DNA from: a virus
Taxonomy: Duplodnaviria; Caudoviricetes
Strand: one strand, 5' to 3'
IMG/VR virus record: IMGVR_UViG_3300019874_000002
Location: 54,720-118,719 of that record
Length of the DNA stretch: 64,000 nucleotides
In this document: piece after piece, positions 1-64,000 of the stretch
Layout of the letters: each line of letters opens with the position of its first letter
Position numbering within the stretch: the stretch's first letter is position 1
Position numbers and translations under genes: made by a program
The notes under the pieces: generated by a model
Seen by the model: the letters and a program-made list of their open reading frames with translations, nothing else
The model's database searches: none
Told to the model about the DNA's origin: nothing

Positions 1-804
1 GCCGATCACGTTGACCGAATCTCCGACCCAATGGAGGTTATCACTGGCGAGTCGGAATCCAGACGTGTTGATCAGGGTGATATTCAAAGGAAACGCTGCC
101 GCTACAGAGTCCTGCGCGGCCTGGATCGTGGTCAGAAACGTCACTGCAGGAGCCTGCTCGTCAGGCGAGCGCAGCATAATGATCTTCGTTCCGGCTCCGT
201 ACTCAGCGAGAGTCGCGTTGACGCTCGTGGTCAAATTTGCGGCGCAATTAGAAGCGTTTGTTCCATTAAATCCGTCGTTGCCCCCCATATCCATAATTTG
301 ACCGCGAATCCGCCCACCCATCGCGGCTTCTTGCGCGTGGTTGGTTGTCACCGATTGCGTCCAAACATTGGGTCCCCCGCCAGGGCTTGTCGGATAGCTC
401 GCCCCAGGAGTCCATTGAAATGCGCCGCTGCCATTGACCGCGTTAGCCATCACCAAACCACACGCGTAGCCCGCGCGGATCATTTCATAGCCGAACGTCC
501 ATTGAAGTCCGGTATTGACTTGACCGGCCGGCGCATACGGACCGAGAACGGTAACGTTGGTCAACCAGTTGATCGGATCCGACGCTGCCTGTGCGAATCT
601 TTGAAAGTACGGAATCGACGGCAACGTCGTCATCACTGGGAATACCGGATCGCAACCGTTACCGGATGTCGCATCGCCGATTGCCTGGCCGATTCCGTTC
701 GAATCGGCTGGAAAAATGGAAAAGATCGGGAGAAGCGCAGCTCTCTTTAAGAATGCATCTGGATCGCTGAGCAACCCAAATCCATCATTTGAACTAATAA
801 TCAC
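1..804 (-). CDS. Tail-associated protein with SGNH/sialate O-acetylesterase-like domain (runs off the window edge)
   Basis: Not in ORF track. Translated by hand from GTG at 804 with AGGAG RBS at 811-815; frame open to base 1. SGNH-like blocks DSNGIG, MGGND, SDNLHW; lies downstream of fibre genes. Confidence 0.6.
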   Translation of the reverse strand, partial: MIISSNDGFGLLSDPDAFLKRAALLPIFSIFPADSNGIGQAIGDATSGNGCDPVFPVMTTLPSIPYFQRFAQAASDPINWLTNVTVLGPYAPAGQVNTGLQWTFGYEMIRAGYACGLVMANAVNGSGAFQWTPGASYPTSPGGGPNVWTQSVTTNHAQEAAMGGRIRGQIMDMGGNDGFNGTNASNCAANLTTSVNATLAEYGAGTKIIMLRSPDEQAPAVTFLTTIQAAQDSVAAAFPLNITLINTSGFRLASDNLHWVGDSVNVIG

Positions 805-816
805 GGTTGTCTCCTA

Positions 817-1254
817 TTAAACTAATACGAGAATTCCACCGGCTGAAAATTGCAAAACGTAGTCATTAGCTACCGGTGCAATCTTTGGCGTAGCGTCTAC
901 ACAGCAAATCAAACTACGCGTCGCATCGCTCACATTCTCCACGTAGACAATCACGGAATCAGCGACACCGCCTCCTAAACCGCTCCCTGTAAACGTAGCA
1001 GCTGGCCACGTTACATTGTCCGCGTCAAAAATTATGCGATTGAGCGTGTCGTTCTCCAATAGCGTCTTATTCGCAAGAACCTTTCGAGCATACCCAGAAC
1101 CGCTCAATTCAAACGCAACATCAGACACAAAGTTATGCGCCGCAGAAAACACGTAACCGCTATTTACGAGCAAAACTCTAATATCGGCTGTGTTCAACGC
1201 TAGTAAGCCGCTAGCGATTAAAAACTTACCTTTATTGTAGGTTCCTGTCGCCAT
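817..1254 (-). CDS. Small virion (distal tail) structural protein
   Basis: 145 aa, beta-rich, ELSGSGYARK...FDADNVTW pattern typical of small phage tail proteins; tail module position. Confidence 0.55.
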   Translation of the reverse strand: MATGTYNKGKFLIASGLLALNTADIRVLLVNSGYVFSAAHNFVSDVAFELSGSGYARKVLANKTLLENDTLNRIIFDADNVTWPAATFTGSGLGGGVADSVIVYVENVSDATRSLICCVDATPKIAPVANDYVLQFSAGGILVLV

Positions 1255-1257
1255 GGC

Positions 1258-1485
1258 TTACCTCTTTTCACAATCAAACACGTCGACGTCTGTATCGGAC
1301 TCCTTATCGTCATCCTCTTCATTTGAGGACTCGTCCGAATGCTCATCGAGTCTGATAAACGGATTAGTTCGTGCTCTCAATTCACGATTAGATAAGCTTT
1401 GACTGATCGCTTTAGCTTGTGCAATCACACGTTCGCGTGATGCCAAAACCTCGTCAGTTGCTCGTTTAGCACGATGGGTACTCAT
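1258..1485 (-). CDS. Hypothetical protein
   Basis: 75 aa, GGAG RBS, tightly packed in operon. Confidence 0.45.
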   Translation of the reverse strand: MSTHRAKRATDEVLASRERVIAQAKAISQSLSNRELRARTNPFIRLDEHSDESSNEEDDDKESDTDVDVFDCEKR

Positions 1486-1496
1486 TTTACCGCTCC

Positions 1497-1949
1497 CTAT
1501 TTGACAAGTTTATCGTGAAGCTTTGCGAGCATTGTCGAAAGATCTTCATTTGATTCTTGATACTGATGCGCTATTCTTTCAATGAACACCGTCATTTCTC
1601 GACGGATATCGTCTTCTCGCTTCCTCCCAGCGTCGCGTTCTTGAACCAATTGATGGCTGTAGCCCTCCAACGTCTCTTTATTTCGACGCTCGTAGTCAGC
1701 CTTCATCGTCTCTTTTTCAGTTTTGCACGCCTCTAAGCACTTAGCATTATCTGCTTTGAGTGCTTCACGCTCGGCTGCCCAAATCTTTCGCTCGGCCTCC
1801 ATCTTCGTACGATCGTCTTTCCCTTCACGATAGAGAAAACGGATCACCAATCCAAAAACGACAGCAACCAAGCCGACAATACCGTAGCGCAAGACTTCGC
1901 CTACGATTGACGTCTCTAAACCACCGGATGGGATTGGTTCCATAATCAT
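1497..1949 (-). CDS. Membrane protein, single TM plus coiled coil (holin-like)
   Basis: TM segment YGIVGLVAVVFGLVIRFLY followed by charged heptad region. Confidence 0.5.
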   Translation of the reverse strand: MIMEPIPSGGLETSIVGEVLRYGIVGLVAVVFGLVIRFLYREGKDDRTKMEAERKIWAAEREALKADNAKCLEACKTEKETMKADYERRNKETLEGYSHQLVQERDAGRKREDDIRREMTVFIERIAHQYQESNEDLSTMLAKLHDKLVK

Positions 1950-1955
1950 TTCGCT

Positions 1956-2294
1956 TTACGCAGCTACGCCAATGATATCCCAAGCTGGTGTTCCAACCCC
2001 AGCTTGAATACTAATTGAATGCACAATCGCCTTGTCAATCTTCAATGTCTCCCCGCCCTTCAATGTTACCTGCGCTGCAGCACGATTAATTCTAACGAGT
2101 AGGGTATTTGTCGCTACTGCATCTTTATTACTAATCCTCGTCTCACGTAAGTACGTCGCGCGAGCTTTTGGCGTAGGCGCAGTGCCATTTGAATTTGGTG
2201 CACCTTTACGCCATGGAGACAAGATCGCTACAAAAGTCTCTGTAGCCGACGACGTGCCAGACATCGTTGTAGGATAACCGGTACCACCGCTCAT
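1956..2294 (-). CDS. Hypothetical virion protein
   Basis: 112 aa, AGGAG RBS, in tail operon. Confidence 0.5.
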   Translation of the reverse strand: MSGGTGYPTTMSGTSSATETFVAILSPWRKGAPNSNGTAPTPKARATYLRETRISNKDAVATNTLLVRINRAAAQVTLKGGETLKIDKAIVHSISIQAGVGTPAWDIIGVAA

Positions 2295-2305
2295 ATTAAA
2301 CTCCT

Positions 2306-4363
2306 TTACAGATTATCGCCATCGAGAAGGTGATTGAAGACTCGCCGAACACGTCCAACGCTGTAATTAAACGGACCGCCGTTTAAGCTTGTATTCCCAA
2401 TATGAAAATAAGGTCTAATAACGTCATTGAGGGGAAGCGCTGCGCTGATAACGTCGGCCACCTTTACACCGTTTAGATAACCGCGGATTCTAAACGAGCC
2501 TACCCCAGACGTCGACGTATTCGCTCCATTAATCTCCAAACGCATTCTGTACGTTGTATTTTGCGCTACCGCAACACCCGTATCGGTGTCTACCGTTGAT
2601 AAACCTCCAATCCCGACCACTCTCAGTTGCCAATTTGCTGTTGTGTTGGAATTGAAAAAGTAAATAAAACTTGTTCCAGCTCCACCATCATTATTCTGAA
2701 CACCCAAAGCAAAATTTCTATTGTTAACAGCAGCTGTAATCGCCTGGAGATTAACCATCCACTCTTGGACGTAACTAACATTACCGTTCATCAAGCATTC
2801 GTACAGCTCCGTCGTCATTGCCTTGACGCCGGAAAAACTTGCAGATCCTGGCGTCAACAGGGAGAAACAAGCTTGATTCAAACTTGCTGTAGGAGATGAG
2901 CTATACGTGCGTTCTACAGCTGGACCTGGAGTAACCAATTCCGTGGACAATAGCCCTGTAAATATCCACCCTGGAGGATCCACAATTACTTGCATTGTAA
3001 TCAAACTAATCTGATTAACTCCCGTGACCGGAACAGCTTCCATCGTAACTTCTAGCGATTGACCTTGCTGTATCGAAAGCTGATTAATCGATCCGCCAAA
3101 CGGTATTGAATGCACAACGTTTCCGGTTACACCGTCGTTATCGATGAACATAATCTGATTTTTCAAAAGTGGTACTGATGTTCTTGCATAAACACGATAC
3201 CTAATAAAATCTGTGCCCACTGTCCGGTTTACATTTGCAGCCATTATCAGGAGAGAAAAACCTTTTTCCGTCTGTGGTACCAAACCAATCCCATAGATTT
3301 GACCTGTCGCATTTAAGGTCAATGCTTCCTTATCCGCCGCAATGTTGAAACCGCCGCCAGCGCCACCAACAAGTGCAGCTCCAAACGTCGTATAGCACCA
3401 TGTACGTGTCGCTGGAACGCACCAAGCCTCATCCAACTCAGTTACAGCACCCATTCGATAACCGTTATGGTCTATGACTGACCGTCTCTTTAGGTTCCAG
3501 CTTCTCCAAACTGTAATTGGCGTAGTCGTACTCTCACCAGGCGAATCAAATAATGCATCTATGCCTACGGACGGCGAAGAATACGCTTGAAAATTATTCG
3601 CTGCCGACGGCACGACATTTCTGGAACCCCTCCACCCTAATTGTCCAATTTGATACAACGCTGCATTTACTAGCTCGCGCAATGACGCCTGTGATCCAGT
3701 CACTGTTGTTGCACCAACTGTCGTCCCTGTGTTCGCCGTCGGCAGTGTTGTAGGCACAGTCACAGTTTCCAACGTATTTGCTGCCGGCGTAAACGCCACG
3801 ACACCGCCAGTATTGGTGCAGATTCCTAGAAACAGCAAAGACCTCGTAACTCCGGAAACAACGTCCTCCGCAACAACTGTTCCAGCAACACCAGCGCGAA
3901 CGTACAAATTGCACGTTTGGCGAGAAGCAACATTAATTGCCTGCACAAATTCAGTGAATGGTGTAGTTGCTGGGATAAACCGACGCACCTGAGGATTCTC
4001 AGTAACGTCTGCCATATACGCATAAACCTGCTGGCTAGACCCACCGGCAGGAATTGCGACGGACAAAGTGGTCCCAGCCGGTTTAAGAACCAAACCTCCG
4101 TTCGCGTCCAGTCCAACAAACACAACCGTATCAATTCTGAACAAGCCGTCCGAACCACTGGTTGGATTTATCGTCAGTGATCCAGACCATCGCTCGCCAG
4201 TCGGTAAACCTACCGTCGCTTTTGGCGAAGACACTAATGCGCGCTGCATTCCCTCGAGACCAGATTGCGCAGTCACAGCAAGCGCCAAAAAATCTACGAG
4301 ATCAAACCGCTCGTTTGAATCTGCGCGAGGTTTCGTGCCTAATACTTTATCACCAGCAGCCAT
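2306..4363 (-). CDS. Tail fibre / receptor-binding protein with C-terminal lectin-like beta domain
   Basis: 685 aa, Thr/Gly/Val-rich, C-terminal TDTGVAV...YRMRLEI...GYLNGVKVA pattern; follows baseplate genes. Confidence 0.55.
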   Translation of the reverse strand: MAAGDKVLGTKPRADSNERFDLVDFLALAVTAQSGLEGMQRALVSSPKATVGLPTGERWSGSLTINPTSGSDGLFRIDTVVFVGLDANGGLVLKPAGTTLSVAIPAGGSSQQVYAYMADVTENPQVRRFIPATTPFTEFVQAINVASRQTCNLYVRAGVAGTVVAEDVVSGVTRSLLFLGICTNTGGVVAFTPAANTLETVTVPTTLPTANTGTTVGATTVTGSQASLRELVNAALYQIGQLGWRGSRNVVPSAANNFQAYSSPSVGIDALFDSPGESTTTPITVWRSWNLKRRSVIDHNGYRMGAVTELDEAWCVPATRTWCYTTFGAALVGGAGGGFNIAADKEALTLNATGQIYGIGLVPQTEKGFSLLIMAANVNRTVGTDFIRYRVYARTSVPLLKNQIMFIDNDGVTGNVVHSIPFGGSINQLSIQQGQSLEVTMEAVPVTGVNQISLITMQVIVDPPGWIFTGLLSTELVTPGPAVERTYSSSPTASLNQACFSLLTPGSASFSGVKAMTTELYECLMNGNVSYVQEWMVNLQAITAAVNNRNFALGVQNNDGGAGTSFIYFFNSNTTANWQLRVVGIGGLSTVDTDTGVAVAQNTTYRMRLEINGANTSTSGVGSFRIRGYLNGVKVADVISAALPLNDVIRPYFHIGNTSLNGGPFNYSVGRVRRVFNHLLDGDNL

Positions 4364-4375
4364 ATCTGATCTCCT

Positions 4376-6157
4376 TCACAGAACCTCTTTACGGAGTATT
4401 ACCCCTGCTGCACGCACGAAATTATCAAAGTAAAACGAAAAAATGTCAAGCCTTCCCTGACCATACAAGTACACAAGTTGACTCGTCGGAGGATTCAAAC
4501 CTCCCCCAGCCACGGATGCACTCGCCAACATGAAGTCACCAAGAAACGATGACACTTCTGGGATATCAATATAAAATTGATAATTTCCAGCTGTAACCGC
4601 CCCAGACAACACCAACGTGTTCACCTTCGTAGAAGTGACATACGATGCAGATGATATCGTAAACGATGTCCACACGCCACCAATGAAGGCTCTCAATGTC
4701 AATCCCACCAAAGTCACTGCAGCAAGGCGAGCGTCCGTTCCTACAAATGTAATTGTTGTTGTCCCCACAGCCGTCAACGTCCCTGGATAACCGTGCAGGT
4801 AGCTCGCGATAGCAGGATTTCCAGCAATCAAAAGCACTGGGCACTCGAATATAAATTCGTTCGGATTAACCTCGTAAATCTTCCACGAGACTCCAATCGA
4901 CGCTTGCAAATCGGCCTGTGTCCCAAAAATCGCCTCTGCTAGCCGATACGTCACAAGCAATGGTGTCTTAGGCAACCACGATAGAATCTGACCAATGCTT
5001 CGGTATAGCTCATCATCAAATGGTGATTGTGGAGGTCTTGGCACACCAAAATTTGAACCCAGCCTAGTCAGATGCTGACCTTGTGCTGAATCCCAAAACA
5101 TTGTGTTTCTCGCCTGCTCTATTGCGCTGATGTCTTGCGAATGAAAAAGCGATTGAGCAAAATTGTACATCGCAGAATCCATCCGGCCAATCAGACCGAA
5201 CGCTGCGCCCAAACCTGTTGCAATAAACATTGCTGCGCAAAAAATCCCAGCCCCGCCGAGCGCTACCCCAAACCCTTGAAAAACACCGACGTTTGCCAAT
5301 GAGCTAGAAAATGAAGCTGATGCGCTAATTGAAAAGTGTCCAGACATCGTGCGAAAGCTAGTTTTTATTTTCTGTGCTGCACGGTCTACGACAGCTAAAA
5401 CTATCACCCATTCACCAGCAGGGACTACGTCAGTTGTCACAACTGACGTCGGCACTCCGCCTGATTGGACTAAAAATTTCAGTTTGTTCGCATTCACGCC
5501 ACCGGTCACAAAATCATACCCATTACCTCCACCAGTGCTCTTATTGCAAAATCTTGCAGAACCACTCACTCCGCCGTGCGACGTCACCTTGACAACAGCC
5601 ATCATCGCAAAATCGTCTGCCGCACCTACGTCGAACGTTCCAGCTGTCCCGATAAACGAGGCGTTTGTCGAGTCTGGCGTCTGCGCAAATACACCAATCG
5701 CTGTGTCCACTGTGTTCGGAGATAACGGACCAGGCAATCCGTAAATCGCGTTACCAGTAGACCTTGTCAGCGGCACTCCACCAAATATCGGCTGCAAATC
5801 ACCAGAAACCTCATTACACAGCCACCCAAAACCCCACGAACCAAACCCAACAGCTGAATTCATTGCCTGACTGGATAAAGGATACAATCCTCCAATGCCT
5901 AAACCACCAATCGTGGTTTCACCTCTGAAATTATCCTTCCCAAACAATCCTCCAATATTGTTACCACTCTCTCCGATGCACGCTAATCGCTTAGCCCACC
6001 CACTCTCACGATCTCTTCGATACGCTGGAGGAAGTGATTCGCGTAAAACGATTGATTTGTACAAATCTCGCGCATCGCTAGAACCACCACCAGTGACTGC
6101 AGCACTCTCGGACGCCGGTCCGGAGGTCTCGCTGAGCAAATGAAGAATTCTTGACAT
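4376..6157 (-). CDS. Baseplate wedge protein with inserted LamG/ConA-like domain
   Basis: AQGQHLTRLGSNFGVPR...DDELYR and C-terminal VRAAGV are wedge-protein motifs; GEWVIVLAVVDR is LamG-like; directly follows baseplate J. Confidence 0.6.
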   Translation of the reverse strand: MSRILHLLSETSGPASESAAVTGGGSSDARDLYKSIVLRESLPPAYRRDRESGWAKRLACIGESGNNIGGLFGKDNFRGETTIGGLGIGGLYPLSSQAMNSAVGFGSWGFGWLCNEVSGDLQPIFGGVPLTRSTGNAIYGLPGPLSPNTVDTAIGVFAQTPDSTNASFIGTAGTFDVGAADDFAMMAVVKVTSHGGVSGSARFCNKSTGGGNGYDFVTGGVNANKLKFLVQSGGVPTSVVTTDVVPAGEWVIVLAVVDRAAQKIKTSFRTMSGHFSISASASFSSSLANVGVFQGFGVALGGAGIFCAAMFIATGLGAAFGLIGRMDSAMYNFAQSLFHSQDISAIEQARNTMFWDSAQGQHLTRLGSNFGVPRPPQSPFDDELYRSIGQILSWLPKTPLLVTYRLAEAIFGTQADLQASIGVSWKIYEVNPNEFIFECPVLLIAGNPAIASYLHGYPGTLTAVGTTTITFVGTDARLAAVTLVGLTLRAFIGGVWTSFTISSASYVTSTKVNTLVLSGAVTAGNYQFYIDIPEVSSFLGDFMLASASVAGGGLNPPTSQLVYLYGQGRLDIFSFYFDNFVRAAGVILRKEVL

Positions 6158-8259
6158 TACGCAATCACCACATCGGAAGCATTCATCCGCGCAATCTGAC
6201 CATCGAGAACGCTGAAATTAGCTGCTGGAGACAAAACTCTGCAATCAGCGACACCAGGCACTGATTTAACAAGCCTTATAACCTCTGAAAGCAGCACTGC
6301 TTTGCCCATACCCAATCCGTTAACATACGCTTGCACCACGCTCTGAACCGTCGATGCGAGCGCAGCATCCGCCACACCTGACACAGAGACAACTTGGATA
6401 ACGATCGTCGGAGTTACCACCGTCGGAATAACAACTTTACATTGCGTACCTAATGAGCGAATCCCTGGAAAATTATCCAAATCGGTCTTGTCGCCATTCA
6501 CCAAGCGCTGAGCATATGCAGCGAGCCCCCTAGAGTACGTGTAAGCACCCACAGAACCCAGCGCATTATCGTCAGCGGCAATGAGAGAATCGTGAATCCC
6601 TAAAGCTACGGTCAATTCCAAATCACCATTTGATTGATTAAAAATGTAATCGGTGTCAGGAATCAGAGGATCGTTTGCAAAATTAAAAATCGCATACGAC
6701 CCAAAGGCTGGAGTAGCTCCGATCGCAGACAGCGTCAATCTAATAACAGAATTGCTCACAATTGAATAGAACTGATCATCGCCTGCTTTCATCACAAAAC
6801 CAGCCCACTGATTCACAGTCCACACTTTGGACGAATCCTCGAGAAAATTGGCACCGACCAAAGTCGCGACACCGCTCCCATTCGTCTCACTCTTGAAAAG
6901 TCTCGGCGTTCTTTGAGCAGCTGGCGATTGCACCTTGAAAAACGGGCCGTACGCATGAAGGCTTGACCTTCGATCTCCAATCCTAGCGTCAGAGATCAAT
7001 ACGTCGCGCCCAGTCTTTATCTCTGAATCAATTGTAAACGTCGCTGTGCCGTCTGAAATATACAGCAACGATTGCCCAGGAGCCACAGGCTCTACCGTCT
7101 CAGCGAAAGCGATGATCCGATTGCTAAACGGATCCTGCTGTCCTGCGACTAACGTCTCAATCGAGAGAGCTGTACCTCGGCTCAAGCTTTGAATGAATGA
7201 AGAAATCCTGTTGTTGTATGTATCATCATCTTCGCGGTCTGTGCCACGTGTTGCGGCATTTGGGTTTGTAATTGTCGCATTGGCGAATGGCTCGGACTGC
7301 CATTGCGTTATCGTGTTAGACCCTACTTTAGTCTGAACACCAGCAGCATCAGACTCCATATTAATCAATCCAGTTACCAATTCCCCATCGAATAGAAATG
7401 CTGTCGCTCCAACCGTTCTAAACAGAACCCTGGTTGACGAAGCTGACTCAGGCACAAAGCCAATCGTTCCAGATGCGATAGGTCGGTCAGACCCAAAAGT
7501 TGACAGTGTCACGTCTGAATTGATTGCGTGTGCAAACGTCGTCAACGCACCCAAGGTCAATACTGTGCCGACACGTGTAAACGTCCTCAGCTCTCTACGA
7601 ACCGTGTCTCGCTCAAAGATTACGGATCCTGACAACGGCCAATCTCCTTCAGTTCCAGAGAGGATCTGACAGGAGCCAGCAGCAACGCCTATCGCAACAG
7701 TGATAACAGATTTAGTAGCTGTCGTTTCTACGGAACCAACCTGCAAATGAGGATTACGCAAACCAGTTGACGGAACCACAACTGTAAAAATCACGCCGAC
7801 TCTCGTATAGGTTATCGATTCCTCGCGCAGCGTACCTCGCTCAATAATCAATGATCCTGACGCTGGCCATCCAGTTGCGTCAGTAACAGAGAATGAAGTG
7901 ATTCCCTGGACTGTGTCCGCACCCATGAGCGCTGTTTTCCTCGTCGACCCATCGCCAACAACAATTTGAGTAATGCTCGTTTGTGCCTTCCTACGTCGCA
8001 TTGTCGAAAATACAACGGACCCAAAATCCTCAGCACGACGGTCTAAGTCATCACCTTTACAATTGCCTCGGAAAAACAAATCAACAAGCTTCCCAATTTG
8101 AACGTATTCGTCCGCATGCTGCAATGCGGATGCTTCAAGCTGCGTTCTGTCGAGAGAGCCAACATTCAAATCAGTATCAGGCCCAAGCTGCGCTCGATGC
8201 GTCGCAAACATCTGCGCTTGAATCTCAGCCTTAGTTTTTACACGAAACGCAGTAGGCAT
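6157..8259 (-). CDS. Baseplate J-like protein
   Basis: TDLNVGSLDR, GDDLDRRA, TNPNAATRGTDREDDDTY...SLSRGT, YVNGLGMG...VPGVAD motifs. Confidence 0.85.
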   Translation of the reverse strand: MPTAFRVKTKAEIQAQMFATHRAQLGPDTDLNVGSLDRTQLEASALQHADEYVQIGKLVDLFFRGNCKGDDLDRRAEDFGSVVFSTMRRRKAQTSITQIVVGDGSTRKTALMGADTVQGITSFSVTDATGWPASGSLIIERGTLREESITYTRVGVIFTVVVPSTGLRNPHLQVGSVETTATKSVITVAIGVAAGSCQILSGTEGDWPLSGSVIFERDTVRRELRTFTRVGTVLTLGALTTFAHAINSDVTLSTFGSDRPIASGTIGFVPESASSTRVLFRTVGATAFLFDGELVTGLINMESDAAGVQTKVGSNTITQWQSEPFANATITNPNAATRGTDREDDDTYNNRISSFIQSLSRGTALSIETLVAGQQDPFSNRIIAFAETVEPVAPGQSLLYISDGTATFTIDSEIKTGRDVLISDARIGDRRSSLHAYGPFFKVQSPAAQRTPRLFKSETNGSGVATLVGANFLEDSSKVWTVNQWAGFVMKAGDDQFYSIVSNSVIRLTLSAIGATPAFGSYAIFNFANDPLIPDTDYIFNQSNGDLELTVALGIHDSLIAADDNALGSVGAYTYSRGLAAYAQRLVNGDKTDLDNFPGIRSLGTQCKVVIPTVVTPTIVIQVVSVSGVADAALASTVQSVVQAYVNGLGMGKAVLLSEVIRLVKSVPGVADCRVLSPAANFSVLDGQIARMNASDVVIA

Positions 8260-8275
8260 CTTGTCACCTTTTGAC

Positions 8276-10450
8276 TCACGAAAGCGGAATTCTAAAAAAC
8301 AATGTCTGCTGTGTCCTCACAGGTCTGGCAAAAAACTCAAAAAACAACGCTGTTCCTATATACGTAACCGACGAGCGTTCAATCGACGAAATGCGTGGAT
8401 CAGCTAGTAGAGATTGGCGAACATAAAACACATACATTGCTGCAGCATTTGGCTCAAATGGCCGACCTATAATATCTGACGTTCCGTATTCAGGGTTTGA
8501 TTTATTGGAACCTCGTGTCGTTTGCAAACACAACGCAATCGCTTGCTCCAAATTCTCCAATCCAGACACCGTCTGCGTTTGATTGCGCGGACCAAACACC
8601 ACATCAATCAAACCTTGAGAAAACGTTGCCAGCATATCAACGCCAAAAGCTACCGTCTCTGGTGTTGATGGTCTGCGCAATGGGAGCATATCCAATCGCA
8701 ATTCAAACGCATCTCCCACCGCAGGCGAAGATGCGTACGTCCTATTAACTGTCAACGTATTGACGTCATTTGCAACAACGATACGCTTTTGTCCTAGCAA
8801 CGCTCCACTCGTAAACTCCAGCGTAAACCCAACCCACATGTCCGATCGCCAGGGGTTTTTAATGGAATCGTTATTGGCAAAAACAGCATCAAGGTCGGTC
8901 AACGCTACAACGATGCTACCGCTAACCGTAGCTGAGGATCCGTCCAACGGAATGGCCGTACTCAGTGACACAGCATCCTGTGTCGAAGGAACAAAGATCT
9001 GCTCTCCCCACGCAATCGTTCCAAAAGGTTTATTTCTCTTATCAGAGACAATGAACGGCGCCCGCAATTGGTTTGCAATCACCAATTCCACGAAGCGCCG
9101 TGCGTCACCAAGAACCCTCTGCGCAACATCAAATATTGTCTCTCCGGTCAAAACGAATTCTGCTCTCAGAGCAGACATCGCGACCATTTGCTCGATGTCC
9201 CCCACCAAGCTTAACCCAGACGTTCCAATAAATGGACTCACCGCCGGAGAACCGGATACGTCGCTTTCTTGAAAGAAATTACTTTTGACACCTTGAACCG
9301 CACGAGGCTGGGTGTATTTTTTATTCTCATCCGCAAATTCTTGCCCTGGCGTAGATCCATACGTCGCCAAATGGTGAGACACCAAGCCTTCCGTTAAAAA
9401 CCTCGTCTCAAGGATCCACTCATTGACATCCGCCCTAAAGGCTTCTGGTGTTACACCAGTATACGAGTCTTCCAAACCGATTAGCGCACTGTATACTTGT
9501 TTGTACAAATTCAACGGTACGTCCAAGACAGCGCGGCGAATTGACGCTACGTCTGCAAAAAACGATTGGACCTTCGTAATCGCGGTAATGACTCCTTGCA
9601 GCTTCAACGTAAGAACACCGGTGCTAAACCGTTGCACAAAGCCCTTTGCGCTAGCCGCAAGCTGCACCAAACGTGTAATCGCTTTACCAGCTACTGAATC
9701 GAGAGAGGTGCTCACTGGGTTACGCAGCTGCTTCAATGCGTCGCTCCCACGGTCTCTATCACCTACGCCCAAAGACCTAGCGTCACTCCCTTGATTCAAT
9801 GCTTGAACACGTTTCTGAGACGGCTCTATGCAATCAAATGCGATATCATAATTGTAACCAAACCTCGTCCGATCCATTCTGAAATGCTTCAATTCTATCA
9901 TCCAAAATTCATCACCTTTGAAATCCAAATAGTGCAATTGGATGTTTTTCCCAGCGCGCCTCTCTGCCATAAATTGCCGAAATAGCCTGCGAAGATGATA
10001 AAACTCGTAAAATCCAGACTGCTTCTCTCGCTGGCGCAATGCTAATCCAAGGTTCAGATTGCTCTGATCGTTCGTCTGGCTAATCGTTGGACCTTGCATG
10101 TGCGTCGCGTACGGTGCAATTGGAGGCAAAAGACCTGTGGTGCCTCTAATAGCTACTGATTTAATCAAGCCTCCTCGTGACTCGACAAACTTTCCTCCAC
10201 CTTGTGAAAAAGCCGTATCCGTTGCTACAGGCTCGTCAAATGAAATCGATTGAGGATTCAAATTCAAAAGATGGATGTCATCTGGCTGCGGATTTCCAAA
10301 TCCTGTTTTTCCGCTCTGGTTCGGCGCAGCATTGCCACTGTAATCAACCGTAGCTGAGCGATCCAATAGAAAGCCATACGCAAACGTTTGCGCCGCCCAA
10401 TTTTCAAGGGGCGGCATCTTCGTGGTTTGATCATCGCTATTATCAGCCAT
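8276..10450 (-). CDS. Baseplate protein (tube-initiator-like N-terminus, LysM-like segment, gp25/GPW-like C-terminus)
   Basis: LNPQSISFDEP; GETIFDVAQRVLGDARRFVELVIANQL (LysM-like); GLENLEQAI...PEYG...LLADPRI (gp25-like). Confidence 0.65.
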   Translation of the reverse strand: MADNSDDQTTKMPPLENWAAQTFAYGFLLDRSATVDYSGNAAPNQSGKTGFGNPQPDDIHLLNLNPQSISFDEPVATDTAFSQGGGKFVESRGGLIKSVAIRGTTGLLPPIAPYATHMQGPTISQTNDQSNLNLGLALRQREKQSGFYEFYHLRRLFRQFMAERRAGKNIQLHYLDFKGDEFWMIELKHFRMDRTRFGYNYDIAFDCIEPSQKRVQALNQGSDARSLGVGDRDRGSDALKQLRNPVSTSLDSVAGKAITRLVQLAASAKGFVQRFSTGVLTLKLQGVITAITKVQSFFADVASIRRAVLDVPLNLYKQVYSALIGLEDSYTGVTPEAFRADVNEWILETRFLTEGLVSHHLATYGSTPGQEFADENKKYTQPRAVQGVKSNFFQESDVSGSPAVSPFIGTSGLSLVGDIEQMVAMSALRAEFVLTGETIFDVAQRVLGDARRFVELVIANQLRAPFIVSDKRNKPFGTIAWGEQIFVPSTQDAVSLSTAIPLDGSSATVSGSIVVALTDLDAVFANNDSIKNPWRSDMWVGFTLEFTSGALLGQKRIVVANDVNTLTVNRTYASSPAVGDAFELRLDMLPLRRPSTPETVAFGVDMLATFSQGLIDVVFGPRNQTQTVSGLENLEQAIALCLQTTRGSNKSNPEYGTSDIIGRPFEPNAAAMYVFYVRQSLLADPRISSIERSSVTYIGTALFFEFFARPVRTQQTLFFRIPLS

Positions 10451-10453
10451 ACG

Positions 10454-10735
10454 TCACACGATTGTTCCGGTACCGGTTCCGGTGCCTGGACCAGACAAAC
10501 CGAGACCTGTCGTTACTCCAGATACAGCAATCACAGCAACAGAGCTGTTCACAATAGCGAACGTCTGAATGTGGAGCACAATAGCTCCGCACATCGCTTC
10601 CATCATTTGTATTCTATACGCGCTCAATTTAGCGTCAATACTATCCTGAGATTCACCTGGAGATATGGACGGCTTAGCGACAGCATCAACTGCCTCAATA
10701 ACCTGCTGACCCATGATATTACCGTCCATCGCCAT
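10454..10735 (-). CDS. Small baseplate/spike-associated protein
   Basis: Likely start ATG 10735 just after the upstream stop; ends GTGTGTGTIV. Confidence 0.5.
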   Translation of the reverse strand: MAMDGNIMGQQVIEAVDAVAKPSISPGESQDSIDAKLSAYRIQMMEAMCGAIVLHIQTFAIVNSSVAVIAVSGVTTGLGLSGPGTGTGTGTIV

Positions 10736-10737
10736 AG

Positions 10738-11493
10738 CTAAAATTTCTTTGCAAGTACAGTTCTGCTTGTGCTTCCAAGTTGCCAATACTTCGCACCACT
10801 GAATACGTCAATCCCAGTACCGTGGACAACGCCATCGATAGTTTCTGTCAATCCGTTTCCACCGAGAAGCAAATCATTGGCTGGAATCACCTCAACATCG
10901 CCGTTATCCAGAAAGCGAATTATTGATCCACTTTTGTGTGACACTTCAATCTCTTCATTAGCTTGTAATGTGATTGTCGTGTCCCCACGTTTAATCTGAT
11001 ACGTTCCATCCTTCTGTGTCTCCACAGACGTTCCTTTATGCGTTTGAAACCTCCTAAAACCTTTGTCACGCGTCGCGCCGTAAGTCAACCGGCTATGTGG
11101 CAATACAGCCACAATGACTGCATTATGTTGAGCGCCGTAGTTACAAGTCACCAAAACGCGATCTCCGTCCGATTGCGAGAGCTGCGCTGTCTTTGGGTCA
11201 AATACAGGAGTTGTCGCTCCAAACTGCTGTTGCGCTGCGCGCAAAATATTATCTTCACCATCTTCCATCCCGGATACTTGATCGCACCTGCGACAATTTT
11301 TGTAAATTTGAGATGTTCTCAAATCTCGCACGTCGTATTCCACGTACGTCTTTGAAAGGTTATTCACATCGTCAATGTAGCGAACGGCAATGACGACACA
11401 TTCGACTGTAGCCACCTTTGAATAAGAAGCATGTTCTCCGGACAGTAGAACACCAGACAATCCAGCTTGACGTATGACTGGATACTCTTTCAC
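10738..11493 (-). CDS. Baseplate spike (gpV/gp5-like)
   Basis: GDRVLV OB-fold-like motif, HKSGSIIRF beta repeats, position after hub. Confidence 0.65.
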   Translation of the reverse strand: MKEYPVIRQAGLSGVLLSGEHASYSKVATVECVVIAVRYIDDVNNLSKTYVEYDVRDLRTSQIYKNCRRCDQVSGMEDGEDNILRAAQQQFGATTPVFDPKTAQLSQSDGDRVLVTCNYGAQHNAVIVAVLPHSRLTYGATRDKGFRRFQTHKGTSVETQKDGTYQIKRGDTTITLQANEEIEVSHKSGSIIRFLDNGDVEVIPANDLLLGGNGLTETIDGVVHGTGIDVFSGAKYWQLGSTSRTVLAKKF

Positions 11494-13316
11494 GGCGCTC
11501 CTGGCGCTACAAGCGTAGTCGCTACAGAATCAGGAGACTCTCCACTCGTGAACAGATCAGAAGACTGCACAACCTCATACGGATCAGGATCGAGAGAACC
11601 GCCTTGGTCGGTCCAGAACAAATGTGATTCCATAAACGCGCGCACTGACAAACCTTCGCGCACAATTCCTCGCACCAAATGGAGCGTAGTCCTAGACGCA
11701 TTTGGATTCGGTGAAAACGAATGCTGAACATTCTGCACATAAAAATCAATCACGTGCGTTGTATTCCCTGACGGCGCATACGTCTGGTATGTAATCCTAG
11801 ATTGAACAAACGTCAGCCTTGTTCCAATCCTGATATCTGGCCTAAAACGAAGCGTCATTGAACCTGAAAGCAATCTCTCGTTATAGGCATACCACGTTGT
11901 AATGAGCGATAGGTAAAACTCATACGTTGGTTGAAACGACGACGTAACATCCGCAGGCGACGTATTCTCGTTTGTCCAAAAATAAATACTCTCCCCTTCA
12001 AATCTCCTCAAACCATGCTTCGTAATGGAATCCCTGTTGAGCGTAACACCAAATTGCAAATCAGTAAAAACGTCTGGGCTCGACCCTCCCACAAGACCTG
12101 GGAGCCTCAACCTGAACACATTTTTAATTTCGGCAGAACCGGTGCCCACATCATTTGAAAACACTTCTGTCTCGTACACGATTGACGTAGGCAGCGAATA
12201 AAAACTCAAGGTGTCATATGGCAATTGGCGGTGCACAATAGCAACGGTAGATTGCAAAGGACCAGCCTCTTGTGTCTGCAAAAGCTCTTGAGAAGTCTGG
12301 GAAGCTAATTGCGTTGAGTCCGACAACGCGTCAATCAATCCTGACTGCTCAGCTGAGGCATTACCAAATTTAGACAAAAATTTTTGCGCATAATACGCTG
12401 CTCTTTTATGAGCGTCGTCAAACCCTGGAACAAAATCACGAGTGTCAATGAAGAATTCATTGACCAGTCTGTTTGCATACATATCACAAAGAGACCACAG
12501 ATTCGATGCATTCTGCAGAATCGTCGGCTCATCTCGTTGCTGCATTGCGCCAACCATTGGCGTTTGCACAAATGATTTAGTATCCAAAAACGAAAACAAA
12601 GACACTGCCTTGTTTCCAGGAAACCTAAACGGTGTCAGCGGCGTTGTCGTCGGATTTGTAGGCTTTGAGGTAAACAAATCAGTAGGGTCAAATTTCTGAC
12701 CTATCGCTAGCGTCACAAAATTCTGTTTTAGAGAGTAATAAACCGCTAGCATCGTTTGAACCACTACACTCGGTCCACCGCGCGCAGCGCTATTTGTAAA
12801 TGCTTGTACAAACTGCGCGTAGAAATCACGCATTACTAAACCGCCAAATGCAGCATCGTAAATCGTGGGAGTTTCCATCAAAATCTTCCCAAGGTCTCTC
12901 CCATTAATCGAGACTCTCGTAATCGTGGCCCCTGTTCCAGAAACAGACCTAGTCTCTCGGACCGTATCTACCGACACCAGCATAATCAATGTTTCCGACG
13001 ACACTTTATCAGCACGACCATACACGAGGAGAACATCCTCTGGCTGCACCATGTTCAAATAATCGCGACGTGGAAACAATTGAACGCTGCAAACACCAGC
13101 TGGAGACTCCGTGTCCTTGCTCGTCGATAGGCTCGCAATGTCACTTTCCCCATTCGTGCTAAACTCAGAACCACCGCTGTTCTTTGCTGCAATCTGCGCG
13201 AGCCTTGAGAACGGATCGTCTCCTGTAATCTTGGCATCACCAAAACCGCCAAACCAAACAATACGAGTTTGGGCATAGCCCTCGATCACTTTCGGTATAT
13301 TAATGTCAACGCTCAT
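11490..13316 (-). CDS. Baseplate hub protein
   Basis: 608 aa after tape measure; INGRDLGKIL, SGSMTL..RPDIRIG, FYVQNVQHSF...TTLHLVRG motifs. Confidence 0.7.
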   Translation of the reverse strand: MSVDINIPKVIEGYAQTRIVWFGGFGDAKITGDDPFSRLAQIAAKNSGGSEFSTNGESDIASLSTSKDTESPAGVCSVQLFPRRDYLNMVQPEDVLLVYGRADKVSSETLIMLVSVDTVRETRSVSGTGATITRVSINGRDLGKILMETPTIYDAAFGGLVMRDFYAQFVQAFTNSAARGGPSVVVQTMLAVYYSLKQNFVTLAIGQKFDPTDLFTSKPTNPTTTPLTPFRFPGNKAVSLFSFLDTKSFVQTPMVGAMQQRDEPTILQNASNLWSLCDMYANRLVNEFFIDTRDFVPGFDDAHKRAAYYAQKFLSKFGNASAEQSGLIDALSDSTQLASQTSQELLQTQEAGPLQSTVAIVHRQLPYDTLSFYSLPTSIVYETEVFSNDVGTGSAEIKNVFRLRLPGLVGGSSPDVFTDLQFGVTLNRDSITKHGLRRFEGESIYFWTNENTSPADVTSSFQPTYEFYLSLITTWYAYNERLLSGSMTLRFRPDIRIGTRLTFVQSRITYQTYAPSGNTTHVIDFYVQNVQHSFSPNPNASRTTLHLVRGIVREGLSVRAFMESHLFWTDQGGSLDPDPYEVVQSSDLFTSGESPDSVATTLVAPGAP

Positions 13317-15508
13317 TTGTGTTTCGCTGGCGTGTCTCCAGGAGCTGGTTTCCTGGATTCTACTGCATGACGCTGCACCTCTTTATGTGCGTCAATACCA
13401 CTATCAGTCTTGTCCACAATCGTAATCTTTATATTCTTCGCGTTATCCAACGCCCCTTGCGCTTGAGCATTCACCAGCTTGTAAACCGTCTTATACATTT
13501 CCTCAAATGACACCGGTGCTCGATGCAATTGAGATTGAGCTGTGTCCAAAGCTTGTTTCTCGATACCAACACCTCCGTGGTTAAGCTTTGTCAACCTCAG
13601 GATATCGGTGTCGCTCCACTTCAAACCATACGCTTGCGCGTTCTCCTTGGCGACCTTTGAGTATTTGCCCACCAATTTTGCGCCCCACATCATCGCAGCG
13701 GATGGATCTTTCGACAAATTCTTATGCTCGCCTTCAGTCATTCCCAAACCGCCAGCCTCGGAATCCGCAAATGATGTCTTTCCATGCCCACCCATAATCT
13801 GGAACAAACCACGCTCATTCAAATTCGTTACCTGCGAATTGTCTCCTCCAGACTCCTCACTAATCCACGCTTGCAGAAACGACGGTGGAACCCCCATCTT
13901 TCCAGCGTAATCATTTATTTGATTGCTCAATGATGTTACTTTATTTGGATTACCAACCCAAGGATTAACCTTCCTCATTGCGCCAGCTTTTACGTCCTCT
14001 TCCGTCGACAGTCCAAATCCCTCACGAATCTTCCGGACCATATTTGCAAAACCAGTCTTGGATGATTCTGCGTTCACTTGCTGCCGATGCAGGCCGATCA
14101 AACCCTCTTTCTCTGGCGCATTCACCGCCGCTGTAAATTGAGCGGTACTCCCTTCGATGTCTACCGTCGAGCCTTGCCCTGAAGCGAGATTGTCCATTAT
14201 CAATTGAATCTTCGCCTCGCCCATTCCTGTAAGCAGTGCCAAACCTCCAACGATCCGCGCCTTCCCTGCAGCATTGGCTTTCTTGTATTCCGGCAACGCT
14301 CTCTGAAAATTCGTACTAATCAAATCCTCATGGCTCACACCACCAACTGTATCGAGTCCTTTCGCCAAAGCTAGTTTAGCCTCGAAAAACGTTTTACCAC
14401 GCCCAAACCCAGCCGCAGCCAACGCTGTCATTTGAGTATACCCGGTTTGGCCTTGGGCTAAACCTTTCAAAGACTGGTCCATTCCTTGAGCGGCTGCGGT
14501 ATTACCTCTGAACTGAGAACCCAATTGAGATATGAACATAAACCGATCAGCTGTCGCTTTAACATCCGTTGTCGCTTCCGTGTTCGCCTCTATTGCGCCG
14601 GACAGCTGGTCCATCACCTCGCCAAGCCGACCACGCCCAATCCCCTCACCAACCTGCAAGCCAAACGCGGCACCAAACAGCTTTGTTTGATCGTCGCCTT
14701 TGCCAATCGTTCCAGTCCGATAACCAGCACTCTGCAAATTCATCATTTGGCTTCCAATGCCAAACTCGTTCTCACCGCGCATGATACCTGCGATACCTCT
14801 GTCATCGCCTTGGCGCCGACTCATCTGCGTTTGCAGAGACGAAAACCTATCCGAATTGAATCCTAATTGCTTCCGCTCCGAATTTACTAGGTCTCTTGGA
14901 TCTAATAGCTGATTTGCGCCACCAACACCTCCAACCTGGTACCCTCGCAATGCAGCCTCTTTGACACGATCATCTGCGTCCAAAGCTTGAATCGCCACGC
15001 CACTAATAGCGCTAAAAATTGGAGCTAGTTGTGGAGCCAACATATTGGCAATCGAATTGCCAAGCTGCATCCCTCCTTGCAATGAACCACCAGAGAATGC
15101 GTAATTACCTCCAGCCGTAATGCCTTGACCAATCCCCTGTACTGTTTTATGGAATTGGTAATCCCTGCGCTGGCGTCGGAGGTCGCCAGCCTCTGTAAGC
15201 TCGGCACTCCCTCCAAAGCGACCGCGATTGCGTTCAAAGCGATCTGCGCGCGCAATATCTCGTTTCTGCCGCTCAACCTTCAAAAGCTCAAGCGCAATCT
15301 TGTGCTGCGCCTCAAGCTCTTTCGTGGTTTTAGCAACTGGCGTTTGACTCCACGATTGACCAGCTACTGATTTAATACCCATCACGCTCGCAAGCGAAGC
15401 GCCGAGCTTTGCAAAGCGAGATTGCGCACCCTCCGCCATCTTGTCCACGTCTTTAAGAAACGCAGGCACATCGGCGTCAATTACAAATGTTGCGTCAGAA
15501 TCACTCAT
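13313..15508 (-). CDS. Tape measure protein with C-terminal lytic transglycosylase (SLT) domain
   Basis: Ala/Gly-rich helical body; SLT-like motifs ISEESGG, GLFQI, LNHGG; follows tail chaperones. Confidence 0.8.
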   Translation of the reverse strand: MSDSDATFVIDADVPAFLKDVDKMAEGAQSRFAKLGASLASVMGIKSVAGQSWSQTPVAKTTKELEAQHKIALELLKVERQKRDIARADRFERNRGRFGGSAELTEAGDLRRQRRDYQFHKTVQGIGQGITAGGNYAFSGGSLQGGMQLGNSIANMLAPQLAPIFSAISGVAIQALDADDRVKEAALRGYQVGGVGGANQLLDPRDLVNSERKQLGFNSDRFSSLQTQMSRRQGDDRGIAGIMRGENEFGIGSQMMNLQSAGYRTGTIGKGDDQTKLFGAAFGLQVGEGIGRGRLGEVMDQLSGAIEANTEATTDVKATADRFMFISQLGSQFRGNTAAAQGMDQSLKGLAQGQTGYTQMTALAAAGFGRGKTFFEAKLALAKGLDTVGGVSHEDLISTNFQRALPEYKKANAAGKARIVGGLALLTGMGEAKIQLIMDNLASGQGSTVDIEGSTAQFTAAVNAPEKEGLIGLHRQQVNAESSKTGFANMVRKIREGFGLSTEEDVKAGAMRKVNPWVGNPNKVTSLSNQINDYAGKMGVPPSFLQAWISEESGGDNSQVTNLNERGLFQIMGGHGKTSFADSEAGGLGMTEGEHKNLSKDPSAAMMWGAKLVGKYSKVAKENAQAYGLKWSDTDILRLTKLNHGGVGIEKQALDTAQSQLHRAPVSFEEMYKTVYKLVNAQAQGALDNAKNIKITIVDKTDSGIDAHKEVQRHAVESRKPAPGDTPAKHK

Positions 15509-16000
15509 GATTTATCATAGCTATCATCAAAGCCACCAACCAAACTAGACAAAAAGTCTGCGCTCTCATTTGCAGGAACAGGCAGCTTACTCGGTTCTGC
15601 CTTCAAACGCGATGCAGCAATTTCTGGAAATTGCTCCTCGTCACTACGTTTGGTATACGCTTTGAAGCGTTTCAAGAAATCAGGATCAACGCCAGCATCC
15701 CAATCAATCTCGTCGAAGCGACCTTCCGCTCTCTTCTTTTCCCAATCGTCTATTATCGGATCGCCAGTCTTAAATTGAACATTTGTCGTATCTTTGCTTG
15801 GGAAAGCTTCGTTCGGATCATCTTCAATCGCATACATGAAATACTCTATCTGCAACTCTTCTAGAGTATACGTTTGAAGCACCGGATCCTTTAATGGCCT
15901 CTTATACTTCTTGCACCACCACCATTGCAGCTCATCGTGTGCTAATCGAGCTGCAGCGACTGCTCTCAGCTTTTCGTAATCATTTTCCCACAGGCTTAAG
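15505..16000 (-). CDS. Tail assembly chaperone, frameshift-extended C-terminal part
   Basis: Frame is open upstream of the track's GTG (15882) into the previous gene and encodes WWCKKYKRPLKDP there; no ATG/RBS of its own. Confidence 0.6.
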
Positions 16001-16405
16001 AAACGACTGCTGAAACGCGAGCACCTCCAAATAAGCTCGCTGCATTGGTTCTGAATCGTACATCTTGGTATTAAACCACGGTGGAGATTGAATCACGCAC
16101 ACAGAACAAACGGCCATCCACTCGTGCAATAGCGCCGTATTCCTGTCGATAGACGACGGTGGTTTGTCTTCGCGCAATTCCGCCATCATCGTGCCGATAC
16201 GCGCGCGTTCCTCGATGTTTGGCCGTTTGATTGTAAATTCTCCAGACTGCTTCACATCGTCTTCGTCGAGCCAATCCATGAAAAATCGCTTCGTGTAACG
16301 AACATCCTTCGCCTTCGCGGCACCCTCTGGCGTGATATCTCTAATCTCTATGCGATCTTTAGGTTTCTCTGCTGTCGCCTCTTCTGGCTTCTTCTCTTCT
16401 TCCAT
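15980..16405 (-). CDS. Tail assembly chaperone
   Basis: Between tube and tape measure; GEFTIKRP...PPWF motifs. Confidence 0.7.
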   Translation of the reverse strand: MEEEKKPEEATAEKPKDRIEIRDITPEGAAKAKDVRYTKRFFMDWLDEDDVKQSGEFTIKRPNIEERARIGTMMAELREDKPPSSIDRNTALLHEWMAVCSVCVIQSPPWFNTKMYDSEPMQRAYLEVLAFQQSFLKPVGK

Positions 16406-16420
16406 AACTCCTTCTCCTTT

Positions 16421-16906
16421 TTACACAATCTCTGATTCATCAAGCATTCTGAGCGCCACAAATGACACATTCTGTGTCACTACCCCACGAGCCTGGATAC
16501 TGAAATTTTGTGTCGTCGGCTTTACACCTTCAATCACATACAGCACCTTTCCAGAATTGCGATCCTGGATAAATACCGTAACCGGTGTCAGCAAAAGAAT
16601 GCGCTCGCCACGCGTTCCAAACTTCGGATAAATCCCCTGCTCTTTGAGAGAGCCAGGAGCAACATCGGTGCTAGCGCCAGATGCTACCGTCCGAACAATC
16701 GCGCAATTGAGCGTGCAGCGATATCCGGTAGGTACGTGCTCTTTAACTGGCAAGTGATCTAGAACCTCCACCGGTTCCATCGTGATCTCTTCGCTACCGT
16801 CGCATCCAGTAGCGTAAGCGACCTGTGTTCCGTTCATATAGAAACGTGCGCGAGCGCCAGAAAAGCTTCTGGTACCCACGTCGCTAAATGGTAATTCGTT
16901 TGCCAC
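16421..16906 (-). CDS. Tail tube protein
   Basis: 161 aa after sheath; FSGARARFY..G..V.YA, EHVPTGY, NVSFVAL. Confidence 0.8.
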   Translation of the reverse strand: MANELPFSDVGTRSFSGARARFYMNGTQVAYATGCDGSEEITMEPVEVLDHLPVKEHVPTGYRCTLNCAIVRTVASGASTDVAPGSLKEQGIYPKFGTRGERILLLTPVTVFIQDRNSGKVLYVIEGVKPTTQNFSIQARGVVTQNVSFVALRMLDESEIV

Positions 16907-16926
16907 GGCTCAACTCCTTTCAAGAA

Positions 16927-18708
16927 TTAGAGAGAGAATTGCGCCGGTACGAGAACGGCGGTATTCAGAACAAAATTAATGCCTGACGTTGGAGACACGT
17001 TTGCAGACACACTCAACACATCATTGGTCGCGCTAACAAGAATGTTTTGATAACCAGGCGTCCGTACGCCATTGACAAGGCTATCCGTGATTACACCTTG
17101 GTCTCGCAAATCACGGAAAATACCAGCGGAGAATGGCTTCACCGTGAGCACCCTTCCTGCGCTCAGGGGTCTTCCAACGTATTGACGTTCCAGCGCCGTT
17201 CGCCAGGTTGACGCAATCAGCTTCCAACCTTGTACAATTGATTCTTCGATAAATGCGTCGTTATTGCTCTTGGTATACGTCGTGATTCCCTTCTCGATGA
17301 CAAACCCACGCCCTTGGACCAATGTTGAAAAGAGAACACCGTTCAAGAGCAAATCTACAATGTCATTCGCATTGCTCGTGCTCCACGACGCATCATTCGT
17401 GAGTGCGCTTGCCTTGATAACCTTCTTCGTCAAAGGTTCGCTCAATGGCGCGCCAGCGCGCATTCCAGCCAAGATCACCGCATACGCCCACTCATCAAAC
17501 TGCGTCAGGTTTGCTGTCACAGCTGACGGACGTGTCGGTTTCTGGCTACTCAAACACACGTGCTCGCTGTTAAGCGCTTGCGCCGCAAGAATAAGGTTTG
17601 CTTTGGTCCCCTGAAACGATGCCCAACCTTGACGCTCACTCCTACCGGCCGTTGCGCTCATCAGCTGACAGTGCGATTGCAAACCAGCATTGATCGACGC
17701 TAGCGTATACGTTCCTTCAATCGCATTCGCGTCTCTCGATGCCAGCGTTACCAGCTGATTGAGATTGACTCCACTCATTGCTGTAAACGCGTTTGCCCAA
17801 TCCGAGTTTGCCGACGTCCCTCGAGTCCCTCCAGCGAGCGCCGTCTTCGTGAGCACAACGCGCGGACCAGTCTGACCCTTTGTCAGCACACTGTTAATCA
17901 GAGAGCTGTTGCTATTCAGCCAATCACTCAAGTCAAAGTTATTTGACATGATGACAACTGGCGCAGCCTTGATTGTAACTCCTGCGAGAGCATCCAGATT
18001 GCTCGGATCAAACGACGCAGCGTTTGTGATCAACGTTGTCACTGCGTACTTCCCAGTACCTGCGATAAAGAACAGGATATCAGCCAAGCTGTTGTATTGG
18101 CTAAATGTAATATTCAGCTGATCAACAGCACCTGCATTTGCTGTCGTCAATGTCGTAGCAGTAATCGTGATTGTCGACGTCGCGGCAGCACCGGTATACT
18201 GAATTGAAAATTTACCAAACTTCGTCGGATCTCCAAACTCAGGAGACGTCTCGGTAATCAAATTACCAAACGAATCAATACCTGTGATTTGAACCGTTCG
18301 CAGGTTACCACCGGTTGACGTGATTGTGGCTTGAATGCTGTTTGTCTGCAAACCCCAATCTTTGGAGTTGAACGTAAACGTGGTGTCGTGGACAAACGTG
18401 GATTGCGTACTACCGTTTGTTTTATAGCAAACCAACGTTTGAGCACCTGCAGGAATCAGCGGATCGTTTCCAGGATCAGAAGCAATCTGCGCCGCTTCGA
18501 CGAGATTGCCGCTGCGGTACAATGCTTTTACTGCAGCTGATGCATTGAATACTTGAGTGAGCCTAGGTGGACCGCCATCCGCATCTCCAATCAAGCCAAC
18601 AACGCCAAGCCCTAAAAGAGCAACGCTATTGAATTGAGACGCATCGATCTTGGTGTATGCCCCAGGACGTGTCAGGACAGCGCCATTAAATAAAATTTGC
18701 CGAGTCAC
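16927..18708 (-). CDS. Tail sheath protein
   Basis: RPGAYTKID, GLIGDADGG, YRSGNL, SKDWG, EPLTKK, KGITTY, INFV motifs; 593 aa. Confidence 0.92.
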   Translation of the reverse strand: MTRQILFNGAVLTRPGAYTKIDASQFNSVALLGLGVVGLIGDADGGPPRLTQVFNASAAVKALYRSGNLVEAAQIASDPGNDPLIPAGAQTLVCYKTNGSTQSTFVHDTTFTFNSKDWGLQTNSIQATITSTGGNLRTVQITGIDSFGNLITETSPEFGDPTKFGKFSIQYTGAAATSTITITATTLTTANAGAVDQLNITFSQYNSLADILFFIAGTGKYAVTTLITNAASFDPSNLDALAGVTIKAAPVVIMSNNFDLSDWLNSNSSLINSVLTKGQTGPRVVLTKTALAGGTRGTSANSDWANAFTAMSGVNLNQLVTLASRDANAIEGTYTLASINAGLQSHCQLMSATAGRSERQGWASFQGTKANLILAAQALNSEHVCLSSQKPTRPSAVTANLTQFDEWAYAVILAGMRAGAPLSEPLTKKVIKASALTNDASWSTSNANDIVDLLLNGVLFSTLVQGRGFVIEKGITTYTKSNNDAFIEESIVQGWKLIASTWRTALERQYVGRPLSAGRVLTVKPFSAGIFRDLRDQGVITDSLVNGVRTPGYQNILVSATNDVLSVSANVSPTSGINFVLNTAVLVPAQFSL

Positions 18709-18717
18709 TTTGACCTC

Positions 18718-18981
18718 CTAGAACGTGGAAAATATATCGTCGAAAACGAATACCGTAGCTATCCTGACTTTTGTAAATGCCAGCCTCATAGACTGGTGAA
18801 TTGGATCATGAATACGCCGATGCGAAAAGTACGCTTCAATCGACATAGCCTCTGGATGCTCACCATAGAGCTGACGTAATCCAATCTCTTCTTCTATGTC
18901 GGCCATCGATTTAATCGTCGCAAACTTCTCTCCGGCAAACTTCTTTCCAAGCTTGACCTCATCGCCAGGCTGATCACTCAT
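18718..18981 (-). CDS. Hypothetical protein upstream of sheath
   Basis: 87 aa, ATGA overlap with upstream gene, GGAG RBS. Confidence 0.55.
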   Translation of the reverse strand: MSDQPGDEVKLGKKFAGEKFATIKSMADIEEEIGLRQLYGEHPEAMSIEAYFSHRRIHDPIHQSMRLAFTKVRIATVFVFDDIFSTF

Positions 18982-19754
18982 TGAATAACTCCTTGAGCAG
19001 CGCCGCCAAATAGGAAACTTGACAGCGACACGTTTACACTCCCAATCGTGTAATCTGGCTTGAGAGCAACATCAAAATTCATATCATATTCAAGCGATAG
19101 AACCTTGAAATACGCAAAGCTTGGAAACAGCTCTGGATTATGTTGAAAATCGTTACCACTCATTTTCATATTTCGAGCGCCAGCATACCTATCAAAATCA
19201 ATCTTGTTCGCTAGCAATAGCGCTTTAATAGTCACGTACAGATACAACGTCGCATCGACGTTCTCCGTTGCAATATAAATCTTCGTCGTGTGGCTCTCAG
19301 GCACTGATAGAAGCTGTCGTGACTGCGTAGCTCGTGGCCGATTGTCTGGCACGAACATCTGACCATACAGAGAGGGAGCTGTTTGAATATTGGATGACGC
19401 TACAACACTGTGCGCTCCAATCAACATTTGGCCTCCATCATCTGCGAGGTACGTCTCTCCAGTCTTCTCCGTCTCGCTTGCATTGACAATGCAAACGAAT
19501 GGAATTTGCATGTTATCTCGAGGATAATTAATGATGAAATGAAGATTTGTGTTCTCAGAAAACCAACGCTTCGCTTGTAAACGAACCTCGTCACCATAGC
19601 GCCCGAACATCTCGTCAAAAAACAAGTCGCCAGGAGCCGCGATGTCTCGCTGAATTTGCTTGAACTGATATGCGAGAAATTGACGGAGCAACTCCTCAAA
19701 AAACAGATTGCCGATAAATCCGTTTGGCGTTTGCGTTCTAGGATCAACGGTCAT
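18978..19754 (-). CDS. Tail completion/terminator protein
   Basis: NYPRD..QIPFVCIV..SE.E pattern and position. Confidence 0.55.
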   Translation of the reverse strand: MTVDPRTQTPNGFIGNLFFEELLRQFLAYQFKQIQRDIAAPGDLFFDEMFGRYGDEVRLQAKRWFSENTNLHFIINYPRDNMQIPFVCIVNASETEKTGETYLADDGGQMLIGAHSVVASSNIQTAPSLYGQMFVPDNRPRATQSRQLLSVPESHTTKIYIATENVDATLYLYVTIKALLLANKIDFDRYAGARNMKMSGNDFQHNPELFPSFAYFKVLSLEYDMNFDVALKPDYTIGSVNVSLSSFLFGGAAQGVIQ

Positions 19755-20473
19755 TTAGACCTCAATCCGCGCTTAACCATCTCACGCTTAAAGATAGATT
19801 TCAGTACAAGCTTTGGAAAATTTTTCAATTGCCTCAAAGCGCGAAGACCTTCATACCCAGGATGCCACCAAGCATTCGCATCGCTATTACTAGAGATCCG
19901 ACGAATCGTTTGGTATGACGATTTCCCAGAAGACCTTGTCCTCAGCATATCGGAATAAACGCTCGTCACATGCTTTGAACTGGCAGCTGGAATCGTACCA
20001 GTAACGCGCAATGGATTACGCTCAGCTCTACCGCCCCATCTCGCGGAGATCCGCTCCGTTTGCACTGCTGCCTGAATCTGCGCCTTCACCAATGGAGGCA
20101 TTCCTTGGCTTCTCACATTCGCTCGCATCTCATGCTTGAATGGCACATCAATGTAGCGATTACCCTTTTCGCTAGTCTTCGCGTTTGGAGAAGCTAATAA
20201 CTTAGGCTTCAAGTCTCGAGACGGATACCCAACCTCTATATCCTTTGCGACGCCTTCCATCTTGACGACAATACGAGTTGCGGTAGCTGTGACCGCGCCA
20301 GCCAAAGCATCCGTAAATAGCTTTGCGGTGTTATGCAGCTTTGTATCTGCGATTTTAGATAGCACTTCAACAACTTTCGACGCGCCCACAACCATTGTTG
20401 CAGCAAGCGCATCGTTCATCTTCCCGGACAACTTACCTTTGAAACGGGAATGGATTTTTAACGTCACCTTCAC
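19751..20473 (-). CDS. Neck/tail completion protein
   Basis: IEVG...DLK..LL.S..AK....G.RYIDVPF.H and YQTIRRISSNS..NAWWHPG motifs. Confidence 0.6.
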   Translation of the reverse strand: MKVTLKIHSRFKGKLSGKMNDALAATMVVGASKVVEVLSKIADTKLHNTAKLFTDALAGAVTATATRIVVKMEGVAKDIEVGYPSRDLKPKLLASPNAKTSEKGNRYIDVPFKHEMRANVRSQGMPPLVKAQIQAAVQTERISARWGGRAERNPLRVTGTIPAASSKHVTSVYSDMLRTRSSGKSSYQTIRRISSNSDANAWWHPGYEGLRALRQLKNFPKLVLKSIFKREMVKRGLRSK

Positions 20474-21260
20474 TCGGCACGTCTAGCCCTTCGTTACGTG
20501 TAAACGCATCCAATTGTGCAATTACCTGCACTGGAAATTCAAACGGTGCAGGTACATTTTCCAATGATGGAATCAATTGGTCGCGAACGTGATGCGACGT
20601 ATCTTGCACAATGTAAACCGGCCGGTAGTAGTACACAATTGAAAAATACGTATCGGCGTCCGGTCGGTGCGCTGTCAACCAAACAAGCTCTCCAGTTAGA
20701 GTGTTGACCGTAAAATCTTCTGCATTTGCCGTAGCAAACTCCTGGTCACCCACAGCCCAAATAATCCTCTCCACGCTCAGAATATTAAACTTTGGTCTGT
20801 CGGTCAAAGAACTGCGCTGGCGAAGGATGCTCTCAGTATGGCGCGCTCGAGCATTAACCAAAGTAACTCGGTCCCAAAACGATACCTTGAATTCAGGATA
20901 CGCGGTGATCTGAGCTTTACCAGAATCGAATCGCCCGTACGCAAAATATTGTGATGATAGTCCTAGAGACGTGATTAGCATCTGAGTCACCACTGGATTA
21001 AAATAGATGAATCCTGAATGGCAAACTCGACAATTTATATCATGTGCACGCGGACTCGGCCCTTTAATAAAAGGACAATACTGTGCAGTCTCCCAAATGA
21101 CATTGTATCCGTGGACTTTTATCAATTGCGTAAACTTGTCGCGGTCAAATGGCACGCTAAATCCGGATACGTCTGAACGCACGAATGGAGATACCGACGG
21201 CTGCCCTATCGCGGTCGGTCCGCCACCGACAATAACGCCACCTGTTCGATTGACGCCCAT
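20433..21260 (-). CDS. Head closure (neck) protein
   Basis: CP...C..C.SGFIY, WDRVTL; position after adaptor. Confidence 0.6.
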   Translation of the reverse strand: MGVNRTGGVIVGGGPTAIGQPSVSPFVRSDVSGFSVPFDRDKFTQLIKVHGYNVIWETAQYCPFIKGPSPRAHDINCRVCHSGFIYFNPVVTQMLITSLGLSSQYFAYGRFDSGKAQITAYPEFKVSFWDRVTLVNARARHTESILRQRSSLTDRPKFNILSVERIIWAVGDQEFATANAEDFTVNTLTGELVWLTAHRPDADTYFSIVYYYRPVYIVQDTSHHVRDQLIPSLENVPAPFEFPVQVIAQLDAFTRNEGLDVPSEGDVKNPFPFQR

Positions 21261-22060
21261 TACGTCGACACCATATTAATTGGCTTATACGCATCAAGGA
21301 TTTGCTTGAGCAAACCTGACGTCATCGTCAATTCTTGTGATTTACCTGCCGGTCCGTATAGGTCTTCTGAATATTGAGAAATCCGCGCTTGGAAGGCTGG
21401 CAATTGATAGCTCATTGATTGCGATAGTCCATCAATCGAGGCACTCTCACTATTCACACCAATCGGACGAACCAAATCCGACATAATGCGAAGAAGATCG
21501 ATGCACGCAAGCTTTGCCAAAGCTTCAACAATCATCCTAGGCAGGTCCAGAGGATCCATTCCAGCTATGTAATCTACGCGCCACAGGTTTGGAACGGAAG
21601 AAATCCCTTGATACAGGATTGGCAAAAAATCTCCACCCTGCCCAATAATCACAGCACTCAACGCTCCTTGATTTGGTACAACATTTAATTCTCCAGAGTC
21701 CTTCCTTATCTGGATCCATTCTGGAGGATACGTTACGATACTAACGCCAAGAGGAAAGACGCCGCGCAGCTGGGTTATCGATTTGACTGGAACCTTGAAC
21801 AGCTGCAGCCAACCCCAATTAATATAATCCTGCGCGTAATAATCATGCTGTTCGTCAGTGATGACAACCTCGAGGATTGAAATATCGCAAAGCTTTTCTA
21901 GTTTACGCAAAGCATTTTGCATATGCGTTTCAAAAAAACTGTCAGGATAAGGCTTTCCTGCACGATCAATAAACTCCAAACCAGTCAACCAATTGGCTCT
22001 AAGCCAATCAGGAGTCAAGTCAGACAACTTGATCGTGATATTTCCATCCGCTAGGGCCAT
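21260..22060 (-). CDS. Head-tail adaptor protein
   Basis: EQHDY, VDYIAG, SASIDGLSQS motifs; two genes after MCP. Confidence 0.65.
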   Translation of the reverse strand: MALADGNITIKLSDLTPDWLRANWLTGLEFIDRAGKPYPDSFFETHMQNALRKLEKLCDISILEVVITDEQHDYYAQDYINWGWLQLFKVPVKSITQLRGVFPLGVSIVTYPPEWIQIRKDSGELNVVPNQGALSAVIIGQGGDFLPILYQGISSVPNLWRVDYIAGMDPLDLPRMIVEALAKLACIDLLRIMSDLVRPIGVNSESASIDGLSQSMSYQLPAFQARISQYSEDLYGPAGKSQELTMTSGLLKQILDAYKPINMVST

Positions 22061-22064
22061 CGAT

Positions 22065-22577
22065 TTAGTTCTTCTTCTTCGCCTTCAATGCATCACGTTC
22101 CGCGGACACGACGCTAAGCGAATGCTCAAGCTCTTTGCACTTACGCCGCAAAGCCTCTGCCTCTTTGGCCATGCCATCCTGGTACGCTGTGTATTGCGCC
22201 CTGAATTCGGTGGCCATTTGCTCAAGCTTCTCTTCCAGCTCTGCATTCTTTTGAGCGAGCCTGGCATTGGCTCCTCTCACTGCAGTCAGATCCGAATTTG
22301 CTTTGGTCTCTGCAGCCGTCGCTGGCTGCGCCTCTTCCAAAGCAAGATACTTCTCCTGATCCTCCACAGAAAGCCACCCAAACGAATGAACGTGAATGAT
22401 GTCTTTCAAGGGAACCTTGATTGTCGCTACGCCATCGTCGTCAAACTTGACTTTGCCCCATCTCGAAGACGGAGTTTTGCCAGCATTGCGACGGTCCATG
22501 ATTTCCAGCGTAACGACTGTATCAGGATCCATTTCCGTGTTGCGTGCAACCACGGTCTGCTTTTGCGGATTAGCCAT
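22065..22577 (-). CDS. Hypothetical protein with C-terminal coiled coil
   Basis: 170 aa after MCP, AGGAG RBS, VKFDDDGVA. Confidence 0.55.
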   Translation of the reverse strand: MANPQKQTVVARNTEMDPDTVVTLEIMDRRNAGKTPSSRWGKVKFDDDGVATIKVPLKDIIHVHSFGWLSVEDQEKYLALEEAQPATAAETKANSDLTAVRGANARLAQKNAELEEKLEQMATEFRAQYTAYQDGMAKEAEALRRKCKELEHSLSVVSAERDALKAKKKN

Positions 22578-22606
22578 ACTTGTTCTCCTTCATTTCTACC
22601 TGCACT

Positions 22607-24010
22607 CTAGTCGTCAAGAACATTGATGAAGATCACATTCTTCCGAGGCGCGTACAGGATCGGCGTCATGTAGATCAGCTGCATCCAGCGAATTGACGCC
22701 GCAAGCGTCGCCAGCGGAATCTTCATCATTGGCGCCAGCTGCCTCACGCTCATTGACTGCAAATTCATTTGCAGCAAATACGCGCGCGACATTCCAGGCA
22801 GCCACTGATTGACATCAAGAAACACTGTCGTCGCCGCGCCAGTCGGACGTGGAACATCGAGCACAAATTGCTCGGTTCCAGCCGCGCCACCGACTTTGCT
22901 GCGATAGATGCGATACCCTGTCGCAGTATCCGTACCACCGCCATCAGTAATCGTGAGCGTCACGCCATCGCCTGCAGCGACAGCAACACCACCAGGCTCT
23001 TGCACACCAGCGCTCTCGCCAAAGCGATTGAGTGCAGACACCTTGTATTGATACGTACCAGCATCGGCCGCACCAAAGATTGAAGCAGCGTTTGCACCGC
23101 TCGCAGCGGAACACGTCGGCGCCGTTGGAGCGCGCACGGACGTTGCAGCAGTCGGCGCATTCTTGACGCTGTTCTCTTTGCCACTGCGCAGAAAGATGTT
23201 TCCGCGAAGCGCGATATCCCCAGCGTTCGTTTCCATCAGCTTCGCGCTGTAGCCAATTCTACCATCCGTTTGGCCAAAGCTTCCGCGCTGACGAGAATAG
23301 AACTGCTTGCTCATATCGCTTTGTGCGCGCGGAGCAAGATACAGCGCCGAAGATATCCCGTAGTTTTCGACGACAACGTTGGTCGCCTCTTCGATTGCGT
23401 CCTCCGTGATTGGCCCACCGCGAAGATCAATCACGTTGTTTGCACTTGCAAACGGATCTCGCATGAGCTGCTCGTCAATGCCGTCGAACGAATCTGGAAT
23501 GACGCTCGCTTGACCTCTGAATAGCGCGCGCTCAATGCGCATCATCAGCCAGATCGCGCGATTCTGCGTCTCTCGCGCAATGATATTGCCGTACGCATTG
23601 CGCACCAACGTCGCCGGATGCGTTACCTCGCCTTGCGTGCCGAGGAATTTGATCATTTCCACGCGCCGCTCGTACGCCGCGTCCTGAACCTGAGGCAATT
23701 CACCTTCCTTCGTGAATGCGCCAGACTCACCGCCGTAGCTCGATTGGATCGTGTACTCCTCACTCGTCGAGAACGCAGGCAGCTTCGGAATGTCCTTCCA
23801 AAGCTTCATATGCCCTTGCGAGAAAGTGAGCACGCGGAGCGTCGCCTCGAGTGATTCCACGCGAAGCGCACTACCGCCGTCATGGCGCGGACTCTGATTG
23901 CCTGCTGAGAGAGCTTTGCGGAGATCGTCCGCACTCATGCCTGCATTTGGGAGCAAACCGAAACCGGTAAGCCCATCGTAGTCAGACATGCCAACGTAAT
24001 TGCCTTCCAT
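22607..24010 (-). CDS. Major capsid protein
   Basis: KALSAG...GGSALRVESLEATL..LT, LWKDIPK.PA.ST.EEY, IERALFRG, FDG, IDLRG, PMMKIPLA; SPO1/Twort-like MCP pattern with an Ig-like insertion. Confidence 0.93.
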   Translation of the reverse strand: MEGNYVGMSDYDGLTGFGLLPNAGMSADDLRKALSAGNQSPRHDGGSALRVESLEATLRVLTFSQGHMKLWKDIPKLPAFSTSEEYTIQSSYGGESGAFTKEGELPQVQDAAYERRVEMIKFLGTQGEVTHPATLVRNAYGNIIARETQNRAIWLMMRIERALFRGQASVIPDSFDGIDEQLMRDPFASANNVIDLRGGPITEDAIEEATNVVVENYGISSALYLAPRAQSDMSKQFYSRQRGSFGQTDGRIGYSAKLMETNAGDIALRGNIFLRSGKENSVKNAPTAATSVRAPTAPTCSAASGANAASIFGAADAGTYQYKVSALNRFGESAGVQEPGGVAVAAGDGVTLTITDGGGTDTATGYRIYRSKVGGAAGTEQFVLDVPRPTGAATTVFLDVNQWLPGMSRAYLLQMNLQSMSVRQLAPMMKIPLATLAASIRWMQLIYMTPILYAPRKNVIFINVLDD

Positions 24011-24047
24011 CTGTGACTCCTTTCAGTGTCGTTTTTGTTGCTGTCTG

Positions 24048-25060
24048 CTACGAAGCAGAACAGAGCTTCTGCTCCAACTTTTGGACAACAGCCTTTGGTA
24101 GCATTGAGAAATCGTGAGTGTTTTCGAATTTGGTAATTTCGTCCAGAGAAACGCCCTGACTCTTCAAACACATGTCCGTAAGAGCCTCTTGAATTGCGAT
24201 AAACTCGACATTCTCCAATGGCGAGCCTAGCTCCGATCCGTCGATACCTGAGGTGTCCCCATTCCGAAATTGCGGTTCGCGAACATTCGCTTTTCGCAAC
24301 GTCGAACCTTGCTGATTGGGTACAGGCTGATCGTGAATAGCTTTGACTAGGTCCTCCGTACTGCCTAGCTTCTCCACAATCATCACGAGAGCCTTCGCAA
24401 TCTTTGAATTGAAAGCCTTCTGATTATCACCGAATTCAGTGATCGACTTTCGCATCGACTTCATCAACCGTTTGTCACGCGAATTGCGTTGACCGGCGGT
24501 TAGGTTGTCAATCGATTGGACGAGCTTATCGAGGATTGGCGCAGCATCAAACGCAGCTTCTGCGTTTGGAGTCTCGTCGATGAGAGCCTTTCGAATGCTC
24601 TCATTACGACGCTTCTTTGTCTGGGACGAAGATTCGCAAGCTGCGAAGCGCCGTGGGATTTACCAAACGGCTTACCTCCCTTTGCAGGTTGATCAGACGA
24701 TGATTCACCTCCTTCATCCGATTCGTCATCCCCACCGCCAGCGGATTCCCCATCTCCGCTGTCGTCGTCAGATGACATCGAGTCGTCGTCATCATTTCCA
24801 GCTTTCGCTACATCGTCATCTGACGATGCGTCGTCAGATTTAGCGTACAGCGCTTTCAGTGTTTCTTCCGCTTTCCGCCGACTCATCCCGCCCTTCATCA
24901 GACCTCTCAACGCCTTCTTCATCGCTTTCGCACTTGATTGAATATTTGTTCCCTCCGTCGCCAAGCCTCCATCGTGTGGAGCATCTTGGAGAGCATCTCC
25001 GCCCTTTTCGAGCGTTTCTAGTGACGCAAGCAACCTGGCCTCTGCTGGTGTTCTCGCCAT
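24048..25060 (-). CDS. Scaffolding protein, split by a -1 frame change near 24600-24660
   Basis: Acidic low-complexity ORF 24500..25060; the frame of 24048..24467 is open up to about 24659 (NESIRKALIDETPNAEAAFDAAPILDKLVQSI); sits immediately before MCP. Confidence 0.6.
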
Positions 25061-25071
25061 AAGCTACTCCA

Positions 25072-25464
25072 TTACGCGAAGTATCCGACAATATTTCCAG
25101 TTACTGCAGTGGTCAGAAGAAACGTTCGAACAGTACCGTCAATTGACGTAACGGTAACTGTCGAAACGCCACCCACGACGGCGGACATCGCAACCACATC
25201 TCCAGGACGAAGATCGGCGATTTCTTGACCAGTAAGATCGAACACCGAACCGACTCCAGAGGCACCATCGCTCATTGCGAGCAAAAGCTGTCCTCCCACG
25301 ATGTTTACGACTGACCCAAGCAAAGCACCTCCGAATGCTGGATCAACAGCTGACAGCACTGTCTTGCTATCAGGAATTGTAAAGGTTCCTGCAACCTTTA
25401 CAACAAATGGTGTAAGCGGATCGCGTCCACCGACATTGAAGCGCACAAGATTCTGACGAGACAT
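25072..25464 (-). CDS. Putative head decoration/structural protein
   Basis: 130 aa, Val/Gly/Thr-rich, AGGAG RBS, in head module. Confidence 0.45.
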   Translation of the reverse strand: MSRQNLVRFNVGGRDPLTPFVVKVAGTFTIPDSKTVLSAVDPAFGGALLGSVVNIVGGQLLLAMSDGASGVGSVFDLTGQEIADLRPGDVVAMSAVVGGVSTVTVTSIDGTVRTFLLTTAVTGNIVGYFA

Positions 25465-25515
25465 TGTTTCTCCTTTTTATTTACGAACGCCTCAACTCGG
25501 CGTCATTTGAAAAAC

Positions 25516-25854
25516 TTAGTTAGTAACCAACACGGTCCAGCGCACAGTGCATGGATTTGTTGCAACTGCGTAAACGCCAGCTGCGCCAGACTCCTTCGAC
25601 GCATTGATTGTAAAGGTGTTGTTTGCGTTTTGAACCGACGCTAGACGATGAACTGTCGCCACACCTCCAGCGTCTTCAAAATTCAATGACTGAACAACAT
25701 ATGACATGATGTCGACACGTCCACCTTTCATCCGAATAGCACGTCCAAGGTCGACGACTGTCGACCCTGTAAACGTGATCAATCCAGTAAGATGACTTGA
25801 TTGATTTCTCTGTTCGCCGACTCGCGGCTTTCCTGTCGCTACTCGTTTAGCCAT
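25516..25854 (-). CDS. Putative structural protein
   Basis: 112 aa, beta-rich, TAATG-coupled to protease gene. Confidence 0.45.
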   Translation of the reverse strand: MAKRVATGKPRVGEQRNQSSHLTGLITFTGSTVVDLGRAIRMKGGRVDIMSYVVQSLNFEDAGGVATVHRLASVQNANNTFTINASKESGAAGVYAVATNPCTVRWTVLVTN

Positions 25855-26603
25855 TAAATCCTCCGTTCCTGTTTTTCAATTACACGCGCGAGTCGCTCGC
25901 AGGTTGCCCACGCATATTGTGGTCGATGCGACTTAATCACTTTGACTGCTTCATCGAATGATAGCTCCATCCGTCTACGCTCCACACGACCGCTCGCTAG
26001 AGCTGCACCTCCACTATGCGCTGGCGATTGACCTCCAGCAGACAGAGCTTTTCTAATATTACTCGCTTCCATTTGCTCGTAAGAACCAAATGACTTCGCG
26101 AGAATACTCCAAGAACATTTAGTGTTCACCGGAACACGCGTAATCGCAACGTCGCGAATCTTTGCCTTTAGTATTTTGTTATCGTATCCTCGATCGACAA
26201 CCTTACCTTCAATACTAAAACCGAGATGTCTAGCAACGCCACTCTTTAGCAGTGATTTAGCAAGCGTCCAAATGCGATCAGCAGGCTCGTAGTCAACAAG
26301 CAAATTACCCTCCGTCCACCAGGACCCCTTCCGTAATTCTGCCATCGACGGCACACCCACAGCATCCGCAGTCCCTTGCTTGTGGTTATCGTTAAACCAA
26401 CCGTAGTTCACGAATTCTGTGAAATCCAACCCCTTTGCTAAAACACGCTCGTCCTGCCGGTCCAAATCTTCCGTGGAACACGTTCCACCGATTGGGCGTG
26501 TTCGCTCTATATCTACTGCGCCTTTGGACAAATCAATTACAACACAGCCTGGTGTCCAAATGATAAAATCGTCTTTACCATCTAAGATATCGTTGTCTTT
26601 CAT
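25854..26603 (-). CDS. Prohead protease
   Basis: STEDLDRQDE, GWFNDNH (His), LGFSIEG (Ser), VAIT..PVN motifs. Confidence 0.87.
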   Translation of the reverse strand: MKDNDILDGKDDFIIWTPGCVVIDLSKGAVDIERTRPIGGTCSTEDLDRQDERVLAKGLDFTEFVNYGWFNDNHKQGTADAVGVPSMAELRKGSWWTEGNLLVDYEPADRIWTLAKSLLKSGVARHLGFSIEGKVVDRGYDNKILKAKIRDVAITRVPVNTKCSWSILAKSFGSYEQMEASNIRKALSAGGQSPAHSGGAALASGRVERRRMELSFDEAVKVIKSHRPQYAWATCERLARVIEKQERRI

Positions 26604-26606
26604 CGA

Positions 26607-27488
26607 TTACACCGTGTTCATGATGTAAATTGGCTTTGCTATATTAGCCATAGGTGTGAAAAACTTCTCGTATGTCGGAAACGAATCAACGTCGTCATTG
26701 CCTTGACTCAACGTAATCCAAGGCATGCGGTGCGGAAACAACAACATGAACTGAACGCGCAGCCAAACATGGTCAATCTCCTCGTCCAACAACAATCCTC
26801 CCAATCCACTAACTAGATCTGACCTTTGAATTTTCTGCAACGCATCCCAAACAGGTTCAAGATCCATTGCGAATCTAAACAAATATTTGTGAGCCACACA
26901 GTGATAATTCTTTTGTGTCAATCCGAACGAACATCCGTTATCCCACCCAATTGCGCGCCAGCACGCTTTCCCATCAACAATGTCCAAACGCGCACCATAG
27001 TTCGCAGCATGACGATCTCGAGAACAGGCTAGGTAATCTAACACCGTAAGGCGTAGCGTGTCACTAGGCGGCAGCTTATCTCTCAAAGTCTCCCGGAGAG
27101 AGATGGCCCACATTTCCCTATCGTTGGGCTTACGCAGCCTTGGCTCAATGGCAACCAACCGAGCTGAGGTCGTGTATTGCTGGTAGGACGCTGTGACACC
27201 TTCAAACTCCCCTAAAATCGTCTCTGGAACTACCTCAAATTTTGGATCATATTTGTGAAGTATTTTACACAGGCGATAGAATGCAACTTCACGTCTTGGA
27301 AACGTCGTCACAGGAAGCCCACGTTGCAATTCACGATTGCGCTTTGTTGCAACCGTAGACGCGATCTTTACAACAGCTTGGATACCGTTTGAATACGTAG
27401 CTAAGCGCGAACCAACTTTCCCCTCTTTCAATAGGGACATCTTTTCAGGTTTCAGCTGCTTAACCGATATTTCGAATGCGGTAGTCAC
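26607..27488 (-). CDS. PI3/PI4-kinase-superfamily (HipA-like) kinase
   Basis: AVVK, REVAFY, VVPET, S.QQY, DYL...DRHAANY catalytic loop, WDNG.SF. Confidence 0.75.
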   Translation of the reverse strand: MTTAFEISVKQLKPEKMSLLKEGKVGSRLATYSNGIQAVVKIASTVATKRNRELQRGLPVTTFPRREVAFYRLCKILHKYDPKFEVVPETILGEFEGVTASYQQYTTSARLVAIEPRLRKPNDREMWAISLRETLRDKLPPSDTLRLTVLDYLACSRDRHAANYGARLDIVDGKACWRAIGWDNGCSFGLTQKNYHCVAHKYLFRFAMDLEPVWDALQKIQRSDLVSGLGGLLLDEEIDHVWLRVQFMLLFPHRMPWITLSQGNDDVDSFPTYEKFFTPMANIAKPIYIMNTV

Positions 27489-28438
27489 ACTTCACACTGA
27501 TGATCCATCAAAGCTCGAACGCTGTATGTAATATCGTCAGACATTGACTTTTTAGTCGACGCTATAATCTTTCCATTCGCATCAAATGCAAATCCAGCAG
27601 GCATCTCGTGCAATTCGCATTGACAACCAGGGTGCACTACACCAATAACAGGTCGCCATTCAGTCCTCCCTGCACGTTTTGGGTGAACGGCTCTACGACC
27701 GTAATTAGTTCCGTTGTTAGCCAACTCTGACAGCCTAAACAGACGTGGTTTACGGCCGTTCGTGTACAGCATTCTACAAAATCTACAGGCGTCTGGTTGA
27801 ATCGTTTTATAAACCAGCGGATCAAACCCATCCGCAGCTATCCCAAGAGCCTTCCCGTGCTCCTTAGCATTATGTAATTCGGTAGCTACAATCAACGCCC
27901 AATCGCGTTGCGTGTCTTTCAATTTCTTTTTGAACCTACGCTCAATCTGCTCTTTAGATGATCGCCTTGCGATACCTAAAGCAATCTCGTGCTGCACTAT
28001 CCCCAAAGCCTCATGCCTAAGCTTCGTCGCTTCTTCGTGCGTAGATTGTTCAAAATCATTAATCATCGACATCGACAGATTTCCGATCAATCGGCCAACA
28101 TGGTCTTTGGTCGCATTAATCGCATCCAATTCGTGTTGTGAGAACTGAGGCGGCGCTGTAGCGACAAACAGCCAAAATTTCTCCGGTGACATCCGCGCCA
28201 ATGACAGGTCATTCTTTGGCGCGCTCGCAGCCATTTTACCAACCGTGTGCGCTGCCTGAATTGCAACCTGAGCGTGCTCGATGCTCCCTTGGCGCAGGAT
28301 ATTATTGCGAACCAACCGATCGTAATCGTCCTTAGAAACTGCGCCTGGACCTAGCACTTCAACAGCAAGCGCAAGGTGATGGTCTGCAATCAATTGCCTG
28401 ACCTTCTCGCGAGCCAAATCGCTAATTGGCTTAGCCAT
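27485..28438 (-). CDS. MuF / SPP1 gp7-like head morphogenesis protein
   Basis: RDW..IV.TE, VYK...PDACRFC, HPGCQC; start ATG 28438 (GGAG upstream) preferred over 28501. Confidence 0.8.
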   Translation of the reverse strand: MAKPISDLAREKVRQLIADHHLALAVEVLGPGAVSKDDYDRLVRNNILRQGSIEHAQVAIQAAHTVGKMAASAPKNDLSLARMSPEKFWLFVATAPPQFSQHELDAINATKDHVGRLIGNLSMSMINDFEQSTHEEATKLRHEALGIVQHEIALGIARRSSKEQIERRFKKKLKDTQRDWALIVATELHNAKEHGKALGIAADGFDPLVYKTIQPDACRFCRMLYTNGRKPRLFRLSELANNGTNYGRRAVHPKRAGRTEWRPVIGVVHPGCQCELHEMPAGFAFDANGKIIASTKKSMSDDITYSVRALMDHQCEV

Positions 28439-28877
28439 TGGCTTTCGCCTCTTTCTCCTCTGGCGTAGGCTCTTTACCAGGATACGAAAACCCTTCCACA
28501 CCTGGAACAGGTTTTAGCTTTTGAAACTCGCCAATTCTCAAAGGCTTCGCTCCAAACATACGCTGTCTCTCATCAGCTGTAAGCGTCTTCGTGTAATAAT
28601 CGTCCGTCGCGAGCCACGAAGGTGCTTTCACGTTAAACTTCTTGCAGTAGTACCTCAATGCTGGACGAATCTTCTCAACGTACTTTCGACGCGCCGCCAT
28701 ATTATCTGCAGTATGGAGCACCATTAGAAACTTTGCATAATGCTTTAGCTGCGCCTCTAATTCATCTTTCGAACGACAAGGCAACACCTTTTCAGGAGTG
28801 TCAACCTCCACACCCTTTGTCCCATCGCCGCGATTGGTCGTCCTGAAGATCACATGGTCTGACTTCTCCTGATTCAC
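28431..28877 (-). CDS. Hypothetical head-cluster protein
   Basis: 148 aa, overlaps both neighbours by a few bases. Confidence 0.5.
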   Translation of the reverse strand: MNQEKSDHVIFRTTNRGDGTKGVEVDTPEKVLPCRSKDELEAQLKHYAKFLMVLHTADNMAARRKYVEKIRPALRYYCKKFNVKAPSWLATDDYYTKTLTADERQRMFGAKPLRIGEFQKLKPVPGVEGFSYPGKEPTPEEKEAKANG

Positions 28878-31800
28878 GACTTTCCTTCTTTCTTCTTCTC
28901 TCCAAACGCAACCATGGATTGCGTCATCAATCCTTGACTCTGAAGCGCCCCCACAACCTTCTGCATGTACTCTTCTGCTTTATCATTTGAGAATGGATTA
29001 CGTCCATCCTCATCGTCCCAAATCGGTTTTAGCTCCTTCTTGATAAACTCGTTCCAATCCCCAGACCTTGTCTTTGTCAAACGCTCAAAGAAATGATGCG
29101 CCTCTCCTTGAGATATCTCGGAACCTTTAACTTTACGAGTGCTACCCTCTTTGAATGGATTATCGCTAGAATGAAACTCCAAACCTAGATTTGGCTTCTT
29201 ACTCGTCACCTTCGACGGCTCGCTACCTTTTGGAATTGGTGAAGCATTCCAGTCTTCGCTATCCTTCTGTTGCTTCTGCGCAGTCTTCTTCTCAACTGTG
29301 CGCTCTGCCGTGCCTACGGTAGCTGTCGCTTGCTTTGGCTTCTCAGCAGCCTTCGGTTGCTCTGCCACAGCCTTTACTTTGCCTTTAGCTTCCTTCTTTG
29401 AGCCAGTCTTTGGCTTCTCGGATGCCAATTCAGGATACTCTTTCTGCAATCCCTCAGCTTGCTTTGCGTAATGGTCAGCTTTATCATTATCGCCTTTATC
29501 ACGGTAAACCTGTTCCATCAGGTTAGCCATCTGAAACTTCTGTTTAGAATTTCGCTTATTGCGGTCAAGCTCCCATTGACCTCTAAACTCTTTTTCGTCA
29601 AAATTCTTTGTAAGCGCATGCGCTCCGCGCTTCTTCAGATTGGCTTTGCCTTCTTTGCTCGGCTCGAAATCCTTATCGGTCAATTGAGCACTCAAACCAC
29701 CCCTACCTCCTGCAGCTGCAGACTCTTTCCAATCTTCTCCAAGAGCCTCAATCTTTTTAGCATGTTTGGACAGTCCAACAGAACCAACCGTCTCCTCTGC
29801 TTCTTTCTGTCCTGGTGACGCCAAATCGTATGATTTGGCGTTCTCCATAATCGTTTTAATCTGCGCCTCGCTAAACGTCGCTCCTTGGACACGACGCATT
29901 AGATCGTGCACAGACCCTTCTACGTCAAACGTCGCACTCGTCGGCAATTCTTTACCAAGCAACGCCCCAACCATTGCTTGTTTACCTGCGATCTTCTGCT
30001 CCACCATCATGTCATACGTGCCTACAGAGCGGTATGTCTTCTCATGAACATCTTCCGTCTGACCAGTACGCCATTGACGACCAATCGCCTGACGCTTTTG
30101 CGCTGGATTCCACGGCTCATCAATAAATAATGTTTTGTTCCCACCTTCCTGTAAATTCAGACCAGCGCCTCCAGAAACCGTGCCTGTCAACAAAACCTTG
30201 GAGTGACCTTTATTGTACTTATCTTGAATATAGCCGCGTTCGGAAGGAGCAACGTCTCCAGCAATCGTATCGATTAACGATGGATCAATGCCACGCTCTG
30301 CGAGTGCTTTCCTAATAATTGGAAAAGCCTTTTGAGGAAATGAGCAAAATGCGACAATACCTTTGGCAGCCTTCCCACCTTGCCCACTATTTGAAAAATG
30401 AGCGATAACATCGTCGCAAAAAGCTTTCAATTTAGGCGTGTGCGCAATACCACCATCAGATTTACGGTATGAGGCATCAATCAATGCCGGAGAAATTGAC
30501 GCTTGACGCTGCAACATCATTTGCATGCCGCCAGCCATGAGCGCTAGAGCACCTTCGTTGTGCTCCTCGTAGCGCTCCCCTGTTGACGGATTAATCTCTC
30601 TCGCTTCGATCTTCGCACGTCGCTCTTTAATCAAACGTTCAATACGAAGCTTGACCATCGTATCGATAACGCCATCCTCCTTAAAATAGTCATTCTGAGA
30701 CAAACCGTTCTCAGAGCTAACTACCTTCGACAGTGCCAAATCACCTTCATCCGGCCATTGCTCTTTTGACTCGCTGACACCTACGCGCTTCGTCAACCCC
30801 TTACCCATATCTGCCACAACGTCTGGGTCAGTGATTGATTTATAAAACACGAACGGCTTTAGTCGTTTATTCAAATCGGCAAGATGCTCAGGATTTGACA
30901 CTCTATATGCTTGGTCGTCTTCATTCCACGCAACACCAGCCATTCTTCCAGACCAAAGCTCTTGATCGCCTACGCTATCTGGTGCAAATAGATTCGCGAG
31001 ATGGTACAAATCCATTGGATCGTTTGGCATTGGCGTAGCTGTCATGCCAAATGCATACTCACGATCTTGCATAACAGCTTTTGCAATCTCGTGTCTCGTA
31101 TTGCCAGCTTTCTTATAACCTCCAGAATGCGCTTCGTCGATAAAGACTGCACCTTCCAAATTTTGAAGAATCTTTACCATTTCATGGTCAGACCCACCGG
31201 TACCATCGTTCTCGTCTTCGCTTGCATTTGGATCTGGAACATCTCCAGTCAAGGTCCCTGACGAAATAAAAATGTACCGCGCTTTCTTCGCCAAATCACT
31301 TTGAAGTGCAACCTTCCGCTCCTCGAGAGAAAAACCGCTTAGATTAAGAATCTTGTCCGCGCTCTCCGGTGCAAACTTCGCAATTACTCCAGGCCACTGC
31401 TCCATCAGCGACGGCGGAAGAAACATCACGGCAGGAATGTCTTTACCTTGTGCACGCAATTGCTCCATGAAAGCAATGACGGTAGGACTCTTTCCCATCC
31501 CTGCATCTTGCGCAATCACACCACGCTTCACCGCCATCATCCAATTGATATACTTCTTCTGGTACCCAAATGGCTCCCAAACCCCTTTACTCGGATCGTT
31601 TGGATCCTTTAGTGTCTTTCCGTTCCAAATACCATCTTTCATCGTCAACGGAACATCAAACGAATCATCTTCTTGCGCAGCGAGAATTTTTACAATCCGT
31701 GCCTGCTCTTTTGCGACGTTTACCAAATGATCGTCCATGATATCGCTCTTACCGGCGACATCGTTCATCTTCATCTTGAAGACATCTGCAAAATGAGGAT

Positions 31801-33265
31801 CCTGCCCAGTATTGTAATCAGTGAACGCTTTGAGAGTCGCTTCTGACGTCTTTTGCAATTTACGTTTCAACGTTGACCGTGCGGCGCTGTCATTGCTGAC
31901 GATACCGAGCTTTTGCGCAATCAAATCAAACACACCATCTATCGTCGCATCGGTGTGATCACCTGGAGCGTAATCGTAAGTGTTGTCAGAAGAGAACGAA
32001 TTCTGTGCGTCCGTCGCCGTATACACGGCCATCAATTGCGACGCATTCAAACGCTCAAGCTGATTATCTTTCCACAGAGACCCTAGATCACGCTTACGAG
32101 TCAGAAGCAAACCAGACTCTGGGATAATCGCGCCACGCATCCTGCGCTGCGCCACACCACCCTTAGAACCTCTTTTGATTAACCCCATTTGATGCATCGC
32201 CACAGTCATCCGCACAGCTAGATCATTTGGGTCGTCGCCCAACATCATATCGGAAGCAAGCGGCGAAAATTCATCGGCCATCTGCTCTGCTTTAATGTAG
32301 AACGCATTACGATGAATCTCTAATTTCTCTGCGGACGCTGTTGCAGCGGCTTGAACCTTTGGATCCTCGTGGAGTGCTTTCCTATAGCGCCCCATCAATC
32401 CACGAATAACCTCTAGAATGTCTTCTGGAGATTCGACATCTCCATATTGAGGGTCACCCACAAAGAGGTCGGCATTCGTTCTAAAAAACTCCTCCGTCGC
32501 CTCTTCAAATCCAATATTGCGACCTCCAATCTTCACAGAGATATTATGCAAACCTCCAGCCTTCTCCACGTCATTTCTCGTAATCCCAAACGAGCTTAAA
32601 ACGTTGTCATAATTATCATGCCACCATTCCATGAAATTATGGTCAGCTTCGCTCAACGCATCGCTATGCAATAACGCGTCGTGTAGATCAAGCTGGTCAT
32701 GCGCTGCAAATGGCTGAGGCATGTAATACTGTCGAAAATGCTCTACAACATTATCTGGTGTCGCTTGCTTTGTGAAACTACCGTGTGGTCGCTCTCCATA
32801 CCGGACATTGCCTTTATCATCCCTCCAAAACTTACCGCCACGCGAACCAGCGCGCTCCACATGAACGTAACCGCTCGGTGTAAGTTTTCGCTCCACAGGC
32901 GCGGAGCTAGACATCTTGTGTTTACCTGTTGCAGCTTGCTCGCTCGGATTGCCTCCGTACCGTCCACCAATTGGCGAATTGGACATTTTCGGCAGCTTTG
33001 GCTCTGCTTTGAAAAGCAAACGTCCGTCGCTTGTGACGACAAACGATCCGGCCGCAGACTTTTCGATACCGTCTTCTTCGAGCACAGCCATTACGTCTGC
33101 TTCTAAAGCAGACATCCGAGCACGATACAGCGCGTTCAAATCATCAGATAAAGTTTGCGTGACAGCGTGACGCATTGGCCGCATTGGAATACGCAACGTA
33201 GCTTTGATGAGCAAATCGTCTCCGATTTGCAAACCCTCAAGTAATGCGTCATCGTCAATCGACAT
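28874..33265 (-). CDS. SNF2-family (SF2) helicase/translocase, head-cluster protein
   Basis: DAGMGKS (I), FIDEAH (II), MTATP (III), GGAGLNLQ (V), PWNP...QAIGRQWRTGQ (VI). Confidence 0.9.
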   Translation of the reverse strand: MSIDDDALLEGLQIGDDLLIKATLRIPMRPMRHAVTQTLSDDLNALYRARMSALEADVMAVLEEDGIEKSAAGSFVVTSDGRLLFKAEPKLPKMSNSPIGGRYGGNPSEQAATGKHKMSSSAPVERKLTPSGYVHVERAGSRGGKFWRDDKGNVRYGERPHGSFTKQATPDNVVEHFRQYYMPQPFAAHDQLDLHDALLHSDALSEADHNFMEWWHDNYDNVLSSFGITRNDVEKAGGLHNISVKIGGRNIGFEEATEEFFRTNADLFVGDPQYGDVESPEDILEVIRGLMGRYRKALHEDPKVQAAATASAEKLEIHRNAFYIKAEQMADEFSPLASDMMLGDDPNDLAVRMTVAMHQMGLIKRGSKGGVAQRRMRGAIIPESGLLLTRKRDLGSLWKDNQLERLNASQLMAVYTATDAQNSFSSDNTYDYAPGDHTDATIDGVFDLIAQKLGIVSNDSAARSTLKRKLQKTSEATLKAFTDYNTGQDPHFADVFKMKMNDVAGKSDIMDDHLVNVAKEQARIVKILAAQEDDSFDVPLTMKDGIWNGKTLKDPNDPSKGVWEPFGYQKKYINWMMAVKRGVIAQDAGMGKSPTVIAFMEQLRAQGKDIPAVMFLPPSLMEQWPGVIAKFAPESADKILNLSGFSLEERKVALQSDLAKKARYIFISSGTLTGDVPDPNASEDENDGTGGSDHEMVKILQNLEGAVFIDEAHSGGYKKAGNTRHEIAKAVMQDREYAFGMTATPMPNDPMDLYHLANLFAPDSVGDQELWSGRMAGVAWNEDDQAYRVSNPEHLADLNKRLKPFVFYKSITDPDVVADMGKGLTKRVGVSESKEQWPDEGDLALSKVVSSENGLSQNDYFKEDGVIDTMVKLRIERLIKERRAKIEAREINPSTGERYEEHNEGALALMAGGMQMMLQRQASISPALIDASYRKSDGGIAHTPKLKAFCDDVIAHFSNSGQGGKAAKGIVAFCSFPQKAFPIIRKALAERGIDPSLIDTIAGDVAPSERGYIQDKYNKGHSKVLLTGTVSGGAGLNLQEGGNKTLFIDEPWNPAQKRQAIGRQWRTGQTEDVHEKTYRSVGTYDMMVEQKIAGKQAMVGALLGKELPTSATFDVEGSVHDLMRRVQGATFSEAQIKTIMENAKSYDLASPGQKEAEETVGSVGLSKHAKKIEALGEDWKESAAAGGRGGLSAQLTDKDFEPSKEGKANLKKRGAHALTKNFDEKEFRGQWELDRNKRNSKQKFQMANLMEQVYRDKGDNDKADHYAKQAEGLQKEYPELASEKPKTGSKKEAKGKVKAVAEQPKAAEKPKQATATVGTAERTVEKKTAQKQQKDSEDWNASPIPKGSEPSKVTSKKPNLGLEFHSSDNPFKEGSTRKVKGSEISQGEAHHFFERLTKTRSGDWNEFIKKELKPIWDDEDGRNPFSNDKAEEYMQKVVGALQSQGLMTQSMVAFGEKKKEGKS

Positions 33266-33269
33266 TTAT

Positions 33270-34574
33270 CTACCCTTCACCGTTACCCTGCGTACGGATT
33301 GGCTCGTCGTCGCCAATACCAAGATGCCCACTCTTTTCGATGTAGTCAGCGACCTCTTGGTCCGTTCCAGTTTCCCAAATCACAAGCTCATTCGTGCCAC
33401 CCTTCTTAATTGGAGGCTCGTTCCGATTTCCGGAAGTGAGCGGCTTGTGAGGGACAAATGGCTTGATGGGTGATGGTCCGCGCGGAGGTAGCTTCGCACC
33501 TCCACCAGGCAATCCTTTCGCAATCAACGCCTTCCTGCCAGCGAGATACGCGATATGATCACCTGCCTCCAGACGAGTCATCTCCGATTTGGAGATCTTG
33601 TACCAACCATCTTTCATCTCGTCAACGTTCATACCCATCTGAACCATTTCGCTTTTGCTGATTGGGTATTCCTCTTGGTCCCCAGCTTCAGGACCGTTGC
33701 AGCTCTTGAGCAGTGGCGCAATTGCATCATGCTCCGATACGCCAGAACCAGGACGAGACGGCTCTACTTGACCGTCACCTCCAGAATGCGGATTGTCATT
33801 GTCGTCCACAACAAATTGAGGCCCTAGCCCTTTGTGGAGATCTTCATGCGTCAAGCCGTGCTTACAATGCACGCAATTGGTAATTGGAGAGTTGGAATCA
33901 TTTCCAAGCTCAGCCTTAAACAGATCAGATATTGCACTCTTTGTCATGTCGTTTTCTCCTTCAGATTTACTTGTGTATGGCTGCAGAGCGCCACTCGTTT
34001 GACGATGAGCAACAGCCAAATTTTTGTGTACGGCTGCTTGCGAGACGTTTCCGGCGATCCTGTGAAATTCATGTGCGCGTTCGTGTTCTCCTGCCGCGTC
34101 ATGATGCAAGAAAGCTTGCACGTGCGTCGGCCGCGATTGGCTCATATTAGCTAATGACGATTTTTGATGAGCCGATTTACCAGCAGTAACAGCCGCTGCA
34201 CCGTATCCGCCATCATCTTTTGGCCCAGACCCAGGACCACCCTTCGCAATACTCACCTTTGGTTTCATCTTCGTATGTCCTTCCTTTCTACGTTGCTTAT
34301 TCACCGTTGCAGCGGCAATACTTTCACTTGCTCCGCTATCTTTAATATGATTGTACTGCCTCTCATCCTTCGCATTCCACCCAGCGCCTTTTTTTACATC
34401 CGGCGTTTTAGACTTCTTTTCCTCTTCCTTTGCAGCGTGAAACTTTGGATTGACGTCAGCATTATCGTGCATTGGAACCTTCACAACGCGCGGCATATGC
34501 CCAACCGGAGCATCTACAGGCTCCCCAATATGATCGTTCGGACCATTCTTCTTTTTGTCAATCTTAACAGCCAT
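33270..34574 (-). CDS. Low-complexity internal head protein
   Basis: ATG at 34574 with AGGAG RBS; many K[SAG] sites, KGGPGSGP motif, His/Ala-rich helix. Confidence 0.6.
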   Translation of the reverse strand: MAVKIDKKKNGPNDHIGEPVDAPVGHMPRVVKVPMHDNADVNPKFHAAKEEEKKSKTPDVKKGAGWNAKDERQYNHIKDSGASESIAAATVNKQRRKEGHTKMKPKVSIAKGGPGSGPKDDGGYGAAAVTAGKSAHQKSSLANMSQSRPTHVQAFLHHDAAGEHERAHEFHRIAGNVSQAAVHKNLAVAHRQTSGALQPYTSKSEGENDMTKSAISDLFKAELGNDSNSPITNCVHCKHGLTHEDLHKGLGPQFVVDDNDNPHSGGDGQVEPSRPGSGVSEHDAIAPLLKSCNGPEAGDQEEYPISKSEMVQMGMNVDEMKDGWYKISKSEMTRLEAGDHIAYLAGRKALIAKGLPGGGAKLPPRGPSPIKPFVPHKPLTSGNRNEPPIKKGGTNELVIWETGTDQEVADYIEKSGHLGIGDDEPIRTQGNGEG

Positions 34575-34584
34575 TACCAACTCC

Positions 34585-36675
34585 TTATTGTGCCACAGGC
34601 TGACCTGGCTTTGAAGACTTCACAGGCTTTACTTCTGACGTTCCAGAAGAAGGCTGACCTTCCAGTACCTTCCCGGTGATCACATCGAACAGCAACCCAA
34701 AGTAATCACCATCTAATCCATGAGCATCACCAAATTCGGCCAAATGTGTACTCATAAACGATACAAACTTCTGTCTCGCATCTTCGCCATATTTCTTCTG
34801 CATCTGCATAACGATTTTCTGAATCACTGCACGTTGTACATTCAATGCAGAACAAAACTCTGCGACATTTAATGTATGTTTTGGAGCCTGTGGTTTCGAA
34901 GGATCAGGTGCACGCACATCCTTCTGATCTGGTTTTTCCGGATGGTCTGCAGCAATAGGTTCCTGGTCTGCATTTGGAGATGGCAAATCAGGATGTGGTA
35001 ATTTCGTTTCTTCTTTTTTGCCAGCTTGCATTTCTGCAGGATTACCGTTTGGTTGCTGTGACGATTGAGGTTTAGCTCCCTGCTCTCCTGGATAATTATA
35101 TCTCACCTGGCCACCACTACCGAGCTTTTTGGAGCTAGCTCCAATGACCTTTGAGCCAACCTTTTTATTACTTGCTTCACGTTGATCGTCGGACATCTTA
35201 GGCAATGCCTTTACCAGCACAGCCTTCCTAAATGGAACAGTCATCCGCTTGCCTCCAATCGATAACGCGACTGAATCGAAATTAATGTCGACAGGCTCAA
35301 AACGCTCCAATGGCGTTTTGTCTTTCTTTCCGATATATGCAAGCGTTACGTGCGGTGTAAAACCATGAACACTTCCGGACGTCAGTCCAGCTTGGCGCAA
35401 CAGCTCCATCAAACTAGAATGCAATCTCGTAATGTCTGGTGAATCAACAGACAAATAAATAACATCCTTACCTTCCGACGATTCACTAGCACTGAACCGC
35501 CCAACGCCGCTCAATGAAGCCTTGATACCGAGCGCTAGACTTGTAAATTTACGAACAACAGCAGCCGCGGCTTTCTTCCGCTTCTCGGTCAATCCTTTAC
35601 CAAGATACGCGAGCGTAATGTGCATCGACTCTGGGGACTCACCGCCGCGGATAGCGATTTTATTTGCAATCTTGTCCGGTAAGTGCAGCGCGATCATCGT
35701 ACCGCTGTGCGCTCCGCCTTTAATAATCAGAGTCGGCATCAACTGGTTAGCTTGTGCTAAAATCTTTACGTCTACGTCGTCATTTAATAGCTCTAAAGCT
35801 TCAACCAACGTAACCCATTTCGCTGCTTCAACCTCTTCACCGTCAACACGAGTGACAACACTCCTAGGTGTCATAACGTAGTAATCGCAAGTACCGCCGT
35901 CATTATGTGTAAACCGCCCAAGTTTTCTATCGATTTCGCACGGTAGTCCTGTTTCTTCTTTTACCTCGCGCAACGCCGTCTCGACATTATTTTCGTACTG
36001 ATTTGGATAACCTTTTGGAAACGTCCAATCATACCCACCAAATCCATTAGTAGGTTTAATCAACAAAACCTTCCCATCAGAATTCATTACAATCCCACCC
36101 CCACAAACTCTCGTCGTGTCTTTATCTAAAACACGATTTACAAATGCGCCCTGCATCAACTGTCTGTAATTACCAGGAACGCGCTCCACCGTGTCGTCTC
36201 CAGACGGCCCCCAAACTCGTGTTGTAGATTCTGGCGCGTCTTCTAATTCTGCGGTCGCATCTCCGTACTGAGGAAGTGGAGACTGTCTAGACCCAATCTC
36301 TTGATTGAAAACTTCCTGTTCTCGGTCCGCCCTCTCTGCATCAAACTTCGACGTCAATCGTTGCTCTGCCTCTTCCAATTGCGTACAGAAATCCAATATC
36401 GCCACGTCGTCACTATCAAGAGGTTTTGCTGTAAAACCATTACCGTTTAATGCAAAAAGGAACGGCCGATCGTGAGAATACAAAACACCTCGGTAGCCTA
36501 GCTTCGTACGCTCGACAAATACTCTGTCAATTGGTTTCACTGTCGACAGTTCGCGAACGTCATCTCTAATCACGTCGTAAATACCAACCGGCGCTGCCTC
36601 CAAATCACCACGAACTGGTTTGGCGTTTACAATCAGTAGTTTTGGATGCACTGAAAGCATCGTGCTATTTTTCAT
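34585..36675 (-). CDS. Nudix hydrolase + 2H phosphoesterase (2'-5' RNA ligase/Acb1-like) fusion
   Basis: Nudix box GYPNQYENNVETALREVKEETGL; two HxT motifs HITLAY and HVTLAY. Confidence 0.88.
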   Translation of the reverse strand: MKNSTMLSVHPKLLIVNAKPVRGDLEAAPVGIYDVIRDDVRELSTVKPIDRVFVERTKLGYRGVLYSHDRPFLFALNGNGFTAKPLDSDDVAILDFCTQLEEAEQRLTSKFDAERADREQEVFNQEIGSRQSPLPQYGDATAELEDAPESTTRVWGPSGDDTVERVPGNYRQLMQGAFVNRVLDKDTTRVCGGGIVMNSDGKVLLIKPTNGFGGYDWTFPKGYPNQYENNVETALREVKEETGLPCEIDRKLGRFTHNDGGTCDYYVMTPRSVVTRVDGEEVEAAKWVTLVEALELLNDDVDVKILAQANQLMPTLIIKGGAHSGTMIALHLPDKIANKIAIRGGESPESMHITLAYLGKGLTEKRKKAAAAVVRKFTSLALGIKASLSGVGRFSASESSEGKDVIYLSVDSPDITRLHSSLMELLRQAGLTSGSVHGFTPHVTLAYIGKKDKTPLERFEPVDINFDSVALSIGGKRMTVPFRKAVLVKALPKMSDDQREASNKKVGSKVIGASSKKLGSGGQVRYNYPGEQGAKPQSSQQPNGNPAEMQAGKKEETKLPHPDLPSPNADQEPIAADHPEKPDQKDVRAPDPSKPQAPKHTLNVAEFCSALNVQRAVIQKIVMQMQKKYGEDARQKFVSFMSTHLAEFGDAHGLDGDYFGLLFDVITGKVLEGQPSSGTSEVKPVKSSKPGQPVAQ

Positions 36676-39600
36676 TTTCGCACACGCTTTCTAATGACGA
36701 TAGCCTTTGCCACTACAGGAGCGTCCTTGCCAAAGACTTTACGAACTGACGACGCGACGCGCGTCAATAGTCCAGGCTTCTTTCCTTTCACTGGAGGCGC
36801 AGCATCAAATTCTCCTTGAGGTAGTTTCTTGGCAGATTCACGCATATTGTGCTGCGTGTCTATTGCCTGCTTTGCTTCCCTATTGCGGCGTTTCTCCTCT
36901 TCAGACATATTTGCATTTTTTGCATGCGCGCGGTCCACTGATTCTTGGCGCTCCCTAGCCTTCCGTCGGTCGTCTTCGTAAAAGTGTTGCTGCTTCTGTG
37001 CTTGAGTCATCCCGGCTAGTGGGTCAAACGGCTTGTGCACATAACGAGGTCTTTCCTTTGAAAGCTTCTCCAATGGAGACAACTCTCTTGGTTCCTCAGG
37101 CTCCTCACGAATTCTTTGATTGTTTCCAATCACAAAATCTGGCGTATCTGCGTACTGCTGTTCCACAGAAGCCGATACGGCCGGTTCATTCTCCTCGTCG
37201 CTACCAATCCGATGGTGCCCAATACGTGTAATCGCTTCACGCTCCACCGCGGCACTGGCATCTGCGCGCGCTTGATTCTTTGCTTCTCGTTCATGATAGC
37301 GTGCAGCGGCTTTGTCCTTTGATTCTTTGTAAAACGCGGCACGATTCTCCAGGTCTTTTTGCGTCTCAACGTACGTAGTTTTGACCTCGCCACGACGTTT
37401 AATACGCTCAGCCTCCAACTCTTTCTTTACTTTTACCTTCGCTTCTTTCACCGCCGTCACAACGGCTTTATGCTCGTCATGCTCACCAGCAAGCTTTGCA
37501 ATCTTCCGGTCTAATGAGCCATGCTTCTTTTTGTCGACAGTTTTCTTTTGTGCCTTGAGCGCAGCCATCTTCTCTTTAATCGTCTTCATCTGGTCACGGT
37601 GCGCAGCCTCTGTATAGCTGTGAGTCTCAAGTTGCTTTTGATGTCCACGCAAACGCTCTCTTGCGTCAACAACATGGCGTGCAACATTTGAACGTTCCGA
37701 GTCTTCTGCGCCTTGCTTTCCATAAACAACATCACCATGGTCATTACGGTACCAAATACCGCCACGCGACCCCGGTTGCTTGACGATATTAATGTGCTTT
37801 AGGATATCGCTCAGAGCATCATATGCGTCAATGCACTCTGCAAATGCCTTTGCTAGATCGCTCCCCTTCGCAACCTTCAAAGCCTTCCGTTGCTCCTGCT
37901 CAAACTCCACAATGTGCAAACGATTCTCGTGCTGCCTATACGCAGCATGTTGCCTCGTTTTCCAGGTTGCCAAATCATTACTCGTCGGCATATCGCGCAC
38001 CGCCAAACGCGACATGTACTCTTTAACCATTGGATGCGCCCCACCAAGAGCATTAGCGGCGGCAGTAAATTGAGCTACCGCTTCTTGGTCTGCACCTTTG
38101 GTATTATGCAGTTTAACAGCTGCTTCGTGCAACTGCACAACACCGACTTTTTCATGCCAATTCGTATTACCTTTAGCATCCGTCACCCACGCACCAACAT
38201 CTTGCGCGGCCTGCATTGTACCATGCGCTTGTTCATGCACTGGTGCCAGATTAGGAATCTGCTTGAGATTCTGAACTAGCTTGTAATGCTCATTCAAAAC
38301 CTCTGCTTTCTGCTGCAGCTGCTTTGGGAGCGTTACATTCTTTATTTGCGCTGGCAGATTCAAATCATTTGCGATGCCAAGCTTTACAGCCAAATCTCGA
38401 TTGGAACCTGGTTGCTTAAAAAACGTAATCGCTGGATGCTCGTGAGCACGAACATGTTGAACCTTCGGCTCCGCCAGCTTGGGCATTTGAGCCACAGGAA
38501 CGGCCGTCCGATCCTCAATCTCTCGACGATTGAGTTTTGCCACCTTCGACTCGAGACGAAGCCACTTTTCAACCACCAATCCATCCGGTGTCAAACCGCC
38601 TTGTCGCGTCTTCAATCTATTATTTACGTGCTCTAAAGCTGCGGCGTACCACTTCTCCAAATGGTATCCTTGCTTATCAACAGAGAGTGTCCCTAGCAGC
38701 GCCTTCTTTCCTTTGGGCAGCTCTACAGTGACACCAGCAAGCTTTGTGGCAATTGATGAAACACCATGCTCGCTACCAGTCCACGGACGGCCCCAATGCA
38801 ATCCAGCTTTGCCGTACTTCTCTTGATGCCTCGCGCGTTGCTCATTGAACGCGTGCTCTTGTGATTTATCAGGATGCGAGTCGTCATCGTCCATCCACAA
38901 ACGCGATTCTAACGCATAACGCATATGTGGCGGTAGATCGGCGATAGCTTCTCGAATAATCTTCTTTGCAATTGGCTCGTAGTGATGCAGCTCAAAATGC
39001 TCCCTCGGAGAAATCATCTTCGGAGCTTTGTACTCCTCCTCCTCGTGGAGATCTTCAAGCGCTGTTGCCCCAAGCTCAATCGCGGCTTGCTTCGCAAACT
39101 GCTCGAGATGGTTCTTAATCGCGTTCTCTGCGCGCAAATCAAAACGGCTGTACTGGCCTTTTGGCTCGTCATTTGGAACGTATTTGTTCGCTTGATCGAG
39201 GAGCACTGCGACAGCTTCATTAAACATGTCACGCTCGCGATCATACATATAACGCTTAGCAGATGACTCCGCCAACTTTCCAGCATAACCCTCCCTATGC
39301 GTTACCTCATCCATTTCTCTATAGATGTCCGTCGAAGCGAACACACTACCAAACTTGCGAGTCCACCTTCGGATAAAAGGCGCCCATTCCTTCAACAACT
39401 GCTCACGAACGCGTTTGCTCTTATTGTCAGGGTTCCAAATTCCCAATGTAATGAGCGTCGTCAGCGGCCGACCTTCTGTTCGTGAAAGCTCATGTTGCAA
39501 TTGCGCAGGAGAATCAAACTTATTCACCGCCCACATTGGAAGCGGACTGATCTCGCGTTTACCTACAACCTCGTCGAATTGACCTTCGCGATCAGCTCGA

Positions 39601-40382
39601 GCTTTCGCCTGACCAGCTTCCGTCTTGGCGTGACTTGGTTTTAGCGCTCGCAGTGACGCGTCGAGATACGCCGTCGCAATCACGAGCGGATCCTCTTCTG
39701 CAGTTAAAGGCTCTCCGATTGATGTCCGGTTCTCCGGTAGCCTCTTAGGCACATTGTGGATACCCAACTCTTCAATCGTCGGTTCAATCTCGTAAACACC
39801 GTACGGTCCGTGTTCATGCACCTCACGCACACCACCGAGGGGCCGATCGTGTGTTCCAGTTGCTGGCAGTTCAATCTTGTCTTTGGTCGGCACGGGCTCA
39901 CGAGGCTGTGCTTCGACCTTATATTGCGTAATCTTCTTTGGGAGTCCTTCCTCACTACCGCCGTATGCTCTAGCAACGGATGAATCCCTAAACTCAAACG
40001 AAGTGTACCCTTTGTGTCTTTGAACTGGATCAACAACGACTTTGCCCCTGTCTGTTGTCCGAGTCCGGTACTCAATCAGTAAACCACGCTTCTGCCAAAA
40101 CCTGCCGCCCTCTTTGAAACCGTATTCCCCGAACAACTCCCTATTAATTATCTCCCTGATTGCAGCTTGCCCAGTGACTTGACCCTTCTCGTCAAGCTCA
40201 TTTTCATTGGGGTAAACATATTCAACCGTTCCATCCGAGAGCGTGATCTTTGCAATGTATTTGTGCGCCGCACCTTTAACAGACTTCTCGTCATATCGAA
40301 CATTGCCATGCTCGTCTAAACGAAACTTAGCACCCCTTGCCCCAGGGCGCTTTACGTTCTCTGCTTTGAAAAGGAGCAGCAT
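36672..40382 (-). CDS. Large head-cluster protein containing sigma70-like region 2/4 segments
   Basis: 1236 aa directly after portal; sigma similarity by motif inspection only. Confidence 0.6.
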   Translation of the reverse strand: MLLLFKAENVKRPGARGAKFRLDEHGNVRYDEKSVKGAAHKYIAKITLSDGTVEYVYPNENELDEKGQVTGQAAIREIINRELFGEYGFKEGGRFWQKRGLLIEYRTRTTDRGKVVVDPVQRHKGYTSFEFRDSSVARAYGGSEEGLPKKITQYKVEAQPREPVPTKDKIELPATGTHDRPLGGVREVHEHGPYGVYEIEPTIEELGIHNVPKRLPENRTSIGEPLTAEEDPLVIATAYLDASLRALKPSHAKTEAGQAKARADREGQFDEVVGKREISPLPMWAVNKFDSPAQLQHELSRTEGRPLTTLITLGIWNPDNKSKRVREQLLKEWAPFIRRWTRKFGSVFASTDIYREMDEVTHREGYAGKLAESSAKRYMYDRERDMFNEAVAVLLDQANKYVPNDEPKGQYSRFDLRAENAIKNHLEQFAKQAAIELGATALEDLHEEEEYKAPKMISPREHFELHHYEPIAKKIIREAIADLPPHMRYALESRLWMDDDDSHPDKSQEHAFNEQRARHQEKYGKAGLHWGRPWTGSEHGVSSIATKLAGVTVELPKGKKALLGTLSVDKQGYHLEKWYAAALEHVNNRLKTRQGGLTPDGLVVEKWLRLESKVAKLNRREIEDRTAVPVAQMPKLAEPKVQHVRAHEHPAITFFKQPGSNRDLAVKLGIANDLNLPAQIKNVTLPKQLQQKAEVLNEHYKLVQNLKQIPNLAPVHEQAHGTMQAAQDVGAWVTDAKGNTNWHEKVGVVQLHEAAVKLHNTKGADQEAVAQFTAAANALGGAHPMVKEYMSRLAVRDMPTSNDLATWKTRQHAAYRQHENRLHIVEFEQEQRKALKVAKGSDLAKAFAECIDAYDALSDILKHINIVKQPGSRGGIWYRNDHGDVVYGKQGAEDSERSNVARHVVDARERLRGHQKQLETHSYTEAAHRDQMKTIKEKMAALKAQKKTVDKKKHGSLDRKIAKLAGEHDEHKAVVTAVKEAKVKVKKELEAERIKRRGEVKTTYVETQKDLENRAAFYKESKDKAAARYHEREAKNQARADASAAVEREAITRIGHHRIGSDEENEPAVSASVEQQYADTPDFVIGNNQRIREEPEEPRELSPLEKLSKERPRYVHKPFDPLAGMTQAQKQQHFYEDDRRKARERQESVDRAHAKNANMSEEEKRRNREAKQAIDTQHNMRESAKKLPQGEFDAAPPVKGKKPGLLTRVASSVRKVFGKDAPVVAKAIVIRKRVRK

Positions 40383-40383
40383 G

Positions 40384-42435
40384 TTAATTCAAATCAATCT
40401 CAAAAAAGTCCATATCAATTGATTTCTTGACACTGCCCAATTGATCATGGTGTGCAGACACAATATTTTTCGCACCTGACAGTCCGTCCGCTTCACCGAG
40501 CTTTTGGAACGTTTGACCTCCCCCAGGTTTATAGCTCACAGATGCACGATTAACGACCTTATCGTGACTGATCGAGTACATCCCATGAGTCGCAATACCT
40601 GCGTGATAATCAGTTGCAGGTGACTTCATCGTTCGTTTGAAACTGACAGTACCGTGAAATGGTTTGGGGCCAGAACCAGAACCGCCTTTATACAAATCGT
40701 TATCTCTCACAGATGAATGCACGCTGGACTCCCAATCGTTTTGCTTCAGGAAACGAATGTTGTCGTCCTCTTCGTGAGATTCGTCTTGAGGTTTTGAACC
40801 TCGCGCCATTGCACCAAGCTTTTTACCAGCATCTTTCGCCGTCGGAGATGGCCCGTCTCCAGCATTGCCAAAACGGTTTGCGTACGGTTGCTCTGGAGGC
40901 TGTTCCTCGTCACCACCTTCATCACCACCAGGAGCGCCCATTCCAGGCGGCATTCCGCCAGCACCTCCGCCTTGCTGTTCTGCCATTTCCTTCTGCATGA
41001 GATACTGAAGGTAAACAGGATTGGCGATCACATCACCATGCTTCACTGGACCGACATCATCCAATGCGCGCAGCTCATTGATAGTGACGTGCGTTTGACC
41101 TTGCTTCTGGCGCAGCTCTGCAGCTTGTTCCTCACTCTTCGCATCGAGACCTACGAGCACAAACTCAAAATCCTCATCGATACGGTCAACGATGTTCCGA
41201 TTGATGAAGGTTTCAAAGAAGCGAAGGAGAGGCTTTAATCCTCTGTCCTTTGAAAGCTTCTGCTGAGCTTCGTTATTGCCCATGAACACTGGTTGCTGAC
41301 CACCAGCGCTCCCACGCAAATCAAAGTTAATCTCGCTTGGATCCATCTGATACAGCGCACAAGCCACCTTCACCAGGTACTCCACCCACATCTGGTAACC
41401 CATCTCCGTATTGGACATCTGCATCTGCTGGAATTCGACACCGTCCGAATTAATGATCGGTGTCCTCCAGGCATTGGTAATACCTCCAACCTGAGCCATC
41501 CATTGGCGCTTGAACGCGTCGTATTTCTCCTTCGAGATATTACCTTTCAGATTCAGGATGCCTTTAATCGTGCTTCCCTGCGAGAACGCTTTCTTATTCC
41601 ATTCCTGCGCCCAAATATGCGCCGTCACAATTTGAATCAAAATCTGCGGCTCTGGAAAGCCGTACCCTCCGACCTTTAGATTAGACCTTGGATTGCGTAT
41701 CCCGAAGGAAAGGGTTCTCGGCGTGAAATCGCGCAAAATCTCGCCATTAATCATCTGCACGTACATCACATGCGATTTCTCTTGAGAGCGCGCAATCGGA
41801 TGGCCCTTCGGATTCGTCTTCGTTTGATCTGCAATCCTAACCGTAGACGGATCCATTACAAGCGTTTCATGAAGCTTGCCACCACGATTATAGACGTTCT
41901 CCATGTTGACTTGGTCATACGTCAATGAATCGCGCGTCATCATCTTCATTGCATCAATCAATGGAGCGCGTGTAATATTCTTCTCAGCGCCCATATGTTG
42001 AACGTAGTAACCAACCTTCTTCGAACGGTCACGTTCGCCGTTGTCCATCCTACGATTGCGCTTGTCCTTGTCTTTGAAGCGCACCATATTGCCAACGCTG
42101 TACTTATTCTCTTGCTCCTGGCAAAACGTACTCATCTGATTATTACGTGTTGTCACGATTGAGCCAAGCAGCGTGTCTTGCTCTGTCATTTGACGAAGCG
42201 TCTCGTATGTAATCCTCGCTGGATTGGACCTGTAGCCCATTCCAATAGAATCAATCAGTGAAAAAGGATCGGCGTAGAACCCTTGCGGTTTCGCTTCTTG
42301 CGGCGGAGGTGTCGCCAGATCGTGCAAGGATTTTGCAATCTTCTGAAACAGCTCTCCAGTAGCTTCGTGAATTGCGTGCTTGACCTGAGGCTGTAATCCA
42401 GCTTCGATCTCTGCAATTGGCGTCTGCTCCACCAT
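40384..42435 (-). CDS. Portal protein with C-terminal extension
   Basis: TYETLRQM, RDSLTYDQ, DPSTVR, RNPRS...GYG..E, FSQG...KGIL, NAWRTPI, DPSEINF, SKDRGLKPLL, TINELR. Confidence 0.92.
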   Translation of the reverse strand: MVEQTPIAEIEAGLQPQVKHAIHEATGELFQKIAKSLHDLATPPPQEAKPQGFYADPFSLIDSIGMGYRSNPARITYETLRQMTEQDTLLGSIVTTRNNQMSTFCQEQENKYSVGNMVRFKDKDKRNRRMDNGERDRSKKVGYYVQHMGAEKNITRAPLIDAMKMMTRDSLTYDQVNMENVYNRGGKLHETLVMDPSTVRIADQTKTNPKGHPIARSQEKSHVMYVQMINGEILRDFTPRTLSFGIRNPRSNLKVGGYGFPEPQILIQIVTAHIWAQEWNKKAFSQGSTIKGILNLKGNISKEKYDAFKRQWMAQVGGITNAWRTPIINSDGVEFQQMQMSNTEMGYQMWVEYLVKVACALYQMDPSEINFDLRGSAGGQQPVFMGNNEAQQKLSKDRGLKPLLRFFETFINRNIVDRIDEDFEFVLVGLDAKSEEQAAELRQKQGQTHVTINELRALDDVGPVKHGDVIANPVYLQYLMQKEMAEQQGGGAGGMPPGMGAPGGDEGGDEEQPPEQPYANRFGNAGDGPSPTAKDAGKKLGAMARGSKPQDESHEEDDNIRFLKQNDWESSVHSSVRDNDLYKGGSGSGPKPFHGTVSFKRTMKSPATDYHAGIATHGMYSISHDKVVNRASVSYKPGGGQTFQKLGEADGLSGAKNIVSAHHDQLGSVKKSIDMDFFEIDLN

Positions 42436-42441
42436 TTGTTT

Positions 42442-43569
42442 TCACCCAATGCGACTGACGTTTGGTGCTGATTTACTCAAGTCATAGTACGGCGCTTTAT
42501 CAATTGGATGCTCGTCAGGATTCGCTCTGATGTCTTTCACCTTTGCACGCAATGTCTGAGCTGCAGCATGATTGCCTTCCTTCTCCGCATCACCAGCAAC
42601 AGCTTCCATCGCACCAACGCCGCGAGCATGTGCTTCGTGCTCGGCTGCAGCGTGTGAGTGATTTTGAGACATATTGCGATGATTCAAATGCTCGCTGTAA
42701 TGATTTACGTCAGGTGCGTAGTTACCAGTCCTTCGCTCTTGCGCCGCTGCAGCGTAATGCTTTGCTGATTCGCCTGCATGGTGCGTCGCCTTCTCCCTGT
42801 GGTACGCTGCAATGTCAATATTCTTTTCTGGCGTCAAATGGTGCCCAAGCTCTGTTTCAATCGGCGCCCAGTGCTCACCTGCAAACTTATGGTGAATTGA
42901 ATCAGACGCAGGACCCTCTTTAATCTCCGGTCCATACGATCCAAAACGAACGTGGTGTGTGTTCTTGATTTCGTGTCCACCAGACGTTTTGTCAACTGTC
43001 TTTTTTTCTCGTGCGCCTTCCTTCTTTATACGCGAACGCTCTTTGCTCTCTGCAGCCTTTGCCGCTTTGGCTTCGCGTTCCTCTGAAGGAGTTTGCTTGC
43101 CTTCACCCTTTGCTTTATGAGCTGCAGCAATATGATGGTGGAAGGCTCTGACCTTATCGCTATTGCTGTAGTTCAAAGCTTCTTTACCGTGGTGCTGCGC
43201 AGCGTCTGAGTGCTCCTCGGTTGTATAATCCTTCGCTGCACGACGGACATGACTCGCTGCATGTTCTGCCAGCTTTCCTTCGGCAGTCTTCTTCTGCAAA
43301 TTGACATGGCCTCTCATGTACTCTGTTGCCGATTCAGACGGAGCGTAAACAGCTTTTCCGCTCTTGGTGTGTCCAATCACCTTCCCTCCTCGAGACCCCT
43401 CACCATCTGCTTTAATCAGTAGCGACTTGACCACAGGAATTTTGGTTGTTTTCGCTGTCGATGCTGGCGTAGGATTGACTGTAGTTTTTCTGTTTGGCGT
43501 ATCAGGAAGAATCGGCGCCGCTCCTTGGCGAGTCGCTTTCGATTCACTTGATTCAGGCTTTGGCGTCAT
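42442..43569 (-). CDS. His/Ala-rich internal head protein (probably the -1 frameshift extension of the upstream gene)
   Basis: LLIKADGEGSRGGKVIGHTKSGKAVY; no clear RBS at 43569; frame open upstream to about 43710. Confidence 0.6.
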   Translation of the reverse strand: MTPKPESSESKATRQGAAPILPDTPNRKTTVNPTPASTAKTTKIPVVKSLLIKADGEGSRGGKVIGHTKSGKAVYAPSESATEYMRGHVNLQKKTAEGKLAEHAASHVRRAAKDYTTEEHSDAAQHHGKEALNYSNSDKVRAFHHHIAAAHKAKGEGKQTPSEEREAKAAKAAESKERSRIKKEGAREKKTVDKTSGGHEIKNTHHVRFGSYGPEIKEGPASDSIHHKFAGEHWAPIETELGHHLTPEKNIDIAAYHREKATHHAGESAKHYAAAAQERRTGNYAPDVNHYSEHLNHRNMSQNHSHAAAEHEAHARGVGAMEAVAGDAEKEGNHAAAQTLRAKVKDIRANPDEHPIDKAPYYDLSKSAPNVSRIG

Positions 43570-43616
43570 TACTTCGCGAATCGATTCGCGCGGAATACGT
43601 TGCGTAACACTGTGTT

Positions 43617-43659
43617 CGCCAGTAATCGCCTTTTGGACTACTGGCGTTTCACAAAAGGG
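43617..43659 (-). promoter_or_regulatory. -1 programmed ribosomal frameshift signal
   Basis: In-frame C CCT TTT (43659-43653), 6-nt spacer, 11-bp stem CGCCAGTAGTC/GATTACTGGCG. Confidence 0.7.
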
Positions 43660-44408
43660 AGCAATGCCTTTACCACAGGCTTCATCGAATTTGCCATCGG
43701 CGGCTTGGCGTTAATCGGAGCCAATTGACCTTTAGGTGTCGGCGAAGGTTCCACGACTGGAGGTGCTTTTTGACCACCTTTTCCATACACCCAATCTGGC
43801 TTTGTGCCTTTCTCGATTCCTGCAGCTTCATACGCATCCTCTCCAACATGCATTCCGCCAGCCTTTAGGAAATCAAGCACGTCCTCGAGATCGTATTTGC
43901 GCTGCTTGCGTGGAGCGAAATGCATATCGCGAAGCGATTTGGCGACCCTATACGCGAGCGGCAACGGCTTGCCATCTCGCATCCGATCTGCCATCTCTTG
44001 CCCACAGTGCCTGGAGACTTCTCCTTGCGATTGCCATCGGAATTCGGACTTCACCATATCGCGCGTAATATCGCCTGCGATACGCTGAGCAATCGTCATA
44101 TCCTCATCGCCCAACGTGACGCGCTTCATTTGAATCATCGGCTCCATCGAGCCATACTCGTTCATCGTGCCAGGACTTCCGTTAACGCAAGGCGTAGCCA
44201 AATCGTCAATCTCGTCAGGCCCAAGCTCTGCAAGAGGTGCATAACCATACTTACGGTCAATACCGCTACCGCACAAAGCTGGCGCAGTACCAACCTCACA
44301 GGCTCCACCCTTTGCGGCGGCATTACCATCGTAATGAACGCAGCCTTCACATTTGCTGTTTGGAGTGACTGGTGTGCGTTGAATACGCAACTCTTGCAGA
44401 TCCATCAT
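43638..44408 (-). CDS. Head-cluster protein with N-terminal Cys cluster
   Basis: ATG 44408 overlaps upstream TAA; C..C.HY...C......C; MVKS, VAKS, IEKG, VVKA sites. Confidence 0.6.
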   Translation of the reverse strand: MMDLQELRIQRTPVTPNSKCEGCVHYDGNAAAKGGACEVGTAPALCGSGIDRKYGYAPLAELGPDEIDDLATPCVNGSPGTMNEYGSMEPMIQMKRVTLGDEDMTIAQRIAGDITRDMVKSEFRWQSQGEVSRHCGQEMADRMRDGKPLPLAYRVAKSLRDMHFAPRKQRKYDLEDVLDFLKAGGMHVGEDAYEAAGIEKGTKPDWVYGKGGQKAPPVVEPSPTPKGQLAPINAKPPMANSMKPVVKALLPFVKRQ

Positions 44409-44596
44409 TACTGAGGTCCTTCCTGCAGCGTACAGCTGAAATTGATACACGACCAATCATGTGTTGGGCATGTGCTAGCGTCACTCGGTCCACAGACATC
44501 GGACTCAGTTAACAAACGTCCACCATTAACAAAGCCAAACTTCTCAGTCGTGAGACTGCGAATAGTTTGCTTATTGAGATGTAGTGCTTTCTTCAC
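44408..44596 (-). CDS. Lanthipeptide-type RiPP precursor 1
   Basis: MKKALHLNKQTIRSL...VNGG then core with 4 Cys and many Ser/Thr; coupled to both neighbours. Confidence 0.75.
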   Translation of the reverse strand: MKKALHLNKQTIRSLTTEKFGFVNGGRLLTESDVCGPSDASTCPTHDWSCINFSCTLQEGPQ

Positions 44597-45030
44597 GTTG
44601 CTTCCCCTATGATTGCAACCTGCACGCGCGCAGGTGTTGTTGAGCTAGGATTTGAAAAGAATAATGCAGTGAGCGGAGCGATCACTGTCATCGGTCCCAT
44701 GAACACAATACCAGGCTGGGGATTCTTCTGGTACGGCAGAATTGGATCCGGTGTCGTCGCAGGATTTGGTTTCAAGCCAAGCGGCGATGATGTATTCAAA
44801 TTCACACGATAAGTAATCTCGCCTGACCAAACAATAATCAGCAAATATTTACCAGCTGCAACCTTCGGAAACACAACAGCTTGATTCGCAACACTCTGCG
44901 CAACAGTAACGATACCTCCATCCCACGTCGTTACTAGCGTGTCATCGATGATTTGGTTAAGATCCAAATCTCTGATCAACTGATCACTATCTTCTGACAA
45001 CAACGGTTTCAGTGTAACCATGAAACGCAT
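44593..45030 (-). CDS. Hypothetical, probable structural protein
   Basis: 145 aa, beta-rich, coupled to both neighbours. Confidence 0.5.
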   Translation of the reverse strand: MRFMVTLKPLLSEDSDQLIRDLDLNQIIDDTLVTTWDGGIVTVAQSVANQAVVFPKVAAGKYLLIIVWSGEITYRVNLNTSSPLGLKPNPATTPDPILPYQKNPQPGIVFMGPMTVIAPLTALFFSNPSSTTPARVQVAIIGEAT

Positions 45031-45239
45031 CAGGTATCGCCCTCACTCGCTAATATAGGGAGCTTTGGGAGCTTTGGGATATCCCTCCAAAACTTCGTCA
45101 CACCTCTACCAAACGTGAATGCGCTGATCATCTCCTTCATAGCTTCCATATCAATAAGAAACTTGTCAGGCAGAACTATAATCGGAGCACCGATAGCCTC
45201 ACCAAAACGACGACGTTTCCACAACGACGTCAAAGTCAC
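45030..45239 (-). CDS. WKRR-tagged small protein containing a major-capsid-like segment
   Basis: GGAGG RBS; TFGRGVTKFWRDIPKLP versus MCP TFSQGHMKLWKDIPKLP. Confidence 0.7.
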   Translation of the reverse strand: MTLTSLWKRRRFGEAIGAPIIVLPDKFLIDMEAMKEMISAFTFGRGVTKFWRDIPKLPKLPILASEGDT

Positions 45240-45439
45240 CTCAGACCTCCATTTTTCAAATCGGTATCCTCCAACCCATAAGCTTTTCTAATCATCCCAC
45301 TCTCTCCGGTAGCACGCATTGAACCACCACAATGACATTTGGTCCCCACCGTTGTCATCGTCGACGCGCCGCACGCGCCACAAGTGCAATCACGAATGGC
45401 TGATGATCGGTGGGGGGAACTGATCCGTGAGTTTGGCAT
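45236..45439 (-). CDS. Small zinc-ribbon protein
   Basis: CGACG...CHCGG; start at MPNSR assumed. Confidence 0.45.
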   Translation of the reverse strand: MPNSRISSPHRSSAIRDCTCGACGASTMTTVGTKCHCGGSMRATGESGMIRKAYGLEDTDLKNGGLR

Positions 45440-45716
45440 TTTCTGCAGCCTTTCTTTTACGGTCTTCGTTTTTCGTTTGCTCGACTTCTTCAGAATGCTT
45501 TTCAGCTGCGATCCTATCAAGCTCTTTCTGAGATTTCATCCCAGCAATTTGCATAAGAGTCATCGCTTGCTCTTTGCGATGTTCATTCAAAAGCGCAATC
45601 TCTTCACGTTCGTATGCTCTCTGAGCGTCGACAGCTTTCAACTCATTTAATTGAGCGTCCGCGACGAGCGAATAGAAATCGTCTGCGATCTCGTCATCGT
45701 CAAATTCTCCGCTCAT
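45390..45716 (-). CDS. Hypothetical helical protein
   Basis: 108 aa, coupled to upstream gene. Confidence 0.5.
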   Translation of the reverse strand: MSGEFDDDEIADDFYSLVADAQLNELKAVDAQRAYEREEIALLNEHRKEQAMTLMQIAGMKSQKELDRIAAEKHSEEVEQTKNEDRKRKAAENAKLTDQFPPPIISHS

Positions 45717-46003
45717 CCTACTTCAATCGCCTTAGCTTCAGAGATTGCCTTTTTGATAATGCTCACCAATTTCTCAGCATCTTCAATGCTCAACGCTGAT
45801 TCAACATGAACGTGTGTCGTCCCACAATGCAAATGAACGCACACTGCGCTAGCTTTCCCATTTTCAGACACAGACAAAATTCCGCCGTGCGCATGCCAAC
45901 CTTTTACAACAAGAGGGCTATCATACTTTCCCTGCGATAACGCGTTCTTGTTCCACGCGTTCCGCTCATTCACAAATTCAGTAGCTACTTCTGTGTTCGA
46001 CAT
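45713..46003 (-). CDS. Hypothetical protein
   Basis: 96 aa, AGGAG RBS. Confidence 0.5.
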   Translation of the reverse strand: MSNTEVATEFVNERNAWNKNALSQGKYDSPLVVKGWHAHGGILSVSENGKASAVCVHLHCGTTHVHVESALSIEDAEKLVSIIKKAISEAKAIEVG

Positions 46004-46004
46004 T

Positions 46005-46832
46005 TCAATCTCCTTTTATCTTCTTTTTTCGATTCCGATACGTGAGCTTCGTCGAAATCGTCTGCCCCTCTTCATCTTCCATCTGTGCGTCAATACTACC
46101 GTCTGGTGTTTGCGATGACAACACCGCCATTACCTCGAGTGCTCGGCCTCGAGTGTTCTTCCCTCCACCGAGGTGACCGACAAGCCGCGCAAGCTCTTTC
46201 TCTATCACCTCTCCGGCTCCTTGTCTCACGGTAAACTTCAAATCGAGGAGAGCATCGCTGTCGCTGGCGTCTCTCGTGAGAGGCTCTACACCAACCTCGT
46301 CGTCATCTGCGGCGATTGAAATAGTCTCCAATTCGAAATCAATACTGTTCAAATAGCTCTTAATCTCGTCCTCAGAATCAGGCAACCGCTCGGCTAGATA
46401 CTTTGCGTCAACATCATCGAACATCTTAATCATGTTCGCGAGATATTGCGGATACTTCTCCATATCAGGATCACCGCGATCGTAGTTCATTTGCGGTGTC
46501 ATCAGCATTGCACGCTTCGTACTGAGATACGAAACATCAACCTCAATCTCAGGATATCCCAAATCCTTGAACATTCGCCATCGGTGCTCGCCATCGATAA
46601 TCTGAAGAATTCGTTTCTTTCCAGGCCACGGCCGAACAGCAATCGGTGGAATACGCCCACCTTCCTCACGCGTCTCCTTCACAGCTAGCTTTGTTTTCTC
46701 GTACATCTGAGGAGACATTTTATTCATGTTCCATTTATTTGGACGACATGTCTCCAATGAAACAGTATGACCCCCTTCAGTCCAAACAGTTTTGGAAGGC
46801 TCATCTCCAAGATTAATCCTATAGACCTTCAT
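46005..46832 (-). CDS. ParB/Srx N-terminal domain protein
   Basis: PNKWNMN.M, PIAVR, QIIDGEHRWR, N..RG. Confidence 0.85.
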   Translation of the reverse strand: MKVYRINLGDEPSKTVWTEGGHTVSLETCRPNKWNMNKMSPQMYEKTKLAVKETREEGGRIPPIAVRPWPGKKRILQIIDGEHRWRMFKDLGYPEIEVDVSYLSTKRAMLMTPQMNYDRGDPDMEKYPQYLANMIKMFDDVDAKYLAERLPDSEDEIKSYLNSIDFELETISIAADDDEVGVEPLTRDASDSDALLDLKFTVRQGAGEVIEKELARLVGHLGGGKNTRGRALEVMAVLSSQTPDGSIDAQMEDEEGQTISTKLTYRNRKKKIKGD

Positions 46833-47182
46833 TTTTCAGATCGCACTTTGACGTAACCGCAAGCTGTTGCGATTTGGCCGCTTGTTCCTGGAAGCAAATT
46901 AGCCAAACGCAACCCACACTCTTTTGTAACAACAATCTCAACAACTCCTTGCTGATTCGTGGCCTCAAATAAACTCATTATAAATTCATTCAAATGATCA
47001 ACGAACGTTGTTGATAATCTTGGTGAAACTACCATCTGCTCCTCCGTTTGCGCGATAATCGGTTTACAGCTAAATTCGCAAGGTCGAATCGAAGTTATCG
47101 TCGGAAAATGCAAACCGTAATGCACGTTGTCTCTCGTCGCCACATGCTGCTCACACTTTGGGCAATATGGCATTGGCGTCAA
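46829..47182 (-). CDS. Hypothetical zinc-binding protein
   Basis: CPKC...H...C; ATGA-type overlaps. Confidence 0.45.
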   Translation of the reverse strand: MTPMPYCPKCEQHVATRDNVHYGLHFPTITSIRPCEFSCKPIIAQTEEQMVVSPRLSTTFVDHLNEFIMSLFEATNQQGVVEIVVTKECGLRLANLLPGTSGQIATACGYVKVRSEK

Positions 47183-47775
47183 TCTTTCGTATTCACAGGC
47201 AGCTCACCTTCACGTGAGGCGTGAATAAAGCTACGCGTAATCGTGTTTAGCCAAAGCCTCGCGTTCTCCCACGAATTCTGCAATACCGTTAGATCCAGAC
47301 CTTCCACGAAAACATACGTCAAAAACATAATCCTGGGAACTGGATTTTCAATAACGCATTCCGCGGAGATCTCGTGTCTCGGATTGCCTCCTCCAGAACA
47401 AATAATCCCCACCATATCAGCATTACAAATTTTGCATCTACGCTTCCCCTCCGGAAACAGAGGTATTGACATTGGTACAGCTAAACACGAAGTGACTCTC
47501 GGTTGAATTTGTTTTCCAAAACAATAATAATCATTGTGCCCATTAAACGTGTCAAACAGTTTGTTCAAACGGTTCGCAAAATCAGCTGATGCTTCTGGTG
47601 TCACTTCACGCACAATCCTCCCGTAGAAGAAGCACTCCTCCGAAAGAGACGTCCGTACATTTTTGAATATGTGACGCGCCCTATCTGACAAGTAAGGAGC
47701 AATCTTCGGCATCAAATCATCAACTCGAAGACTGTTCGCTGCAATCTGTGGCGTTGGATCATTACTGTTCGACAT
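47179..47775 (-). CDS. Hypothetical protein
   Basis: Start at MSNSND with GGAG RBS. Confidence 0.5.
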   Translation of the reverse strand: MSNSNDPTPQIAANSLRVDDLMPKIAPYLSDRARHIFKNVRTSLSEECFFYGRIVREVTPEASADFANRLNKLFDTFNGHNDYYCFGKQIQPRVTSCLAVPMSIPLFPEGKRRCKICNADMVGIICSGGGNPRHEISAECVIENPVPRIMFLTYVFVEGLDLTVLQNSWENARLWLNTITRSFIHASREGELPVNTKD

Positions 47776-48913
47776 GCGTCTCCTTCCGATCCCATTGCTT
47801 AACAATACGGCAAAACGTGCGGTAATTACTACGCACGAGATCTGGCTTATTAGGTCTATCGTCTTTCTCTAGATCACGCTCATTCCCATCTTCTTTCATC
47901 CTCTGGCCCCACAACGCCATGTACAGCGGTTTACCACTGACGTAGTAAACATCGCGCTCTCCAACGATACGACGCACATTATGGAAAAACGTTGGTGTTG
48001 ATGCACCCACAATCCAGAAGGCGACGTTTAATGGTGCAAAGCCATGCCAACGTTTAATCGCTTTCAGTACCCCAATCGAATTCCCTGTCTTTGCACTCCC
48101 TAGAAATTGCGCATTGAACATCACCTGAGGAACCTTTGCCAGAGCCTCCAGAATCAAATCCTCCAAACGCAATCCTGCACCATGATAGTACCCAGGATAA
48201 AAATGCGCCCTACTCCGCTCGAGCGCAACGCTCGTCCTGCAGAATTGATAATACTGATGCATCCGAGCGTCTGAATCGCCGTACGTCGAGAACGCCAAAG
48301 GCATCCAGTAGGAAATACCAACGCGCTCGTACAGCTCTGGATTATCGTAAAATTCAGCCTCCCATGCGCGCTCAAGCTGGTCATCGATATCCATCGTCGT
48401 CAGTATTATCTTCGTCTGCTTATTCAAACTCAAATAATCGTGCAAATCGTTTGAGACGAAACCCTTACCATTAGGCTGAGCTACCACCTTCATATTGGTA
48501 GCTATCACCTTGCTCTTTGCAAATGCATCTCCAGCAACACTCGCAAAATTGCATTTCTGTCCAAGCAATGCGATCGCCTTGGTCTTGAACGCCAGCCGAG
48601 GAACCTCCGAATAGGTATACTTTGGCGCATTCCAATTATTGGCGTTCTGCGTTACTGCATCGAGGTACATCTTTTTCAAGGGCGATCTACAGCAGATTGC
48701 GGTAACAGCGGCTTTATGTCCAGTGCAACTATGACACTCCTGGTAGCACCATTGAAATTCAGTGCTCAATCCGGCGCGATGCTTCTTCGTACAGCCTTCG
48801 CAACGTCCACCATTATTCACGTACAACGCACATTCACCACAATAGTCGTGCTGCGAACAATGCACCGGTTCGCGCTTCGTGTCTTGAATTACTTTAAGCT
48901 TTGGAAGATGCAT
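47762..48913 (-). CDS. Cys-rich N-terminal domain plus DUF4417-like domain
   Basis: Multiple CxxC; D..LE..W and WMPLAFSTYGD...YQFCRT resemble the DUF4417 PDFSxYxD...YR motif. Confidence 0.5.
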   Translation of the reverse strand: MHLPKLKVIQDTKREPVHCSQHDYCGECALYVNNGGRCEGCTKKHRAGLSTEFQWCYQECHSCTGHKAAVTAICCRSPLKKMYLDAVTQNANNWNAPKYTYSEVPRLAFKTKAIALLGQKCNFASVAGDAFAKSKVIATNMKVVAQPNGKGFVSNDLHDYLSLNKQTKIILTTMDIDDQLERAWEAEFYDNPELYERVGISYWMPLAFSTYGDSDARMHQYYQFCRTSVALERSRAHFYPGYYHGAGLRLEDLILEALAKVPQVMFNAQFLGSAKTGNSIGVLKAIKRWHGFAPLNVAFWIVGASTPTFFHNVRRIVGERDVYYVSGKPLYMALWGQRMKEDGNERDLEKDDRPNKPDLVRSNYRTFCRIVKQWDRKETHVEQ

Positions 48914-48922
48914 CGCACTTTA

Positions 48923-49117
48923 TCAATCTATTTTCTGCTTTGGCTCGTTCTTGTACAGATACGTACTTCCAGGTGGCAAGTGTGGTGGCCCCCCTCCGCC
49001 ACCGCCGCCACCTTTTCCAGGTTTCATCGCTTTCGATTTCGACCCTCCAGCGCCAGCTTTGACTTTCGCCTTTCCTACAGAAATCAATTTTGCTTTGGGT
49101 TTGATCTTGATCGCCAT
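48923..49117 (-). CDS. Small Lys/Gly-rich protein
   Basis: 64 aa, AGGAG RBS, Gly8 run. Confidence 0.55.
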   Translation of the reverse strand: MAIKIKPKAKLISVGKAKVKAGAGGSKSKAMKPGKGGGGGGGGPPHLPPGSTYLYKNEPKQKID

Positions 49118-49172
49118 GGTGTCTCCTTTGTTACCCGGTATTCGAGGGACCTTTATCGCACAAATTTGCTCG

Positions 49173-49627
49173 CTATACCAACTCGAGGTGTCCTGATCGT
49201 TGGAGGCTCCTCACAGCCAAACCCTCTTTCAAGAGAGCTTCCTGAAAACGCGTAACAGCCTTTGTATATTGAGTCACAGCACAGCTGCAGCGAGCCGTCT
49301 CTACTGAGACGTTTCTCAGCACATGCCCTGGCCCTCGCTTCTGGTGTGTGCAGATGTAGCGAGCATCTCCAGCGGATTGCATCTTCCCAACCTCATCTGC
49401 GGAGAGAGGCTTCTGCGTTACGAGGTAACCGCGCCCATAGCACTGGTTACATTTACTCTTTGCGTACAGCGTTGAATCTAGCAACAAACCTAAATCATCT
49501 CTAACTTCGATTGTACTCCCATCTACAAGCATTGTCGTATCAAGAGGCGAACCGACATTCAACCCAAGTTTCTTTCCAAGTGCGATTCGCTTTTCCAATT
49601 TCGATTCGTGATCAATCACAACGCTAA
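49173..49627 (-). CDS. Hypothetical zinc-finger protein
   Basis: CNQCYGRG...CSC; true start uncertain, just downstream of the upstream gene. Confidence 0.45.
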
Positions 49628-50016
49628 TCCTCCTTGTGCTTCGTACAACCGATATGTCCGCATGTCCAACACGTGTACAGATGTTCAATACTTCGTGTCA
49701 GCGGATCACTCAATGCTTCTAGTAACGCTACTTCATCACCACGAGTTTCTGCAGCACGCTTTTCAAGAAGAAACAAAGCTTCTCTCAACAAGACCAGCAC
49801 TCGAGCATTTACTTCGTGAGGTCTTTGCATGTCGACGTATTTTGATCTATCAATTAACGCTCTGATCACTTCCTGAGACGTCGTTCCTTCATAGGCTGGA
49901 GGCAAATTAAATGGGTATTGCTCACCGACCCTCTTTACAAACGTCAAGACGTTCGACGTTTCATCGCCGTCCAGCTGCTTCAATTGGTACCGATGTCCTG
50001 GGTCTAAGACTCTCAT
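49624..50016 (-). CDS. Tad1/Acb2-like putative immune-signal sponge
   Basis: PGHRY...LTF...GTTSQEVIRALIDR...P...NA....LREAL..LE.R parallels the Tad1 family pattern; by eye only. Confidence 0.45.
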   Translation of the reverse strand: MRVLDPGHRYQLKQLDGDETSNVLTFVKRVGEQYPFNLPPAYEGTTSQEVIRALIDRSKYVDMQRPHEVNARVLVLLREALFLLEKRAAETRGDEVALLEALSDPLTRSIEHLYTCWTCGHIGCTKHKED

Positions 50017-50146
50017 TTAACGCTTTCCACGATTGTACAGCATTATTCGTGTTCAATCTTTCGCTACAAGACGCTGCATGGACGCCGAAACGACTTGTAG
50101 ATTAGCCAGCGCAATCTCAACGCTAGAATCGAGGTTTCCGACGACG

Positions 50147-50196
50147 ATCCTAGAATTCTGCCTGAATCGCATTACCGATTGGCAGAATTCTAGGAT
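50147..50196. repeat. Perfect 16-bp inverted repeat with inner 5-bp stem
   Basis: ATCCTAGAATTCTGCC (50147-50162) / GGCAGAATTCTAGGAT (50181-50196); AATCG/CGATT inside the loop. Confidence 0.9.
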
Positions 50197-50280
50197 TGGT
50201 TTGCTTGGTCTGCACATTTGAAAAACCGACTTGGTTCGTTTGGTCCGGAAGTCGAATTCGTCGAACGCGCGCATAATGCG

Positions 50281-50499
50281 CGTCAGAATATCTTAACTAG
50301 TAAATAAGTAAATTAATAGCTCGGAGCTAAAGCTCCTCGCTACAAGAAACCTGACAGAAGCCTGACAAGTTATTAACATATGTTTCCGAGATCACAGCGA
50401 AATAGTGGTTTGTCAGGATCACACATTAGTAGTTCAATTCTGACACATTGATTTTCACCAAACTGCGCTCTCAAATCGCATATGTCAACATAGTGTCAG
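50281..50499. promoter_or_regulatory. AT-rich non-coding region with CTGACA repeats (candidate origin or packaging site)
   Basis: CTGACA at 50351, 50362, 50440; TGTCAG at 50411, 50494; AT tract at about 50288-50318. Confidence 0.45.
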
Positions 50500-51143
50500 T
50501 TATTCTCCGTTGCTTTCGCGATTACCGTCCCACCTCTATCCTCATACTTTTCCTTTCCAATGAAGACGCTACGACACAGCTCTACAACGTCTCTATCATT
50601 AGAATAGGCAAGCCAATGAACAGCGGAACAAATCCGGCTAATGACTGCACCGAACTGTTCTTTATAGTTCATCAACTTTTTAGGTTCATAGATCGCATCC
50701 ATCTCAATCTCGAATTTCATCGTGATATGAGCAAGCAATCCTACAACCTTCAAAAGAGCGATAAAACCATCACCACCTTCCGGCATGATAATCGCATTGG
50801 GATTAAATTCAGAAGCTATCGTCCAGAAGTCTAATTGTAAATTTGTACAAACTAGACAGAGATCGATCATGATGTGAGCCAGCGCATTATCAACGCGCGA
50901 AATGTCTCCGGTGTCCATCGCAGACAATAGCTCATAATTAGCCTCTTCAATAATCCCCAACACGATACAAGCCGTCGGATCATCGGATGACGCTCTAACC
51001 TGGCGCTGGATGACTTGTATTGCTTCAATCTGATTTGAAGGAACAAACATCCCTGAGGCTATAGCCCCCACCCATCGGTCAAATACTTCACTGGCGAGTA
51101 CAACTCTATCTTGGTCAGCTTGTGTCACTTCAATCTCAATCAT
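50496..51143 (-). CDS. MazG-like all-alpha protein (degenerate)
   Basis: LGIIEEANYELLSA...VDNALAHIMIDL..VC..L.LD; GGAGG RBS. Confidence 0.4.
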   Translation of the reverse strand: MIEIEVTQADQDRVVLASEVFDRWVGAIASGMFVPSNQIEAIQVIQRQVRASSDDPTACIVLGIIEEANYELLSAMDTGDISRVDNALAHIMIDLCLVCTNLQLDFWTIASEFNPNAIIMPEGGDGFIALLKVVGLLAHITMKFEIEMDAIYEPKKLMNYKEQFGAVISRICSAVHWLAYSNDRDVVELCRSVFIGKEKYEDRGGTVIAKATENN

Positions 51144-51176
51144 TTGAAAACCTCCTTCATCCGTACGATCGTTTAT

Positions 51177-51872
51177 TCACCAACCAGCGCGAGCGAGACC
51201 GCCAGGATAGATTACCGCACTAATGTCGGTCTTTCCGATTGGGCTCGTCGCTGGATAATGAGCGAGATAGCTCTCCCCATCTCCATCATATTGCCACATC
51301 ACGACATCCTGTAGATCCCATCCAATGCGCTCATAGACCTGATGCGGCAACGTCGACGCATATCGAGCAATCCACAAATTGACACAACCCATATGATCGG
51401 TGATGCCTTTATCATAAAGCAACGATCCACCATACAACGTCGGACGAACACCCAGTGCACTATGGATTCCATCCGCGATTGGGGTAACACAGTCGATGAT
51501 TTGATTAGCTGAGCAGTCTGGATTGTCTGCTCTCTCCACATCTAGGATTGGCCTAAAATCTCCCCTTTGGTCAAAACCTCCAGCAGCCTCTACTGTCGTC
51601 AAATAGAAAATGAGCTGCTTCTTCCAATCCTCCATAAAGTGAACATAGTGATAGGCTCCGCGGCGCCAGGTCTTGCCGAAGCGATCGCCAGCTACCGACC
51701 GTGCCTTATCCCAATAACGCGGAAACCACGAACCAGACCCCCAATTCACGCCTTCTGTAGCCTTCAGGATAATCCCTGACCATGGCATGCCGGCCGCGGC
51801 GAGCTTTGGCAAATCGAGAACGCCACCTAGATCACGTGAGTACACATCCACGATCAATGGGTCGATCACCAC
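51177..51872 (-). CDS. Endolysin, GH25 muramidase
   Basis: IVDVY, ILKATEG, RGAYHY, PILDVE, LWIARY, MWQY. Confidence 0.92.
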   Translation of the reverse strand: MVIDPLIVDVYSRDLGGVLDLPKLAAAGMPWSGIILKATEGVNWGSGSWFPRYWDKARSVAGDRFGKTWRRGAYHYVHFMEDWKKQLIFYLTTVEAAGGFDQRGDFRPILDVERADNPDCSANQIIDCVTPIADGIHSALGVRPTLYGGSLLYDKGITDHMGCVNLWIARYASTLPHQVYERIGWDLQDVVMWQYDGDGESYLAHYPATSPIGKTDISAVIYPGGLARAGW

Positions 51873-51874
51873 GA

Positions 51875-52288
51875 CTAGGCTCCTTGTGTTGGAACTGGAG
51901 GAATTTGCAGTTGCCGCTGCTTCCGGACGTATCCAGCTCCCTCCAGAAGAGAATCTGACAACACGTATTCATCGCCATTATCCAAAATGAGTTGCGCCTT
52001 GTCCCCACCATTGACCAGGCATCTCACATTTGGTTTCGCTATCGCCATGAGCTGACTTGTTGCGAATGAAGCAGTATGAATTTTAGCTGCTTTACTCCCC
52101 CAATCTGTTGCGCCTTGAGCACCGAGGAGTGTCGCGAAACCTCCAACGATTACCCAAAACGTTGTTGGGTCTACATTAAATCCATAATGCGCAGCAACTG
52201 CTGTGATGAGTCCTAGGAGCATCGTCCACGCCTTCATCGATCCGGCGAGTCGCTTCAGAGCATCAATAACCATTTGTTTCGTCGTCAT
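51875..52288 (-). CDS. Holin
   Basis: Two hydrophobic segments, S.K.W motif, immediately upstream of endolysin; start MTTKQ. Confidence 0.65.
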   Translation of the reverse strand: MTTKQMVIDALKRLAGSMKAWTMLLGLITAVAAHYGFNVDPTTFWVIVGGFATLLGAQGATDWGSKAAKIHTASFATSQLMAIAKPNVRCLVNGGDKAQLILDNGDEYVLSDSLLEGAGYVRKQRQLQIPPVPTQGA

Positions 52289-52509
52289 TTGCTTTCTTCC
52301 CTTCCATGTTTCAAACCACGTTCGTACCAAAGAACATCTAAATCATTTAATGTTCCGCTACATTTTATACACCGCTTCTTTCTAAACGCACGCAATGCTG
52401 AGACGTCTTCTGTATAAGGTACGAAAATATGCGGACCTTTGCATTGATGAAGCTTGGCATTATTTTCCTTAACCCTGTTGAAGATCTTGAGCGCTTCGTC
52501 TTTTGTCAT
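52285..52509 (-). CDS. Small zinc-ribbon protein
   Basis: C..PH.F...CIKC...WY..GL.H. Confidence 0.6.
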   Translation of the reverse strand: MTKDEALKIFNRVKENNAKLHQCKGPHIFVPYTEDVSALRAFRKKRCIKCSGTLNDLDVLWYERGLKHGREESK

Positions 52510-52517
52510 TTAGATCC

Positions 52518-53243
52518 TCAATTGCAAAACTGGATACTACCGTAAGGTGCGAAAATAGAGCTAAACCTGTTTCCGTTGTTACCAAAGTAAACCACGGCAG
52601 CATCGAACGTCGCGCCGGCAGTTGCTGGCCTTCCGGTCAAATCGTAGAAGCACATTCGCGATGGATACTCGGAACCACCATTCCAAAAGCACACAGCATC
52701 CGCAAATGGCCAAACGTAGCGCTCCCAATACCCTGTTCCTGTTCTCGCTGGAATCAACGCAATGAGACTACCTCGCGTCCTTGACCATCGCCCATATTCA
52801 GAAGCCATCTTCGCTGCCCATAGTGCTAGCTTTCGCCCATAGGGTGGATTAACGAAGCAAGCACAATCTTGAGGTACCCACCACGAATTGCTTAGACCGC
52901 AAATATGATTGGGTGGACCATAAAACGAGCACCATGCATTTACAAAACTTTTTGGATTCGCGCATGGGTCCAAAGCAATTGGACCAAACCGACGCACGAT
53001 ATCTAAAAACCAAGGTGGTGTTAGCCAATCCTGCTTTGCGCTAGACAGCGTTACTTTCGTAACGTGAGTGCTCAATTGGGATATAAACTTCGCGCGCTCT
53101 GCAAATAAAATCGCTTGGTCAACCCTACTCCGCTCTTGGTGCACGTTCTCAAATAACTGCTGAGCGCTTTGTAATAGCAAAGCGTTGTACACCCAATCCT
53201 TCACCAACCCTTGAGCAGTTTTCCTCTTAAGAATCAAAATCAT
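52518..53243 (-). CDS. Phage DNA N6-adenine methyltransferase (Dam-like)
   Basis: DWLTP, LDPCA, NPPY, LIPART...YW. Confidence 0.9.
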   Translation of the reverse strand: MILILKRKTAQGLVKDWVYNALLLQSAQQLFENVHQERSRVDQAILFAERAKFISQLSTHVTKVTLSSAKQDWLTPPWFLDIVRRFGPIALDPCANPKSFVNAWCSFYGPPNHICGLSNSWWVPQDCACFVNPPYGRKLALWAAKMASEYGRWSRTRGSLIALIPARTGTGYWERYVWPFADAVCFWNGGSEYPSRMCFYDLTGRPATAGATFDAAVVYFGNNGNRFSSIFAPYGSIQFCN

Positions 53244-53896
53244 CTCCTACGCGATGACGCGCCAGCTCGCGACCTTTCGAGGGATTCTTGCGTTACTTGG
53301 TGTCCAGTGCGTGCGCCACCGAACCATTGTCCTTCGTTTGGAGCGCTATCGATTTTGAATTCAGCAGACACCTCATTCTCCCTATGGTAGGTGTCTCGCG
53401 TCACGAGGTCTTTCATTGACACGCCGCGCGTTCGTGGGTCATACGGATTTGCTCGCTCACGATCGAATCGCACAGATGGCATTTGCGGACGCCACTCTTG
53501 GCTCCTATCACGAGGATCCTTGTATGAGAAACCAGCACATATTTTGCAGATGCGAAGAGGATTGCTTGCGTTGTAAGCATTACCCACCACCGTTTGCATC
53601 TCTGCCGGCGGTCTCATTTCACCACATGTTTTGCAACGCTCCGATGCAGTCTGCGTATGATCGTGATGTGCGGCAATTGTCGCTTGGGATAAACCACGGA
53701 TGATCTTCCCTCCAGTATCCACAATCACACCACGTATTGCTTGGTTATTACGACCACGACCTTCAAACACCAATTCGGACGGTGACGTCTCCGTTGGTGA
53801 GGTGATGATCTTCGCTTTGATTTGTGTCGCTGGCGAACCGACTGGCTTTGAAGATGGAGCCTGTGGTTGAGGGATGACACCTTTTCTGAAACTCAT
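53240..53896 (-). CDS. Hypothetical zinc-finger protein
   Basis: CKTC...CKIC; ATGA overlaps. Confidence 0.55.
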   Translation of the reverse strand: MSFRKGVIPQPQAPSSKPVGSPATQIKAKIITSPTETSPSELVFEGRGRNNQAIRGVIVDTGGKIIRGLSQATIAAHHDHTQTASERCKTCGEMRPPAEMQTVVGNAYNASNPLRICKICAGFSYKDPRDRSQEWRPQMPSVRFDRERANPYDPRTRGVSMKDLVTRDTYHRENEVSAEFKIDSAPNEGQWFGGARTGHQVTQESLERSRAGASSRRR

Positions 53897-54234
53897 GATG
53901 GCCTCTTTGCTGCTGCGCTAATTGCTTTTAAGGTTCCTCGCCATGATGCTGGTCTGGTGAGCCACACTCCATACACTGTTCGCAACCCACCAAATGTTCC
54001 CTTGTAATGCAAGAAGAGAAACGGTTGCGGATTCGTTACAATCACAGTAACGTTTCCATCGATAATTTCTTGATGCAGTCTGTCAGACGTCACTTTATCC
54101 ATTTCTTCGTAACTGAAGCCTGGCGGTAAACTCCACAGCTCTGGCGACCTTGGATAATGCGACACCATTGCGAGAGCCATCATCGCGAACGCTCTGCGCA
54201 AACACATAAGCATCGTTACGTCTTCTGGTGACAT
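53893..54234 (-). CDS. Hypothetical protein
   Basis: 113 aa, packed in operon. Confidence 0.5.
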   Translation of the reverse strand: MSPEDVTMLMCLRRAFAMMALAMVSHYPRSPELWSLPPGFSYEEMDKVTSDRLHQEIIDGNVTVIVTNPQPFLFLHYKGTFGGLRTVYGVWLTRPASWRGTLKAISAAAKRPS

Positions 54235-54879
54235 TTAATCCTCTGTAGCCATCTTGTAAGCATCGTCCGCAGCCAACAGCGCTTCGTGTTTTTGTTCACG
54301 CTTTGGCTGTTCGTTTAAGGCTTGCTGCGCCCTGATCTTCTCCGCTGCAGCGAGGATCACCTCTGGAGGTACGTCATCCAATGCGGATAGTTCTTTCAAA
54401 ACCTCGCCTTTGATTGCAGCCATCTCAGCACGTTTTTTTGATATCAAATCTGTAGCTGCAGCGATTGCCTGTTCGTGAAGCTTGATCTTGGATTGCTCCA
54501 AATCAATCTCACGTTTCAAATACAAAAGCCTATCCGTCGCAGTCTTCGGCTCTGGGAGATTAACAGCTCCGTTCACAGCAGCTGTTTTAGTCCGCTGGTC
54601 TATCGTTGGGCGCCGTCCGTTCAGGTACTCTGTCAAATCAAATTCCAGAACATCGCCCTTGAACTGTTTACACTGACGCTCGACAGCTCCCTTTTCCCCA
54701 ACCCACACCCCTTGGTAATGGATGGTATATTCTTGACCATTCAATAGTCTGATAACTGGCCAGTTGTTTCCATTGATATGATTTACACCTTCGTACACAC
54801 CTTCACCAAACAACAGAATCAAATTCTGCTCTGGCCTACCCCAAATAAATACTTGGGTTCCTATTGGCATCTCAATCAC
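54235..54879 (-). CDS. Hypothetical protein with C-terminal coiled coil
   Basis: 214 aa, packed in operon. Confidence 0.55.
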   Translation of the reverse strand: MIEMPIGTQVFIWGRPEQNLILLFGEGVYEGVNHINGNNWPVIRLLNGQEYTIHYQGVWVGEKGAVERQCKQFKGDVLEFDLTEYLNGRRPTIDQRTKTAAVNGAVNLPEPKTATDRLLYLKREIDLEQSKIKLHEQAIAAATDLISKKRAEMAAIKGEVLKELSALDDVPPEVILAAAEKIRAQQALNEQPKREQKHEALLAADDAYKMATED

Positions 54880-55073
54880 AGTTCACCTACTTTCCACACC
54901 ATCCGCCAAAACTCTGGCGTTTGAGGGTCAACAGTGGTCTGAACCTCCTCCGTCACAAATACCAATTGTTTCTTTTGGGTACTTCCACACGTTGGGCAAG
55001 GATCAGTCGTGCAGCCAAATCCTCGCCAACCACATACACAATCAATCGGCTGGCGTTTAACATCCATTCGCAT
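54876..55073 (-). CDS. Small zinc-ribbon protein
   Basis: CVCGWRG...CPTCGS. Confidence 0.55.
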   Translation of the reverse strand: MRMDVKRQPIDCVCGWRGFGCTTDPCPTCGSTQKKQLVFVTEEVQTTVDPQTPEFWRMVWKVGEL

Positions 55074-55433
55074 TCAAACCTCATAACCAAGAACACAAGA
55101 CCTTTTAGGCGCAACCTCTACAACAGAACTATGAAGATTGGTCTTCTCTGGAGATCCCCATTTAATAATGGAGCGCCCACTCTCCTTCTCCCATTGACTT
55201 GCGGACAGTATCTCAAAAGTCAATCCGCTGATGTTGTCTACAATCTCGTCATTTGAGATACCCTTGTTTCGCATCTCTGAAATTAATACAGAGGTTGGGT
55301 CCTCTCCTCTTGTGTGGAGAACCCAATACGAAAGAACGTCTCTCTGCTGATTTCCCCTAACCCAGAAACGAGAAACTACGTACTGGTTTAGAGGACTTTG
55401 AAAACGTTCGGTTCCTGCTTTAACTCCAAACAT
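55074..55433 (-). CDS. Hypothetical protein
   Basis: Start MFGVK coupled (TAATG) to a 50-aa ORF at 55433..55585. Confidence 0.45.
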   Translation of the reverse strand: MFGVKAGTERFQSPLNQYVVSRFWVRGNQQRDVLSYWVLHTRGEDPTSVLISEMRNKGISNDEIVDNISGLTFEILSASQWEKESGRSIIKWGSPEKTNLHSSVVEVAPKRSCVLGYEV

Positions 55434-55584
55434 TACAACCACCGACCCTTCCTCTTGAGCGCTATGCACTTTATACCAGCTTGCGAAGCCCTGATCTTTG
55501 CCTCCTCGCTATTACGCCGCACCCTCTTCACCAAATCACGAATCTGCCCCTCTGTCATCGGTTGAGGGGCTAATACGTCAATCA

Positions 55585-55815
55585 TTATAACGTCCTCCCT
55601 TTAATACGATCACACGTACGAGCATTATGTCCTTCTTGTTTACACAATCGACATCGGTAGCGTTTAGCGTCAATTGGACGATTCTCACGCCAAGAGGACA
55701 GACGTTGCTCACGGTGTTTGAATTTGCACCGTGGGCAAAGTCTGCCCTCTCTAACACGACGTGGGCACCAAAGACACTTCTTCGATTGCAAGATCTTTGG
55801 CGCCGCTACCTTCAC
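55585..55815 (-). CDS. Zinc-finger plus CCHC zinc-knuckle protein
   Basis: CLWC...CPRC and CRLCKQEGHNARTC. Confidence 0.65.
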   Translation of the reverse strand: MKVAAPKILQSKKCLWCPRRVREGRLCPRCKFKHREQRLSSWRENRPIDAKRYRCRLCKQEGHNARTCDRIKGRTL

Positions 55816-56234
55816 GTACTAAACTCGCTCAACCCCGGTGGGGTGGTAGAGATTAGGACTTGCTCTGTTGCATTGGTCAAAAGCCCCAAAGTGACTTTGC
55901 GACGCGCAACAGTAATCCACCGATCACGGCTAACTTGAGGAAGGCTAGACCACTCAACACCGGACATCGGCGTCTCAAAGGTTTCCATGTACGCCTGGTA
56001 CAAATCAATTGCCAGGTCAATCATCACGACATTAATGTTGTTCGTTTGTACAACCTGGTCAGCATTCAATGTTCTAACACCGATTTCCATTCCCTCAAAG
56101 CTACGTTCCGCAACAACGTTCAGTTCCTTTTTATCAACGTCAAAAGACGCGTACCATGCAATCTCTTTGGTCGCTTTGTCTTCTATAACGATTCGTACAG
56201 TTTGCTTTGAATTCATCTGCTCCTGCTTTTGCAT
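55812..56234 (-). CDS. Hypothetical protein
   Basis: C-terminal LY.AY...W..LP...RDRW pattern; start uncertain. Confidence 0.45.
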   Translation of the reverse strand: MQKQEQMNSKQTVRIVIEDKATKEIAWYASFDVDKKELNVVAERSFEGMEIGVRTLNADQVVQTNNINVVMIDLAIDLYQAYMETFETPMSGVEWSSLPQVSRDRWITVARRKVTLGLLTNATEQVLISTTPPGLSEFST

Positions 56235-56238
56235 AATT

Positions 56239-56442
56239 TCAATGATTGGTGCAGGTGGCAAACCATGACGGTACAGGGATGGTCGTGCATCCGCATGCCG
56301 TATTGTTATCTGTGTCCCCAGTCGAGACGCACGCCGTCGCTAACCGAAGATGGGAATCCGCTAGCCCACCTACAGCGCGACGAAGACTAACACTGCTCAG
56401 ACTGCGAACGGTTTCACGCTTGATCTGTAGTTTCTTTTGCAT
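56239..56442 (-). CDS. Lanthipeptide-type RiPP precursor 2
   Basis: Internal ATG 56442 of the 188-aa track ORF: MQKKLQIKRETVRSL...AVGG, core with 4 Cys; 67 aa. Confidence 0.75.
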   Translation of the reverse strand: MQKKLQIKRETVRSLSSVSLRRAVGGLADSHLRLATACVSTGDTDNNTACGCTTIPVPSWFATCTNH

Positions 56443-56450
56443 GGGCGTTC

Positions 56451-56654
56451 TCAAAACGTAATCGTTTGGCCTGGACAGTCCCAGCTTGGGCATTGGTTTG
56501 AGCAGACGTCGCACGACATCTGACCGCTCGGCGTATCGCCACAGCAGAACGAGTCCATTGTCTTCACCTTGATTCGATCGCCACCGCCGTAAATACTGCG
56601 CATGGTGTGGAGCAATCGGATAGTCTCTCGCTGCAATGTCAGCTTCTTTTTCAC
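56451..56654 (-). CDS. Lanthipeptide-type RiPP precursor 3
   Basis: MKKKLTLQRETIRLL...IYGG, core with 6 Cys; GTGA overlap with upstream gene. Confidence 0.78.
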   Translation of the reverse strand: MKKKLTLQRETIRLLHTMRSIYGGGDRIKVKTMDSFCCGDTPSGQMSCDVCSNQCPSWDCPGQTITF

Positions 56655-56900
56655 TTTCCATTCTCCTTGGTAGCAGCTGCCTTTTTGGATTTGCTACGCT
56701 TCCTATTCTTCGGCGTCGCTTTCGATTTGGCCTTCGGAAATTTTTGCACGTAAGCTCGCACCAACTTATCGGTGAGCGGTAGGGTTTGGTCTTCAACGCC
56801 CACACCGCCTTGTCCTAGCGCTACGTTGAGCGCATGGATCGCCATGTCCTTTGCGAGCATTGAAGCCTTGTGCACAAATCCACCTACCACTTGTCGCATC
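56651..56900 (-). CDS. Hypothetical protein with basic tail
   Basis: C-terminal part of the 116-aa track ORF; true start uncertain. Confidence 0.4.
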
Positions 56901-57045
56901 TCTTCCTGAATCGTCACCTTTGCATCTCCTTCTGAGGACGAAGTGTCCCATACCCAAACGGTCCAGTATCCTACAAGAAAAGGCAAGGTCCACCAACACA
57001 TTTGTTGTTGACGGCTGCAAGCTCGTGATGTATCAACGGAATCCT

Positions 57046-57420
57046 ATGGGCACTGCTTCTATTTGGAAACGACGACAAGCCGAGCGACCACGCCAGAATT
57101 TAGACCCAATTGCTCAACTAAAATCAGACGGATGTCTCCCGGTAGTGAGCGCTGAAATCCATGTGGCACCGACGCCCAAAAATCCAACATTAATATCTAT
57201 GAAATCGTCGTATCATCCACCAATTGCACTTTGCAAATTACCGATACCTATTTTATTGACAGCAGTCCTCACATTCCAAAGAGATTTTGATATTTTATCG
57301 CCACCGCTAACCGGAATAATAACAGTCACTTGGTATAAACAAAGCATCCGATGTTTACATTGTTGGGAGATCGTAAAACTCGATCCAAAATGGAGTGGGA
57401 GATTTCTCTTTGAGGATTAA
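57046..57420 (+). CDS. WKRR-tagged H-C-CxxC protein
   Basis: Internal ATG of track ORF 56851: MGTASIWKRR...IHV...ALCK...RCLHC. Confidence 0.6.
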   Translation: MGTASIWKRRQAERPRQNLDPIAQLKSDGCLPVVSAEIHVAPTPKNPTLISMKSSYHPPIALCKLPIPILLTAVLTFQRDFDILSPPLTGIITVTWYKQSIRCLHCWEIVKLDPKWSGRFLFED

Positions 57421-57480
57421 ACAAAACAAAACGCTCGATGATTTCGACATCGAGCGTGGACATATTGAAACTTGGATTTA

Positions 57481-57717
57481 TCAGATCAGAGGCGTAACAA
57501 CAGCGATTGTCGCAGCAATCGACGAGCTAAGCGCGGCTAGCGCAACTTGCACTGTTTCCAACGTCAGCGTCTCTGCGAGCGTCAGTGTACCTCCAGCAAT
57601 GAGCGCAGCGATCTGCGTAGCCAGAGCTGAGATTTGCGCAGCAATTGGCGTCACTGTTTGGAGAACCGCTTGCAACACCGTAGAGACGTCAACCGATACC
57701 GATACTTTACTCGACAT
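57481..57717 (-). CDS. Small hydrophobic Ala/Thr/Val-rich protein
   Basis: 78 aa, GAGGA RBS, downstream of the CCC-motif gene. Confidence 0.55.
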   Translation of the reverse strand: MSSKVSVSVDVSTVLQAVLQTVTPIAAQISALATQIAALIAGGTLTLAETLTLETVQVALAALSSSIAATIAVVTPLI

Positions 57718-57757
57718 ACTATTTCTTCCTCATTTACGCTTTGGGTGCAGCAATTGG

Positions 57758-58705
57758 TTAGCCAGCGCCAACAGGAATGGTCACCGGAATCAGCCGCTGC
57801 GTCGCAACAAGCTGAGCACGAAGTTGCTCGATCGTGTTGTTGTTGATCAGACCACGCGTAGCATTTCCATCCGCCGTGATCAGAGCCTTCAGTTCACAGC
57901 AGCACTCCGCCGCTTGCGCCGCTGCAGTCGCAGCAATCTGCTGAGCGCGCAGCTCTGCCGCTGCAGCATTCTTGGCAATCTCCACATTGAGAGCGTAGAA
58001 GTTTTTCGTCGCTTCGACGCTCAGCGCATTTGCATTCGTGGTCGCCTGCAGCCCCAGCGCCGCCGAGTTTTTGGCCGCATCAAGCGAAGCGCGACCCTCG
58101 ATCTGATAGCTGATCGCCTGAGCATCCTTGAAACCGACGACAGTAGCTGTCGCGGTGTCAGAGAGCTGCTTCTGCAGAGCGCAAAGCTCCGACGTCGTGC
58201 GCTCCGACGCATGGCTCACAGCGCCGCGCGTCTTGTCGAAGCCATCACACAGCCGATCGTGAACCTGGCCAAAACCAGATTGCACAATGCCGTCGGTGCG
58301 GCAAGACGTGCTCTGAACCAGCTGGTCAGTGTGACAAGCTGCAACAGCTGCAGCCGCTGCAGCCGAATTGGTGACGCCTGCCAGATCGAAACGCGTGTCT
58401 TTGACGTCGCGCATTGTCGTCTGAGCATCGACCGCAGCGCCGCGACCGAATGCGGCTTGCTCGCGCGCAATCAGCTCATCGAGATGATTGCGATGCTCGA
58501 AACCCCAGCCGTGATGGCCGTGATTACGATGTCCATCTTCGGTAGAAACAACAACTGCTCGCGGATCTTGGTTGATAACGGTGCTGTCCATATTGAGTGT
58601 CTCCTGATTGCAAAATTGTTCGAGACCCTCCTGGCCAGCATCGTCCAAGACGATTTCAAGATTGATTTCGTCTTCTGCGATGATGCTTGGTTTTCTTGGC
58701 GCCAT
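57758..58705 (-). CDS. Ala-rich coiled-coil protein with ECCCE motif
   Basis: AAQAAECCCELKALI...ATRGLI; GC-rich coding; start may be 58705 or 58591 (GGAG RBS before MDSTV). Confidence 0.65.
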   Translation of the reverse strand: MAPRKPSIIAEDEINLEIVLDDAGQEGLEQFCNQETLNMDSTVINQDPRAVVVSTEDGHRNHGHHGWGFEHRNHLDELIAREQAAFGRGAAVDAQTTMRDVKDTRFDLAGVTNSAAAAAAVAACHTDQLVQSTSCRTDGIVQSGFGQVHDRLCDGFDKTRGAVSHASERTTSELCALQKQLSDTATATVVGFKDAQAISYQIEGRASLDAAKNSAALGLQATTNANALSVEATKNFYALNVEIAKNAAAAELRAQQIAATAAAQAAECCCELKALITADGNATRGLINNNTIEQLRAQLVATQRLIPVTIPVGAG

Positions 58706-58753
58706 AGAGTGCTCACCATTTGTATAAAGCAATCGCGTATCAATACACCTACC

Positions 58754-58787
58754 TTGGGGCCAAGTATCCTACGTTGGGGCCAAGTAT
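58754..58787. promoter_or_regulatory. Tandem operator-like sites TTGGGGCCAAGTAT x2
   Basis: Copies at 58754-58767 and 58774-58787, 20-bp period, each containing the dyad TTGG-NN-CCAA, in a divergent intergenic gap. Confidence 0.55.
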
Positions 58788-58857
58788 GTTTGGCCGCACC
58801 CAGCGAATTGCAAACTTATGACGCGCTGACGACGCCTCCCCGAGGCAATATCCGCCC

Positions 58858-59037
58858 ATGTCGCGTGCTTGGGTGGCGAACGAAGCAAATGGGCTTTACC
58901 ATTCGTGTGGGCGCCCTCGCGGCGCCAAACGCAAAAACAAAACGCGATGCACTGATTGCGCTAAACGAGACGCTGCTTACGACACTCGCAAACGAGAAGC
59001 GAAGCGTAAAGCAAAACTCGCGCAATCAAGCATCTAG
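58858..59037 (+). CDS. Small basic zinc-finger protein (59 aa)
   Basis: Hand-translated MSRAWVANEANGLYHSCGRP...RCTDCAKR...; below the track cutoff. Confidence 0.5.
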   Translation: MSRAWVANEANGLYHSCGRPRGAKRKNKTRCTDCAKRDAAYDTRKREAKRKAKLAQSSI

Positions 59038-59052
59038 CATCGGCGGTGGGTT

Positions 59053-59316
59053 GTGACATTCGCGGCGCTGTGGAAGCGCTACGCGGATCGAAGATTGCTA
59101 AAAAGCAATTTTCGATCTAAATCCCACATCCTTGTTAGCTACATAACCCAATACAAAGACCTTCGATCTAAAAAAATTAACCTATTGTGTAAAATTGATA
59201 GACGATTAATTAGAAATTCAGCTATTATTGAGTGGCATCTAGAAAGCGGTCATCCGACATGTTGCGCACTGTGTTTCGAGAGTATGAAGGCATACTCACT
59301 TCCAGGAGGAGATTAA
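59053..59316 (+). CDS. WKRR-tagged H-C-CxxC protein
   Basis: MTFAALWKRY...SHIL...LLCK...CALC. Confidence 0.6.
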   Translation: MTFAALWKRYADRRLLKSNFRSKSHILVSYITQYKDLRSKKINLLCKIDRRLIRNSAIIEWHLESGHPTCCALCFESMKAYSLPGGD

Positions 59317-59320
59317 AAAA

Positions 59321-59884
59321 GTGCATGTAATTGTAGCAGACGCAAGTTTGAAAAAAGGTGTATGTGGAATCGGAGTTGTCCTAGTAAATGAATATGGTCA
59401 TGAAGTAACGAGACACCAAGAAAAGCTCACCGCGATTTCGCATTCGCACGACGCTGAGCTAAACGCGATTAGAGTTGGTATTCAGAAGTTTGGGCACATC
59501 AGCCAATTGATTTACAACGATTGTAGAAAGGCTATCCAATTAGCCAGGCACGCGGTCTGGCGTTTACCTGACGTGCGCATCGAATGGATGCCTGAACACT
59601 TGAGAGGAACCTATTTGCATTTTGTGGCTCACGAGCTGAGCGTCATGGCCAGGAGAATCAAGATGATTTACGTCAAGCACACAACGCCAAGTCTCTCTCC
59701 GAGGTACCGAGGATATCCATCGATTAAAGAAGCCATTGAAGCGGTCTGCAAAGCTTCGCACGAACCTTCAGAAGATATCAGGCTGGCGCTCTTTAATACA
59801 GAACCATCGCTGTTCAAACTTGGAGAGGATGAATGGTCTGTCATCTCGGAGGAAGAATTTACAAAGATGGACGACCGACCGTGA
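59321..59884 (+). CDS. RNase H-like protein with C-terminal extension
   Basis: ADAS...GIGVV, AELNAI, IYNDC, IEW; an internal AGGAG-ATG at 59663 suggests a second start. Confidence 0.75.
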   Translation: MHVIVADASLKKGVCGIGVVLVNEYGHEVTRHQEKLTAISHSHDAELNAIRVGIQKFGHISQLIYNDCRKAIQLARHAVWRLPDVRIEWMPEHLRGTYLHFVAHELSVMARRIKMIYVKHTTPSLSPRYRGYPSIKEAIEAVCKASHEPSEDIRLALFNTEPSLFKLGEDEWSVISEEEFTKMDDRP

Positions 59885-60231
59885 ATATCATCGAACAAAT
59901 AGAAGCACTAACTGAACTGTACCGTTTGCAATTGGGACTCATCGCTTGGGAAGATTTTCAAACAGCAGCTGAGATCAACAACAATCAAAAGAAGATAAAC
60001 AGCCACACTCAATCAGGGAGAACTGAACGAGACATCTTACGCGCGATCGCTGCCTGCACCATGACCAATGTCAAATACATCGCTGTACTTGAAGACTGCA
60101 ATCGAACGTACAGAAAGCGAATCTACAAGCGACTAGAGAATCTCAATTTGCTAGACATCCGTGTCATATGGCATTCGGAATACATCGGCCCTTGTGTTCG
60201 CTACCTGGACCACTCCAACTCCAATGGATGA
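59881..60231 (+). CDS. Hypothetical protein
   Basis: GTGA overlap with upstream gene; QSGRT resembles a degenerate P-loop. Confidence 0.45.
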   Translation: MNIIEQIEALTELYRLQLGLIAWEDFQTAAEINNNQKKINSHTQSGRTERDILRAIAACTMTNVKYIAVLEDCNRTYRKRIYKRLENLNLLDIRVIWHSEYIGPCVRYLDHSNSNG

Positions 60232-60415
60232 TAGATTCAGCCCACCGATGCTTAGGCAAACGCAATTAAACTTGTGCGTTCCTAGCAAGAATGACTTTGT
60301 ACTGTATTGTCGTGAATGCCCTTGGGTGGGTCAAACCAACGCGGCACACGCACGATCGTCTAAATGCCCTGTTTGCGATAACCACAGCATTAGGATTTGG
60401 AAGCATGTTTCGTAA
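60225..60415 (+). CDS. Small zinc-ribbon protein
   Basis: CRECPWVG...CPVC. Confidence 0.5.
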
Positions 60416-60944
60416 ACAAACCTCCACTCAAACCGCTGAGCGATTCATCGCGCTATATACGCGTCCGATTTCTCCACCAAGCATCAGCCCAGAGTTTGGG
60501 ACAACCTACTTTTGGCGCAATCCACCACGCTGCAATCGTTGTCACCAAGAAGGCCACAGGCGCAAGCACTGCCAGAACATGTGCTCGCCCTACACCAAAG
60601 GAGAGAAGGCAGCTCGCTGGGCAATCACCTATGGTAAAAGCCGCATTGAAGCGGCTGCCCAATTCGGCATCAACCCACTGACTGTGGAGCGTGCTCGGCA
60701 CAGCTTGAGATTGCCGAGATTCCTCGAGTCCCCTATCAAGAGGCGACCTCCCAAAGTACCCCTATTCGTAAGGCGCTCGATTCGGAATATTGGCTGGGCA
60801 GCGGTTCTCTGGATGACAGCCAAGCCAGACGAGCGACTAATCCAAGAGACCCTTTGCTTCTGCTGTCCCCAATTTAGCTGCACGAAGTGTCAGCCAAAGG
60901 CGAACAATCATGCCTCTCAAAGTATTGTGGGCGCGACGAGCTAA
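60405..60944 (+). CDS. CCHC zinc-knuckle plus HTH-like protein
   Basis: CNRCHQEGHRRKHC; SRIEAAAQFGINPLTVERA; start at MFRKQ assumed. Confidence 0.55.
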   Translation: MFRKQTSTQTAERFIALYTRPISPPSISPEFGTTYFWRNPPRCNRCHQEGHRRKHCQNMCSPYTKGEKAARWAITYGKSRIEAAAQFGINPLTVERARHSLRLPRFLESPIKRRPPKVPLFVRRSIRNIGWAAVLWMTAKPDERLIQETLCFCCPQFSCTKCQPKANNHASQSIVGATS

Positions 60945-61098
60945 CAAAAAAGAGCGGCGCACCTTCAAAGATGGAAACGAAGGTGCGCCGCTCCATTCGG
61001 ACACATTACACTTTTCAAACTTAGCAGACTTAGGTCGATCGTTATCCATTTTTTACGGATCCAACCTTACGACCTTTACGACGACGAAGAAGGATTAA
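60910..61098 (+). CDS. Small protein with WKRR-like tag
   Basis: MPLKVLWARR. Confidence 0.4.
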   Translation: MPLKVLWARRANKKERRTFKDGNEGAPLHSDTLHFSNLADLGRSLSIFYGSNLTTFTTTKKD

Positions 61099-61149
61099 TC
61101 TACTTCGCAGCCGTGCGAATGGTTTCACTCCTGAGTAGCAATCTCTTCT

Positions 61150-61335
61150 TCATTTGAACATTACTCTCTTCTGAAGATTGTCCAACGTCTCTGCATTGCG
61201 TGAAGTAAATCTATCCGGTTTGGCGCCGTAATCCGTTTGGTAGCTTCGATGCCAGGTGCTATCGAGCATTGGTCCACGCGGACGCCAAACAATTAGCAAC
61301 ATCCAAACCCACGCACATACAACAGCTGCGATCAC
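61150..61335 (-). CDS. Small membrane-anchored protein
   Basis: N-terminal hydrophobic stretch; directly follows precursor 4. Confidence 0.4.
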   Translation of the reverse strand: MIAAVVCAWVWMLLIVWRPRGPMLDSTWHRSYQTDYGAKPDRFTSRNAETLDNLQKRVMFK

Positions 61336-61341
61336 TGTTGC

Positions 61342-61554
61342 TCAACAAGTCCCTGAACAGTGCGGCGACTCACTGACACAAGACGGATTTTGAAACGTCA
61401 CGCATGCGTTCAGAGGCCGACTGTCACAGAGGTCGCTGCACGTCCCTGCAATGGTATTGTAGGGAGGTTCACCTCCATGTACCGAGCCGAGATGGGTGAG
61501 CACGCGGATCGTCTCGCGCTTCAAAGACAGATTCAATCGATTGAGCTTCTTCAT
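61342..61554 (-). CDS. Lanthipeptide-type RiPP precursor 4
   Basis: MKKLNRLNLSLKRETIRVL...VHGG, core with 6 Cys ending HCSGTC. Confidence 0.8.
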   Translation of the reverse strand: MKKLNRLNLSLKRETIRVLTHLGSVHGGEPPYNTIAGTCSDLCDSRPLNACVTFQNPSCVSESPHCSGTC

Positions 61555-61571
61555 TTTCTTTCAGTTTCCTT

Positions 61572-61790
61572 TCACGTTTCCAATGTTGCCTTCTGACAAG
61601 CATCAATTAAAGTAATCAAGGCTTGTTTAGCATCTCGAGACGTCGGTGTGGGCAATTGAATAATTCGCCCTCCACACGAGATGAAGTTTATCGCAGCTTC
61701 GGCAATGTTTAATACTACAAGCCATCGGTCAAATACCTCATCAGTTTGGTCAAGCAACTCATGGCGCAATTGCTGGATGAGTACGGTCAC
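61572..61790 (-). CDS. Hypothetical protein
   Basis: 72 aa, GGAGG RBS, GTGA overlap. Confidence 0.5.
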   Translation of the reverse strand: MTVLIQQLRHELLDQTDEVFDRWLVVLNIAEAAINFISCGGRIIQLPTPTSRDAKQALITLIDACQKATLET

Positions 61791-62065
61791 TTTATTCCTC
61801 CTTGTGGGACTAGACGCGCAGTCTGATTACTAAAATACGCAAAACGACGTGCACACAGTAGACACTTTGTCCGATGATTCTCCGCATCAAACGACATCCA
61901 CGTTACCGATGCCATGTCAAATTGCCGAACGTGACAGAGCTGTAGCGGAATGGTCTCGATGAACTGATCTTGAAAGCTAGCACGTGAATCGTCGCTAATA
62001 TCTTTTACAACGATGTGCACAAAAGTAAACTGTAAACGACGTTTCCACAGCGCTGCTAGAGTCAT
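61787..62065 (-). CDS. WKRR-tagged H-C-CxxC protein
   Basis: MTLAALWKRR...VHIV...QLCH...KCLLC. Confidence 0.65.
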   Translation of the reverse strand: MTLAALWKRRLQFTFVHIVVKDISDDSRASFQDQFIETIPLQLCHVRQFDMASVTWMSFDAENHRTKCLLCARRFAYFSNQTARLVPQGGIK

Positions 62066-62346
62066 CGTGCTACATCCATAACTTCTACTTTCAATATCAC
62101 ATGAGGTTTATAATAAATATTTTCACAATTTTTACAGCTAATGGGTTGCTGATACTTTTTAACTTCAACAACCAATTTATCGTTGTCCCACCATGTCGAA
62201 CTATAATACTGTTCTCGATGTTCTTTGAAAAAATCCTCTGAATCGAATGCCTCACACAGTGTAACACTGGGGTACTTGTGCAGAAGGATGTGAACAATAA
62301 ACTGGTTGCTCACACCACGACGTTTCCAAAGCGTTGATAGAGTCAT
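62062..62346 (-). CDS. WKRR-tagged H-C-CxxC protein
   Basis: MTLSTLWKRR...VHIL...TLCE...SCKNC. Confidence 0.65.
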   Translation of the reverse strand: MTLSTLWKRRGVSNQFIVHILLHKYPSVTLCEAFDSEDFFKEHREQYYSSTWWDNDKLVVEVKKYQQPISCKNCENIYYKPHVILKVEVMDVAR

Positions 62347-62643
62347 TCAACCGCGTCCAATTGTGCTTCGCTGCGCAACGTACTCACGCCAGCATTCGAT
62401 TGCTTGCTCATTTAATGTTTGTTCGCCCCACGCTGCAACGTGCTTAGGCATCGAGGTCAGCCATTTGTCTAGCTCCTGTTCTGTTGGAGCATGCGAGAAA
62501 TGGAACCGAAGTGCCGCACGTTTGAAGCCGGCAACGAATGCATTGCGTTGGAGAGTACATTGCGAGCAAAGGTCTGCCTCGATTGGTTTTGAAATGTCCC
62601 ATTCGGCACCACAAGCAAAGCAGCTCATTTTAATCAGCTCCAT
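62347..62643 (-). CDS. Zinc-finger protein
   Basis: CFACG...CSQC. Confidence 0.55.
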   Translation of the reverse strand: MELIKMSCFACGAEWDISKPIEADLCSQCTLQRNAFVAGFKRAALRFHFSHAPTEQELDKWLTSMPKHVAAWGEQTLNEQAIECWREYVAQRSTIGRG

Positions 62644-62789
62644 TTATTCACAGCCAAGCAAATCCACAGCGATTACATTTGCTCATTAAATTGTCCAGTA
62701 GTTCGTGAGGACACTTTGCCTTACACCTTGGACATGGCATATCGATGACGGTTCGCTTCGGTTCGGTACCTCTAGACATACGTCGAAGG

Positions 62790-62828
62790 TCAACACATTT
62801 TCTCCTCTGTGTCAAGAAAATGTGTTGA
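62790..62828. promoter_or_regulatory. 14-bp inverted repeat in a divergent intergenic region
   Basis: TCAACACATTTTCT (62790-62803) / AGAAAATGTGTTGA (62815-62828). Confidence 0.65.
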
Positions 62829-62865
62829 AAAAATCAATGGCTCCTGATTCAATTAGGAAGACCTT

Positions 62866-63291
62866 ATGAAGCACATTAAACAACCAACGAAAACCAGCTG
62901 TGGTCAAACATGCCTAGCAATGATTGCAGGCATTACACCGGAAGAGGTTTTCAAACTTCTCCCTGACACCTCCGAAGGAGCGCGCCCTAAGCAATTGAGA
63001 GCAATCGCACCACTGCTCGGCTTCTTGCTCGGTAGACCTGGCAAAACTCCCCTTGTCATAAAGCCACGAGGTGTTTTCATTGCACGTGTAATCATCCCAA
63101 TCCAAGGCGTTAGGTCTCGACGTGGTTGGACTATGACCAGTCATTTTATTGTTTACGATTGCAATCCTCGTGCACCAATCATTCACGACCCTAGTCAAAA
63201 TCAAAGAGAGAACGCTATCTCGTACCTGTCTCGACTGGAACAAGAACACAGCAGATTGATTAGCCTGATGCGTGTCTGGTACATGCTGTAA
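62866..63291 (+). CDS. Stand-alone C39-family cysteine peptidase
   Basis: HIKQPTKTSCGQTCLAM (oxyanion Gln and catalytic Cys), HFIVYD (His), IHDPS (Asp); AGGA RBS. Confidence 0.82.
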   Translation: MKHIKQPTKTSCGQTCLAMIAGITPEEVFKLLPDTSEGARPKQLRAIAPLLGFLLGRPGKTPLVIKPRGVFIARVIIPIQGVRSRRGWTMTSHFIVYDCNPRAPIIHDPSQNQRENAISYLSRLEQEHSRLISLMRVWYML

Positions 63292-63296
63292 ATCAT

Positions 63297-63328
63297 CAAC
63301 ACATTTGTCTCCCAACACATTTGTCTCC
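63297..63328. repeat. 16-bp tandem duplication
   Basis: CAACACATTTGTCTCC x2. Confidence 0.85.
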
Positions 63329-63514
63329 AATTACAAACTCAATTTTCCACCTAAGGTAGTAGCACGCCCTTCCTCCCCCGGACCTATCGAACCAGACTTC
63401 ACATTGACCACTCCATCTGAGATCGCACATTGTACCTGCAACCATGATTCACATTCCTATAGTGCACATTGTAAAACATCATTCAAATGTCTACCGTGTA
63501 CGACAGACCTCCAA

Positions 63515-63596
63515 ACACCTCAATTATGGTGAACCGTGTGCTAATAGCGTGGCATACACCTCAATTATGGTGAACCGTGTGCTAATAGCGTGGCAT
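63515..63596. repeat. 41-bp exact tandem duplication
   Basis: ACACCTCAATTATGGTGAACCGTGTGCTAATAGCGTGGCAT x2. Confidence 0.9.
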
Positions 63597-63838
63597 AGAG
63601 AACATCGTGTCCTTGCTTGCTTGCCGTGATACCTGGATACCCAGATCTTAGGTATCGCGTCGTGTTTTGCAGGCATGCTCTTTTGAAACTGTTCTGCAGT
63701 TGCTTCGCACAATGGCGCTTCCAGAGTAGCTAACCATATGTGCGCTACAGATTGATCTGTGGTTGTGCGTTCTGTAGCTGCACACTGTGCAAGCGATCTA
63801 CGTCTCCACAATGAGGGAAGCGTCATGCTGATGCTCAT
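63524..63838 (-). CDS. WKRR-tagged H-C-CxxC protein
   Basis: (MSIS)MTLPSLWRRR...AHIW...PLCE...RCSLC. Confidence 0.6.
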   Translation of the reverse strand: MSISMTLPSLWRRRSLAQCAATERTTTDQSVAHIWLATLEAPLCEATAEQFQKSMPAKHDAIPKIWVSRYHGKQARTRCSLCHAISTRFTIIEVYATLLAHGSP

Positions 63839-63969
63839 TTCTTCTCTGCAATGGTCGCCAGAGCGTGCATTGCAAGGATCCTCCCATTACGCAGTATTCC
63901 ATTACGCAGTATTCCATTACGCAGTATTCCATTACGCAGTATTCCATTACGCAGTATTTGCTCCTGCAT
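63835..63969 (-). CDS. 44-aa peptide with (ILRNG)x5
   Basis: Hand-translated MQEQ(ILRNG)5RILAMHALATIAEKK; GAGGG RBS; ATGA overlap with the next gene. Confidence 0.45.
   Translation of the reverse strand: MQEQILRNGILRNGILRNGILRNGILRNGRILAMHALATIAEKK
63884..63958. repeat. 15-bp tandem repeat x5
   Basis: CCATTACGCAGTATT, five exact copies. Confidence 0.95.
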
Positions 63970-64000
63970 TGCCCTCTTATTGCACAGGATCTCGGCTTTA

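Follow-up and report, generated by a model that had tools for sequence, protein, structure and literature searches.

The gene that comes straight after the portal gene of an uncultured phage with a 118.7-kb genome encodes a 1236-aa modular protein (P0001), the conserved core of which is supported as a genuine, very divergent copy of a sigma factor. The phage is a myovirus, and neither an RNA polymerase (RNAP) of its own nor a second sigma factor was detected in the 118.7-kb genome. Our full proposal, which we regard as evenly balanced between right and wrong, is that the gene encodes a sigma-derived head-cargo protein of the polyvalent kind that would be packaged, injected and act on the host RNAP. 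The window analysed is a stretch of 64,000 nucleotides (positions 54,720 to 118,719 of IMG/VR record IMGVR_UViG_3300019874_000002). The original prediction had read by eye, in a 1236-aa protein beside the portal, four motifs resembling sigma regions 2.1, 2.2, 2.3 and 4.1; protein and motifs are indeed present, in that order, inside 38600-39420.

Evidence for sigma homology

The protein combines an N-terminal domain, the core that resembles sigma, a bundle of four helices and a charged extension with a tag. Its parts lie in the window as follows:

36672-40382, minus strand, gene of the 1236-aa modular protein (ORF)
40290-40367, minus strand, N-terminal tag, aa 6-31 (K-A-x-N-V-K-x-P-G-x-R-G...G-x-x-R-Y)
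39903-40265, minus strand, N-terminal beta-rich domain, aa 40-160
39075-39491, minus strand, sigma-2-like domain, aa 298-436 (profile, hhalign and structure-model matches)
38985-39074, minus strand, conserved acidic linker, aa 437-466
38583-38984, minus strand, sigma-4-like domain, aa 467-600 (profile, hhalign and structure-model matches)
38505-38582, minus strand, near-invariant helix, aa 601-626 (V-x-x-W-L-R-L-E-x-K-x-A-x-x-N-R)
37803-38435, minus strand, C-terminal helical domain, aa 650-860
37713-37793, minus strand, second copy of the PGSRGG..Y tag, aa 864-890
36675-37712, minus strand, charged C-terminal extension rich in Lys, Arg, Glu and Ala, aa 891-1236

As a single sequence the protein matched nothing in Pfam, PHROGs or the PDB (phmmer), and the sigma signal thus needs a family profile; four sub-pieces also gave nothing against Pfam at E<=10. 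A profile of 13 close homologs returned only noise from the PDB, and the signal came after distant members had been added. With the resulting profile of 50 sequences, the top 7 matches among PDB sequences were all sigma factors (SigA 7ckq_F, E=0.005; RpoH, E=0.011), colinear over regions 2.2-2.4 and 4.1 and with two HMMER domains in order. The family was also compared by hhalign with an alignment of five E. coli sigma factors (RpoD, RpoS, RpoH, FliA and RpoE), chosen because a search for RpoE homologs gave only near-identical RpoE sequences of little diversity. The score was 32.2 (P=4.6e-6) at a probability of 71%, a value obtained against this small sigma alignment, and the match extended over 207 columns from sigma-2 through sigma-4 (query 30-315 and the sigma alignment in its full length). 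The reversed alignment scored 6.6 and 30 column shuffles at most 10.7, so that the divergent resemblance noted by eye exceeds chance and is visible to family-level methods only.

Among curated models, TIGR02937 was the top or sole NCBIfam match in 8 of 10 members, the window domain included, and PF04542 matched 7 of 10 distant members, in both cases below threshold; P0024, P0029 and P0043 matched positions 17-153 of the 165 of TIGR02937. None of the members reached a curated sigma HMM cut-off: the window protein reached 13.1 of the 42.9 bits that TIGR02937 requires, and the best relative, P0045, 26.3 of 42.9 bits for this model and 21.8 of 24 bits for PF04542. When the family HMM was run in a local search, the true family members were followed directly in rank by E. 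coli RpoH, RpoD and RpoS, and language-model neighbours also pointed to sigma factors.

The AF2 model of the sigma-like domain (pLDDT 89.1) was compared with 48,161 chains by VIA-align and had the sigma-2 domain of SigB (8x6g_H) as its best match, with Z 8.3 and an rmsd of 2.5 Å over 91 aa. A second, independent model of aa 1-870 from a shallow alignment gave the same best match (Z 8.5; rmsd 2.5-2.6 Å over 91 aa across the two separately built models). Z values near 8 are modest for helical domains; the tool itself notes that helical models reach 7-8 by chance. Sigma-2 or sigma-4 domains made up about half of the top 50 rows, further sigma-2 rows being SigI6, SigW, sigma-E region 2, SigC, sigma-70 (1sig), RpoS and sigma-32; a chain of the T4 late-transcription complex (7d7d_F) appeared at Z 5.8. 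Region 4 of sigma-E on -35 DNA (2h27_D) matched at Z 5.6 over 69 of 69 aa with 20% identity and region 4 of SigR (5fgm_A) at Z 5.3 over 65 of 65 aa; both alignments stretch over 133 model residues and therefore require an insertion of about 65 aa. Full-length sigma chains aligned across model residues 32-337, and in BFVD phage sigma factors ranked first (E=0.019, prob 0.93). The original prediction had named one outcome that would count against it, namely that sigma domains 2 and 4 are matched by neither profiles nor structures. This did not occur: besides the profile matches, structural comparison matched sigma-2 at Z 8.3-8.5 and sigma-4 at Z 5.3-5.6. Of the checks that it had suggested, the profile comparisons bore it out by way of the family profile and hhalign, and Foldseek against the PDB gave no significant row for the whole or the domain models, though sigma factors were enriched.

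Convergence of an unrelated helical bundle on sigma-like packing and motif-like strings would fit the sub-threshold HMM scores, the Foldseek result and Z values that are common by chance in helical models. We consider it very improbable, given that six partly independent lines (PDB profile, hhalign with shuffles, Pfam, NCBIfam, two structure libraries with two models, and language-model neighbours) point almost exclusively to sigma factors. The same colinear order of sigma-2, linker and sigma-4 is recovered every time, in hhalign, HMMER, TIGR02937 and structural alignments alike, and distant members (DLVQEGF...) resemble the sigma consensus more closely than the window protein does.

Conserved and lost sigma features

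The four motifs jointly cover nt 38898-39407. The first, REQLLKEWAPFIRRWTRKF (aa 326-344), aligns closer to region 1.2/2.1 than strictly to 2.1, to which it had been assigned by eye. The other assignments stood in the residue map: RDMFNEAVAVLLDQANKYVP (aa 384-403) is region 2.2-like, with D385-M-F-N388-E389...L394...Y401; RFDLRAENAIKNHL (aa 413-426) is region 2.3/2.4-like, with R413-F414-D415...I422; and IIREAIADLPPHMRYALESRL (aa 475-495) is region 4.1-like, with L483-P...R494-L-W-M-D498.

Residues D403, Q406, E407 and L412 of E. coli correspond to D385, N388, E389 and L394 of the window protein, and F419 to a tyrosine. Across the family the D403 position is D or E in 48 of 50 members, the Q406 position Q or N in 38 of 50 and the L412 position L, F or M in all 50, and the putative core-docking signature of region 2.2 is, as judged from aligned sequences, preserved. 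Residues that act in melting of the -10 element (Y430, W433 and W434) are replaced by R417, N420 and A421. No aromatic residue stands at the W433 or W434 position in any of the 50 members. At the Y430 position 14 of 31 distant members have an aromatic residue; the clade of the window protein has none there, and 13 of its 19 members have Lys or Arg. The sigma-4-like domain is interrupted by the insertion of about 65 aa, which holds conserved W530 and R532. The insertion is followed by a helix, a beta-hairpin and a long helix where the helix-turn-helix of region 4.2 would be, and the alignment of the 4.2 recognition helix is weak. The acidic linker, in the place of the sigma-2-to-sigma-4 linker and region 3.2, has a mean identity of 68% and low pLDDT. 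The family is thus a natural example of how far sigma-2 and sigma-4 can diverge, with the region 2.2 surface kept, the melting tryptophans lost and sigma-4 split.

These losses could be read as the mark of an internal head or ejection protein in which sigma ancestry is merely history, the helices serving as a DNA-binding or structural scaffold with no role at the RNAP, for instance to retain or shield the leading end of the genome or as part of the ejection conduit. Such a protein might well lack the W433/W434 equivalents and, in the window clade, that of Y430, and tolerate large insertions in sigma-4. In addition, the most conserved motif of the entire family is the helix at aa 601-626, which is not a sigma element, and k-mer enrichment and an EM-type search over 44 intergenic regions revealed no common promoter motif, only words resembling ribosome sites. 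Weak structural rows to ejection proteins (DEV gp72, Foldseek E 1.1; the cyanophage A4 pre-ejectosome, Z 5.9; the T7 ejectosome) point the same way, but they are at noise level and lie beneath many sigma rows. Conservation of the exposed polar docking residues equivalent to D403, Q406 and E407 over 50 divergent members argues against a mere scaffold, which would not need them, as does the strong conservation of the linker at the region 3.2 position. We therefore hold a purely structural role to be unlikely.

The flanking parts are less readily classified. Of the flanks, the beta-rich domain (aa 40-160) is conserved best, with a mean identity of 65% in close homologs, and had no match to a family or in the structure atlas; a search of the ESM atlas with aa 1-280 gave no usable match. 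Residues ~707-837 are modelled as a four-helix bundle with generic matches only; an anti-sigma role for this bundle was considered and dropped, as nothing beyond a generic RsiG row (Z 5.6) spoke for it. The second tag copy opens an extra module found in just 3 of 15 close homologs, and the extension at aa 891-1236 has a net charge of +20 and matched no family in PHROGs or Pfam.

Position in the head operon

The gene sits in the head module, adjacent to that of the portal and with MuF-like, protease and capsid genes downstream:

40384-42435, minus strand, portal protein gene, immediately upstream (PF04860, E=1e-22)
26607-36675, minus strand, remaining cargo-like block after the sigma-like gene
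34585-36675, minus strand, Nudix and 2H gene, in the cargo-like block
33270-34580, minus strand, gene of a 436-aa protein, in the cargo-like block
28874-33265, minus strand, SNF2 ATPase gene, 1463 aa, in the cargo-like block
27485-28501, minus strand, MuF-like gene, 338 aa, in the cargo-like block
26607-27488, minus strand, gene of a 293-aa protein, in the cargo-like block
25854-26603, prohead protease gene, beyond the cargo-like block
22607-24010, major capsid protein gene, beyond the cargo-like block

A single base separates the portal stop from the start of the sigma-like gene (TAAcATG), the end of which overlaps the start of the Nudix/2H gene (ATGA), and it is translationally coupled to both. 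Two related loci (L005 and L006) keep the order portal, sigma-like protein, Nudix/2H, 436-aa protein, SNF2 and MuF, and in a distant phage (L007) the portal is followed by a fusion of 2H and the sigma-like protein, Topo IB and SNF2. The PGSRGG..Y tag is common to other proteins of the cassette and to polyvalent proteins elsewhere, where its carriers bear ART-PolyVal, LPD1, InPase, RelA_SpoT, ddrB-ParB and GNAT domains. Domain sets of the ART-PolyVal/LPD1/InPase type mark proteins for which packaging and injection are predicted (PMC5512222). The sigma-like protein itself contains none of the polyvalent-protein Pfam domains and shares with these proteins only the tag. Its possible packaging is suggested by gene position and the tag.

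For single-subunit RNAPs, every ORF of at least 550 aa was scanned against PHROGs; most matched other functions, five had no match at all, and none matched an RNAP, which is the ground on which absence of such an enzyme is stated. A scan with PF00940 (T7-type RNAP) gave no match and is uninformative by itself, since its control was silent too.

A conventional phage sigma factor or regulator of transcription that is not packaged, placed in the head operon by chance and acting in the same cycle, for example on very late genes, would also suit a phage with no RNAP and no other recognisable sigma. The capsid protein is ~35% identical to those of SPO1-like myoviruses, a distant relationship, and in SPO1-like myoviruses the phage's own sigma factors drive middle and late transcription. 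Translational coupling to the portal speaks against this reading, as the protein would be made once late transcription already runs. So do its 1236 aa, the flanking domains, the tag that it has in common with neighbouring cargo-like and polyvalent proteins, the conserved position after the portal gene, and relatives that are fused to a 2H phosphoesterase or neighbour Topo IB. We find it decidedly unlikely.

Proposed role

The original prediction had inferred a virion-delivered sigma factor or sigma mimic that redirects or blocks the host RNAP on entry; its homology half is supported, and delivery and an action on RNAP are putative. We favour them on account of the portal coupling, the synteny of the cargo-like block, the polyvalent tag and a genome in which neither an RNAP nor another sigma was detected. 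A core at aa ~298-626 that would have descended from a sigma-70-family factor, made up of sigma-2, the conserved acidic linker, a much-elaborated sigma-4 and the family-specific invariant helix, would be made late along with the portal. The short N-terminal tag would probably load the protein into the prohead, where the prohead protease may trim it, and it would enter the next host together with the DNA. In that cell, sigma-2 is predicted to bind the beta-prime clamp helices of the host core RNAP by its region 2.2 surface, and sigma-4 to bind the beta flap, and the polymerase would be either steered to phage DNA or sequestered from the host sigma. As the promoter-melting tryptophans are missing, a sigma mimic or decoy stands on an equal footing with a true sigma. 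Sigma-70-type promoter-like sites between 44.1 and 64 kb were at shuffle level (25 against 23.5 in shuffled sequence). That a clade of tailed phages packages and injects a sigma-derived protein and thereby captures the host core RNAP, redirected or withheld, before any phage gene is expressed, is a tentative suggestion that we think has considerably more against it than for it.

Comparison with known systems

Group 3/4 sigma-70 factors (SigB/F/G, FliA, ECF sigma-E, SigW) likewise consist of a sigma-2 fold, a linker and sigma-4, and no sigma-3 is recognisable in the layout of the window protein. Shared with them are D-L-x-Q/N-E-G/A...L...Y/F in region 2.2, R/K-F in region 2.3 and L-P-x-x-x-R...R-L-W-L-D-D in region 4.1. 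They are, however, free subunits of 20-30 kDa, whereas the module described here is embedded in 1236 aa, falls under all HMM thresholds, lacks the W433/W434 equivalents, and has the sigma-4 insertion with its hairpin and the invariant helix after sigma-4.

Free-standing phage sigma factors such as phiEco32 gp36 and SU10 gp32 are also sigma-family modules in phages without an RNAP of their own; others are SPO1 gp28 and gp33/34 and T4 gp55. Unlike the module in the portal-coupled late gene, they are small, separate early or middle products that act in the same cycle. The sigma factor of SU10 is a middle-gene product with a promoter of its own, and its detection in particle preparations as a single peptide, alongside many non-structural proteins (PMC4281155), is no evidence of packaging.

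The known means by which phages secure early transcription are host sigma-70 promoters, an injected complete RNAP and an injected enzyme that modifies RNAP. Virion-delivered cases are the virion RNAPs of N4 and of phiKZ/AR9-type jumbo phages and the ADP-ribosyltransferase Alt of T4 (PMC5512222, PMC5449584). The logic proposed here is the same, in that a protein made late is carried and injected to secure transcription before phage gene expression, but N4, phiKZ and AR9 deliver whole polymerases and T4 Alt modifies RNAP covalently, whereas the sigma-like protein is a putative specificity or docking subunit. If the proposal is true, such a subunit would be a cheaper, fourth route to early transcription and a third injection strategy beside whole polymerases (N4, phiKZ) and RNAP modifiers (T4 Alt), and it would explain immediate control by phages with neither an RNAP nor a free sigma. 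The polyvalent capsid-packaged proteins described by Iyer, Burroughs, Anand, de Souza and Aravind in 2017 (PMC5512222) resemble it in being multi-module and encoded in head operons with portal and MuF genes, and further likenesses are the fusion of its relatives to 2H phosphoesterase and their location next to Topo IB and SNF2. The word 'sigma' has no occurrence in that survey. If the proposal is true, a transcription module would join a repertoire in which it is currently unlisted.

Distribution and modularity of the family

With 58 clusters among 1.84 billion representatives the family is rare, and it has no entry in Pfam, PHROGs or NCBIfam. No cultured relative was found by tblastn in 50,697 GenBank phage records and no prophage copy by a pattern scan of 185,579 species genomes. 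Sigma homology is, on these grounds, a new annotation of a conserved portal-linked gene, and no printed description of a sigma-like module in a head-cargo protein was found. Searches for related loci returned none for P0047, P0051 and P0038 and one fragment only for P0033. Modules are shuffled among the relatives, with an N-terminal 2H domain in 5 of 32 and a C-terminal Topo IB in P0028.

Homology to sigma factors

The core of the 1236-residue protein encoded beside the portal gene is very probably homologous to sigma factors, a conclusion that is well supported. As a single sequence, the protein had no match in Pfam, PHROGs, the PDB or GenBank phages. Close homologues numbered 14 (40–58% identity), and searching 1.84 billion representatives with a profile gave a family of 58 clusters in total. 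The portion common to distant members (profile positions 250–565, residues ~275–600) is exactly the sigma-like stretch, and a 50-sequence alignment of it was used for profile and structure work. With this alignment, an hmmsearch of all PDB sequences placed seven sigma factors at the top of the list, among them B. subtilis SigA (E=0.005), RpoH (0.011), a further SigA (0.04) and FliA (0.16). These alignments were colinear, the first block corresponding to region 2.2–2.4 and the second to region 4.1. An hhalign comparison with an alignment of E. coli RpoD (360–613), RpoS, RpoH, FliA and RpoE, which is small (Neff about 3), gave a probability of 71%, P=4.6e-6 and a score of 32.2 over 207 columns, from sigma-2 through the end of sigma-4; the reversed sigma alignment scored 6.6 and thirty column shuffles at most 10.7.

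Family libraries gave weaker matches of the same kind. Of 10 distant members, seven matched PF04542 below threshold, the highest score being 21.8 bits (Pfam cut-off 24), and one matched PF08281, while TIGR02937 of NCBIfam was the top or sole match in 8 of 10 sequences, the window's domain included (E=0.055), and its model positions 17–153 of 165 were covered in three members. When about 1,700 six-frame ORFs and the E. coli sigma factors were ranked with the family HMM, RpoH, RpoD and RpoS came right behind the true members. Language-model neighbours of residues 290–630 were viral proteins of sigma size, some with PF04542, which serves as a lead only.

An AF2 model of residues 270–630 built from the 50-sequence alignment reached a pLDDT of 89.1. 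Foldseek returned no significant PDB row for this model, with sigma factors crowding the top; in BFVD, sigma factors of phages ranked highest, that of Bacillus phage Deep Blue with E=0.019 and prob 0.93. With VIA-align, S. aureus SigB in the open complex ranked first among 48,161 representative chains (Z 8.3, rmsd 2.5 A, 91 aa), placing residues 298–434 on sigma-2, and about half of the top 50 were sigma-2 or sigma-4 domains. Region 4 of sigma-E on -35 DNA matched with Z 5.6 (69/69 residues, 20% identity) and that of SigR with Z 5.3 (65/65 residues). An earlier independent model of residues 1–870 (13 sequences, pLDDT 69.5) had the same top match (SigB, Z 8.5). The rival reading at this point is convergence on sigma-like features, and the tool itself cautions that a Z of about 8 is by itself no proof for a helical domain. 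The structural match carries weight because profiles and fold agree, with both domains in the correct order. The sigma70-like domain of the original prediction is supported by family profile, controlled hhalign and fold comparison; the four strings quoted for it lie at residues 326–344, 384–403, 413–426 and 475–495 (nt 38898–39407), in agreement with the interval first reported.

Residue anatomy

The residue map combines the hhalign of the family with the E. coli sigma factors and family-wide counts (n=50).

Residues of E. coli sigma-70, their counterparts in the window protein and their state in the family
D403: D385; D/E in 48/50
L404: M386; mostly L
Q406: N388; Q/N in 38/50
E407: E389; E in 19/50, D in 6
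L412: L394; L/F/M in 50/50
F419: Y401; Y in 47/50
K426-F427: R413-F414; R-F-D near-invariant (48–49 of 50)
Y430: R417; aromatic in 14/31 distant members, Lys/Arg in 13/19 of the window's clade
W433, W434: N420, A421; non-aromatic in 50/50
I435: I422; mostly I

The region 2.2 face is the sigma surface that docks on the beta-prime clamp helices and, judging from the sequences, its residues are kept family-wide. None of the 50 members has the tryptophan dyad of promoter melting. Between sigma-2 and sigma-4, residues 437–466 form an acidic, poorly ordered but strongly conserved linker (68% mean identity) that resembles the region 3.2-type linker of sigma. Region 4.1 is clear (L-P-x-x-x-R...R-L-W-L-D-D) and is followed by an insertion of ~65 residues with conserved W530/R532; in place of the region 4.2 helix-turn-helix, the AF2 model has a short helix and then a long one, with a beta hairpin between them. 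Directly behind the sigma-4-like part comes a helix without sigma counterpart, W-L-R-L-E-x-K-x-A-x-x-N-R (residues 601–626), which is conserved better than any other motif in the family.

A conserved head gene block

The IMG/VR virus record is complete (118.7 kb), the window being its right-hand 64 kb, and describes a myovirus with tail sheath and baseplate.

36672..40382, minus strand: sigma-like protein gene, ORF of 1236 residues
40384..42435: portal gene (PF04860, E=1e-22)

The ATG of the sigma-like gene lies one base past the portal stop codon and its own stop overlaps the next start (ATGA); the three are therefore translationally coupled late genes. Some 14 kb of genes separate the portal from the prohead protease and capsid genes, encoding the sigma-like, Nudix+2H, 436-aa, 1463-aa SNF2 ATPase, MuF-like and 293-aa proteins, and this order is kept in two relatives (loci L005 and L006) at 47–56% identity. 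In the single distant context examined (L007), the block reads portal, 2H+sigma-like fusion (1293 aa), Topo IB protein, 453-aa protein and SNF2 protein (1460 aa). An N-terminal 2H domain occurs in 5 of 32 distant members and a C-terminal Topo IB core in one. The eukaryote-type topoisomerase IB core (PF01028, E=1e-27) was located at L007:13752-15938 (+) and in residues 1278–1455 of the distant member P0028. Topo IB adjoining or fused to the sigma-like protein suggests a recurrent pairing of DNA-topology and transcription modules.

Three further head genes were noted:

22607-24010, minus strand: major capsid protein, ~35% identical to SPO1-like Bacillus, Listeria and Enterococcus myoviruses (Herelleviridae), by this protein the nearest cultured relatives found
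26607-27488, minus strand: 293-aa protein, encoded between MuF-like gene and prohead protease gene, without PHROG match; it contains D-R-H-A-A-N-Y-G, similar to the catalytic loop in PI3/PI4-kinase-like enzymes
27485-28501, minus strand: 338-aa protein without PHROG match at E<=0.001; it ends in H-P-G-C-Q-C-E-L-H-E, as would be expected for a minor head protein of the MuF/SPP1 gp7 type

A tag shared with polyvalent proteins

Three head-block proteins share four copies of a short tag (V-K-x-P-G-S/A-R-G-G/A-K-x-W/Y/F-x-D-x-x-G-x-x-R-Y-G), each directly following a hydrophobic-x-K|A site.

40290-40367, minus strand: N-terminus of the window protein
37713-37793, minus strand: residues 864–890 of the window protein
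32786-32863, minus strand: residues ~135–160 of the SNF2 protein
43330-43422, minus strand: residues ~55–80 of a 375-aa protein upstream of the portal

The profile search also found the tag inside unrelated large metagenomic proteins, which bear ART-PolyVal, LPD1, InPase, RelA_SpoT, ddrB-ParB, RadC, GNAT, Nudix and 2H domains. Polyvalent proteins, predicted by Iyer et al. (PMC5512222) to be packaged and injected, have this same repertoire; sigma is nowhere mentioned in that paper. The tag is a candidate capsid-loading or processing signal for such proteins.

Functional reading

No multisubunit RNAP was matched anywhere in the genome, the large ORFs had no RNA polymerase match in PHROGs (several had no match at all), and neither Pfam nor the E. 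coli sigma HMM found a second sigma; the phage relies wholly on the host polymerase. A sigma-derived module made only alongside head proteins serves little purpose in the cycle that produces it, and the protein has its tag and conserved gene block in common with typical capsid cargo. As the most economical reading, we infer that it may be packaged and injected, as originally predicted, and that its region 2.2 face would engage host core RNAP, with either a specificity factor or a decoy/blocker as the outcome. Rival readings are an ordinary sigma that is not packaged and a sigma-derived structural or DNA-end protein. Loss of the tryptophans and remodelling of sigma-4 make a textbook sigma less likely. 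No shared promoter motif emerged from k-mer and EM searches covering 44 intergenic regions, and sigma-70-type promoter-like sites were not enriched in the small-gene region (44100–64000; 25 against 23.5 ± 5.1 in shuffles).

No homologue was present in 50,697 GenBank phage records, no prophage copy in the species genomes scanned, and the domain is unnamed in any family library. Phrase searches of the papers available turned up no sigma factor described as packaged, as injected or as part of a virion. The nearest printed case is the ECF sigma of phage SU10, for which particle preparations yielded one peptide amid numerous non-structural proteins; this does not amount to evidence of packaging (PMC4281155). 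That sigma is free-standing, whereas the module described here is embedded in a 1236-residue protein with the following flanking parts:

residues 40–160: N-terminal beta-rich domain
residues ~707–837: C-terminal four-helix bundle, with generic structural matches only
residues 864–1236: second tagged module, Lys/Arg/Glu-rich, net charge +20

Within the last of these, the Lys/Arg/Glu/Ala-rich extension (residues 891–1236; 36675-37712, minus strand) occurs in only 3 of 15 close homologues. Opening with its own tag, the charged extension looks like a once-separate cargo gene fused to the sigma-like protein.

Follow-up and report, generated by a model that had tools for sequence, protein, structure and literature searches.

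A probable programmed −1 ribosomal frameshift in a cysteine-rich gene upstream of the portal of a Herelleviridae-like soil phage

Genes and features of the locus

The window analyzed here, 64,000 nucleotides long, covers positions 54,720 to 118,719 of IMG/VR record IMGVR_UViG_3300019874_000002, which belongs to a 119-kb Herelleviridae-like soil myophage. The genes considered below lie in its head cluster and are read on the minus strand, with the following features (window coordinates):

43638..44408, minus strand: ORF-A, 256 aa, from ATG 44408 to TAG; a Cys-rich N-domain, then a linker
43659-43653, minus strand: slippery heptamer C_CCT_TTT in X_XXY_YYZ register, in frame with ATG 44408 and TAG 43640
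43652-43647, minus strand: 6-nt spacer GTGAAA from heptamer to stem (sequence and folding)
43646-43636 paired with 43627-43617, minus strand: candidate stimulatory hairpin, 11-bp stem with one G-U (43638/43625)
43635-43628, minus strand: hairpin loop CAAAAGGC, 8 nt
43640-43638, minus strand: zero-frame stop TAG, within the 5' arm of the stem
43641..43710, minus strand: zero and −1 frames jointly open; the −1 frame opens after TAA 43713-43711
43567..43569, minus strand: first start codon of the −1 frame, an ATG without SD
42442..43653, minus strand: −1 extension, 403 residues after F252, plus TGA
43345..43404, minus strand: GSRGG...G.V.Y tag, GEGSRGGKVIGHTKSGKAVY, in the −1 product only
42445..42465, minus strand: C-terminal tail PNVSRIG, the family's usual C-terminus, here supplied by the −1 frame only
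40384..42435, minus strand: portal gene, next downstream (PF04860, phrog_12)

ORF-A is preceded by a strong SD (AGGAAGGA, −6.5 kcal/mol) and begins with MMDLQELRI, the N-terminal start that it has in common with its homologues. The N-domain spans approximately residues 1-205, carries the invariant residues C20, C23, C37, C46, and H25, and is followed by a disordered linker that terminates in ...KPVVKALLPFVKRQ. In the AF2 model, helices at residues 100-195 are predicted with confidence and the tail is disordered. No Pfam, PHROGs, PDB-profile, or Foldseek match was obtained for ORF-A. ESM Atlas returned sub-threshold leads only, such as a cluster with 12% HiPIP (score, 0.77).

Slippery site, spacer, and hairpin

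The zero-frame codons at the end of ORF-A read CTC CCT TTT GTG AAA CGC CAG TAG on the minus strand. The layout agrees with the first-pass annotation, which had claimed an in-frame C CCT TTT, a 6-nt spacer, an 11-bp stem with one G-U that covers the zero-frame TAG, and a −1 frame open into a 375-aa ORF. The elements of a −1 signal are thus found side by side: an in-register heptamer that allows both tRNAs to re-pair, a spacer within about 5-9 nt with a stable 3' structure behind it, and a long overlapping −1 ORF without initiation signals of its own. The −1 frame is open for 422 codons when counted from 43710 and for 405 codons when counted from 43659, up to TGA 42444-42442, and the 375-aa ORF (ATG 43569) is contained in it.

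By itself the hairpin folds with −16.8 kcal/mol, and its 76-nt context reaches −24.9 kcal/mol (z = −3.8), with one of 200 shuffles as good and 2.4% of background windows (n = 13,169) folding equally well. An intrinsic terminator was considered as another reading of this hairpin and rejected, as no T-run follows it. A full pseudoknot pairing the slip site with the hairpin loop was likewise rejected, as it would be sterically hindered by a connecting loop of only 1 nt. Upstream of the heptamer we observe no clear SD-like stimulator, only a weak AAGG (43670-43667) just 7 nt away.

We surveyed the 118,719-bp genome for in-frame XXXYYYZ heptamers (Y = A/T) and obtained 69. Among them, the C_CCT_TTT site has the longest −1 frame (405 codons, the runner-up having 80), lies 15 nt from the zero-frame stop, and ranks second for its downstream fold. 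It is also the only in-frame CCCTTTT of the genome, and heptamer, spacer, hairpin, and long −1 frame come together at this one site.

Integrity of the reading frames

A similar layout would arise without any recoding if an ancestral single ORF had been broken, whether as a pseudogene through a real frameshift mutation in the population or because the assembly is off by one base in the T-run. Such a break would fit with the fusion being one ORF in many relatives, and one more base in the T-run would rejoin the frames. However, the stretch is identical in two separate per-run Logan assemblies of the source sample (19x and 26x), which show no indel of the kind that the first-pass annotation had considered. 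Both assemblies come from the same sample and thus exclude an assembler artefact rather than a real mutation in that population; a rare real indel variant would be compatible with the contig data, though the run of four Ts is short. In addition, the break falls exactly on an in-register canonical heptamer with a strong hairpin 6 nt further on, the −1 frame remains open for 405 codons with conserved homology, and three diverged relatives stop at the same PFVKRQ (see below). We regard a broken ORF as extremely improbable.

Transcriptional slippage was rejected, the T-run being just 4 nt long. Stop-codon recoding was also rejected: 25 of the 172 ORFs terminate in TAG and a suppressor tRNA is absent, and therefore the genetic code is standard and TAG a normal stop. 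No RNA runs containing the stretch were listed.

Initiation of the downstream ORF

The downstream frame could alternatively be a gene of its own, in which ORF-B (375 aa) initiates at ATG 43569, possibly by re-initiation after TAG 43638, with the heptamer and hairpin being coincidental or serving mRNA stability or processing. This ATG is present 69 nt past the stop, and gene callers annotate a 375-aa protein there (P0003); moreover, tag-less short N-domain proteins are complete genes in relatives (L012, 207 aa; P0034; P0040). Against this, the lack of a clear ribosome binding site claimed in the first-pass annotation is borne out, with an anti-SD duplex of +0.1 kcal/mol for ATG 43569 that is weaker than the mean of −2.4 for internal ATGs, and a perfect 16-nt palindrome (43590-43575) ends 5 nt before it. 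No ATG, GTG, or TTG precedes 43569 in the −1 frame, where the upstream stop lies 48 codons back. The −1 product is homologous to P0009 (E 5e-22) from residue 19 onward, a position 12 codons upstream of the ATG. The calls for the downstream ORFs of two relatives, P0009 and P0004, open inside the conserved tag (MIGHTKSGKP... and MYAPS...), and therefore no start of their own exists upstream of the tag there either. ORF-B alone would be a C-tail without N-domain, an architecture absent among the 76 homologues described below, and the combination of heptamer, spacer, hairpin, and long −1 frame occurs only once in the genome. Taken together, these observations make independent initiation very unlikely.

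Relatives and gene family

ORF-A has 76 homologues, 17 of them at E < 1e-30. We define here an unnamed pre-portal Cys-rich N-domain family that includes ORF-A, with members located immediately upstream of the portal and having an N-domain of ~200 aa with invariant C20, C23, C37, C46, and H25 and a PNV[RK][KR][IL]G-type C-tail. Gene order is conserved, running from the 145-aa gene through the N-domain gene and the portal to the 1236-aa homologue, and the position directly upstream of the portal is seen in L012, L013, and L017-19. In syntenic relatives the Cys-rich N-domain, the GEGSRGG-tagged module, and the PNVxxIG tail are encoded in one frame; in L013, whose portal shares 63% identity, one ORF encodes both the N-domain and the ORF-B-like part in the same frame. 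Further single-ORF fusions of the N-domain with the GSRGG module are P0005, P0035, P0036, P0038, P0039, P0042, and P0044. The portal of the phage shares 38-41% identity with Bacillus SPO1-like phage portals, and gp88 and gp89 of phage JL, located upstream of the JL portal, have no detectable relation to the 145-aa protein or ORF-A.

The closest relatives of ORF-A, P0032 (234 aa), P0108 (270 aa), and P0109 (209 aa), are 73-76% identical and all terminate in ...PFVKRQ-stop, while the preceding linkers vary in length and sequence. Judged from the peptides, this shared ending after differing linkers appears to be the footprint of a conserved nucleotide element, which may comprise a conserved heptamer and a covarying stem. 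P0009 and P0108 may lie on the same contig, given that their longest contigs are equal in length. DNA of frameshifted relatives was not retrieved from viral contigs (queries A1, P0005, A2, and P0009), metagenome contigs (query A3) yielded 6 loci, none with the shift, and genome contigs (query A3) yielded no frameshifted relative; tblastn against the phages collection gave no match to either ORF. An exact-pattern scan for the cassette returned L020 only, a chance match in an unrelated AT-rich phage that was set aside.

Predicted products

A shift at the heptamer would join residues 1-252 of ORF-A to 403 residues from the −1 frame, giving a predicted fusion of 655 aa with the junction ...ALLPF/CETPVVQKA and the predicted junction peptides LLPFCETPVVQK and ALLPFCETPVVQK. 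The extension is composed of a Pro/Thr/Ser-rich linker, a GEGSRGG...KAVY tag, a His-rich helical module, and the tail ...KSAPNVSRIG. The same GSRGG tag is also found in the 1463-aa and 1236-aa head-cluster proteins of the phage. In the AF2 model of the extension (pLDDT 82), the tag is a beta-hairpin and the remainder consists mostly of long helices and small beta-hairpins, with no Ig-like beta sandwich. Neither the extension nor the downstream ORF had a Pfam, PHROG, PDB, or Foldseek match, and residues 1-85 of the −1 product matched only themselves when used as a query. As for the VVQKA site that the first-pass annotation saw added by the shift, PVVQKA does follow the shift site and is at most a candidate cleavage site. 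The motif resembles PVVKALL at the end of ORF-A, PVVKSLL in ORF-B, and PVVAKAIV at the C-terminal end of the 1236-aa protein.

Proposed mechanism and significance

We consider it likely that a true programmed −1 frameshift operates at the locus, with products of 256 and 655 aa. The first-pass annotation had proposed a canonical −1 signal that leads to a short protein (about 256 aa) and a fused one (about 655 aa), a proposal that gains support from everything computed here: the register, the spacer, the hairpin, the lack of an indel and of an independent start, the syntenic single-ORF fusions, and the shared PFVKRQ-stop. The majority of ribosomes would read through CAG to TAG and release the 256-aa protein, consisting of the N-domain and linker. 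While the P and A sites are occupied by CCU and UUU, respectively, the hairpin 6 nt downstream would resist unwinding, and both tRNAs could slip back by one base (Pro from CCU to CCC, Phe from UUU to UUU, both cognate). Translation in the −1 frame would then add 403 residues and complete the 655-aa fusion. The extension would thereby bring in three items that the short form lacks, namely, the GSRGG...Y beta-hairpin tag, the His-rich helical module, and the PNVxxIG C-terminus. We infer that slippage takes place, as well as its efficiency and a use of both products in head assembly. The two may be made at a fixed ratio, which could set cargo stoichiometry, as the first-pass annotation envisaged.

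Frameshifting may also be real with only the 655-aa fusion being functional. The mobile module would then have landed out of frame, slippage would have been selected merely as a rescue, and the 256-aa protein would be a by-product whose ratio to the fusion is meaningless. A scenario of this kind has been described in the case of phage capsid proteins and their extension domains (Atkins et al. 2016, PMC5009743), and the present modules, which are found in many architectures, are clearly mobile. Nonetheless, relatives carry tag-less short forms as complete genes, and L013 resembles a short form of the P0034 type with the module added after an internal PNVRKIG, which together suggest that both forms are viable. 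The arrangement is also kept across relatives of just 73-76% identity, and we find a by-product role for the short form unlikely, if still worth considering next to a programmed shift that yields two useful products.

More speculatively, the frameshift could serve to dose an address tag. The GSRGG...Y beta-hairpin tag and helical module, which are also carried by the giant enzymes of 1236 and 1463 aa, would be given to a constant minor share of the N-domain protein next to the portal. These tagged copies would nucleate or anchor the loading of the enzymes, as injected cargo, at the portal vertex. We consider this improbable; if true, how many cargo docking sites a capsid has would be determined by recoding. 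More generally, if the tag is a capsid-loading address, the frameshift would link recoding with the packaging of injected proteins.

The locus offers a clean, testable case in a portal-adjacent family with no known function. Automatic annotation, here and in relatives, reports two hypothetical proteins and would hide a 655-aa product and a C-terminus reached by recoding. The GSRGG-tagged unit is mobile and, while some phages encode it in frame, others would add it by slippage. The −1 frameshift mechanism is well known, but to our knowledge it has not been described for the pre-portal Cys-rich family, and we know of few well-supported programmed frameshifts in phage morphogenesis genes outside the tail-chaperone pair.

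Comparison with known systems

Bacterial −1 signals of the dnaX and IS3/IS911 type consist of a heptamer and a 3' stem-loop 5-9 nt downstream. The site described here likewise combines a heptamer with a 3' stem-loop, but it differs in having no clear SD-like stimulator and a simple hairpin rather than a pseudoknot or three-way junction. Its heptamer, C_CC.U_UU.U, belongs to the H_HH.U_UU.Y heptamers that form a high-efficiency class in E. coli (PMC4066793), a class defined in E. coli that may also apply to the tRNA pool of the phage's host. The identical heptamer C_CCU_UUU is used at the NS1' site of West Nile and Japanese encephalitis virus (PMC11797035). That site belongs to an unrelated RNA virus, works with eukaryotic ribosomes, and is stimulated by a pseudoknot, and its likeness to the phage site is limited to the motif.

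In lambda and most tailed phages, a frameshift produces the tail assembly chaperones G and GT (Xu, Hendrix and Duda 2004, as cited in PMC4276943 and PMC5009743). As in G/GT, the shift here would be to −1 at an X_XXY_YYZ heptamer shortly before the upstream ORF ends. G and GT are identical in their N-terminal part, and their ratio is important for assembly; ORF-A and the fusion would likewise be N-terminally identical. However, G/GT sits between the tail tube and tape-measure genes, whereas the gene described here lies upstream of the portal, between the 145-aa gene and the portal gene, with the tail sheath, tube, and 731-aa genes about 26 kb away. There is no sequence relation to G/GT either, and the extension of 403 aa is much longer than the T domain. 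The phage's own G/GT pair is likely to be located at 15980-16405 and 15505-15882.

C-terminal extensions added by frameshifting are known from gene 10A/10B of T3/T7 and from capsid or tail proteins of Lactobacillus phage A2 and Listeria phages A118, A500, and PSA, and include Ig-like domains (PMC5009743; for Ig-like domain extensions, Fraser et al., as cited there). Unlike in these cases, the gene product here is neither a capsid nor a tail protein and belongs to an uncharacterised Cys-rich pre-portal family, and for the extension a helical fold with a beta-hairpin tag is predicted rather than an Ig-like one. As in these cases, slippage would occur near the 3' end of a morphogenetic gene and yield a short and an extended product, and the module is mobile, with some relatives having it in frame and others having it out of frame.

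Genomic setting of the pre-portal gene

The window covers bases 54720-118719 of a phage genome of soil origin, a 118,719-bp IMG/VR virus record rated complete by CheckV, with a G+C content of 49% and nearly all genes on the minus strand. ORF-A, a zero-frame gene with a Cys-rich N-domain and linker, lies directly 5' of the portal gene:

45030-44593, minus strand: 145-aa gene, followed by a small ORF and then ORF-A
44408-43638, minus strand: ORF-A, 256 aa from ATG 44408
ending at 42442, minus strand: -1 frame ORF, between ORF-A and the portal gene
42435-40384, minus strand: portal gene (PF04860, phrog_12)

The portal protein shares 38-41% identity with portals of Bacillus SPO1-like phages (Herelleviridae). 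Its gene is followed 3' by genes for a 1236-aa protein, a Nudix/2H-phosphoesterase protein, a 436-aa protein, and a 1463-aa helicase-like protein, then two more genes and those for prohead protease, major capsid protein, and tail sheath. TAG, which terminates 25 of the 172 ORFs of the whole genome, is an ordinary stop in this phage, and the sole tRNA gene, outside the window, encodes tRNA-Lys(UUU) (whole-genome coordinates 27795-27868, minus strand). We also observe a pair of small ORFs, 141 and 125 aa long, flanked by the tail tube gene and a 731-aa gene (15505-16405, minus strand), occupying the expected place of a tail-chaperone frameshift pair.

A probable frameshift signal at the end of ORF-A

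The best explanation for this locus, and in our view a probable one, is programmed -1 frameshifting that yields proteins of 256 and 655 aa. ORF-A ends with the codons CTC CCT TTT GTG AAA CGC CAG TAG, where we find every element described in the first-pass annotation (heptamer, spacer, stem, the TAG within it, and the ORF sizes):

43659-43653, minus strand: heptamer C_CCT_TTT, its X_XXY_YYZ register set by the zero-frame codons
between heptamer and stem, minus strand: 6-base spacer GTGAAA
43646-43636 with 43627-43617, minus strand: 11-bp stem with one G-U pair, an 8-nt loop, and the TAG stop inside

The stem-loop by itself folds at -16.8 kcal/mol, and its 76-nt context at -24.9 kcal/mol (z = -3.8 versus dinucleotide shuffles). 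The -1 frame stays open over the 405 codons between the heptamer and TGA 42444-42442; the slippage product would comprise ORF-A residues 1-252 and a further 403 (655 aa), with ALLPF joined to CETPVVQKA at the junction. Both tRNAs would slip simultaneously, from CCU to CCC and from UUU to UUU, with cognate re-pairing in each case. In Escherichia coli, H_HH.U_UU.Y ranks with the most efficient heptamers, and C_CC.U_UU.U shifts at >0.1% without a stimulator and is under-represented in genes (Sharma et al. 2014, PMC4066793). C_CCT_TTT is a good motif for bacterial ribosomes.

Across the 172 ORFs called in the whole genome, we counted 69 in-frame XXXYYYZ heptamers (Y = A or T). C_CCT_TTT has the only long -1 frame among them (405 codons versus 80 for the next), and its own stop is 15 nt away. 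The 50 nt on its 3' side form the second-strongest fold of the set (-17.9 kcal/mol; mean, -9.2), matched by 2.4% of 13,169 coding-strand background windows. Taken together, the long frame, stop proximity, strong fold, and background rarity make a conjunction far beyond chance. Three other heptamers (GGGAAAC, AAAAAAG, and GGGTTTG; whole-genome coordinates about 32376, 19534, and 17379, minus strand, outside the window) lie 3-33 nt from stops, with 70-80 open -1 codons and weak downstream folds, and are possible further recoding sites.

Separately, the loop sequence CAAAAGG (43629-43635, minus strand) is the exact reverse complement of slip-site CCTTTTG (43652-43658, minus strand), a 7-nt match with a roughly estimated chance of ~1e-4 inside an 8-nt loop. 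The two could form an alternative pairing and so mask the slip site; a full pseudoknot between them looks sterically impossible, given a connecting loop of 1 nt. An A_AAG tetramer, the most shift-prone in E. coli (PMC4066793), lies in register at 43668-43671 (minus strand), within the overlap of both frames; stimulation by the stem is unlikely given the 20-nt distance.

Alternatives: independent initiation or sequence artefact

Alternatively, the 375-aa ORF that starts at ATG 43569 in the -1 frame could be translated on its own, which we judge very unlikely. The frame opens after TAA 43713-43711, and between there and ATG 43569, 48 codons in and its first start, it contains no ATG, GTG, or TTG. 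This ATG shows no Shine-Dalgarno complementarity (duplex, +0.1 kcal/mol; ORF-A, -6.5; genome median, -3.7; mean of internal ATGs, -2.4), bearing out the earlier remark that a clear ribosome-binding site is lacking. A perfect 16-nt palindrome, CGCGAATCGATTCGCG (43575-43590, minus strand), ends 5 nt 5' of it and would occlude any ribosome loading there. Homology to the relative P0009 (E 5e-22) starts at residue 19 of the -1 product (TQRIP), 12 codons upstream of ATG 43569, so the -1 frame is coding in a part accessible only to a shifted ribosome. In two relatives, the downstream-ORF calls P0009 (MIGHTKSGKP...) and P0004 (MYAPS...) begin within the conserved GSRGG...Y tag, and hence those genomes have no start 5' of it.

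A mutation or indel separating the frames appears less probable still. In two Logan assemblies, each built from one run of the source sample (word depths 19 and 26), positions 43300-44000 lie within single long contigs, and neither assembly shows a substitution or indel over this stretch. Being from the same sample, the assemblies are not independent of it; they exclude a one-assembler error. Transcriptional slippage was also ruled out, four Ts being too few.

Possible shift-site conservation and modular architecture

The three closest relatives of ORF-A (P0032, P0108, and P0109; 73-76% identical; 234, 270, and 209 aa) all end in PFVKRQ-stop, as ORF-A does, while the preceding 10-60 residues vary in length and sequence. 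Conservation of the slip site, spacer, and stem arm would be expected to leave just such a peptide-level trace, an invariant PFVKRQ after a variable linker. P0033 (55-63% identical to ORF-A), ending in LPFVNRPQS, may be a further shift case. P0009 and P0108 both have a longest contig of 71,109 bp, which suggests that they lie on one contig.

The N-domain (residues about 1-205; invariant C20, C23, C37, C46, and H25) has 76 homologues, of which 17 score E < 1e-30, and its gene sits between a 145-aa-gene homologue and the portal gene in all relatives with DNA (loci L012, L013/L015, L014, and L017-19). The family is modular: the N-domain, zero to several GEGSRGG.VIGHTKSGK.(V/I)Y-tagged units, and a PNV[RK][KR][IL]G-type C-terminal tail. 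The minimal form, in L012, has 207 aa with APNVRKLK directly after the N-domain, and seven proteins (P0035, P0036, P0038, P0039, P0042, P0044, and P0005) carry tagged modules in the same ORF as the N-domain. In L013, with a portal 63% identical to that of the studied phage, ORF-A and the -1 product both match by tblastn (starting at 5001 and 5730, respectively) in one frame of a single ORF ending PNVRRIG. Within 5650-5800, an internal PNVRKIG immediately precedes the tagged module, with the second PNVRRIG at the C-terminus; the gene looks like a short form lengthened through module accretion. In the studied phage, tag and tail are found solely in the -1 frame, and therefore the normal family architecture is attained only via the shift.

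In the high-GC relative L001, the pre-portal gene is a single 1331-aa ORF with the same module. Its portal gene (7862-10543) carries a ~1.1-kb insert, splitting the tblastn matches into 7961-8356 and 9440-10525, that appears intein-like (begins with C, ends with HN, then C).

Predicted protein products and recurrent motifs

Neither ORF-A nor the extension has a match in Pfam, PHROG, PDB sequences, or fold searches. The AF2 model of ORF-A shows a confident helical bundle at residues 100-195, a low-scoring Cys-rich start, and disorder from about 200. For the extension, modelled over residues 80-405 of the -1 product with pLDDT 82, the prediction runs from a tag beta-hairpin through a helical bundle and a second small beta unit to two very long helices.

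The tag, in the form GSRGG.(F/W/I).....G.V.Y, recurs twice in the 1236-aa post-portal protein (residues 16 and 873; about 40343 and 37772, minus strand) and once in the 1463-aa helicase-like protein (residue 140; about 32848, minus strand); the L012 post-portal protein (6573-9233) opens with it. A.V.[KRQ]-type motif stands before every tag copy in the 1463-aa and 1236-aa proteins. In the frameshift gene, PVV.K[AS][LI] occurs three times, at the ORF-A end, directly after the shift (the VVQKA of the first-pass annotation), and before the tag. PVVAKAIV, 15 residues from the C-terminus of the 1236-aa protein (36672-36740, minus strand), resembles these copies. These motifs may be protease sites or loading addresses. 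The shift ratio might set cargo stoichiometry, as initially hypothesised.

Comparison with known systems

The mechanism is already known, the novelty lying in the gene family and the extension. In a variant of programmed frameshifting that we consider unlikely, the shift merely rescues an out-of-frame module and the short form is a by-product. The closest precedent for the locus comes from extensions that frameshifting adds to the capsid and tail proteins of phages, where, according to Atkins et al. (PMC5009743), mobile domains have landed in frame in certain phages but out of frame in others.

Follow-up and report, generated by a model that had tools for sequence, protein, structure and literature searches.

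A lanthipeptide precursor gene is usually interpreted as one component of a bacterial gene cluster. The DNA analysed here, a 64-kb window (positions 54720-118719) of a complete phage genome of 118.7 kb and 48.9% GC, raises the question of what precursor-like genes do in a virus, and of who would mature their products. The initial annotation of the window had described four minus-strand ORFs that share a leader and a Gly-Gly site and differ in their cores. We confirmed that these are real genes, with the coordinates, leaders, GG sites and Cys contents (4-6) attributed to them, but as a family of four the set was incomplete, as six intact genes for LanA-type peptides and one truncated remnant are present in the whole genome (Table 1). 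Neither a tyrosine integrase nor any other integrase was found in this genome, and the phage is apparently lytic.

Peptide genes in the phage and in its relatives

Table 1. Peptide genes and C39-fold peptidase gene; positions are those of the window unless marked as genome positions
Feature	Position	Strand	Description
pep1	44408..44596	(-)	62 aa: 26-aa leader ending GG, 36-aa core, 4 Cys, 9 Ser/Thr
pep2	56239..56442	(-)	67 aa: 26-aa leader, 41-aa core, 4 Cys
pep3	56451..56654	(-)	67 aa: 24-aa leader, 43-aa core, 6 Cys
pep4	61342..61554	(-)	70 aa: 28-aa leader, 42-aa core, 6 Cys
pep5 and pep6	genome 12265-12447 and 12444-12620 (outside window)		Tandem pair
Truncated member	61100..61153	(-)	17 leader codons then TAG; downstream of pep4; HMM 7.8 bits
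C39-fold cysteine peptidase	62866..63291	(+)	Stand-alone, 141 aa; Q6, C12, H93, D108-P109

Several features tie the peptide genes to their neighbours. The GTG start of pep1 lies in a 4-bp overlap with the stop of the upstream ORF, and pep3, preceded by an AAGGAG ribosome-binding site, has a GTG start that overlaps the stop of an upstream 116-aa ORF. The start of pep2 lies 9 nt beyond the stop of pep3, and pep2 is the 67-aa, ATG-initiated reading within a longer 188-aa GTG frame that is probably spurious. The start-stop overlaps indicate that the peptide genes are part of phage operons. The leader-only remnant is a decayed paralogue. Promoter and terminator scans gave results at chance level, no tRNA gene is present in the 64-kb window, and the genes flanking the peptides have no Pfam or PHROG function, with the exception of an AAA+ protease-like protein encoded downstream of pep5 and pep6.

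Members of the family recur in four or more phage backgrounds that are unrelated to each other. Two orthologues of pep1 (P0004 and P0005) are carried by unrelated phage contigs, and the pep4 leader is 77% identical to that of a peptide from an unrelated 95.7-kb phage. A scan of metagenome contigs for the leader pattern, and a scan of metagenome and viral contigs for the pep1 core pattern, yielded no further members.

Leaders and cores compared with class I lanthipeptide precursors

The leaders of Bacteroidetes class I lanthipeptide precursors (LanA) carry an LxLxKx5L motif and a GG site for C39 cleavage (PMC7268733). In pep1 to pep5 a motif of this type is followed by GG about 24-28 residues from the N-terminus; in pep6 the motif box has diverged and the GG is kept. 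Hydrophobic residues occupy positions -4 and -7 before the GG of the phage leaders, as in C39 substrates, and the second half of these leaders is less acidic than its bacterial counterpart. Among 18,950 models searched, the best match for five of the six peptides is NF038153 (lant_leader_L1a). The comparison with leader HMMs suggested by the initial annotation nevertheless fell short with this curated model, since the five members score 11.5-17.8 bits for a cutoff of 22 bits and pep6 has no match. A second leader HMM, for which only bacterial peptides were used, was run on the phage in six frames (2,284 segments). Five of the six peptides take its top five ranks, with 14.8-31.1 bits, whereas 20 shuffled genomes gave at most 11.8 bits; the truncated remnant is the sixth-ranked segment. 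The peptide family is thus far beyond chance.

The bacterial peptides with this leader lie next to lanthipeptide synthesis genes. In a metagenome-assembled genome (MAG) labelled Fibrobacteraceae, a nearly identical leader is found on a peptide encoded 340 bp upstream of LanC (121.8 bits), and the same MAG encodes LanB (588 bits) at another locus. The family profile matches in 7 of 208 genomes of the same phylum, and in five of these seven (G002, G009, G022, G085 and G095) the peptides are encoded at most about 6 kb from LanC, LanB or both; they often form arrays, of up to 16 copies. Another relative, P0035, also adjoins LanC. The phage family is thus homologous to LanB/LanC-linked peptides, and the earlier assignment of the leaders to the pinensin type of class I holds in this sense: sequence comparison supports the view that the phage peptides are homologues of LxLxKx5L...GG precursors, whose bacterial relatives adjoin LanB and LanC. 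A test of whether similarity among leaders goes with the genome and not with orthology gave no significant difference (47.1% versus 44.5%, permutation p = 0.23).

The phage cores are 34-43 residues long and, as first described, unrelated to each other, with a pairwise identity of only 18-33% among the four peptides of the window. They contain 12.1% Cys and 21.6% Ser+Thr, close to the bacterial set (11.6% and 18.0%) and compared with 1.6% and 13.2% in the phage proteome. A Ser or Thr is present 2-7 residues upstream of 27 of the 28 Cys of the six cores, and of 90 of the 93 Cys of the bacterial set; this spacing would permit thioether rings. The sequences of phage cores resemble those of bacterial cores only in short motifs, CPSWD for example (E >= 0.02). 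The number of Cys per core is even in all six phage peptides (4, 4, 6, 6, 4 and 4), whereas phage relatives have 5-7 Cys, odd counts (5 and 7) included.

The pep1 core allows a comparison between orthologues. Across phage contigs of 49-69% GC, 24-25 of 28 residues are identical while the leaders diverge; synonymous sites are saturated (pS 0.68-0.89) and pN is only 0.09-0.14, and every Cys and Ser/Thr is kept, with one Thr/Ser swap. The pep1 core is thus under strong purifying selection across phages. The constant leader and variable core, cited in the initial annotation as the hallmark of RiPP precursors, are therefore found among the paralogues of this phage, but the pattern is inverted between phages. 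Conservation of the core while the leader diverges argues against pure leader decoys, a role that the initial annotation had offered as an option.

Maturation enzymes, host and a C39-fold peptidase

No modification enzyme or transporter had been noticed in the window, and this absence extends to the whole phage genome, in which we found no LanB, LanC, radical SAM enzyme, or ABC ATPase or exporter. PF04738 and PF05147 have no match in the phage, and a tblastn search with LanB and LanC from the same-leader bacterial loci gave nothing better than E = 0.5, while the positive control worked. As the phage is devoid of maturing enzymes, the most likely source of such activities for its peptides is the host. 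The candidate hosts were sought in the phylum that bears LanB and LanC. Compared with its 208 genomes, the DNA of the window gave only 30-nt, chance-level matches, and that of L005 and L012 gave low-complexity matches common to dozens of genomes. The LanBC-bearing genomes that were found have a GC content of 60-68%, and the gap from the 48.9% of the phage makes them unlikely hosts.

A 141-aa protein encoded 1.3 kb from pep4 might take part in one maturation step; its ORF closes the interval given for the family in the initial annotation, which does not mention a C39-fold peptidase there. Its score with PF03412, 19.3 bits (E = 0.001), covers only the N-terminal part and is below the gathering cutoff of 22; PF03412 is the sole family matched among its relatives, by 7 of 19. 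Residues Q6, C12, H93 and P109 are invariant in these 19 relatives. For the AF2 model (pLDDT 94.4), the top 10 Foldseek matches are to the PCAT1 peptidase domain, with a TM of 0.58-0.68, and LahT150 and ComA come next; it also matches 6mpz and 3k8u, and the peptidase profile matches these chains as well. The protein thus shares the papain-like C39 fold and the conserved Gln/Cys/His/Asp with the C39 domains of PCAT and AMS proteins (PCAT1, LahT, ComA), but it is stand-alone, lacks an ABC transporter, and belongs to phrog_4049, a phage protein family without assigned function whose members are usually not accompanied by GG-leader peptides. Association with GG-leader substrates, through a fused transporter or neighbouring precursors, was not found for this peptidase, and there is no ABC domain in the phage. 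No family peptide was found in 27 other viral loci and five whole phage records that bear the peptidase; in the relative L013 the peptidase gene is near the terminase, again with no family peptide on the 7.9-kb contig, and phage G001 has family peptides and no such peptidase. A dedicated peptidase-peptide module was therefore rejected, since each occurs without the other in other phages. The link between peptidase and peptides is weak, and the 141-aa protein is a candidate leader peptidase in a role that is possible but unproven.

Host maturation and alternative readings

Known systems resemble this one in part. Prochlorosins, with ProcM, combine one enzyme set with many diverse precursors, which have related leaders and unrelated cores and some of which are encoded far from the enzyme gene; the phage set is alike in that a single genome combines related leaders with unrelated cores. 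Prochlorosin-type systems are class II, with an NHLP-type leader and with precursors and enzyme in one bacterial genome, whereas here the precursors are viral and any enzyme would be that of the host. With the Bacteroidetes class I LanAs (pinensin-type; NF038153) the phage peptides share the leader motif and length, the GG site, the -4/-7 pattern, a core of 34-43 residues rich in Cys and Ser/Thr, and the occurrence as multi-copy paralogue sets (PMC7268733). In contrast with these, they are encoded by a lytic-type phage without LanB, LanC, LanT or an immunity gene, their genes are scattered through operons instead of clustered, and their curated HMM scores are below cutoff. A phage genome can carry a ribosomal peptide precursor, for example that of sublancin on SPbeta (10.1101/2020.10.01.322628), but such prophage RiPP/bacteriocin clusters belong to temperate phages and are complete, with enzymes, transporter and immunity, while the present phage has substrates only and no integrase was found.

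We favour, with a probability of about 0.55, the reading that the ORFs are genuine phage genes, expressed and under selection, for class I LanA homologues, which would be matured by LanB and LanC of the host. In the infected cell, recognition of the leader by host LanB and LanC would be followed by dehydration of Ser/Thr and closure of thioether rings; cleavage after the GG would then fall to a C39 (double-glycine) peptidase, either host LanT or possibly the 141-aa phage enzyme. Release of the mature products would come through host export or with lysis. They might serve to attack competing bacteria, or to disturb a lanthipeptide pathway of the host. Points against host maturation include the curated leader scores below cutoff, the GC gap from the LanBC-bearing genomes, DNA matches that do not go beyond chance level or low complexity, the little time that a lytic cycle gives for several steps, and the even Cys numbers in all six cores, which also fit disulfides although phage relatives have 5-7 Cys. 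We propose more tentatively, and at somewhat below even odds, that precursors from unrelated phage lineages fit host LanB and LanC so that infected cells make ring peptides specified by the phage, a hijack by substrates only. The products would be weapons or signals released at lysis, or would disable a lanthipeptide-based defence inside the cell.

The point on disulfides leads to another reading, in which the leader has no other use than cleavage or export through a C39 peptidase, encoded by the phage or present in a host PCAT, and the cores are unmodified, folding through disulfides or metal, without lanthionine, like class II bacteriocins or peptide signals. The even Cys number in 6/6 cores, the -4/-7 hydrophobic pattern kept in the leaders, the phage C39-fold peptidase with its intact Gln/Cys/His/Asp set and the lack of a modification enzyme in the phage are all in its favour. 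We nevertheless consider it unlikely, because the bacterial peptides closest to it in leader are linked to LanB and LanC, because the cores resemble those of lanthipeptides in Ser/Thr enrichment and in the Ser/Thr that precedes almost all Cys, and because Cys counts of 5 and 7 occur in the phage relatives, while C39 and such peptides do not co-occur in other phages. Class I lanthipeptide clusters with an anti-phage function that act inside the cell exist (10.1101/2024.06.26.600839; PMC12360287), and it could be imagined that the phage peptides are counter-defence pseudo-substrates, which occupy or jam host LanB, LanC or LanT and so keep the cell from making a lanthipeptide that would harm the phage. 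The dose would increase with the number of copies that bear host-type leaders, and the phage is without enzymes, but a leader-only decoy does not need six different maintained cores, it is the pep1 core and not the leader that is conserved between phages under strong purifying selection, the sole leader-only copy is a decayed remnant, and the published anti-phage lanthipeptides are actinobacterial with another leader type; this makes pseudo-substrates somewhat less probable still than unmodified peptides. Finally, one copy is truncated and the flanking genes are all of unknown function, as would be expected of chance ORFs or of decaying passenger genes without function. This last reading was already disfavoured and is very improbable, given that the pep1 core is under purifying selection, that the genes are translationally coupled to their neighbours, that the family recurs in no fewer than four unrelated phage backgrounds and that HMM scores are far above shuffled controls.

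The stand-alone C39-fold peptidases of phrog_4049 are a second, separate lead. As for the peptides, six selected precursors without enzymes in a lytic-type phage imply a viral reprogramming of host peptide modification by means of new templates. If confirmed, host maturation would define a new category of phage auxiliary gene, one that supplies the template only and borrows the chemistry, it would provide naturally diversified, ready-made substrates for class I lanthipeptide enzymes, and it would connect to the recent finding of class I lanthipeptides as anti-phage defence.

Gene complement of the peptide family

The phage is represented by an IMG/VR virus record of 118,719 bp, complete according to CheckV, of which the window forms the 3' half (genome 54720-118719). 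Almost all genes lie on the minus strand, and they include those for a gpA-type large terminase, RecA, a family A DNA polymerase, SbcCD-like and CobT/CobS-like proteins; no tyrosine integrase was found in the phage, and no deposited phage is closely related to it. The initial annotation described four orphan lanthipeptide-type precursor ORFs with conserved leaders ending in Gly-Gly and variable cores, and all four (pep1 to pep4) are present precisely as it placed them. The family is larger than four, however, as a six-frame leader-HMM search of the whole genome recovered two further intact members outside the window (pep5 and pep6) and one leader-only remnant. Assuming circular permutation of the record, the gene of a C39-like protein and all but one of the six peptide genes would fall within ~20 kb across the record ends.

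Features of the peptide family and its surroundings
Feature	Coordinates	Strand	Remarks
pep1	window 44408-44596	-	
pep2	window 56239-56442	-	
pep3	window 56451-56654	-	
pep4	window 61342-61554	-	
pep5 and pep6	genome 12265-12447, 12444-12620		intact, tandem, outside window
Leader-only remnant	window 61100-61153		17 codons
C39-like protein	window 62866-63291	+	141 aa; just under Peptidase_C39 cutoff
Terminator-like hairpin	window 57431-57457	-	10 pairs and T-run
MTLxxLW(K/R)R-tagged ORFs	window 45030-45239, 61787-62065, 62062-62346, 63524-63838	-	N-terminal tag
MTLxxLW(K/R)R-tagged ORF	window 59053-59316	+	N-terminal tag
RVT_3-like ORF	window 59321-59884	+	187 aa
AAA+ protein (L009)	genome 10492-12234	-	580 aa, outside window
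15-bp tandem repeat	window ~63860-63960		five units, several frames open

The starts of pep1, pep3 and pep5 overlap the stop of the preceding gene by 4 bp (GTGA or ATGA), pep2 starts 9 nt past pep3, and an AAGGAG ribosome-binding site precedes pep3. The strongest terminator-like hairpin of the region lies just upstream of the operon formed by a 116-aa ORF, pep3 and pep2, which suggests a transcription unit boundary. Directly downstream of the pep6/pep5 tandem is the gene of an AAA+ protein that scores 270 bits against the PHROG 'ATP-dependent protease'. The small ORFs sharing an N-terminal tag are a second small-protein family of the same accessory region. The ORF resembling RVT_3 (RNase H-like), on the opposite strand, matches below threshold (18.9 vs 21.6 bits), and the repeat at the extreme end of the record may be terminal or packaging-related.

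Leader relatives and modification enzymes

For five of the six peptides the best match among 18,950 NCBIfam models is NF038153 (class I lanthipeptide leader L1a), with scores of 11.5-17.8 bits, under the 22-bit cutoff. When 185,579 species genomes were scanned by pattern, a single match was confirmed; it is in a Fibrobacteraceae-labelled MAG, which encodes a peptide with a near-identical leader 340 bp upstream of LanC (121.8 bits) and also encodes LanB (588 bits). In that phylum the family profile matches 7 of 208 genomes, and a single genome can hold as many as 16 copies; LanC and/or LanB lie within ~6 kb of the peptides in five bacterial genomes (G002, G009, G022, G085, G095), and another relative, P0035, adjoins a LanC. 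When an HMM built from those bacterial leaders alone was run on 2,284 six-frame phage segments, the top five were five phage peptides (14.8-31.1 bits) and the remnant ranked sixth, the maximum over 20 shuffled genomes being 11.8 bits. Bacteroidetes class I LanAs have the same leader motif, GG end and C39 cleavage (PMC7268733). Orphan precursors are found in bacterial genomes too, since one bacterial member (P0032, labelled Lant_leader_dom; L075:10001-10162, ENA contig) has no LanB or LanC within 10 kb. The LanBC-bearing genomes found are of 60-68% GC compared with 48.9% for the phage, a weak point for the host link, and DNA-level searches for the host returned nothing usable.

The absence of modification enzymes and transporters first noticed in the window extends to the whole phage, in which LanB, LanC, radical-SAM and ABC-ATPase searches gave no match. 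When the phage was searched with the LanB and LanC proteins from the bacterial loci that share the leader, no hit had an E below 0.5, with a working positive control, and no RiPP-related family was found among 20 large proteins of the genome's other half or among the neighbours of every peptide gene.

A stand-alone C39-fold peptidase

An exhaustive search recovered ~20 small stand-alone relatives of the 141-aa protein, all on phage-like contigs, in a family corresponding to phrog_4049 (function unknown). We conclude that it is a C39-fold cysteine peptidase, because Q6, C12, G13, H93 and P109 are invariant among the relatives, C39 is the only Pfam family that they match, their profile hits PCAT1, LahT-type and ComA transporters in the peptidase domain, and the AF2 model has high confidence (pLDDT 94.4) and resembles most closely the PCAT1 peptidase domain, which accounts for all of the best ten structural matches, with LahT150 and ComA next. 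The link between this peptidase and the peptides is weak: no family peptide was found near it in 27 further viral loci (440 kb; L046-L072, contigs of 32-69% GC) or in five whole phage records that carry it, and G001, an unrelated complete 95.7-kb phage, has peptides and no such peptidase. A distant relative of our phage has the peptidase gene in the same position, near the terminase, and the 7.9-kb contig on which it lies encodes no family peptide. Leader cleavage by some C39 enzyme is nevertheless plausible, because the phage leaders retain hydrophobic residues at -4 (6/6) and -7 (5/6), as is typical of double-glycine substrates; in the bacterial set 91% are hydrophobic at each of -4, -7, -12 and -15.

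Core conservation and possible roles

The family is present in at least four phage backgrounds, as members also occur on the contigs of two pep1 orthologues (P0004 and P0005), in G001, and as a tandem pair on contig L005. The orthologue contigs are phage-like, their remaining genes have no similarity to this phage, and their GC is 69% and 61% versus 49%; G001 has two members, one with a leader 77% identical to that of pep4. Across the pep1 orthologues 24-25 of 28 core residues are identical despite saturation at synonymous sites (pS 0.68-0.89, pN 0.09-0.14), and the core conserves its four Cys and each Ser/Thr, apart from one Thr/Ser swap; the leaders have only 10-12 of ~30 residues in common. 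No significant signal emerged when leaders were tested for adaptation to the genome in which they reside. The initial annotation also offered that the leaders might be decoys that titrate a host lanthipeptide pathway, an idea that gains from the documented intracellular anti-phage action of class I lanthipeptides (10.1101/2024.06.26.600839; PMC12360287); it is weakened because the part conserved between phages is the core rather than the leader, and because six distinct cores are kept.

The main rival is that the products are unmodified peptides of the disulfide type. The Cys count is even in all six cores of this phage, as such peptides would have it, but phage relatives have 5-7 Cys. Phage and bacterial cores are alike in length (38.5 vs 36.4 residues), Cys (12.1% vs 11.6%; phage proteome background 1.6%) and Ser+Thr (21.6% vs 18.0%; background 13.2%), and in both sets a Ser/Thr stands 2-7 residues upstream of nearly every Cys. 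The most economical reading of the homology, composition, selection and enzyme absence demonstrated here has three steps, whose chemistry we infer: the phage would produce LanA-type substrates, host LanB and LanC would carry out their maturation, and either the host LanT or the peptidase of the phage would cut the peptides at GG, with export or lysis setting them free.

We found no published account of phage-borne families of orphan class I LanA peptides, and the phage cases known to us are complete clusters on prophages. The present case adds a family with six members, evidence that a core common to unrelated phages is under selection, and a direct linkage of this leader type to LanBC in bacteria.

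Follow-up and report, generated by a model that had tools for sequence, protein, structure and literature searches.

How does a piece of a phage's major capsid protein (MCP) come to be encoded a second time, inside a gene of 69 codons with quite another beginning, and is the product of such a gene likely to do anything? The question is raised by an open reading frame at positions 45030..45239 (minus strand) of the window, that is, the right-hand 64 kb (64,000 nucleotides) of the 118.7-kb genome of an uncultured phage, an IMG/VR record rated 100% complete by CheckV. A sequence-only reading of the window had described this frame (hereafter the ORF) as encoding a small protein with a diverged MCP copy. 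Here we review where the ORF lies, where its two halves come from and what its product might do in the infected cell.

The ORF and its operon

The ORF starts with GTG, which shares bases with the TGA of the upstream gene (GTGA), and its own stop codon, TGA, shares bases with the ATG of the downstream gene (TGATG). The upstream neighbor (45236..45520, minus strand) encodes a Zn-ribbon protein of 94 amino acids ending in ...LKNGGLR and is kept in relatives of the phage. The downstream neighbor (44593..45030, minus strand) encodes a conserved protein of 145 amino acids with no assigned function, and its gene lies directly after the Zn-ribbon gene in relatives. A Shine-Dalgarno-like GGAGG (45246..45250, minus strand) is present 6 nt 5′ of the GTG, where the sequence-only reading had placed a ribosome-binding site for a protein starting with an MTLTSLWKRR tag, and both of these elements are indeed there. 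At the homologous position of the relative G001 the sequence is GGCGG, which serves the start of a 144-aa gene. In the present phage, a separate GAGG precedes the ATG of the 145-aa gene by about 9 nt.

These genes are part of an overlapping run on the minus strand, in the order ParB-like, 96 aa, 108 aa, 94-aa Zn ribbon, ORF, 145 aa, 272 aa, 375 aa and portal, a tight operon that places the ORF upstream of the portal gene (40384-42435). Its codon-usage log-likelihood of 0.234 per codon corresponds to the 78th percentile of real 69-codon windows of the genome, and the other five frames are worse. With its GGAGG, its start and stop overlaps with both neighbors and its genome-typical codon use, the ORF looks like a translated gene. 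No Rfam match was found in the ORF region, and promoter and terminator scans of this region gave site numbers not above chance expectation.

Descent of the C-terminal half from the major capsid protein

The MCP of this phage, a protein of 467 amino acids with the HK97 fold of the SPO1/phi812 type, is encoded at 22607..24010 (minus strand). It was identified by matches to PHROG 752 (4.8e-82), Pfam SU10_MCP and SPO1 gp6.1 (PDB 9vel, 1.7e-73), and it also matches the MCP of phi812 (5lii, 9row) at about 3e-23. Residues 29-58 of the ORF (45066..45155, minus strand) are a diverged copy of MCP residues 49-78 (23777..23866, minus strand), in which an amphipathic helix region (ORF residues 29-48) is followed by a KFWRDIPKLP block (residues 49-58). 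ORF residues 32-58 align with MCP residues 52-78 without a gap and with 12 of 27 residues identical, precisely as had been reported along with the coordinates of the frame.

Several statistics agree that this likeness is real. BLASTP between the ORF and the MCP gives an E value of 8e-8. The Smith-Waterman score of the pair is 74, the runner-up among 1092 stop-to-stop frames of at least 50 amino acids in the genome being 42, and in the comparison with shuffled sequences that the sequence-only reading had proposed, none of 5000 shuffles reached 74 against the MCP (maximum 53). A Gumbel fit to the genome-wide maxima of 200 shuffles gives p = 9e-6, which survives correction for the hundred or so ORFs that were open to a reader's comparison. 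When the ORF is aligned by hhalign with a profile of 39 MCP sequences (alignment A1), the match (90.9% probability, E 1.2e-6) widens to MCP residues 49-81 and ORF residues 29-61 over 33 profile columns. A degenerate DNA pattern for DIPKLP occurs at only two places in the window, in the ORF and in the MCP gene, with 0 expected, and five of the six DIPKLP codons differ between the two at the third base only, a count that had been given correctly. The ORF segment derives from an MCP, and the similarity is beyond chance.

The resemblance to the family stops at this piece. The motif of the N-arm helix and hinge of PHROG 752 / PF17236 (VESLE..L..LTF......W..IPKLP) is present in the ORF, and it is the only part homologous to HK97-fold MCPs of the SPO1/phi812 type (PHROG 752, PF17236, PDB 9vel, 5lii). 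The ORF has no P domain, A domain or E-loop, and measures 69 amino acids against about 400 or more in a full MCP. Since the P and A domains are missing, it is not a member of the MCP family and, judging from this domain content, cannot form capsomers. It matches no Pfam or PHROG family, and its residues 1-31 resemble neither the N-terminus of the MCP nor the C-terminus of the protease. A third copy of the MCP hinge (LWKDIPKLPA) was considered in a SNF2-like protein of 1463 amino acids, which has LFKAEPKLPK at residues 84-93 (32986-33016, minus strand); this likeness is probably due to chance, because LFKA is kept in the relative G001 and PKLP is not.

The copied segment in the capsid protein

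Solved homologues align to the MCP throughout residues 49-78. The mature chain of the phi812 protein starts at the equivalent of MCP residue ~30, beside the family-invariant K32-A33-L34, which places residues 49-78 within the mature protein. From the topology of the HK97 fold, they would comprise the N-arm helix (LRVESLEATLRVLTF) and a hinge (..KLWKDIPKLP) leading into the first strand of the E-loop. L49, V51, E52, S53, L54, T62, W71 and K76 are invariant in the MCP family, and P75 and P78 are nearly so; judged by these positions, the N-arm helix and hinge are among the most conserved stretches of the MCP. The ORF retains E52, T62, W71, P75, K76 and P78 of the MCP, and at 11 of 12 hydrophobic positions it has a hydrophobic residue or Ala.

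AlphaFold2 predicts helices at residues 3-15, 31-42 and 47-53 of the ORF alone. The second of these falls within the copied helix region, with low confidence, and the model as a whole (pLDDT 48) is too weak for a fold search. A complex prediction with MCP residues 30-467 (with alignment) gave a score of 0.00 with the partner poorly folded, a result that weighs neither for nor against an association.

Is the copy constrained?

The copied segment has not diverged evenly. The KFWRDIPKLP block of the ORF is identical at 10 of 10 positions to the block of MCPs of more distant relatives (P0023, P0030) and at 8 of 10 to KLWKDIPKLP of the phage's own MCP, whereas only 4 of the preceding 20 helix residues are identical, both to P0023-type MCP and to its own, leaving 16 changed. 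The contrast between helix and block corresponds to a Fisher p of 3e-5 against P0023-type MCP and of 0.004 against the own MCP, with a split point chosen after seeing the data. Since the VESLE.TLR helix is nearly invariant in MCPs, the helix changes arose on the ORF's own branch. A helix that has changed much and yet keeps its hydrophobic register, an untouched hinge block, an intact frame and typical codon use together suggest constraint on the peptide.

The third-base differences in DIPKLP had been taken to point to selection on the peptide of the ORF. As proof of this they are weak, because DIPKLP is nearly invariant in MCPs and the changes could have accumulated there, so that this argument alone is insufficient; the hint of constraint comes instead from the fully identical block and the helix register. 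At the end of the motif, a perfect 9-nt tandem duplication, CCAAAGCTC twice (45060..45077, minus strand), can be read directly in the DNA. It gives PKL-PKL and lengthens the copied motif to PKLPKLP. The two repeat copies are without any divergence, which suggests recent in-frame slippage.

The N-terminal tag and a private family of small proteins

The other half of the ORF has a different origin. Residues 1-25 (45165..45239, minus strand), consisting of the MTLTSLWKRR tag and a short hydrophobic strand, APIIVL, are common to about ten small ORFs of this phage (alignment A3), which range from 49 to 124 amino acids and conform to the consensus M-[T/A/P]-[L/F]-x-x-[L/I/V]-W-[K/R/A]-R-[R/Y]. They start at 63826, 62346, 62065 and 45239 (the ORF) on the minus strand of the window, at 57046, 59053 and 60910 on its plus strand, and at 486, 47569 and 47417 on the minus strand in the coordinates of the whole genome (G000). 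A short N-terminal leader is thus shared by otherwise unrelated small proteins of this phage. The Leu codons of the tag vary among the copies (CTT, CTA, CTC, TTG or TTA) and no upstream DNA is common to them, which indicates that conservation of the tag acts on the peptide.

In most of the tagged ORFs, the tag is followed by an x-H-I-x-V strand and then by C...CxxC near the C-terminus (alignment A3). In the ORF studied here the strand is degenerate (APIIVL, with Pro for His), Cys is absent altogether and the H...C...CxxC core is missing; by these marks, it is an incomplete member of the private MTLxxLWKRR family. The ORF is a chimera of a private-family start and a diverged MCP piece.

Neither the relative G001 nor 351 kb of loci from relatives contained the tag family, which is also without a Pfam or PHROG match. 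When IMG/VR was scanned for the tag pattern, the 15 matches were all internal or short out-of-context frames and are ascribed to chance. Fragments of other phage proteins were not detected in the other tagged ORFs (p 0.04-0.99, uncorrected, ten tests). Most of the tagged ORFs are far from the head genes. Their L-W-K is followed by R, and the site of the MCP family is L-x-K/A (the slash marking the cut), within the invariant K32-A33-L34 at the start of the mature phi812 chain.

Distribution and origin of the ORF

The relatives that carry the flanking genes, whose MCPs range in identity to that of this phage from ~82% down to ~57%, number nine (G001; G003, G004, G005; L035, L036, L038/L039, L041; and an 89-kb Logan contig). 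In all nine, the Zn-ribbon gene, ending in ...DLKKGLR or similar, is followed by a gene of 143-147 amino acids with a gap of 0-8 nt or an overlap. The ORF corresponds to about 207 nt of coding DNA placed exactly between the Zn-ribbon and 145-aa genes, and the adjacency of these genes in 9/9 relatives means that it is an insertion private to this lineage. Absence or degradation in relatives had been named beforehand as a sign that the ORF might be a recombination relic; it is absent from all nine, and no degraded form was seen, which indicates recent lineage-specific gain rather than decay. When the records of G001-G005 were searched with the ORF, only their MCP gene matched.

The sequence-only reading had also proposed looking for such MCP fragments in other phages, and no homologue of the ORF came to light in the collections searched. 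A set of 5.8 billion proteins, searched at near and longer lengths, returned only the ORF itself; 1.8 billion representatives returned only two repeat-rich proteins, matched through low-complexity repeats; the phages of GenBank and IMG/VR held no homologue of the ORF; and all scores in the ESM Atlas were below 0.9. Three contigs carrying the ORF encode an identical protein, and the one read as DNA agrees with the window at every base (100%) over 12.2 kb. A DNA pattern for FWRDIPKLP has 11 matches in IMG/VR, all in MCP-sized open frames except one shortened near a contig end.

From which MCP did the segment come? Its DNA is identical to the phage's own MCP gene at 57 of 99 nt and to 11 other FWRDIPKLP-bearing MCP genes at 47-53 of 99 nt, so it is not a recent copy of any sampled gene. 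Recent transfer from the MCP gene of a sampled relative was considered and rejected, as the identity to these genes is lower than that to the own MCP.

Reuse of the MCP N-terminus in the prohead protease

The prohead protease gene (25854-26603) offers another case in the same genome. The C-terminus of the protease, residues 170-209 (25977-26096, minus strand), is a copy of MCP residues 15-53 (tblastn E 5e-6; hhalign 88% probability, E 3e-6). It spans the predicted maturation site (NIRK/ALSAGGQSPAHSGGAAL versus DLRK/ALSAGNQSPRHDGGSAL, cut at the slash) and also holds ALSAG.QSP.H.GG.AL after the cleavage site. The copy may be a self-cleavage or procapsid-targeting module, and its presence means that N-terminal pieces of the MCP have already been reused as modules in this phage.

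Possible roles of the ORF

What, then, might the ORF do? The reading to which we lean, tentatively, is that it is a lineage-specific chimeric mini-gene whose C-terminal half would imitate the MCP N-arm and engage a partner of the N-arm. According to its sequence features, the ORF would be translated by coupling within the operon leading to the portal and head genes. The helix and hinge of the product could then occupy the surface that normally receives the MCP N-arm, on a neighboring capsid subunit or on the scaffold C-terminus, since the hydrophobic face and the invariant W..PK.P hinge residues are kept. The protein would thereby be recruited into procapsids, or would tune procapsid assembly by competition. 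In phage 80alpha, a C-terminal helix-and-hook of the scaffolding protein docks on the N-arm helix of the capsid protein, and CpmB, a protein of the satellite SaPI1, competes at this N-arm site via a short copied motif (PMC5644958). This precedent and the protease's copy of the MCP N-terminus are the grounds on which we favor, with modest confidence, mimicry of the N-arm in procapsid assembly. Like CpmB, the ORF encodes a small protein that includes a short motif copied from a protein of head assembly; its binding at the interface of N-arm and scaffold is so far a proposal. Unlike CpmB, which copies the scaffold C-terminus and is encoded by a satellite, it copies the MCP N-arm, the other side of the interface, and is encoded by the phage itself. 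Such a role would fit a homology that follows the MCP family profile, the uneven divergence, a frame that is open with typical codon use and the gene-like setting; it fits less well with the lack of a homologue in the collections searched, the absence from nine relatives and the low fold confidence (pLDDT 48), and the synonymous differences in the block may come from MCP lineages.

Nearly as likely as N-arm mimicry is that the ORF is a neutral by-product, in which a copy from the MTLxxLWKRR family landed between two genes and picked up a scrap of the MCP by illegitimate recombination; the frame would pass ribosomes on downstream, and its protein would have no role. Absence of the ORF from nine relatives and from every database searched, loss of the Cys/His core of the family, the fresh 9-nt slip duplication and the low fold confidence are all consistent with this, as is the downstream gene's possession of its own GAGG ~9 nt before its ATG. 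However, synonymous and non-synonymous sites alike have changed greatly in the MCP-like part, and the 69-codon frame is nevertheless intact with typical codon use. A random frame of 69 codons would be open only ~4% of the time, as estimated from stop-codon frequency. Nor does a neutral origin readily account for divergence so strongly uneven, with the invariant hinge residues retained. If the activity of the protein instead resided in its N-terminal family module (tag and strand), the MCP-like tail would be a dispensable passenger. Conservation of the tag peptide over ~10 ORFs despite differing codons argues for a function of this module, but the ORF lacks the H...C...CxxC core of the family, and when it is compared with other sequences, conservation is highest in the MCP block rather than in the family module, which makes this explanation quite unlikely.

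The other explanations look to the capsid protein as a target. The copied N-arm-like peptide might bind a host sensor of newly made MCP without activating it and thus shield the late infection. MCPs are known triggers of immunity: CapRel makes direct contact with the MCP, Lit (Lit/EF-Tu) is switched on by the Gol peptide of T4 gp23, and escape mutations from PifA map to the T7 MCP (PMC9712102). The stretch that was copied is of the kind on which a sensor could depend, being one of the best conserved in the MCP. Expression of the ORF would coincide with that of the head genes, and many anti-defence genes are, like the ORF, variable and accessory. Nevertheless we regard a decoy as unlikely: the isolated peptide activates Lit rather than blocking it (PMC9712102), no related decoy family appeared in the searches of other phages, and among the tagged ORFs only this one includes a piece of some other phage protein, so that the genome has no set of decoys. 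The known triggers resemble the ORF in that an HK97-fold MCP, or a short stretch of it, acts outside the capsid, there as an immune trigger; they differ in that the parts of the MCP sensed there by host proteins belong to the MCP itself, whereas the ORF is a separately encoded phage copy. In the literature searched, no separately encoded phage capsid copy is described as acting as a decoy. The remaining candidate, very improbable, is interference with co-infecting relatives, in which a dominant-negative N-arm would poison the assembly of phages whose MCP has FWRDIPKLP, the own MCP having LWKDIPKLP. In its favor, the block of the ORF agrees at every residue with that in P0023, P0030 and other more distant relatives and departs from the own MCP at two positions. 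Against it, both differences are conservative single-nucleotide changes, and LWKDIPKLP is also the form in the closest relatives, which do not have the ORF.

Comparison with other small proteins and implications

In T4, the internal proteins IPI-III, otherwise unrelated small proteins, share a 10-residue N-terminal capsid-targeting sequence, which ends in a prohead-protease site, and their genes lie together. An N-terminal leader common to small proteins of one phage is a feature of the present tag as well. Unlike the T4 leader, it reads L-W-K then R, where the MCP site is L-x-K/A, and most of the tagged ORFs are distant from head genes. The ORF may also be compared with microProteins, a eukaryotic regulatory concept of dominant-negative mini-proteins, for in both a larger protein of the genome has supplied the interaction segment from which a small protein is made; interference by the ORF would be hypothetical. 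No family of phage-encoded capsid-fragment proteins was found described in the literature searched.

The ORF is at present a single orphan, a moderately interesting and well-documented curiosity rather than an established system. It might be a newly arisen instance of a wider phenomenon, the recurrent evolution in phages of very small genes that present a conserved peptide of the phage's capsid protein as a mimic, be it to weaken immunity that senses capsids or to guide the assembly of heads, a generalization that we consider doubtful. Should the protein be produced and attach to a partner of the N-arm, the phage would encode a mimic of its own capsid protein, and the fusion of a family leader to a structural motif of 30 residues would be a clear case of gene birth. 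The protein would then represent a new class of small modulators that act on assembly or against sensors, and would help to find out what portion of an SPO1-type capsid protein is functionally exposed ahead of assembly. A neutral chimera would still illustrate the origin and persistence of mosaic mini-genes in phage operons whose genes are tightly packed, and would warn that synonymous differences within an invariant motif do not prove that a copy has been under selection.

Other variation in the operon

The gene order around the ORF varies at two further points. G001 and the Logan relative L051 lack the 96-aa gene (45713-46003, minus strand) that stands here between the ParB-like and 108-aa genes; in both, a gene of 107-112 amino acids comes straight after the ParB-like gene. 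The 96-aa gene is a second insertion specific to this lineage, and it lies 0.5 kb away from the ORF. Upstream of the portal gene, the 272-aa and 375-aa genes (42442-44456, minus strand) correspond to one open frame of more than 509 amino acids in G001 (L007:1901-3427), and in L051 a 282-aa gene is directly followed by the portal gene.
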